Shown here in pieces: positions 1 through 14,858 of a DNA stretch of 14,858 nucleotides (position 1 is its first letter; the number at the start of each line of letters is the position of its first letter). The notes under the pieces are model-generated. The model saw nothing but the letters and a program-made list of their open reading frames with translations, searched no databases and had not been told where the DNA came from. The position numbers and the translations under genes were made by a program. Source of the stretch: a virus; the IMG/VR virus record IMGVR_UViG_3300044492_000112, positions 1 through 14,858 of that record; one strand, written 5' to 3'.

Positions 1-127
1 GGCGGCGGCCGCCGCCCACGCCGCGAGCGTGACCGCGACGAGCGGCGAGATGTCGGCACCGGATCGGCGCCGCGACCATAGCCAGGCGTCGCCCCACGTA
101 CGGCGGGCGGCGACGAGCACGGCGTCG
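1..127. repeat. Left copy of the 127-bp terminal overlap (circular-contig closure)
   Basis: Base-for-base comparison with 14732..14858 shows 127/127 identity. Position 14731 (t) is the last unique base. Confidence 0.97.
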
Positions 128-1401
128 TCGAGCGCGGCCTGCGAACGATGCGTCAGTGTGCCGGTCAGCAGCCGGTCGACGAACAGACCGCACGCCCGGG
201 CGTGATCGGACGCGCCGACCGCGGTAATCGCGACGTGGCGGCGCTCGAGTTCGGCGATCACCGTCGACGCCGCGAGCGAGTCGGCGACGAGCTTGCAGCG
301 GTAGTGCGCGCGCAGTTGGCGGGCGGTGTCGGCGACCCAGCCGAGCCCGGGCCGGTGCTCGAGCACGTCGACGGCGAGCCGGGTCGGGTCGTCGGGGTGC
401 GGGCCGGCCGCCGCGATCGACGCCGATGAACGGTCGGCGGCGATGTCGAGCCCGAGCGCCAGCACCGGCGACGGCGCGACACCCGGCCGGCTGGCGGCAC
501 GCCAGGCGTCGAGATCGAGCCCGGCCTGCGCCAGCACCGTCGACGGGCGCGGCCACACGTTGAGGTAGGCACGTTCGAACGCGGCGTCGTCGGTGCGTCG
601 CGCCCATTCCTGCTCGAGCACCTCGAGCGGGAACGCGACACCGGCGGTCGGATGCGCCTCGAGCCAGATGCGCGGGTCGCCCGGGTCGTAGCCGGGCGCG
701 GTCGCGTCGGCGCCGAAGTCGAACAGGGCGACACCGGGCGCGCCCTGCTCGCCGGCGGTCAGCCAGCGATCGAGCCACGTCGACTCGATCGTGCCGCCGG
801 CCGACACGATCCATGTCTGGCGCCACGGCCGGGTGAGTTGCGCCGGCGTGATCCCAGACTCGATCCCTTCGCCCTCGTCGATCGTGGCCGCCCACGCCTC
901 GTCGACGAACGCGGCGTCGACGTTGGTCGAGTGCAACGCGGCGGGGGTCGGCGCGAACAGTTGCAGCCGCGACGAGCCGCGGCGCTTGTGAACACCTTCC
1001 GAGCCTTGCGACTTACGCAGCCGGTACAGCCGCGACATCGGCTCGAGCATCGGCGACCACTCATCGCGGAACACCTTCGCCGCGACCTCGCGGCCGTTCG
1101 CGCAGGTGTACCAACAGCGGGCGTCGGCGGTCACGTCCAGACGGTCGAGCCCGGCGGCGAGCACCAGTGTCGTCTTGCCGGCACGGCGCGGCACCGACAG
1201 CACGATCACCGGGTAACGGAACCCGTCGCCCTGGTCGTTCGCTTCGCCGGCGACGTCGGCGACGTCGAACTGCCAGGCGTACGGCACCGCCCGGCGCACG
1301 CGTGTCAGGTGCGCCAGCGTCGTCGGGCCGGTCGTGGGGCGATCAGGGTCGCGTGATGTCGCGAATCGCGGCCGCCAGGCGTGCGAGTTCCTCGTCGACA
1401 C
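1..1401 (-). CDS. terL: Terminase large subunit, 5' (major) part; the ORF leaves the window at position 1 and continues at 14731
   Basis: My translation of the minus frame whose codon tops are multiples of 3 gives: RYPVIVLSVPRRAGKTTLVLAAGLD (Walker A), NVDAAFVDEAW (Walker B), WIVSAGGT, FERAYLNVWP, and LALGLDIAADRS (nuclease-domain Asp). I found no stop down to position 1. The ORF is absent from the supplied track because it has no stop inside the left edge. The start is uncertain: GTG at 1401 overlaps the upstream gene by 59 nt, and GTG at 1299 is the alternative. Confidence 0.88.
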   Translation of the reverse strand, partial: MSTRNSHAWRPRFATSRDPDRPTTGPTTLAHLTRVRRAVPYAWQFDVADVAGEANDQGDGFRYPVIVLSVPRRAGKTTLVLAAGLDRLDVTADARCWYTCANGREVAAKVFRDEWSPMLEPMSRLYRLRKSQGSEGVHKRRGSSRLQLFAPTPAALHSTNVDAAFVDEAWAATIDEGEGIESGITPAQLTRPWRQTWIVSAGGTIESTWLDRWLTAGEQGAPGVALFDFGADATAPGYDPGDPRIWLEAHPTAGVAFPLEVLEQEWARRTDDAAFERAYLNVWPRPSTVLAQAGLDLDAWRAASRPGVAPSPVLALGLDIAADRSSASIAAAGPHPDDPTRLAVDVLEHRPGLGWVADTARQLRAHYRCKLVADSLAASTVIAELERRHVAITAVGASDHARACGLFVDRLLTGTLTHRSQAALDDAVLVAARRTWGDAWLWSRRRSGADISPLVAVTLAAWAAAAA

Positions 1402-1690
1402 CGAAGTCGCCCGCCGTGTCACGACGTTCGCCGCGCAGCTCGAGCATCACGGCCACCAGCCGAGCCGACAGCGCGCCCACCGTGTACCGCGACCCCTTCG
1501 GATCGGTGTGTTCGGCGTCGAGTGCGTCGGCGAGCGTGCGCCCGACCGCGATCAGCCCGTCGTCGACCGGTTCGATATGGCCGAGCGCACGCTGCGCGGC
1601 GAGCTGGCGGTCGTAACCGCGGCGAACGCGTGCCACCGCGACACCCCCCATCCCGGGCAGCGGCGGATCCGCCCGACGCGGCCGGGTCAC
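1343..1690 (-). CDS. Putative terminase small subunit (115 aa)
   Basis: Sits immediately upstream of TerL and downstream of an HNH gene, the usual HNH-TerS-TerL synteny of cos phages. GTG start at 1690. Size and helical composition fit. No diagnostic motif seen. Confidence 0.5.
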   Translation of the reverse strand: MTRPRRADPPLPGMGGVAVARVRRGYDRQLAAQRALGHIEPVDDGLIAVGRTLADALDAEHTDPKGSRYTVGALSARLVAVMLELRGERRDTAGDFGVDEELARLAAAIRDITRP

Positions 1691-1794
1691 AGTCGATCAC
1701 CGCCGAACACGATTACACGTCGCCGGGTTGGCCCGGTCGGGGAGAGAACGCGCGCATAGCGGCGGGGTACAACCTCGAGTCACGATCCAAGACG
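1691..1794. other. 104-bp non-coding gap upstream of the terminase genes; candidate cos/packaging-recognition or late-promoter region
   Basis: One of very few non-coding gaps. GC is lower than the surroundings. Contains a small hairpin CCGGG-ccaa-CCCGG on the minus strand. The call rests on position only. Confidence 0.2.
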
Positions 1795-2037
1795 TCAGAC
1801 ACCGAACCACTCGCGCGGTAGCCGTTGGCCGCTGTCGCCATCCCACGCGACGAGACAGCACGCGTCGGTCATCGCCATCACGAAATCGGCGTCAACGCCG
1901 GCGAGCTGCTCGGCGTCAGCACGCGACGACAGCCGGCGCTCGAGCACCAGCACACCGGACGGCACGTCATACACGCGCAGCACGACACCGCCCGGGCACA
2001 CACCCGGCGCCAGCCACGCCGGCCCGGGCCGGATCAC
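1795..2037 (-). CDS. Hypothetical protein (80 aa)
   Basis: GTG start at 2037 is fused to the upstream stop by a GTGA overlap. The amino-acid composition is not shadow-like. Confidence 0.6.
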   Translation of the reverse strand: MIRPGPAWLAPGVCPGGVVLRVYDVPSGVLVLERRLSSRADAEQLAGVDADFVMAMTDACCLVAWDGDSGQRLPREWFGV

Positions 2038-2144
2038 GACCAGCCCTCGCGGGACTGGTGCGGGTGACGGGCGACGTCGCGGACACCGACCGCCACGAAC
2101 GCGACGGCGAGCACCAGGGCGACGACGAGCGCGGCACGTATCAC
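2034..2144 (-). CDS. 36-aa single-pass membrane peptide (VIRAALVVALVLAVAFVAVGVRDVARHPHQSREGWS)
   Basis: Not in the ORF track because it is under 60 aa. GTG at 2144 overlaps the HNH stop (GTGA). Its TGA at 2034..2036 overlaps the GTG of the next gene (GTGA). It fills the gap between the two genes exactly and has a hydrophobic core. Confidence 0.45.
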   Translation of the reverse strand: MIRAALVVALVLAVAFVAVGVRDVARHPHQSREGWS

Positions 2145-2425
2145 CGGATCACGCCCGAGCCCGGGGCGAGTCGTCGCCGAGCAGCTCGCCGGCGTTGACG
2201 GTTACCGGCCGCCGCGCCGCGGCGCAGATTGCACGGCGCACACGACGGCACCAGTTGGCAGCACTCGCCGATCGCGGTGTGTCGGTGCTCGGCCAGCGGC
2301 GGGACATGGTCAGGTGACGTTGCCACGCCGGCGCAGCCCGGTAGCCGATGCGAGCAGGCAGTCTCGCCTCGAGCGAGCAGGGACCGGGCTGCGCGGTAGG
2401 CGGGTTCGTGGTACGGATTGGACAT
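2141..2425 (-). CDS. HNH endonuclease (94 aa)
   Basis: Motif CSHRLPGC...SPDHVPPLAEHRH...LVPSCAPCNLRRG gives a Cys pair, D-H, then C..CN. Its position just upstream of the terminase genes is typical of HK97-like cos phages. Confidence 0.8.
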   Translation of the reverse strand: MSNPYHEPAYRAARSLLARGETACSHRLPGCAGVATSPDHVPPLAEHRHTAIGECCQLVPSCAPCNLRRGAAAGNRQRRRAARRRLAPGSGVIR

Positions 2426-2505
2426 GACCGAAGTTCAGGGTTGGATCCTCGTTGTCGAAGTCGGGATCGTGGCGATCGTCGCGCTGCTCGGTCGCCTGCA
2501 CTGAT

Positions 2506-2763
2506 TCACCGACGTCGCCGGCGGTAGCCGCGGATATAGGCGTTCCACCGATCGTGCGCGATCGGGTCGGCGTGACGTCGCACACTGTCGGGGTGCCAGC
2601 GGCCACGCCCTGACGGCGTCGGGATCTGGCGGCCGTTGAGTGACCGCGTGATGGCGGCCGTCGTGTACCCCGCGGCCCATAGCCGCGAGATCTCGGCGCG
2701 GGTGTCGACGGGTGGCGGCAACGGGAGCAGCTCGAGCGGGATCCGCAGTTGCTCACCGATCAC
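2506..2763 (-). CDS. HTH DNA-binding protein, resolvase/recombinase-HTH-like (85 aa)
   Basis: AEISRLWAAGYTTAAITRSLNGRQIPTPSGRGRWHPDSV resembles the HTH plus recombinase-domain signature of serine recombinases. No catalytic domain is present. GTG start at 2763. Confidence 0.5.
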   Translation of the reverse strand: MIGEQLRIPLELLPLPPPVDTRAEISRLWAAGYTTAAITRSLNGRQIPTPSGRGRWHPDSVRRHADPIAHDRWNAYIRGYRRRRR

Positions 2764-2772
2764 ACCGTGACG

Positions 2773-3012
2773 CTAGTTCGACGTGCCCGGGAGATGGACG
2801 ACATGCGAGGTTTCGCGGCGCCCGGCCTCGAGCGCGGCGCGCATCTTGCGCGCCCGGTCGTGCACGGTCGCCTGACAATCGAGACACCGCCACTTGCTCG
2901 GCGGCGCTGGCTGGCCGCAGTCGAGACAGCGGCGCCGTTCGGCGGCCTCGAGTTGGTCGGGATCCATCAGAGAGCCCTGGCACTCGCACAACGGCACCAC
3001 GACGCGGCGCAT
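2773..3012 (-). CDS. Zinc-ribbon protein (79 aa from ATG 3012)
   Basis: CEC...RCLDCGQPAPPSKWRCLDCQ gives two CxxC pairs 11 residues apart. The track ORF extends to TTG 3093. By my count third-position GC falls to about 68% in 3013..3093, against about 85-90% downstream, so I prefer ATG 3012. Confidence 0.55.
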   Translation of the reverse strand: MRRVVVPLCECQGSLMDPDQLEAAERRRCLDCGQPAPPSKWRCLDCQATVHDRARKMRAALEAGRRETSHVVHLPGTSN

Positions 3013-3104
3013 ATCGAAAAGCGTACAGACGTTCGTCGCGCTGATATCGAGCAGTTCGCACCGATGCCGCCGCGCCTTATGTACCAGATACAAGACCTAT
3101 ACGC

Positions 3105-3203
3105 GTGTCGCTGGCGCGCGGGGTCGCGTGCGTCTGGCGCGCGGGGTCCGTGCGTCTGGCGCGCGGGGCGAACACCTGTACCCGTGTCGCTGGCGCGCGG
3201 GGT
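3105..3203. repeat. Iteron-like array: four 20-bp direct repeats, GTG(T/C)(C/G)(G/T)CTGGCGCGCGGGG(T/C)
   Basis: Copies lie at 3105..3124, 3128..3147, 3150..3169 and 3184..3203, with start spacing 23, 22 and 34 bp. The outer copies are identical (GTGTCGCTGGCGCGCGGGGT). The inner copies are GTGCGTCTGGCGCGCGGGG(T/C). The array fills the intergenic gap after the wHTH gene and abuts an AT-rich stretch at 3078..3103. Confidence 0.85.
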
Positions 3204-3220
3204 TGTGGACAAGTTCGCGC

Positions 3221-3607
3221 TCAGATTTGGGCAGCGATGGCGCATTCCGGGCAGCCACAGATCGACGGGTGGAGCTGTCCCTGACTGTCCCGTCGACTGC
3301 CGGGCGGGTCGCCGATCTGGGCCGGTACGGCGGCCAGCGTGGCGCCGAGCGGGAAGCGCACGACCGATGCCAGACCGGGCCGAAACGTCACGCTGATGTA
3401 GCCACGCTCGACGAGCCGGTGAACGTTGCGGCGCATGTTGGCATCGGTCAACTTGGCCGCCCGGCACAACCATCCGCCGGTGTAGGTGTAGTGGTCGTGG
3501 GCGTTGGCGCGGATCGAGAGCGCGAGCAGTACTGCCCGGGCGCCGTGCGGTAGGTCGGGGTCGTGCTCGAGCAGATCGAGCGCGTACTTGGCGGCGGCGA
3601 TACTCAT
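3221..3607 (-). CDS. Winged-helix DNA-binding protein (128 aa); candidate iteron-binding initiator or repressor
   Basis: LCRAAKLTDANMRRNVHRLVERGYISVTF looks like a wHTH recognition helix plus wing. C-terminal CGCPEC motif. Strong SD (AAAGGGGAG) lies before ATG 3607. ATGA overlap with the upstream ORF. The iterons start 18 bp downstream of its stop. Confidence 0.6.
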   Translation of the reverse strand: MSIAAAKYALDLLEHDPDLPHGARAVLLALSIRANAHDHYTYTGGWLCRAAKLTDANMRRNVHRLVERGYISVTFRPGLASVVRFPLGATLAAVPAQIGDPPGSRRDSQGQLHPSICGCPECAIAAQI

Positions 3608-3777
3608 TGCTCCCCTTTGACGTGGCGGGCCTCATGGCGCAGTTGGCGGTCGCGGGCACGCCTGACGCGGTCGTGTTCGGCTTCGAAGAACGCCCAGATG
3701 ACGACGAGCACGAACGCCAGGATGACGATCGCGATCACCAGTACTTGACCGGGTGAGAACGTCAGCGCGCCGTTCAC
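3604..3777 (-). CDS. 57-aa single-pass membrane protein (VNGALTFSPGQVLVIAIVILAFVLVVIWAFFEAEHDRVRRARDRQLRHEARHVKGEQ)
   Basis: GTG at 3777 overlaps the stop of the upstream 56-aa ORF (GTGA). Its own stop overlaps the next ATG (ATGA). The longer track ORF (3604..3939) has an Arg-rich, shadow-like N-terminus that I discard. Confidence 0.55.
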   Translation of the reverse strand: MNGALTFSPGQVLVIAIVILAFVLVVIWAFFEAEHDRVRRARDRQLRHEARHVKGEQ

Positions 3778-3944
3778 CGGCGGGCCTCGATCGACTCGCG
3801 GCGCACACCTGCCAGGTTCAGCCAATAGGCACGCTGGGCGAGATCGGCGGCGTACGCCTCGAGATCGGCGGGCGTCGTGTCGGGGTCCGACTCGAGCGCC
3901 TCGCGCCATCGGTCGATCTCGGCGAGCAGCTCTAGCCACGTCAT
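3774..3944 (-). CDS. 56-aa helical protein (MTWLELLAEIDRWREALESDPDTTPADLEAYAADLAQRAYWLNLAGVRRESIEARR)
   Basis: Not in the ORF track because it is under 60 aa. ATG 3944 overlaps the HTH gene stop (ATGA), and its TGA overlaps the next GTG (GTGA). High GC3 and a clean composition. Confidence 0.55.
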   Translation of the reverse strand: MTWLELLAEIDRWREALESDPDTTPADLEAYAADLAQRAYWLNLAGVRRESIEARR

Positions 3945-4222
3945 CCGATCAGCCCTTCGCGTGGGCTACTGCCGGCGCCACCGCGTGCGGGCTGACGTGC
4001 CTGTTCGTCAGACCATCTATTTCTGAGCCAGGCGTCAATCTCGGACGCGTACACGCGCCGTTGCGCCTTCGGGCCGGTGCCGAGCCGGTGCACCGGTAGC
4101 CCTTGCTGCGCGACGTACTTGTCGAACGTCTGCCGCGATACGCCCAGATACGCGGCCCCTTCCCGAGCCGTCATGGGGCCATCTTCTACCTGTCTGTCAA
4201 GTTTCACCTTTGTCGTTTGCAT
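3941..4222 (-). CDS. Excisionase-family (HTH_17/MerR-like) DNA-binding protein; Xis or Cro-like early regulator
   Basis: MTAREGAAYLGVSRQTFDKYVAQQGLPVHRLGTGPKAQRRVYASEIDAWL matches the excisionase-type HTH pattern. First gene of the long minus-strand operon and divergent from the recombinase. The start is ATG 4222 or ATG 4174; GC3 is low between them. Confidence 0.75.
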   Translation of the reverse strand: MQTTKVKLDRQVEDGPMTAREGAAYLGVSRQTFDKYVAQQGLPVHRLGTGPKAQRRVYASEIDAWLRNRWSDEQARQPARGGAGSSPREGLIG

Positions 4223-4257
4223 GGGTTGGCACTTTAGTAGGTTCAATGCTGCATCTG
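4223..4257. promoter_or_regulatory. Low-GC divergent control region between the HTH gene and the recombinase gene
   Basis: Back-to-back TAnnnT boxes: TAAAGT on the minus strand (4236..4231), 8 nt before ATG 4222, and TAGGTT on the plus strand (4238..4243) with TTTGCA (4216..4221) 16 bp upstream. Hexamers were read by eye only. If TAGGTT is real, the recombinase starts at ATG 4258. Confidence 0.3.
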
Positions 4258-5097
4258 ATGGCAATCGGCGGCGGGTATCTGGTCGACTTCCGGGCGTCCG
4301 AACGATGGCGCGGCCTGGCCGATACGACCGTCGACAAACGCGTGAACATCGTCAGGCGATGGGCGGCCTACGTCGGCGACCCGTTCGACCCGTCGCTGAC
4401 GTGGCGGGAAGTTGAGATGTTCATCGAGTGCTCGAGCATGCGCGCAGCGAAATCGCGGTACGCGGCGGCGTCACATCTGGCGCAGTTCTACCGATGGGCG
4501 CAACGCGCCGGGCTCGCCGGGCACGATCCGACCGCGTTGGTCGTGCGGCCACGCCTGCGCCCCGATCTGCCACGCCCGGCGAACGACACCGATCTCGCCC
4601 TCGCGCTGGCGGTCGCGGTCGGCCCGATGCGCGCCGCGATCGTGCTCGCCTCGAGCTGCGGTCTGCGGTGCGTCGAGCTGGCCCGGCTGCGGTGGCGCGA
4701 CGTCGGGCTCGACTCGATCCGCGTGCACGGCAAAGGCGATCGCCACCGCGTGCTCCCGATCTCGATCGACGTGCGCGACGCGCTCGACGAGCTGGACCGG
4801 GTCGACGACTACGTGTTGCCGTGGCGCGAGTCGTCCGACATCTCGCCCGGGCGGCGTGTCTCGCACGCGGTCAACGGGTTCTTTCGAGAGTTGGGCAGCG
4901 ACGTGACCGCGCACCAGTTGCGGCATTGGTGCGGCACCCGGGCCTACGCCGCGACCGGCGACCTGCGCGCGGTACAGGGATATCTGGGGCACGCGTCGCC
5001 GGCGACAACGGCGATCTACGCCGCGCTCGATCCCGAGCGCCTGCGCGCGGTGGCGAATGCGATCGTGCTCCCGATCGGCCAGCCCGTCGCCGCGTAG
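4246..5097 (+). CDS. int: Tyrosine recombinase/integrase, compact XerC/D-like (about 280 aa)
   Basis: GLRCVELARLRWRDV (Arg I), HQLRHW (H-x-x-R) and GHASPATTAIYAAL (catalytic Tyr). A core-binding SAM-like N-domain is present, with no obvious arm-binding domain. Alternative starts are TTG 4210 (low GC3) and ATG 4258. Confidence 0.9.
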   Translation: MLHLMAIGGGYLVDFRASERWRGLADTTVDKRVNIVRRWAAYVGDPFDPSLTWREVEMFIECSSMRAAKSRYAAASHLAQFYRWAQRAGLAGHDPTALVVRPRLRPDLPRPANDTDLALALAVAVGPMRAAIVLASSCGLRCVELARLRWRDVGLDSIRVHGKGDRHRVLPISIDVRDALDELDRVDDYVLPWRESSDISPGRRVSHAVNGFFRELGSDVTAHQLRHWCGTRAYAATGDLRAVQGYLGHASPATTAIYAALDPERLRAVANAIVLPIGQPVAA

Positions 5098-5212
5098 GTA
5101 ACAAACCTGTAGCGGCGCTACACGATTGTTGCCATTCAGGGGTTGGCTAGAAATTGTTGCTTCTAGCCCGCCCGGGTGAGCCGCCGCGATGACAGCGTGA
5201 TCGGGGTCGCGG
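5098..5212. other. Low-GC convergent intergenic region; candidate attP or recombinase target
   Basis: Lies adjacent to the 3' end of int. Contains a 13-bp perfect palindrome GTAGCG-g-CGCTAC (5109..5121), two ATTGTTGC direct repeats (5125..5132 and 5153..5160) and a hairpin (5145..5168). Confidence 0.3.
5145..5168. terminator. Hairpin GGCTAGAA-attgttgc-TTCTAGCC between convergent genes; possible bidirectional terminator
   Basis: Perfect 8-bp stem with an 8-nt loop, lying between the int stop (5097) and the holin-like gene stop (5213). No U-tract on either side. Confidence 0.35.
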
Positions 5213-5359
5213 TCACTGATCGCGGTCGCGCCATTTTCGGCGCGGGTCGAACGTGTTCAACACGGCACGCATGACGCGGATCGCGGCGAACGTGCCGAGC
5301 GTGGCGCCCAGCATGAACGCGCCGGCGACGGTCAGGTTCGCCCATTCGGTCGCGGTCAC
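5213..5359 (-). CDS. 48-aa holin-like membrane protein (MTATEWANLTVAGAFMLGATLGTFAAIRVMRAVLNTFDPRRKWRDRDQ, GTG start)
   Basis: Not in the ORF track because it is under 60 aa. GTG 5359 overlaps the endolysin stop (GTGA). One hydrophobic helix followed by a basic tail. Last gene of the operon, directly after the lysin. Confidence 0.55.
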   Translation of the reverse strand: MTATEWANLTVAGAFMLGATLGTFAAIRVMRAVLNTFDPRRKWRDRDQ

Positions 5360-6243
5360 TCACGCCCGAGCGCGTCGATCATGTTGCCGCCGACCGTCAC
5401 CACGTCGCCCCAGCCCGACACGGTGTCGCCATTGACGTTCACGAATCTGAGCGCGCCGTTCTTGCCGAGCACGACGAGATTGGCGAACACGTCGGCGGTC
5501 GGGTTGTAGCGCGTGATGCCGTCACCGGTCCACGCGGTGCCGTTTTCGTCGAGTGCCACGATCATGGTCTGATCCTCCAATGTCGGCGGCGGCGCCGGCG
5601 TACCGGGATGGGTTGGCGGCGGTAGCGGGGCGCCGGCACGCTCGAGCAGCTCGGCGCGCAGATCGGCGAGCGACCACGATCCGGAACTGTTCACCGCGGC
5701 CGGCCGCCATCCGCCGGTGACGGCGGCCGCGGTCGCCGGGTCGATCTTGCGGTCGGGCGCCCAGTCGTGATGTTGGGCGACGTCGCCCGCCGCCAGCTCG
5801 AGCCCGGCGGCGATCGCCAGGCTGGCCGCAAACACGGCGTCGATCTGTGCGGCGGGGTAGGGCTCGCCGGTGCCGGCGTTGCAGATCTCGATCCCGACCG
5901 CGTGGGTGTTCATCTGATCGTCGGGCACCGTGCCCCGGCTGAAGCTGAGCCGGTCGCCTTTGCCGTTGGTGTTCGTCGCGCCGGCCGCGATCAGCCACAC
6001 GACACCATCGCGGGCCACCAGCAGATTGCAGATCGGGGCGTCGGGATCACCTTGCGCGCAGTAGGCGGCATCGTCGCCCGGATCCGCTTGCGACGCGGTG
6101 TGGTGCCACATCACACACCACGGCCGGTCGCCGTCGAATCCGCCCGAGCTGCGGGCGCGGGTCTGCCAGCCCTCCCATTCGACGACGGCCAGCCCGGCGC
6201 CGCGCAGCCAGCCGGCCAGCTCGGTCAGGTAGCGGCCGGTCAC
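5356..6243 (-). CDS. Endolysin: N-acetylmuramoyl-L-alanine amidase (Amidase_2/PGRP-like), Pro-rich linker, C-terminal putative wall-binding domain (295 aa)
   Basis: WCVMWHHTAS, HAVGIEICNAG and AQHHDWAPDRKIDP fit the Zn-amidase pattern. Linker is PLPPPTHPGTPAPPPT. GTG 6243 overlaps the upstream stop (GTGA). The 74-aa Arg/Pro-rich extension in the track ORF is rejected. Confidence 0.85.
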   Translation of the reverse strand: MTGRYLTELAGWLRGAGLAVVEWEGWQTRARSSGGFDGDRPWCVMWHHTASQADPGDDAAYCAQGDPDAPICNLLVARDGVVWLIAAGATNTNGKGDRLSFSRGTVPDDQMNTHAVGIEICNAGTGEPYPAAQIDAVFAASLAIAAGLELAAGDVAQHHDWAPDRKIDPATAAAVTGGWRPAAVNSSGSWSLADLRAELLERAGAPLPPPTHPGTPAPPPTLEDQTMIVALDENGTAWTGDGITRYNPTADVFANLVVLGKNGALRFVNVNGDTVSGWGDVVTVGGNMIDALGRE

Positions 6244-6494
6244 ACGCGGGACCGGACGTAGATCAGATCGAGCGCGGCCTGCTCGAGCCGGCGCCGGGCG
6301 CGCAGCTCGAGCGGGCGGGCGACGGCGGCCGCGATCCGCGCCTCGAGCATGTCGAGCAGGTCGTCGGGCGATTCGTCGAGCGGCGGGTCGGGGCGGCCGT
6401 CGACGAGCCGGATCCGGCGGGCCAGGTTGCGGATCTGGACACCGGGCGGGTCGAGCGCATCCCACGAATCTTCGGGTTCGAAATCGAAGCTCAT
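6240..6494 (-). CDS. Hypothetical acidic protein (84 aa) between the tail and lysis genes
   Basis: ATG 6494 is in an ATGA overlap with the upstream gene, and its stop is in a GTGA overlap with the lysin. Composition is non-shadow. Confidence 0.6.
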   Translation of the reverse strand: MSFDFEPEDSWDALDPPGVQIRNLARRIRLVDGRPDPPLDESPDDLLDMLEARIAAAVARPLELRARRRLEQAALDLIYVRSRV

Positions 6495-7042
6495 GCGATC
6501 ACGGTCGCGACGAGATCGAAATCACGATTGTTGGCGGTCGCCGGCTTGAGCAGTCCGGTCGGGTCGACGTAGAACACCTTGACGGACAAGATCGTCAGCG
6601 GCGCATCGAACGACCAGGCGCACACGAACGCGTCGGGGGCGGTCTTGCGGGATCCGAGCACGACCGAGATGTACGACGTGAACCCGAGTTCGGCGGCGGT
6701 GATCGTCACGAAACCTGATGCGTCGGTCGTCTTGTTGATCAGGCGCCGCGTCGACGTCACCCATTGCGAATTGATCCGTTCGAACTGGCCGATTCCGGGC
6801 ACCGACGCATACGACCCATCAGCGGCCGCCCACGCTTTCATGGCGGCGACCGTCGCGAATCCGTGTATCACGCGCCGGGTGACGTCCTGCGACCAGGCCG
6901 ACAGGATCGCCGAACCGGGGGCGGGCACGTTGGCGAACGCGCCGATCGTGATCGGCGGATTGGCGGCCTGCGGTGACGGTGTCAGGCGTGCCTCGAGCGC
7001 GGCGACACGCTCGGCGAGCTGCTCGAGTTCAGGTGATGGCAT
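6491..7042 (-). CDS. Minor tail protein, candidate receptor-binding or fibre protein (183 aa)
   Basis: ATG 7042 shares one nt with the upstream TGA (TGATG). N-terminal coiled coil (PELEQLAERVAALEARL) followed by a beta-rich C-domain. Last structural gene. Confidence 0.5.
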   Translation of the reverse strand: MPSPELEQLAERVAALEARLTPSPQAANPPITIGAFANVPAPGSAILSAWSQDVTRRVIHGFATVAAMKAWAAADGSYASVPGIGQFERINSQWVTSTRRLINKTTDASGFVTITAAELGFTSYISVVLGSRKTAPDAFVCAWSFDAPLTILSVKVFYVDPTGLLKPATANNRDFDLVATVIA

Positions 7043-8319
7043 CAGTACCCCCAGACGGCGGCGGCCGCGGTGTCGTCCCAGACAAGCCAGGTTTCGTCCC
7101 ACGCGATCGGGCGCACATAGTCGACTGCTTTCGTGGTGGCGCACGTCATCACCCATTGACCGCCCGGTGTCACGTCATGGGCGAGCGATTGGAGCACGAC
7201 GGCGAGATCGAGCACGGCGACACCGCCCGGCGTTTTCGATTCGTGCAGGAACCGGGCACGGTCGCCGATCCGATAGTCGACCGCACGCCACAACGTGGCC
7301 TGGTGCGGGTCGAGCAGATACAGCACGAACTGATCGACCGCCAGCCGCGCCGGCGCCACGCTGACCATGAACGCGGCGAGTGTGTCGCCATCGATCTGAT
7401 AGTTCCACTGCTGATCGGTTTCGGCGATCCGGTAGGCGCCGGCCGGGCGCGGGTTGCTGGCGGTGGCGCGCAGCCCGGCGACGTTCTCGAGGATCACCGT
7501 GTCGGCGAGCCCGTCATCGTTGGTCGACAGTTGCGCGTCCCAGACCACGATCGGCGCCGTGCACACGTTGTCGGACAGCACCGGCACCGTCACCTGATCC
7601 GAACGCCCGGCCCGCCAATCGCGGGCCCGATAGAGCAGCGTGCCGTCAGCGTCGACGTACGCGATCCCGCCATCGGACGCGGCGACGATCTGCAGCTCCT
7701 CGAGCGGCGCCCGTTCCGTCACCTGACGCGACAGCCGGCAGGTGCCGGCGTCGAGCCGTGACCGGTCGGTGTAGCCGCCGGCGCCGTTGGCGATCGCCGC
7801 GATCCGCGGGCCGGCGGTCTGATCGACGACACCGGGCGTATAGCTGGCGGCGAGCTGCGCCAGATCTGAGAACGCGTCGAACGCTTCGATCTCGATCACG
7901 TCGTCGGCGAGTTCATCCCAACGCGCGATCCGGCCGTAGAACAGCCACCACGACGACGTGTCATCGGTCGCCCAGATCGCCAGGATCCGGCCCGGCCCGT
8001 AATCGGTCAGCGAGCCGTCGACGTTGTACCGCGACCACGTCCCGGCCCGGTTGTCGACTTGCACCAGTGCCCGGGCGGCGTCGAAGTTGCCGCGCGCGTC
8101 GGGGTTGCCGGCCTCGAGTATCAGCCCGGTGTAATCGCACGCCAGATCCGACCACGGTGTCGCCACGGTCGGCGTGTCGTAGGCGATCGTCGCGTCATCC
8201 CACGTCATCAGCGGGTCATCCCACGTCGGCAACGTCTGACGGGTTTCGACCGCGATCACCGGGCGCATCGGCCACGACTTCATCGACGCGAACGACGAGA
8301 TCGGGCCGTGACTGGTCAC
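7042..8319 (-). CDS. Minor tail protein (distal-tail/tail-tip-like, about 425 aa)
   Basis: Sits immediately downstream of the tape measure, the usual Dit/Tal position. GTG 8319 lies 16 nt after the TMP stop. ATG 8283 is the alternative start. The track start at 8421 overlaps the TMP. Confidence 0.6.
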   Translation of the reverse strand: MTSHGPISSFASMKSWPMRPVIAVETRQTLPTWDDPLMTWDDATIAYDTPTVATPWSDLACDYTGLILEAGNPDARGNFDAARALVQVDNRAGTWSRYNVDGSLTDYGPGRILAIWATDDTSSWWLFYGRIARWDELADDVIEIEAFDAFSDLAQLAASYTPGVVDQTAGPRIAAIANGAGGYTDRSRLDAGTCRLSRQVTERAPLEELQIVAASDGGIAYVDADGTLLYRARDWRAGRSDQVTVPVLSDNVCTAPIVVWDAQLSTNDDGLADTVILENVAGLRATASNPRPAGAYRIAETDQQWNYQIDGDTLAAFMVSVAPARLAVDQFVLYLLDPHQATLWRAVDYRIGDRARFLHESKTPGGVAVLDLAVVLQSLAHDVTPGGQWVMTCATTKAVDYVRPIAWDETWLVWDDTAAAAVWGY

Positions 8320-8335
8320 GGTCGGCAGGGCACGG

Positions 8336-9853
8336 TCAGCGACGCGCAAGAGCCACCGTCGTTCCGTAACGCCTGCCGGCACGGCGCGAGTGCCCGGCGA
8401 CCTGGCGCACGACGTCGACACCGCGGGCGCCGGCGGGCAGGTTGACGTTCACGATCGTCGACGGTTCCACCGAACGCGGCCCGGCGCCCGGGCCGGTGCC
8501 GGTCAGCCCGCCGGTCGCCTGGCCGGGCCGGTCGAGCTTGCTGGCGATGATGATCGGGTTCATCGCGAACCACAGTTCGACATCGGCTTTCGTGCCGTAC
8601 AGATCGCCCTGGTCGATCTTGTCGAGTTCGGTCTTGATCTGGAGCGGCGACTTGCCGAGCGCCTCGCCGGTGTCGATCACGGTCTGTTTCAAGCTGAGCA
8701 CGTCCTGCGCCGATTGCGCCATTGTCTCGTCGACGTTGTTGGCGGCCGCTTCGAACGCCGACTGAAAATCGAGCGCAGCCTGATCGATGTCGAGCGCCCC
8801 GCGCAGCTTGTCGATCGACGCCTTGACCGAATCGACCGACGCCTGCGCCCGGTCCTGCGCGGTCGCGAACCGGTCGGTCGTGCGTTGCGCGCCCTGCAGC
8901 GCCGACTGCACCCGGGCCAGCTTCGCGTCCTGCTCGGCAAGTGAGCCGTTCGCCCGGTCGTAGTCGTCGGCGGCGCCGGTGATCTGACCGCGCAGATCCT
9001 TGTACACCGAGAGTTGCGCCGACAGCTCATTGTTGGCGGCGTTGGCCGCGCCACCGTGCTCGTCGATCAAACCCGTCAGCCGTTCGATCTCGTCATTCAG
9101 GCGTGGCAGCGCATCGGTCTGACCGGTGATAAAGCGGGTCGTGTCACCGACACCGAGCCCGAGCTTGCGGGCAGCATCGAACGCGCCGTCGTAGGTGTCG
9201 GTCAGCTTCTTCGCGGCGTCAGCCCAGTTGCCCTCGCGTACCAGCTTGTTGAAATCGCGGGTCGCCTCCTCGAGTTCCTTCTGCTTACGACGGGCCTCTT
9301 CCTGGCGGCCCTTGTAGTAGGTCCATGCGGCGGCGGCGGCGGCGACGGCGACACCGATCCCGCCGATCGCGCCCGCCATGCTCTCGGCCGAGACACCGAT
9401 CTTTTCGGCGACACCTTCGGAGATGTCGCCGAGCCCGTCGAACACACCGGCGAAATCCGACGCCGCGCCCGACGCCTCCCCGAGCGGCCCGGTGAGATCG
9501 GCGATGGCGTTGCCGCGCAGCTTCGATCCGCCGCCCGGGTCGTTCACCTTGTCGAGCTGGCGGGCCGTCGTGTCGGCGCGGTCGCCGGTCTGGCGCAGCT
9601 CGTCCTGCAGCGACTTGAGTTCGGCTTTGGCGGCGTCGGCGCGGGCCTTCAGCACGATCTCGGCATCAGTGTCCGACAGTTGCTTCGCGTCGGCGGCGAC
9701 GTCGGCGATCACGGCGCTGGCGTTGTCGTCGGCGGTGATCGCGACGGTCGGCTCGAGCTTCTCGAGTTCGGCGACGTCGTCGGCGACGTCGTCGATCACC
9801 TTCGACGCCTTGTCATCGGCGACGAGATCGATACGAACCTGTTCGTCAGACAC
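8336..9853 (-). CDS. Tape measure protein (about 505 aa)
   Basis: Longest tail-region ORF. Ala/Asp/Gln-rich coiled-coil text with a central Gly/Ala hydrophobic segment (AGAIGGIGVAVAAAAAAWTYY). GTG 9853 overlaps the upstream stop by 8 nt. Confidence 0.8.
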   Translation of the reverse strand: MSDEQVRIDLVADDKASKVIDDVADDVAELEKLEPTVAITADDNASAVIADVAADAKQLSDTDAEIVLKARADAAKAELKSLQDELRQTGDRADTTARQLDKVNDPGGGSKLRGNAIADLTGPLGEASGAASDFAGVFDGLGDISEGVAEKIGVSAESMAGAIGGIGVAVAAAAAAWTYYKGRQEEARRKQKELEEATRDFNKLVREGNWADAAKKLTDTYDGAFDAARKLGLGVGDTTRFITGQTDALPRLNDEIERLTGLIDEHGGAANAANNELSAQLSVYKDLRGQITGAADDYDRANGSLAEQDAKLARVQSALQGAQRTTDRFATAQDRAQASVDSVKASIDKLRGALDIDQAALDFQSAFEAAANNVDETMAQSAQDVLSLKQTVIDTGEALGKSPLQIKTELDKIDQGDLYGTKADVELWFAMNPIIIASKLDRPGQATGGLTGTGPGAGPRSVEPSTIVNVNLPAGARGVDVVRQVAGHSRRAGRRYGTTVALARR

Positions 9854-10277
9854 GGCGCACCACGTCAGCCACTGAGTCGGCGAAAATCTGCGGCACGACT
9901 TCGGCGATCCGCTTCGCGACACGCGCCCACGCGTGCCGCCCCGGTGTGCCCGGATGGGGGACCATCATCTTTCTCATCGGGCCGCGCTTGCGGCGTCGGA
10001 TCGTGTGCGGATCGGTGCCGGTGTTGGCCCAGATCCAGCCCGGGATCGAGCCCTGCACCCGGCAGGTGGCGCCGGTGGCGGTGTCGCGGATGTCGTCGCG
10101 GGCGCGCAGTTTCAGCCCGCGCTTTTTCTTGCCTTTCATGCCATCGGCGCCGGCGATCCGGCGGCCGTCGTCGTCGACGATCCGTTTCGCCGCTTTGGCG
10201 GCGGCGATCATGCCGGTATGGGGGATCGTGCGGATCTCGCCGGCGAGCCGGTGCAGGTTCACCGACGCAGCCGGCAC
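9846..10277 (-). CDS. Basic 143-aa protein, HK97-gp10-like neck/tail-completion candidate, occupying the slot where tail-assembly chaperones normally sit
   Basis: RVQGSIPGWIWANTGTDPHTIRRRK resembles the gp10-family core (..EfGT....P..). GTG start at 10277. Lies between the major tail and tape measure genes. Confidence 0.4.
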   Translation of the reverse strand: MPAASVNLHRLAGEIRTIPHTGMIAAAKAAKRIVDDDGRRIAGADGMKGKKKRGLKLRARDDIRDTATGATCRVQGSIPGWIWANTGTDPHTIRRRKRGPMRKMMVPHPGTPGRHAWARVAKRIAEVVPQIFADSVADVVRRV

Positions 10278-10283
10278 GGCAAC

Positions 10284-10796
10284 CTATGCCGGCTGCTCGG
10301 CGAGCTGCTCGTCGGCGGCCGCTTCATCGGCGGCCGCTTCATCAGCCAGCAGGGTTGCCGGTGTGATCGTCGGCGCATTCAGACACGGCCACGTCGCGTT
10401 GGCCGGGCCGGCGGATCCGTCGCCGAACGTGCCGCCGAACTGGCCGGCCACGATCCAACACTGGGCCTGCGCCTTGACGGTCGGGGCGCCGGTCGGATCG
10501 GGCACGATCTCGACCCACATCGCGAGGCCCTTGTTCGTCCACGCCCAGCCCGACAGACCGCCGCCCGGGCTGGCGGTCCAGTCCTGCAGCCATGCGATGT
10601 CGAGCTGGAACGCCGGCGCCCCCGGCGACTGGCTGGCGCCGGCGCAGCCGGTGGCGGGAATCGTGTTGAACGCGGCGGTCGTCGAGATCACCGCCGACGT
10701 CACCTGACACTGGTACGCGTTGCCGGCGGTGAGCCCGGCCTGCGTGGCGGCGACCTTCAGGGTCGGGTTCGTGAACACCATCACGGTGCGAGGCAT
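10284..10796 (-). CDS. Major tail protein (170 aa)
   Basis: ATG 10796 is preceded by AGGAGC (10801..10806 on the plus strand is gctcct). Position is after the neck genes and before the TMP. Thr/Ala/Gly-rich, beta-type composition. The track start at 10895 is an Arg-rich extension that overlaps the upstream gene. Confidence 0.6.
   Translation of the reverse strand: MPRTVMVFTNPTLKVAATQAGLTAGNAYQCQVTSAVISTTAAFNTIPATGCAGASQSPGAPAFQLDIAWLQDWTASPGGGLSGWAWTNKGLAMWVEIVPDPTGAPTVKAQAQCWIVAGQFGGTFGDGSAGPANATWPCLNAPTITPATLLADEAAADEAAADEQLAEQPA
10313..10342. repeat. Perfect 15-bp tandem duplication (cggcggccgcttcat x2) encoding DEAAA-DEAAA in the major tail protein C-tail
   Basis: 10313..10327 equals 10328..10342 on direct reading. 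Confidence 0.9.
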
Positions 10797-10804
10797 GGCA
10801 GCTC

Positions 10805-11164
10805 CTAACAGTTCGGGTTCGGGATCTCGAGCGGATACAGCAGCGCGTACGCCGGGCAGTCTTTGCCGGCGTTGGGGTAGGTGCCCGGGTTCCATTCGTC
10901 GCCGGCCGGGCGGCCCAACGTCGTCAGGATCGTTTCCACGTACTGCTCGAGCAGGGCCAGGGCGGCGGCGTCACCGGGTGGCGGCACGATCGGACGGACA
11001 TAGACGGCGGCCGGCCAGGCGCCGATCCCCGCCGTCGACGAGCGGCCGCGGACGGCGTCGACGAGCACGCACGGCGGCAGCGCGGCCGGGTCGAGCGTGA
11101 CCGGTAGCCCGGCTGCGGTGAGCTTGCCGGCCAGCTCGACACGGGCGTCACCGATCACGGTCAT
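10805..11164 (-). CDS. Neck protein (tail-terminator or head-closure-like, 119 aa)
   Basis: ATG 11164 is in an ATGA overlap with the adaptor gene. Size and position between adaptor and major tail protein fit. Confidence 0.45.
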   Translation of the reverse strand: MTVIGDARVELAGKLTAAGLPVTLDPAALPPCVLVDAVRGRSSTAGIGAWPAAVYVRPIVPPPGDAAALALLEQYVETILTTLGRPAGDEWNPGTYPNAGKDCPAYALLYPLEIPNPNC

Positions 11165-11580
11165 CTGACACCGCGCAGACGGGCCAGACCGCGGCGGCGG
11201 CGGCGCTCGAGTAACGGGTTCACGACGTCGGCGCCGGCCGGGACGGTGTCGGTCTGGGCGCGGCCGATCGCCAGTAGCCGTTTGATCGATCCCCAGGTGC
11301 CGCCGGTCGGCGTGAAGCTCGACAGGTCGTCGAACGACGCGAACGAATCGGTCGACGCCCGTTCATGCCACAGCGCGACCGCCCACATCGTGGCGCCCAT
11401 GCCGATGTCGGCGGTCGGTGCCGTGCCGGTCGCCGGATCGACGTGGCCGGCGGCGGCACGCTTGCGGTAGGCGGCGGCGTTGGCGGCGTCGACGCACGCG
11501 TTCAACCATTCGTCGTCGACGGCAGGCGCCGCGGTGCCGAGCGCCGCGATCACCTGCCCGGGCGACGTCCAATCGACCAC
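11161..11580 (-). CDS. Head-tail adaptor/connector (gp6-like, 139 aa)
   Basis: Immediately follows the capsid gene (TAA then GTG). DDEWLNACVDAANAAAYRKRAAAG resembles gp6-type connector N-termini. Confidence 0.6.
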   Translation of the reverse strand: MVDWTSPGQVIAALGTAAPAVDDEWLNACVDAANAAAYRKRAAAGHVDPATGTAPTADIGMGATMWAVALWHERASTDSFASFDDLSSFTPTGGTWGSIKRLLAIGRAQTDTVPAGADVVNPLLERRRRRGLARLRGVR

Positions 11581-13185
11581 TTACGGCTGCGTCGTCTTTG
11601 CGAACGCGCCCGGGTATTGGATGCCGAGCGCCCCGTAGCCGTAGACGGCGATGTCGAGCCCGAGCAGACCGACGTCGATCGCCCGCAACGTGAACGGCGT
11701 GCCGGGCACGTCGTACCACGTCGCGCCTTGCTTGTGGCCGGCCAGGTAGGTGCGTGCCGCCAGCGCCGGCTCGCAGTACACGGTCAGCCCGGCCGAGTTC
11801 GTCATTTCCGGGGTCATCCGCCCGAAGCTCACGGCACCATCCCAGAACGCCGGGCCGTTCTGCTCTGTGATCCCGATCATGCCGACGAACACGTCGTAGG
11901 ACACGGCCAGGAACAGACCGCCGGGCGGTGTCGTCGCCGGCGTCAGACCGGCGAACAGCTTCTGCACGACACCGAGAAACGTGTCGCCCGCCAGCGTCGT
12001 GACCGCCGTCGCGGCGGCCAGCAGCGTCGTCACCGCGTACGCGTTCGACTTGTTGGCGTAGTCGATCCCGGCCGCCCGCACGTAGTCGTCGACGAACGAC
12101 GGCGACCCGAAATCGAGTTCTTGCTGGCTGATGTCGTTGCCGCCGGCCCACGTCTTGACCGGCACCGCTGACGGTGTGATCGCGACCGCGGTCGAGTTGA
12201 TCGCCGTTTTCTCGGTCGCTTGCAGGGCGACGGTCGGCGCTTTCGTCCACGCATTGAACGTCTTGTTGGGGTAGTCGCCGCGCTCGAGATCGCCCTGGCG
12301 CAGCACGTCGATCGTCGGTGTGCCCCAGGCGATGATGTCGATCAGCTCGGCCTGGTAGGCGGGCCGGAAGTTGGCGGCCACGTTGTCGGTGCCGACGATC
12401 GTCACGTTCGCCAGCGCGGCCTCAATCCCGCGTGCCAGCGGCCCTTGCGCGGCGAGCACGGCGTCACGCAACGCGTGATCGGCGCCGCGGCTGGCGGCGA
12501 TGATCCCGGCCAGTTGCCGCAATCCGATGTTGGCGTACCGGTCGCGGCCGTTCGTGCGGCGACCGGCGGCCCGCCCGGCCGTGACCGGCACCAACGCCGG
12601 CTGCTGGCGGGTTTCGACTTCGGGCACGTCGGGGTCGGCGGGCTCGTCGGTGTCGGGCAGTTCGGGCTGGTCGGGCTCGTCGACGTCGGGCGCGTCGGTC
12701 AAAGTCGGTGTCGCGGGCATTGTTTCTCCTTCGGGTTGAGCTGCGGCGACTTGTGTCACCACGGCACCGGCGTACGCGCCGAGCGGTAGCAGGGTGAGTT
12801 CGTTCCATTCGGCGGCGTAGACGTGCAGGCGGCCCTGCTCGTCGTAGTCGTAGCGGGTCGGGTCGGCGCCGACCGAGAACATCAGATCGCCGTCAGCGGC
12901 CAGTGTCAGGGTTTCGTCGCCGAGCGGTGTCCGGCTGATCCGCGTCGACGCGGTCATCTGGGCGCCGGTGTCGGCGGCCATCTCGACACGTCCGACGACG
13001 CGGGAACGGTCATGGTCACGCAACGCGACCGGTCGGGCGCCGGCGTCGAGCGAGCCCGGGTGGAAGATCACCGTTTCACCCGACGACACCCGGCCGGGCA
13101 CGTTCCACGGCACCGCGATCCCGCCGATCGTGCGCCCGGCGAGATCAGCCGCCGCGGCCTCGATCGCAAAGATCACGTTGGGCAT
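11581..13185 (-). CDS. Prohead (HK97/S78-type) protease fused to HK97-fold major capsid protein (534 aa)
   Basis: N-terminal part: LRDHDRSRVVGR (His), GDLMFSVGADP (Ser) and WNELTLLPLGAYAGA. Acidic Pro-rich linker: PDVDEPDQPELPDTDEPADPDVPE. C-terminal roughly 320 aa is capsid-like. ATG 13185 shares one nt with the portal TGA. Confidence 0.85.
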   Translation of the reverse strand: MPNVIFAIEAAAADLAGRTIGGIAVPWNVPGRVSSGETVIFHPGSLDAGARPVALRDHDRSRVVGRVEMAADTGAQMTASTRISRTPLGDETLTLAADGDLMFSVGADPTRYDYDEQGRLHVYAAEWNELTLLPLGAYAGAVVTQVAAAQPEGETMPATPTLTDAPDVDEPDQPELPDTDEPADPDVPEVETRQQPALVPVTAGRAAGRRTNGRDRYANIGLRQLAGIIAASRGADHALRDAVLAAQGPLARGIEAALANVTIVGTDNVAANFRPAYQAELIDIIAWGTPTIDVLRQGDLERGDYPNKTFNAWTKAPTVALQATEKTAINSTAVAITPSAVPVKTWAGGNDISQQELDFGSPSFVDDYVRAAGIDYANKSNAYAVTTLLAAATAVTTLAGDTFLGVVQKLFAGLTPATTPPGGLFLAVSYDVFVGMIGITEQNGPAFWDGAVSFGRMTPEMTNSAGLTVYCEPALAARTYLAGHKQGATWYDVPGTPFTLRAIDVGLLGLDIAVYGYGALGIQYPGAFAKTTQP

Positions 13186-14375
13186 CAGACCGGCACCGCC
13201 GCCGCCGGGTCGGTCAACTGCATGTCGTTCGGTGACGGCGTGGCCTGATCCGGTGTCGTGAACGGGTTCCGTAGCCACGCGTTCTGATCGAGCCTGACGG
13301 CCTGATTACGCGGCGTCACACGCGGGCCGGACAGGGTCTGTTCGATACAGCCGATGTACGGGCCGGCGCCGAAGTCGATCAGATCCTGGCGGGCCTGCTG
13401 ACCGTTCTGGTAGGTCATGCCGGTTCCGGCCGGGGCGCCGACCAGATACGGCGGCGTGTTCCCGAGCCGGGACAGCTCGAGCGCCTGATAGGTGCGCCCT
13501 TCGACGAGCTGCATGGCGTCGGCCGTGGTCGGGATCTCGCGATAGCGGACGTACTTGTTCGTGGCCGCGATCGCGTTCACCTGGCGGGCGGCGGCGAACT
13601 GCTCGGCCATCTCGGTCAGCTCGTCGGCGGCGAGATCTTCGCCGCCGTCCTGCTCCTCGAGCACACCGGCGGGAACTTCCATCGCCGCGAACCGGTCGGC
13701 CGCGGTGTCGAGCTGCAGGGCGGTCGAGATCGCCCGGTAGCCGTGCGTCAGCAGCCCGTCGATCGGCGAACGAAAAACGACGATCTCGGACGCGGCGACT
13801 TGCCGTTTGCCGTAGTCGTCATCGATCGTCACCACGCCGGCGTTGTCGACCTGCAGACAGCCGGGCGGGATCCGCCGGAACGTCGCCGGGAACCCGCCCG
13901 ACGACGGCGCATAGCGTGACGTGATCTCCCAATGGGCGAGTTCGTAGAACATCAGATCGTCGACGGTCCAAGCCAGCAGCCACTGCCGGGTGACGTCCGG
14001 GTCGGGGCGGGCGTGCCACGACGGCGGCGAGATGCGACGTTCGACGGTCGGGATCTGCGTCGTGTCGACGGTCCAGAACGTGAACGGCAACGCCGACACC
14101 GCCGACACGATCAGTGTCCGGCACCGCGAGATCGTCGGCAACGTCATCGCCAGTTCACGATCGAACCACGGCGGCGCATACCCGTCGAACGTGAACCCCT
14201 CGAGCGGCGGGCCGAGCCCGTAGGCGGGCGGCGGGGTTGCGATCCGCCCGGCACCGCCGCGCGTCGTGAGGACACGACCGGCCGCCACCGTGGCTTGCGG
14301 GGTCGGCGGTGACGGCCGGCCGAGCGTGCCGCCGGCGGTGCGGGCGAACCGCGACAGTGATGCCCCGATAGCCAC
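13185..14375 (-). CDS. Portal protein (396 aa)
   Basis: Size and its position between terminase and protease/capsid fit. GTG start at 14375, 4 nt after the upstream stop. Confidence 0.8.
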   Translation of the reverse strand: MAIGASLSRFARTAGGTLGRPSPPTPQATVAAGRVLTTRGGAGRIATPPPAYGLGPPLEGFTFDGYAPPWFDRELAMTLPTISRCRTLIVSAVSALPFTFWTVDTTQIPTVERRISPPSWHARPDPDVTRQWLLAWTVDDLMFYELAHWEITSRYAPSSGGFPATFRRIPPGCLQVDNAGVVTIDDDYGKRQVAASEIVVFRSPIDGLLTHGYRAISTALQLDTAADRFAAMEVPAGVLEEQDGGEDLAADELTEMAEQFAAARQVNAIAATNKYVRYREIPTTADAMQLVEGRTYQALELSRLGNTPPYLVGAPAGTGMTYQNGQQARQDLIDFGAGPYIGCIEQTLSGPRVTPRNQAVRLDQNAWLRNPFTTPDQATPSPNDMQLTDPAAAVPV

Positions 14376-14379
14376 GCGT

Positions 14380-14565
14380 CTAGTCGTCAGACTTCGGCGC
14401 CGACACCATCGTCACGACTTCGCCGATCGCGGCCGCGCGATAGTTCAGCTCGGTCAGCCCGATCTCGCCGGCTGCGTACTGGGCGCCGAGATCAGAGTCG
14501 GCGGCCTCGCTCATCGCGGCCACCGCCGGATCGTCGGACGACTTGGACGAGCTTCTGGCGGCCAT
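14380..14565 (-). CDS. Hypothetical acidic 61-aa protein between terminase and portal
   Basis: ATG start, Ala/Ser/Asp-rich, tightly packed against the portal gene. Confidence 0.5.
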   Translation of the reverse strand: MAARSSSKSSDDPAVAAMSEAADSDLGAQYAAGEIGLTELNYRAAAIGEVVTMVSAPKSDD

Positions 14566-14626
14566 CGCGACATCATCAGGGGCGATTACGCGCCCGCGTC
14601 AACCAATCCGCCATTACCACTACCGG

Positions 14627-14858
14627 CTATTTGGGCCGTGGCTGCGCGAAACCGGCCCGGGTAGGGGTGCGGGTGCGGGCGTTTCCGTCAGCGGCGCCTG
14701 AAACGGACATCGATGGCCGTCCGGGCGGTCTGGCGGCGGCCGCCGCCCACGCCGCGAGCGTGACCGCGACGAGCGGCGAGATGTCGGCACCGGATCGGCG
14801 CCGCGACCATAGCCAGGCGTCGCCCCACGTACGGCGGGCGGCGACGAGCACGGCGTCG
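14627..14858 (-). CDS. terL: Terminase large subunit, 3' end; 14732..14858 duplicates 1..127, and the unique part is 14627..14731
   Basis: The track ORF 14627..14851 begins VLVAARRTWGDAWLWSRRRSGADISPLVAV, which is the same peptide I translate from 120..1. The frame is continuous across the 1/14731 join. Confidence 0.88.
   Translation of the reverse strand, partial: DAVLVAARRTWGDAWLWSRRRSGADISPLVAVTLAAWAAAAARPPGRPSMSVSGAADGNARTRTPTRAGFAQPRPK
14732..14858. repeat. Right copy of the 127-bp terminal overlap
   Basis: Identical to 1..127. Confidence 0.97.

Follow-up and report, generated by a model that had tools for sequence, protein, structure and literature searches.

The window, by which we mean the whole 14,858-nt stretch of DNA analysed here, carries about 23 genes, closely packed and, with one exception, on the same strand. 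They encode an HNH endonuclease, the two terminase subunits, a portal protein, a protease–capsid fusion, two neck proteins, a tail tube protein, a chaperone, a tape measure protein, a gp27-like hub, a fibre-like protein, an amidase, a small membrane protein, an integrase, an excisionase-family helix-turn-helix (HTH) protein and a short early block. Family matches were obtained for TerL, portal, protease–capsid, connector, tube, tape measure, endolysin, integrase and HNH; several small genes were placed by position alone. No distal-tail (Dit) protein and no replication or partition genes were recognised in the window. Together, the genes cover packaging, head, neck, tail and lysis in full. An earlier, sequence-only reading had listed most of these functions and was essentially right, its other entries having been recovered too. 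Features described below lie on the minus strand unless stated otherwise.

The terminase small subunit (TerS, 115 aa; 1343..1690) was assigned from its conservation (53–69% in relatives) and from a profile–profile match to the annotated TerS of phages Emperor, RRH1 and phiDSM104638 (probability 87.7%, E 3.4e-6). Its gene is directly upstream of, and overlaps, the gene for the large subunit, TerL, of which codons 1–474 occupy 1..1422 (phrog_9, E 4.4e-45; start at GTG 1422 or GTG 1401). TerL is 29–33% identical to its counterparts in RRH1, EricDab, Emperor and Arthrobacter phages, and the Walker motifs noted previously were confirmed, the Walker A lysine K83 and Walker B D174/E175 being invariant in the homologue alignment. 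A small gene with a GC3 signal (61 aa; 14380..14565) was also called in two independent contigs, Logan SRR35357574_526818 (L001) and JGI 3300082073 Ga0633478_00067986 (L089), and RRH1, Emperor and phiDSM104638 each have a small gene at the equivalent position. The portal protein (396 aa; 13185..14375) matched PF04860 above the curated cut-off (E 1.3e-22) and phrog_12 (E 2e-23). It is followed by a fusion of head maturation protease and major capsid protein (534 aa from ATG 13185; 11581..13185), which matched phrog_2263 over its full length (E 5.6e-63), with the phrog_80 protease on the N-terminal 150 aa and PF25209 on the C-terminal half. The records it matched by tblastn carry the annotation 'major capsid and protease fusion protein', H58 and S104 do not vary among 38 homologues, and JGI called an identical 534-aa product. 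The capsid protein would be made fused to its own protease, which would trim it in head maturation. A head–tail connector or adaptor (139 aa; 11161..11580; phrog_5938, E 1.4e-7) precedes a second neck protein (119 aa; 10805..11164), placed by position; family searches with the latter gave no match, but it is conserved at 36–52% in relatives, and RRH1 gp9 and Emperor gp12 occupy the same slot.

The tail genes begin with the major tail (tube) protein (170 aa; 10284..10796; phrog_4574, E 8.4e-7), for which the start called by JGI on L089 was adopted. Between the tube and tape measure genes lies a probable tail assembly chaperone (143 aa; 9846..10277), assigned by position, without a match in family searches and conserved at 27–74% in relatives. 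The tape measure protein (about 505 aa; 8336..9853), whose start, GTG 9853, adjoins the upstream stop, matched phrog_167, phrog_4211, phrog_1535 and phrog_58, all tape measure families; its length would set a short tail. The next product (435 aa; 7042..8349), also called identically by JGI, is a tail-tip hub with a gp27/Mu gp44/VgrG-like fold: an AlphaFold2 model built with 38 homologues (pLDDT 85, pTM 0.83) retrieved the baseplate hubs of Mu (gp44), T4 (gp27), P1 and 80alpha and VgrG from the PDB with Foldseek (E 1e-15 to 1e-11). The tail would end in this hub and one small protein, putatively fibre- or receptor-binding-like (183 aa; 6491..7042). The N-terminal 30 aa of the latter (6964..6876) retain about 80% DNA identity in three related phage contigs (L004, L005 and L006) while the remainder diverges, and RRH1 gp15, a 'virion structural protein', has the same slot. 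A small protein (84 aa; 6240..6494), 49% identical to an equally placed 84-aa L006 product, separates it from the endolysin, an N-acetylmuramoyl-L-alanine amidase (295 aa; 5356..6243; PF01510, E 8.3e-16; phrog_880, E 1.9e-28) that is 33–36% identical to lysins of Mycobacterium, Gordonia, Arthrobacter and Streptomyces phages and whose start was chosen by homology with L006. Overlapping its stop is the gene for a putative holin-like membrane protein (48 aa; 5213..5359), with a single hydrophobic helix followed by a charged tail; it had no family match and is conserved at 37–51% in four relatives. Lysis would rely on the amidase and this small membrane protein.

The sole plus-strand gene encodes an arm-less tyrosine integrase (283 aa from ATG 4246; 4246..5097; PF00589, E 1e-20; phrog_1, E 8.8e-36). 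Divergent from it, and opening the early block, is a gene for an excisionase-family HTH protein (77 aa; 3941..4174) that matched PF12728 HTH_17 (E 7.6e-9) and TIGR01764 (35.2 bits against a cut-off of 28.8) and is 49% identical to an 80-aa HTH_17 product of the related contig L096. The block continues with a 56-aa protein (3774..3944) supported by its GC3 signal and without a family match; a small membrane protein (about 57 aa; 3604..3777), 73% identical to a 48-aa product of another relative, L095; and a winged-helix DNA-binding protein with a C-terminal Cys cluster (128 aa; 3221..3607). The last of these, conserved at 48–69% in L006, L095 and L096 and with weak MarR_2 and HTH_36 matches under the cut-offs, is a candidate regulator or replication organiser. 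Further along are a zinc-ribbon protein (64 aa; 2773..2967), 75% identical to a 59-aa L095 product and weakly matching the DksA-like zinc finger of phrog_54, and an 85-aa protein with a recombinase-type HTH-like stretch (2506..2763), conserved at 39–56% in most relatives, whose PF07508 and phrog_95 matches are weak and under the cut-offs.

Positions 1..127 are an exact copy of 14732..14858, and 127 nt is the longest prefix that matches any suffix; exact identity of this length between both ends cannot have arisen by chance. The largest k in the SPAdes family of assemblers is 127. JGI, to which the 14,858-bp contig is attributed in the protein database, assembles with SPAdes at k up to 127. L001 and L089, which come from assemblies other than that of the window, cross the join at 100% identity and with one mismatch, respectively, and in both the 127-nt stretch is present once, with its flanks directly joined. 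Gene order across the join is identical in L004, L005 and L006. On the doubled circle TerL is one 508-codon ORF, running from 1422 down through position 1 and then from 14731 to a stop at 14627, which puts the join between codons 474 and 475. Codons 475–508 and the stop (14627..14731), in frame with 1422..1, carry an R-P-x-x-(R/A)-P motif common to TerL homologues, which do not stop before the junction but extend 11–14 or more residues past it. This C-terminal motif, encoded in the window on the far side of the join, is kept as far as Emperor and RRH1, and the TerL tail matches L006 up to the stop. The overlap, the join-crossing contigs, the relatives' gene order and the conserved TerL tail therefore identify a k=127 assembler artefact on a circular path. 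These data bear out what the sequence-only reading had stated of the identical ends, of the TerL frame running through position 1 and of the assembler overlap. The assembly closes on itself within the TerL gene, a natural and conserved gene that the join makes whole. Trimming the repeat copy (14732..14858) leaves a unique genome of 14,731 bp (1..14731; 69.7% GC).

A true direct terminal repeat of 127 bp, on a linear genome with ends at 1 and 14858, would also look like identical ends, and collapse of such a repeat would equally yield contigs that cross the join. However, the repeat length is exactly the SPAdes-family maximum k, and ends at these positions would fall within TerL and cut off its conserved C-terminal motif. 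Relatives are, moreover, continuous at the join, their own ends lying at a conserved motif upstream of terS. Cos ends are known from related cultured phages (PMC5559632), and we regard a genuine terminal repeat as highly improbable.

The conserved motif, about 50 nt upstream of terS, marks a predicted cos region at 1739..1773, reading GTTGTAC-CCCGCCGCTATGCGCGCGT-TCTCTCCCC on the minus strand. Linear contigs of five relatives begin 8–21 nt upstream of an invariant TCTC..CCC motif that is also present in the window, all of them inside one 16-nt interval. The right end of one relative, L025, is GTTGGAC, and about 9–10 nt present in circular relatives are absent there. The left end of Emperor, taken from the start of its record, whose note describes cohesive ends, reads GCTGCTTTT-TTCTCCCC and lies at the same motif. 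In the window, the cohesive end is expected within about 1749..1766. Small Gordonia relatives Jeanie and McGonagall have 3' 10-base extensions (PMC5559632). The HNH endonuclease gene (94 aa; 2141..2425; phrog_333, E 2.3e-5), conserved at 32–60% in relatives, is directly upstream of the cos/terS region, the position it also has in RRH1, Emperor and phiDSM104638. In roughly 350 nt of additional sequence that separates HNH from cos there is a doubtful 80-codon ORF (1795..2037), bracketed by a 35-nt inverted repeat (1890–1924/2166–2200); its GC3 signal is compatible with a gene, but it is present in only two relatives and family searches gave no match. The description of the window as a closed circle holds for the assembly path; the packaged DNA is probably linear, its cohesive ends being near 1739..1773 and far from the 127-nt overlap.

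A search for relatives placed the genome among small phages. There are 343 relatives in IMG/VR, and their contigs concentrate at 13.7–15.9 kb, with none longer among the closer ones. Cultured relatives show 25–33% identity and have genomes of 14.3–17.7 kb; RRH1 (14,270 bp, 20 genes) and the Gordonia phage Emperor are gene-for-gene syntenic with the window. Given its integrase, the contig could be part of a larger prophage or of a chromosome, and short-read assemblers can produce false circles on repeats. Against this, the window has no further long repeat, the join restores the conserved TerL gene with the order found in two other contigs and three relatives, the complete gene set is syntenic with cultured phages of 14.3–16.6 kb, and dozens of relatives' contigs end at 14–16 kb; a misassembled fragment is accordingly very hard to credit. 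We conclude that the window very probably represents one complete genome, 14,731 bp long, of a very small, uncultured tailed phage whose gene plan is that of a siphovirus and which carries an integrase. The host is most likely a high-GC Gram-positive bacterium (Actinomycetota), because the genome is 69.7% GC and nearly all cultured and lysin relatives infect Actinomycetota.

The size context given in the sequence-only reading was incomplete, since GenBank holds more siphoviruses of about 14–15.6 kb than it named: RRH1, Kels (14,830 bp), Atraxa and Sputnik (14,927 bp), Root (15,138 bp) and Arthrobacter phages of 15.3–15.6 kb. Its view that a temperate-looking phage of this size is unusual overstated the rarity. 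Gordonia clusters CW and DM (15.9–17.7 kb) are temperate (PMC5559632; bioRxiv 10.1101/2022.02.05.479200), and uncultured IMG/VR relatives of the same size already include integrase bearers; the gene is present in about one-third of the longer clade contigs examined, a 14,622-bp circle among them.

The best solved structure for the integrase was Brujita Gp33 (PDB 5VFZ, E 1.8e-20), followed by XerC, XerD and XerA. The alignment with Gp33 covers near-full length and takes in the HxxR box. Since 5VFZ carries Ile at the position of the catalytic tyrosine, that column shows up solely in the XerC-like alignment. The protein is 35–37% identical to annotated integrases of Gordonia phages Rahul, Emperor and EricDab. 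About 50 nt past its stop lies a palindrome (5145..5168, no strand), GGCTAGAA-attgttgc-TTCTAGCC, a candidate recombination core (attP) or terminator. It is single-copy in the window, was matched by 0 of 200 shuffles and recurs unchanged in L095, whose integrase is 84% identical; the copy in L097, whose integrase is 71% identical, has a different spacer and a single mismatch in the 3' arm (TTCTAaCC). An arm-less Xer-/Brujita-type integrase facing an excisionase-family HTH gene suggests an ability to integrate into a host chromosome. Lysogeny is an inference, because an integrated copy, attB and a repressor were not found: a pattern-based scan, which can miss relatives, detected no capsid-protein relatives in 185,579 species-representative genomes, no repressor was identified beside the integrase gene, and neither attB nor a tRNA-like attP was found.

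It is also possible, though unlikely, that the phage does not integrate and, if persistent, exists as circular episomal or carrier-state DNA, with the Xer-like recombinase resolving multimers or serving another role. The lack of an integrated copy in the genomes scanned is consistent with this, as are the arm-less recombinase, which scores best against XerC, XerA and XerD models, and the lack of an adjoining repressor. Neither a capsid relative (about 90 examined) nor an integrase relative at least 45% identical was seen on a contig of more than about 16 kb, save one tandem dimer. Furthermore, phiDSM104638, from a pure culture of Corynebacterium heidelbergense, has the same architecture and a 34% identical recombinase and appears in its record as a circular 'plasmid' of 16,908 bp. 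On the other hand, the window has no recognised partition or replication genes, the nearest characterised recombinase relatives are the annotated Gordonia phage integrases, and a chromosomal-looking MAG contig contains a 52% identical recombinase with an HTH_17 gene adjoining. Hosts may, in addition, be unsequenced. Small Gordonia phages of cluster CW are temperate and integrate at a tRNA-Lys attB (PMC5559632).

A strictly lytic phage, in which the integrase gene is non-functional or a recently acquired passenger, appears improbable. An integrase is missing from the same position in about two-thirds of the longer clade contigs examined, the closest one (L006) being one of these, no repressor was identified, and RRH1 and the small Arthrobacter phages are lytic (PMC5559632; bioRxiv 10.1101/2022.02.05.479200). 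The integrase ORF is, however, intact, with a normal GC3 signal (0.86), aligns with Gp33 as described, has relatives kept at 63–87% identity in several other contigs, and is flanked by the excisionase-family gene and the conserved palindrome.

The phage belongs to an already known kind, the small phages of high-GC bacteria. In the proposed cycle, TerS and TerL would package concatemers, assisted by the adjacent HNH nuclease, and a cut at cos would yield linear virion DNA with 3' cohesive ends of about 10 nt. The integrase and its flanks suggest that the phage can integrate into the host chromosome, as related small Gordonia phages do.

Bases 1..127 of the window equal its last 127 bases (14732..14858) exactly, with 127 nt the longest overlap, leaving 14,731 bp of unique sequence at 69.7% GC. 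When the circle was doubled, a 508-codon minus-strand ORF ran from 1422 to 1 and continued in frame from 14731 to a stop at 14627, placing the join between codons 474 and 475. This ORF matched terminase large subunit (TerL) families (phrog_9, E 4.4e-45), and its Walker A lysine and Walker B Asp-Glu were invariant in the homologue alignment. Two contigs were found to cross the join: a 3,304-bp Logan contig (run SRR35357574) is 100% identical to 826..1 fused directly to 14731..12254, and a 4,883-bp JGI contig (metagenome 3300082073) crosses it likewise with one mismatch, and therefore comes from a different population or sample. Three related phage contigs (L004, L005 and L006; capsid 43-65% identical) were unbroken across the equivalent point. 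TerL homologues were checked for an end before the junction; all extend past it, including those of Gordonia phage Emperor and Rhodococcus phage RRH1. An R-P-x-x-(R/A)-P motif conserved among them is coded in the window at 14731..14700, on the far side of the join, and the TerL of the closest relative matches right up to the stop codon. These four independent lines (the two contigs, the three relatives and the TerL homologues) indicate that the join is natural.

Contigs crossing the join are ambiguous by themselves, since a true terminal repeat that had been collapsed would yield them too. A true terminal repeat was rejected, however, as it would set the genome ends inside a conserved gene and would have a length of exactly 127 nt. 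The largest k in SPAdes-type assemblers is 127, and the protein database lists the window's contig under JGI. Given this listing, the exact length and the position within TerL, we attribute the overlap to the assembler acting on a circular path. The sequence-only reading had proposed the terminal overlap, its k=127 origin and the passage of TerL through position 1, and all three held; closure of the circle is correct and well supported.

Gene calls were based on third-position GC, family searches and comparison with relatives, and gave about 23 genes. Only one lies on the plus strand, and in most cases the stop codon of one gene overlaps the start of the next. First in transcription order is an HNH endonuclease (2425..2141), followed by a poorly conserved 80-codon ORF (2037..1795), the small terminase subunit TerS (1690..1343) and TerL (1422..1 and 14731..14627). 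The 80-codon ORF was the first candidate for TerS and was dropped in favour of the ORF at 1690..1343, which is 53-69% conserved in relatives and matches TerS profiles; profile comparison with the annotated TerS of Emperor, RRH1 and the Corynebacterium element phiDSM104638 gave a probability of 87.7% (E 3.4e-6). After TerL come a 61-aa protein, a portal (PF04860, E 1.3e-22) and a 534-aa protease-capsid fusion, which matches phrog_2263 over its full length (E 5.6e-63) and the phrog_80 protease. His58 and Ser104 of the fusion are invariant in 38 homologues, and its tblastn matches carry fusion-protein annotation. A connector (phrog_5938), a 119-aa protein, a tube protein (phrog_4574), a 143-aa protein in the chaperone position and a tape measure of ~505 aa follow.

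The next gene encodes a 435-aa baseplate-hub-like protein with no tblastn match in cultured phages. Its AlphaFold2 model (pLDDT 85) matched Mu gp44, T4 gp27, phage 80alpha and VgrG in Foldseek (E 1e-15 to 1e-11), structure prediction being the sole source of the putative hub role. The tape-measure, tube and hub genes suggest a siphoviral particle. Across 7042..9853 the gp27-like hub gene directly follows the tape-measure gene, an arrangement also found in RRH1, and no distal-tail (Dit) protein was recognised anywhere in the window; small phages of this kind may thus have an unusually simple tail tip. Downstream lies a 183-aa protein whose first ~30 codons (6876..6964) share ~80% DNA identity with L004, L005 and L006, while the remainder is unrelated and varies among relatives, a pattern of seemingly swappable receptor-binding domains that fits a receptor-binding protein. 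This part of the genome is completed by an 84-aa protein, an amidase_2 endolysin (PF01510, E 8.3e-16) and a 48-aa membrane protein with one helix, and the packaging, virion and lysis genes together occupy ~11.5 kb.

The only plus-strand gene encodes a 283-aa integrase (4246..5097). Divergent from it, an excisionase-family HTH gene (4174..3941; PF12728 and TIGR01764, each above cut-off) heads the early block, which otherwise comprises 56-aa, 57-aa membrane, 128-aa winged-helix, 64-aa zinc-ribbon and 85-aa proteins. The genes of the early operon are tightly coupled except at a 253-nt interval of lower GC (2968..3220), which holds no convincing gene and may serve as a promoter or origin. No replication genes were found among the window's genes. 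That a minimal plan with neither recognised replication genes nor a recognised Dit gene can be viable is shown by the cultured phage RRH1 (20 genes), whose gene order, like that of Emperor, the window matches.

The sequence-only reading had described a closed circle, which is right for the assembly and not for the virion, whose DNA is probably linear with cos ends, judging from the ends of relatives' contigs. At least seven of 18 near-complete contigs of relatives start 70-440 nt upstream of terS, and five (L021, L029, L025, L012 and L010) start inside a 16-nt interval just upstream of an invariant TCTCTC(C/T)CCC motif; five independent ends within 16 nt of a 14.7-kb genome are not due to chance. 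The HNH gene lies near the opposite end in four contigs (L005, L010, L012 and L025), and the same motif block is internal in circular or permuted relatives. In the window this block occupies 1773..1739 on the minus strand, ~50 nt before the TerS start. The record of Emperor describes cohesive ends, with a left end that begins GCTGCTTTT-TTCTCCCC, the same arrangement as the window block, with which it has the cos-adjacent TTCTCCCC motif in common. The right end of L025 stops at GTTGGAC and its left end begins ~9-10 nt further on, the gap that end-repair of a short 3' overhang leaves; 3' 10-base extensions occur in the related Gordonia phages Jeanie and McGonagall (PMC5559632). The HNH gene, TerS and TerL are adjacent, as in the HNH-assisted (HK97-type) cos arrangement. 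Together, the clustered ends, the Emperor left end, the L025 gap and the Jeanie and McGonagall extensions argue for HNH-assisted cos packaging, with ends that would lie near 1749..1766 by comparison with relatives.

The interval from the HNH gene to the cos motif is ~350 nt longer in the window than in the relatives L031, L028 and L034, and a 35-nt inverted repeat (1890..1924 and 2166..2200, 89% complementary) flanks the 80-codon ORF; the extra sequence and the repeat could represent a small insertion beside cos. The long-read contig L004 (ENA ERZ26871208 contig_247565_np1212, 28,122 bp) comprises about two tandem units of a ~14.2-14.6-kb integrase-bearing relative, with two 512-aa TerL genes 14,164 nt apart. 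Its copies are only ~86% alike, which looks like sequencing noise, and it may be a read-level view of a concatemer. The last 120 bases at the right end of L021 contain four copies of the palindrome CCGTCACCAGTGACGG, which look like operators or iterons; no comparable copies were seen in the window.

Among cultured phages, the window falls nearest the small-genome actinobacteriophages (RRH1, Gordonia clusters CW and DM, Arthrobacter clusters AN, AX and FE), which have genomes of 14.3-19.7 kb made up mostly of virion genes, a shared TerL family with 31-68% mutual identity, and a capsid fused to its maturation protease (PMC5559632; bioRxiv 10.1101/2022.02.05.479200). The window has both the size (14,731 bp) and the capsid-protease fusion of this group, and 81-85% of its TerL aligns at 29-33% identity with those of RRH1, EricDab, Emperor, Kels and Decurro, which is at the bottom end of the published range. 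To join an existing cluster, a phage needs at least 35% shared gene content. At a tblastn E of 1e-4, five window proteins (TerL, portal, capsid, lysin domain and integrase) matched Emperor and two matched RRH1; a search in the other direction, from Emperor proteins at E 1e-2, gave two more, both weak (gp11 and the major tail protein). Window proteins are only 25-33% identical to those of these cultured small phages, and no DNA match emerged when the whole circle was compared by megablast with 50,697 phage records. By these tblastn and DNA searches, the window appears to belong to no existing cluster. Its GC content and the hosts of its relatives suggest an actinobacterial host.

RRH1 (NC_016651) is of the same size class and is seemingly lytic (PMC5559632). 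Its genes run in the same order as those of the window: TerS and TerL, a small gene, the portal, the protease-capsid fusion, the connector, another small gene, the tube and the tape measure, a large and then a small tail-tip protein, a further small gene, the early genes and, at the end, HNH. Its TerL is 32% identical. Unlike the window, RRH1 lacks an integrase and carries its endolysin between the portal and capsid genes. Only TerL and portal matched in tblastn of the RRH1 locus, which has no DNA similarity to the window, yet RRH1 is among the records matched by the capsid fusion. The CW and DM phages, like Emperor, EricDab and Rahul (16.2-16.7 kb), resemble the window in having HNH at the cos site, TerS and TerL, a capsid fused to its protease and, past the tail genes, an arm-less tyrosine integrase coded on the opposite strand. 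Compared with these Gordonia phages, the window is 1.2-3 kb shorter, lacks lysin B and a repressor co-oriented with int, and carries its lysis genes after the tail genes, whereas theirs are among the head genes. Integrases are 35-37% and TerL 30-33% identical; the overall similarity seems too low for membership of the Gordonia clusters.

The Arthrobacter small phages (Decurro, Maggie, Kels, Atraxa and others, 14.8-15.8 kb), reported to be lytic (bioRxiv 10.1101/2022.02.05.479200), and Curtobacterium phage Root are of the window's size class. They are distant relatives only (capsid fusion 25-28% identical over 89-91% of its length, TerL ~29-31%), and none of the Arthrobacter phages is among the best integrase matches. 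The 'plasmid' phiDSM104638 of Corynebacterium heidelbergense DSM 104638 (NZ_CP063192.1) is a small siphovirus, recorded as a 16,908-bp circle, with the window's architecture, including a tyrosine recombinase; TerL and portal are each 31%, capsid 26% and recombinase 34% identical. It differs from the window in being an extrachromosomal circle in pure culture, 2.2 kb larger, with 66% GC, a WhiB gene and a collagen-like fibre. A literature search on phiDSM104638 returned nothing specific.

The sequence-only reading had rightly counted RRH1 among the smallest actinobacterial siphoviruses, but its list was incomplete. GenBank holds RRH1 (14,270 bp), Kels (14,830), Atraxa and Sputnik (14,927) and Root (15,138), in addition to about 40 Arthrobacter phages of 15.3-15.6 kb and Gordonia phages of 15.9-17.7 kb, and one survey covers 109 actinobacteriophages from 14,270 to 19,679 bp (bioRxiv 10.1101/2022.02.05.479200). 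A protein search found 89 capsid relatives on uncultured contigs, most 40-68% identical with two more distant, and none reached 70%. Contigs of this clade share the window's gene order and measure 13.7-15.9 kb; for the relatives from the protein search, the longest contigs cluster at 13.7-15.5 kb. IMG/VR holds 343 relatives, with none above 16 kb among the best 80 of the 343, and the window's own sequence was not present there. About one-third of the longer clade contigs examined have an integrase in the window's position. L042, closed by a 127-nt overlap, has an integrase, as does L031 (IMGVR_UViG_3300005937_000393; 14,725 bp, of which 14,622 bp are unique given a 103-nt overlap), a genome a little smaller than the window. 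The closest relative, L006 (Logan SRR14194057_28552), has none, indicating that the integrase cassette comes and goes within the clade. The claim that a temperate-looking phage of this size would be unusual is overstated: the window is among the smallest integrase-bearing tailed-phage genomes, but the Gordonia CW and DM phages (15.9-17.7 kb) are temperate (PMC5559632; bioRxiv 10.1101/2022.02.05.479200) and integrase-bearing relatives of the same size are present in IMG/VR.

The integrase is an intact simple tyrosine recombinase, and family searches found no extra N-terminal domain, making it arm-less. Its best solved structure was 5VFZ Gp33 (E 1.8e-20, aligned over nearly the whole protein), which we take to be the arm-less integrase of mycobacteriophage Brujita, followed by XerC, XerD and XerA. 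The best phage relatives were the annotated integrases of Gordonia phages Rahul, Emperor and EricDab; the exact protein was not on record in the assembly index. In integration-dependent immunity, as described for BPs, Brujita, Charlie and Gordonia CW phages, a simple tyrosine integrase without an arm-binding domain carries a C-terminal degradation tag, the repressor gene, whose coding sequence contains attP, precedes int in the same orientation, and the first lytic gene is cro-like and divergently transcribed (PMC3694055). The window fits this definition only in part, having the arm-less integrase but not the repressor. The gap between int and the divergent HTH_17 gene is 71 nt (4175-4245), or 35 nt if the integrase starts at TTG 4210 instead of ATG 4246, with neither an ORF nor room for a co-oriented repressor; no other plus-strand gene with coding signal was found in the window. 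L006 has the HTH gene without any integrase. The integrase ends in ...GQPVAA, and 25 of 120 relatives end in -AA, the closest in -VAA or -IAA; another subgroup (among P0090-P0209) has a common tail ...SE(T)DDSDQHQ...APV. Both endings look like conserved C-terminal signals.

About 50 nt past the integrase stop, at the most AT-rich spot of the genome, lies a perfect 8-8-8 palindrome, GGCTAGAA-attgttgc-TTCTAGCC (5145..5168). It is conserved in the closest integrase-bearing relative, whose integrase is 84% identical; a second relative (integrase 71% identical) shows another spacer and a single mismatch in the 3' arm. The palindrome could be either a simple core site (attP) or a terminator. An exact search for its core in metagenome contigs and IMG/VR gave no match, and neither ARAGORN nor a permissive Rfam scan detected a tRNA or a tRNA-like fragment that could mark attP. 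The tRNA calls in some relatives were discounted because they were too long and lay within coding sequence.

Two scans of 185,579 species-representative genomes, with the single capsid protein and with a 38-sequence alignment, revealed no capsid relatives, and hence no prophage copy or host. Neither capsid relatives nor integrase relatives at least 45% identical occurred on a contig above ~16 kb, apart from L004, which was rejected as an integrated copy because it is a noisy tandem dimer. A 30-kb contig with a 39% identical integrase (P0146) belongs to a different, larger phage. A chromosomal-looking MAG contig (GCA_017973815.1, JAEMOJ010000184.1) carries a 52% identical integrase that has TetR, P450 and monooxygenase genes as neighbours and adjoins an HTH_17 gene and a second integrase fragment; it may hold a small integrated element with the same recombinase family. 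That the window phage is temperate is a reasonable inference. Chromosomal integration is close to an even call, and an episomal or carrier state is a live alternative. We think it improbable that the integrase-bearing 14-16-kb members of the clade, the window phage among them, are the smallest self-sufficient temperate tailed phages, with a lysogeny switch reduced even beyond the known integration-dependent systems. Such a switch would combine a simple palindromic site and an excisionase-type HTH with an integrase that is arm-less and perhaps carries a protease tag, and would lack a separate repressor gene. Alternatively, these members may persist as circles that do not integrate.

The object is a distant new phage of a familiar type, with nothing unexpected about it, and its value is incremental, as the architecture, packaging type and integrase type are already known and integrase-bearing relatives of the same size were already in public collections, unremarked. 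Its 14,731 bp place it between RRH1 and Kels, which have the two smallest cultured siphovirus genomes in GenBank, and ~1.2 kb below the smallest cultured temperate siphoviruses. A genome-length model predicts 8.1-17.1 kb for T=3 and 13.2-24.5 kb for T=4 capsids (PMC7762592); 14.7 kb falls in the overlap of these predicted ranges, making the phage a candidate for very small capsid geometry. The absence of integrated copies raises the question of how, or whether, these phages lysogenise. The window provides a clean closed reference genome for a large uncultured clade with no cultured member closer than ~30% protein identity, and helps to establish how few genes suffice for a tailed phage with a possible lysogenic phase.

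Follow-up and report, generated by a model that had tools for sequence, protein, structure and literature searches.

Among described replication origins, those of phage lambda and of the iteron plasmids come closest to the locus reported here. In ori-lambda, which is situated within gene O, four dyad-symmetric iterons of about 19-20 bp with a spacing of 20-24 bp are followed directly by an AT-rich region; the O protein (299 aa) binds via its N-terminal winged helix, and initiation at the origin is brought about by O plus P and is not known to use DnaA there. Iteron plasmids (pPS10, pSC101, F ori2, P1 oriR, RK2 oriV, R6K gamma) carry phased direct repeats of 17-22 bp (four contiguous 22-bp iterons in pPS10), next to which lie a DnaA box, an AT-rich unwinding element containing short phased repeats, and the initiator gene; they rely on host DnaA and DnaB; their Rep protein has two winged helices (Rep_3) and binds the iterons as a monomer. 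The HTH_36/DnaD-like 'replisome organizer' initiators (PF13730, PF21984; PHROG 270, 1032, 391) typically consist of ca. 250 aa, with an N-terminal winged helix-turn-helix (wHTH) and a C-terminal domain. We know of no account of how DNA synthesis is initiated in the smallest actinobacterial tailed phages (ca. 14-17 kb, e.g., RRH1), which are without recognisable replication enzymes, and actinophage origins are, to our knowledge, generally poorly defined. No repeated sequence motifs were noted near phage repA genes (PMC7157519), and a comparative preprint on small phages (10.1101/2022.02.05.479200) makes no mention of replication or repeats. In the Streptomyces theta plasmids (pWTY27, pFP1, pFP11, SCP2), Rep binds an adjoining non-coding array of direct and inverted repeats with AT-rich segments (PMC3583192).

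The window analysed here is the whole stretch of 14,858 nucleotides of IMG/VR record IMGVR_UViG_3300044492_000112, which is assembled as a circle and has 127 bp duplicated at its ends (true genome about 14,731 bp); it comes from a 14.7-kb actinobacterial phage. Judged from the anatomy of the locus and from its relatives, positions 3075-3212 are probably the replication origin of this phage and the adjacent 128-aa winged-helix protein its initiator, host DnaA being probably used as well.

Results and Discussion

Iteron array and flanking elements

The gene of the 128-aa winged-helix protein (3221..3607, minus strand) ends with a stop codon at 3221-3223, and the array begins 17-18 bp beyond it, which agrees with the 18 bp given in an earlier, sequence-only reading of the window. 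Repeats of 20 bp start on the plus strand at 3105, 3128, 3150 and 3184 (spacing 23, 22 and 34 bp). GTGTCGCTGGCGCGCGGGGT is the sequence of the two outer copies and GTGCGTCTGGCGCGCGGGG(T/C) that of the two inner ones; their order is A-B-B-A, and the positions, spacing and pattern claimed earlier were all recovered. On the gene strand (minus) the units are: iteron 1, type A (3184..3203), ACCCCGCGCGCCAGCGACAC, with a 14-nt spacer next to it; iteron 2, type B (3150..3169), GCCCCGCGCGCCAGACGCAC; iteron 3, type B (3128..3147), ACCCCGCGCGCCAGACGCAC, set at the 22-bp period that is common to the relatives; and iteron 4, type A (3105..3124), ACCCCGCGCGCCAGCGACAC. The 13-mer CTGGCGCGCGGGG occurs in four exact copies within 3111-3202 and, as had been stated, nowhere else in the window on either strand; 0.01 copies are expected from shuffles, and 0 of 200 shuffles reach four. 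When up to two mismatches were allowed, the window-wide search added just three sites, scattered and at chance level. The two ATATCGA copies noted earlier, at 3011 and 3044, are indeed present, but relatives do not conserve this motif, and at 3011 it shares bases with the start codon of the following gene.

A putative DnaA box, TTGTCCACA (3204..3212, minus strand), which the sequence-only reading had overlooked, lies 9 nt past the stop codon and abuts iteron 1. It is the sole match in the window, even with up to one mismatch. In M. tuberculosis and S. coelicolor an identical 9-mer serves as high-affinity DnaA box (PMC4285127, Table 1), and the sequence agrees with the actinobacterial consensus.

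At the other end of the array, the AT-rich patch (3075..3104, minus strand; GTATAGGTCTT GTATCTGGTAC ATAAGG on the gene strand) is a putative DNA-unwinding element in which GTAT/ATAC motifs are phased 11 bp apart. At −36.7 kcal/mol vs a mean of −48.3 (sd 3.1), its stability is below that of any other 30-mer of the genome, and 3077-3102 is the lowest-GC 26-mer (35%); the AT-richest flank had been placed at 3078..3103, in good accord with both values.

Beyond the patch, a probable −10 element TACGCT (3025-3020) and a leaderless ATG (3012-3010), together 3010..3025 on the minus strand, are probably the promoter and start of the next gene, that of an 80-aa Cys-rich protein (2773-3012, minus strand), at a distance of 90-190 bp from the units. 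The sequence TAC(G/C)CTTTTCG(A/C)(T)ATG is conserved in lineages L004 and L005, and TAAAAT-N9-ATG is found in L003. The stretch 3010..3025 is outside the candidate origin and marks its downstream boundary.

Genome context

The genes downstream of the 128-aa gene encode the Cys-rich 80-aa protein, an 85-aa protein and an HNH endonuclease; the phage also encodes an integrase. No helicase, loader, primase, polymerase or other replication gene was matched in the 14.7-kb genome (Pfam, PHROG, NCBIfam), which bears out the earlier statement that no other replication gene is present; the NCBIfam search gave nothing useful, and megablast of the whole window against phages gave no match. The array had further been said to fill the largest non-coding stretch of the genome. 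This is not established: the gap between the HNH and TerS genes (1691-2140) is a competitor of up to 450 bp, at least about 170 bp of which is without coding signal. Cumulative GC skew, proposed earlier as a check, has its minimum near 2.0-2.2 kb, away from the array; it is uninformative for mapping an origin here because nearly all genes of the window are on one strand and transcribed in one direction.

Conservation of the module in related lineages

The module, composed of the box, four dyad-symmetric units of ca. 22 bp (spacing about 34/22/22) and the phased AT patch, is present in 12 of the 12 related lineages recovered. Relatives lacking the repeats, named beforehand as an outcome that would speak against an origin, were not encountered. 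At the position equivalent to the box, a 9-mer with 0-1 mismatch to TT[G/A]TCCACA is found in 11/12 lineages; L015 has no DnaA box. The motif CCACAA also stands before a second unit in L011 and L013, and the site of the initiator itself could therefore include part of the putative DnaA box. The spacing between units 1 and 2 is 33-35 bp in every complete or near-complete array except that of L013 (45 bp). The units of an array co-vary: their sequence differs from lineage to lineage and is homogeneous inside each lineage. Their dyad symmetry is clear in L003, L010, L013, L015 and L018 and degenerate in the window; unit 1 in relatives is a full palindrome, ACCCCGCG-N-CGCGGGGT, and its counterpart in the window, iteron 1, is a degenerate one. 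After the last unit, wherever the contig reaches that far, a patch of low GC content follows (0.47-0.59 vs 0.67-0.73) with GTATC, GATACC, GTAC or AAGTAC motifs in 11-bp phase.

The position of the module relative to the gene falls into two classes. In six lineages with short proteins (126-131 aa) it sits past the stop codon; in six lineages with longer proteins (164-195 aa; L011, L012, L013, L015, L016, L018) it is part of the gene and directly follows the wHTH region, where it codes for a low-complexity linker, as the iterons of lambda do in O. The short proteins are not simply the product of a truncated longer gene, since a conserved C-terminal HP-x-I-C-x-C-P-x-C motif of their own precedes the stop codon. 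In the intragenic arrays the 22-bp period places successive units in different reading frames, and all three frames are read; the constraint is therefore on the DNA, and a peptide repeat is ruled out as the origin of the pattern. Lineages L001 and L002 are without an integrase yet retain the module, and the units are therefore not attP arm sites.

The same comparison bears on an element acting at the RNA level, i.e., a terminator, an attenuator or a small RNA encoded by the palindromic, GC-rich units that come after the wHTH gene. Unit 1 is indeed a hairpin-capable palindrome directly past the stop codon in L003, L005, L010 and L001. Such an element is nevertheless highly improbable: folded as RNA, the window's array does not outperform shuffled versions (z = −0.78), no terminator-like site was found near the array, the palindrome of unit 1 is degenerate in the window, and the array is intragenic in six lineages.

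A function in packaging was considered as well, in which the array would supply pac or cosB-like sites and the wHTH protein would be TerS-like or an accessory factor of packaging. There is precedent in the R sites of lambda Nu1 and in pac sites within terS genes; TerS proteins use HTH/wHTH domains and repeated sites; the terminase genes of L011, L012 and L018 follow about 1 kb after the array-bearing gene; and the contigs of L001, L002, L009 and L010 end inside the array. The 22-bp tandem repeats, however, are expected to break contigs in k=31 assemblies, and a separate TerS candidate (1343-1690; phrog_15169 at 3.4e-6) is located directly upstream of TerL. In RRH1, a syntenic phage, the HNH and TerS genes flank the physical ends, a location equivalent to 1691-2140 here and not to the array. 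In L015 the homolog adjoins an ERF recombinase gene, with a WhiB gene beside it and no terminase gene nearby; the ERF neighbour also speaks for an origin. No TerS family is among the top PHROG matches of the protein family, and packaging has no use for a DnaA box. On this balance packaging sites appear quite unlikely, and an origin remains the preferred assignment of the module.

The 128-aa winged-helix protein

The protein is a putative O-like replication initiator by its wHTH fold and the family matches of its relatives. Its AF2 model shows a single wHTH (residues 1-86, pLDDT about 80), followed by a C-terminal tail with the HP-x-I-C-x-C-P-x-C motif. Taken singly it matches little: Pfam gave weak MarR_2/HTH_36 matches below the gathering cut-off (best MarR_2, E 6e-4, 20.3 bits vs cut-off 27), PHROG no significant match, and tblastn against phages and plasmids nothing meaningful. 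The profile comparison with lambda O that had been suggested did not connect the two (hhalign, E 0.25-0.41, not significant). PDB sequence and Foldseek-PDB matches are generic winged helices of MarR, ArsR, PerR and TubR with E above 0.01, and are not discriminating; among the predicted viral structures of BFVD, those closest in fold are HTH_36-type phage proteins, some of them named 'replication protein O'. Searches for related loci with the protein or its alignment found none in IMG/VR or in species-representative genomes and, in metagenomes, the already known JGI contig only; a scan of genome contigs with the DNA pattern gave no match.

The relatives point to phage initiators. In the family set (n = 75: the query, its four close homologs and remote homologs), HTH_36 is matched by 45/75 members and RP-C by 18/75; for PHROG, phrog_270 'replication initiation protein' is matched by 44/75 and phrog_391 (O-like) by 42/75. 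Every named PHROG match counted across the family is to a replication initiator, a primosomal protein or a DnaD-like loader, and a 'transcriptional regulator' PHROG family is touched by just 5 of the 75 members. Rep_3 was matched neither by the query nor by any of the 75. Of the close relatives, P0005 (50% identical to the query) matches phrog_270 at 7.8e-8, and P0004 and P0003 match initiator/O-like families at 1e-3 and 3e-3, respectively. Lineage L018 was found via the DNA pattern alone; its protein matches phrog_1032 at 1e-14, and hhalign of the query family against this initiator gave E 5e-10.

The TubR matches raise the question of a partition site resembling a centromere, to which a winged-helix adaptor akin to TubR or ParR would bind and which would serve plasmid-prophage maintenance. 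TubR is the best PDB sequence match of the close-family profile (E 0.023) and recurs among the fold matches, and centromeres are phased direct-repeat arrays adjoining the adaptor gene. These matches are not significant, however; a TubZ, ParA or ParM NTPase is absent from the window and from every related locus; the window phage has an integrase; and the DnaA box and the AT patch would be left unexplained. A partition site is accordingly a very improbable assignment.

The MarR-type matches belong to another reading, that of an operator array. The wHTH protein would here be a MarR-like repressor or activator (possibly the immunity repressor), and the four dyads would control or roadblock transcription passing from the early region into a downstream operon of the Cys-rich gene, HNH, terminase and structural genes. 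MarR_2 is the top Pfam match, and the PDB sequence and fold matches are MarR, ArsR or PerR regulators; dyad-symmetric units are typical of dimeric repressors, and the genes on either side of the array are co-oriented, in a place where the early/late boundary could fall. The MarR_2 score is nonetheless under the cut-off, and the PHROG matches of the family are replication-related. No sigma-70-like promoter was found in 1600-4400, hence none overlapping the repeats, and the conserved TACGCT and leaderless ATG of the next gene stand well downstream of the units. Six lineages carry the array midway through the gene of the protein itself, with translationally coupled genes after it, a setting in which a promoter is not expected. 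The conserved DnaA box and the phased AT patch, finally, would be left without explanation. An operator array in place of an origin is unlikely on these grounds; initiators often autoregulate, so an operator role could coexist with an origin. The preference of the sequence-only reading for an origin over an operator is favoured by the box, the conserved module, the intragenic arrays, the initiator families and the lack of an overlapping promoter.

Proposed initiation and comparison with known systems

In initiation at the candidate origin, dimers of the 128-aa protein would bind the four dyad-symmetric iterons of ca. 20 bp, which are about two helical turns apart and hence point to the same side of the helix; the DNA would be bent or wrapped as a result. 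Host DnaA would bind the abutting TTGTCCACA box, and the two proteins would jointly melt the adjoining AT-rich patch with its 11-bp-phased GTAT motifs; DnaA would then recruit the host DnaB helicase and, after it, the remaining host replisome, and replication would start there. These steps are deduced from the arrangement of the sites.

The likeness to lambda extends to the number, length, symmetry and spacing of the iterons, to the AT-rich region directly after them and to the N-terminal winged helix of the initiator. In L011, L012, L013, L015, L016 and L018 the array is inside the initiator gene, past the wHTH, in linker-coding sequence; as in lambda, the iteron sequence differs among related phages, and relatives match PHROG O-like initiation families. 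In contrast to lambda, the array of the window and its nearest relatives is past the stop codon and not intragenic; the protein has 128 aa vs 299 in O and is without the C-terminal P-binding domain of the latter; the window has no gene for a P-like helicase loader; and a putative DnaA box is fused to the array.

With the iteron plasmids the locus shares the phased direct repeats, the adjacent putative DnaA box, the AT-rich element with short phased repeats, the adjoining initiator gene and the proposed reliance on host DnaA and DnaB. It differs from them in the single wHTH and dyad units, set against the two winged helices and monomer binding of Rep, and in being part of a tailed phage and not of a plasmid. 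The replisome organizers have a homologous N-terminal wHTH, whereas the window protein is half their typical size, carries the Cys motif and scores under the family thresholds. The Streptomyces theta plasmids share the high-GC actinobacterial setting and a rep gene with an adjoining repeat locus; their Rep is, however, unrelated and much larger (pWTY27 RepA, 522 aa, plus the RepB primase-polymerase), and their repeat units are of 7-8 bp.

Conclusion

The candidate consists of a 140-bp origin and a 128-aa initiator, for which dependence on host DnaA is predicted. As a more tentative and somewhat doubtful extension, a tailed dsDNA phage may have no replication system of its own beyond the 128-aa protein and about 140 bp of DNA, host DnaA taking the part of a phage loader in helicase recruitment and the origin having moved between coding and non-coding sequence. 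The succession of box, units at 34/22/22 and phased AT patch offers a signature for locating origins in related phages and prophages. Should the fragment replicate autonomously, it would give a very small vector replicon for high-GC Gram-positive hosts. The occurrence of the origin inside and outside the coding sequence of the initiator within one family bears on the place of ori-lambda in gene O, and, if the extended proposal is true, the 128-aa protein with its ca. 140 bp would be among the most compact self-specified replicons of tailed phages.

Repeat array, AT-rich patch and DnaA box

The four 20-bp direct repeats (units; starts at 3105, 3128, 3150 and 3184) were recovered with the A-B-B-A pattern and the 23, 22 and 34 bp spacing claimed in the sequence-only reading; the 13-mer common to them is present in four exact copies (0.01 expected) and nowhere else in the window. 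In the AT-rich flank described there, 3075–3104 is thermodynamically less stable than any other 30-mer of the genome (~3.7 sd from the mean), and the segment also holds the 26-mer with the lowest GC content genome-wide. The array had also been placed in the largest non-coding stretch, which is doubtful because the gap between the HNH endonuclease and TerS genes (1691–2140) reaches up to 450 bp. Both copies of the reported ATATCGA pair are present, but one overlaps the start codon of the next gene, and the motif is not conserved in relatives.

The order on the gene strand is: stop codon of the 128-aa winged-helix protein gene (3607–3221, minus), 9 nt, TTGTCCACA (3204–3212), then A-CCCCGCGCGCCAGCGACAC. 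TTGTCCACA, overlooked in the earlier reading, is identical to the DnaA box listed as high-affinity for Mycobacterium tuberculosis and Streptomyces coelicolor in PMC4285127 (Table 1). No other site on either strand of the window has ≤1 mismatch to that 9-mer; ~0.03 exact matches per genome were estimated to occur by chance from base composition.

Genome organization

GC content of the window is ~70%. Positions 1–127 and 14732–14858 are identical (127 bp, assembly overlap), so the window represents a complete, circularised genome, ~14,731 bp long. The minus strand carries nearly all genes, in the following order of transcription: portal (14375–13185); protease-capsid fusion (13278–11581); connector, then major tail protein; tape measure protein (9922–8336); tail proteins; endolysin (6465–5356); HTH_17 Xis-like protein (4264–3941); small membrane protein; 128-aa protein, followed by the repeat region; Cys-rich 80-aa protein (3012–2773; CxC...CxxC...CxxC; weak match to a DksA-like zinc-finger PHROG, 8e-4); 85-aa protein (2506–2763; weakly similar to 'Recombinase', a serine-recombinase domain); HNH endonuclease (2425–2141) and, after the gap, TerS (1690–1343) and TerL, the latter spanning the assembly junction. 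The sole plus-strand gene is that of the tyrosine integrase (4210–5097). Gene order matches that of Rhodococcus phage RRH1 (14,270 bp), and by its capsid fusion protein (~26–28% identity) the phage is a distant relative of small Arthrobacter, Gordonia, Curtobacterium and Rhodococcus actinophages. Family searches gave no match to a polymerase, primase, helicase or loader anywhere in the genome, in agreement with the claimed absence of other replication genes; no partner NTPase was found anywhere either, and the array is thus most improbable as a centromere.

The 80-aa and 85-aa genes are conserved directly downstream of the putative origin, and their products may act as accessory factors in replication or regulation. 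Within the protease-capsid fusion gene, a 33-bp tandem repeat (12614–12698; 2.6 copies, nested 9-bp period) encodes an acidic proline-rich linker (PDVDEPDQPELPDTDEPADPDVPE) joining the protease and capsid parts. The integrase flanks (4181–4259 and 5099–5166) are among the lowest-GC segments of the genome (40–43% GC) and may hold divergent int/xis promoters and attP, with no attP core found. The 70%-identical relative (L001, 9028–9505; L002, 928–1405) has no integrase between the endolysin and HTH_17 genes, the position of the window integrase, so integrase presence varies within the phage group; since L001 and L002 keep the module of box, units and patch, attP arm sites were excluded as an explanation of the array.

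Conservation of the module

Close homologs of the 128-aa protein are only four among 5.8 billion clustered proteins; exhaustive profile search gave 71 proteins at E ≤ 0.001, remote homologs almost throughout. DNA was recovered for 12 further lineages (L001/L002, L003, L004, L005, L009, L010, L011, L012, L013, L015, L016 and L018), L018 being found by the DNA pattern alone (box and unit spacing). The order box, units, low-GC patch is common to every lineage with the exception of L015, the module of which contains no DnaA-box-like 9-mer. TTGTCCACA is exact in the window and four lineages; the L003 variant is TTATCCACA; a box-like 9-mer with one mismatch is present in L001, L010, L011, L012 and L018; the L013 box has two mismatches, with a second copy having one. 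The units (four per lineage, five in L018) start with (A)CCC(C)G and are spaced, start to start, 33–35, then 21–24, then 21–23 bp (first interval 45 in L013); just the first one to three are seen in L001/L002, L009 and L010 because these contigs end inside the array. The patch, seen in the nine lineages with a contig reaching beyond the last unit, has GC of 0.47–0.59 vs 0.67–0.73 for the locus and carries two or three short motifs ~11 bp apart: GTATC (window, L003, L005), GATACC (L015), GTAC (L012) or three AAGTAC (L018).

Packaging at the array, as a pac/cos site, is very unlikely: assembly of tandem repeats with short k-mers is expected to break contigs within arrays (as in L001, L002, L009 and L010), a separate TerS candidate adjoins TerL, the L015 homolog has an ERF recombinase gene as its neighbour and no terminase in its vicinity, and in RRH1 the genome ends are located between HNH and TerS. 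On the RRH1 precedent, 1691–2140 (HNH stop to TerS start) is the likely cos region. It shows very strong A-over-T skew on the plus strand (AT skew up to 0.46), with GC3 flat across 1700–1860; a 35-nt inverted repeat (1890–1924/2166–2200, 89% complementary) brackets the HNH gene end. In L018 (2158–3891) the HNH endonuclease and large terminase, separate genes in the window, are apparently fused in one 577-aa ORF.

Unit sequences are homogenised within each lineage and different among lineages, and in most they are clear palindromes, e.g. CGCGCCTCAGGCGCG in L018, GGTCGC-YR-GCGACC in L003, GCGCACCGGTGCGC in L011 and L015. Such a pattern is as expected of sites co-evolving with a dimeric, lineage-specific DNA-binding protein. 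Dyad-symmetric sites and the MarR-like fold of the 128-aa protein would also suit an operator array; this is nevertheless unlikely, as no promoter-like site is present at the repeats, a conserved -10-like TACGCT and a leaderless ATG, 90–190 bp away, belong to the next gene itself, and the intragenic arrays, DnaA box and AT patch are all left unexplained. Autoregulation by an initiator is compatible with an origin, too. Upstream of the 80-aa gene, TAC(G/C)CT-N6-7-ATG (3010–3025) is conserved in L004 and L005 (TAAAAT-N9-ATG in L003), which points to a -10 element and to a leaderless mRNA; a promoter would then be located downstream from the AT patch, at a distance of ~60 bp.

In L011 (3345–7358) the module belongs to a prophage in a 25-kb contig, adjoining a class-II-type ribonucleotide reductase gene (intein and LAGLIDADG domain); this neighbour shows that members of the group are also inserted into the chromosome of a cell, presumably an actinobacterium.

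Position of the module relative to the gene

In the short-protein group (126–131 aa; window, L004, L005, L001, L003, L009, L010) the module begins 4–12 nt past the stop codon; in six long-protein lineages (164–195 aa) it is entirely intragenic, right after the winged helix, and encodes a low-complexity linker ('..LSTPRA..PRA..'; conserved 'LST' = TTG TCC ACA) ahead of a C-terminal Cys motif. Unit offsets from the gene start, mod 3, are 1, 0, 1, 2 (L012) and 1, 2, 0, 1 (L011); the 22-bp period shifts the reading frame from one unit to the next, so what is maintained is a repeat in the DNA and not in the peptide. An RNA element is hardly credible (fold z-score -0.78). Truncation does not account for the short proteins: a conserved HP-x-I-C-x-C-P-x-C tail of their own precedes the stop.

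The 128-aa protein

AlphaFold2 (five-sequence alignment) predicted a winged helix-turn-helix at residues 1–86 (pLDDT ~76–92) and a disordered tail. The query alone gave sub-threshold MarR_2 and HTH_36 matches and no PHROG match; its PDB sequence and fold matches were generic MarR, PerR, ArsR or TubR winged helices (E above 0.01). Among 75 family members, HTH_36 was found in 45, RP-C (replication protein C N-terminal domain) in 18, DnaD_N in 3, phrog_270 'replication initiation protein' in 44 and phrog_391 'replication initiation O-like' in 42. The close homolog P0005 (50% identity, equal length, same Cys tail) matches phrog_270 at 7.8e-8 and phrog_391 at 2.6e-6; P0004 (59%) and P0003 (70% identity) match phrog_270 at 1e-3 and 3e-3, respectively. 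The L018 protein matches phrog_1032, phrog_270 and phrog_391 at 1e-14 to 2e-11 and the close-family profile with 96.6% probability (E 5e-10); the alignment of the short-protein with the long-protein subfamily has E 1e-40. The best folds in BFVD (predicted viral structures) were HTH_36-type phage proteins (E 1e-5 to 1e-3), among them entries called replication protein O or GpO N-terminal. Direct profile comparison with lambda O was not significant, so the link to O is one of family annotation and architecture, not demonstrated homology.

Proposed function and relation to known systems

The DnaA box, family-wide conserved geometry, intragenic homologues and initiator-family link support the origin suggested earlier: judged from sequence, the module is probably the phage replication origin and the 128-aa protein its initiator. 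We infer that initiation at the module would proceed as follows: dimers of the 128-aa protein bind the four phased dyads and host DnaA the box abutting the array; the combined nucleoprotein complex would melt the adjoining AT-rich, 11-bp-phased patch; DnaA, the phage being without a loader, would then bring in host DnaB and the host replisome.

Origins of this general build, with iterons, a DnaA box and an AT-rich element beside or within the initiator gene, are well known. In ori-lambda, four dyad iterons (spacing 20, 24 and 23 bp) lie within gene O and are followed by an AT-rich stretch; the dyad iterons and, in the long-protein relatives, the intragenic module reproduce this arrangement. 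In contrast to lambda, the array of the window phage is not intragenic and there is no P-type loader; as proposed, function would be nearer to iteron plasmids (Rep, DnaA box, unwinding element) than to lambda (O and P). The protein is not a Rep_3 plasmid initiator, as it has no Rep_3 match and a single winged helix. The most fitting place for the system is in the O-like/HTH_36 phage initiator-origin class, as a new and very compact member from small actinobacterial phages. No description of the module was found in the open-access literature, and according to a study of actinophage origins (PMC7157519), phage repA genes have no repeated motifs nearby. The architecture is textbook, yet it offers a concrete, testable answer to how replication starts in the smallest tailed actinophages, and the module with its initiator is a potential minimal replicon.
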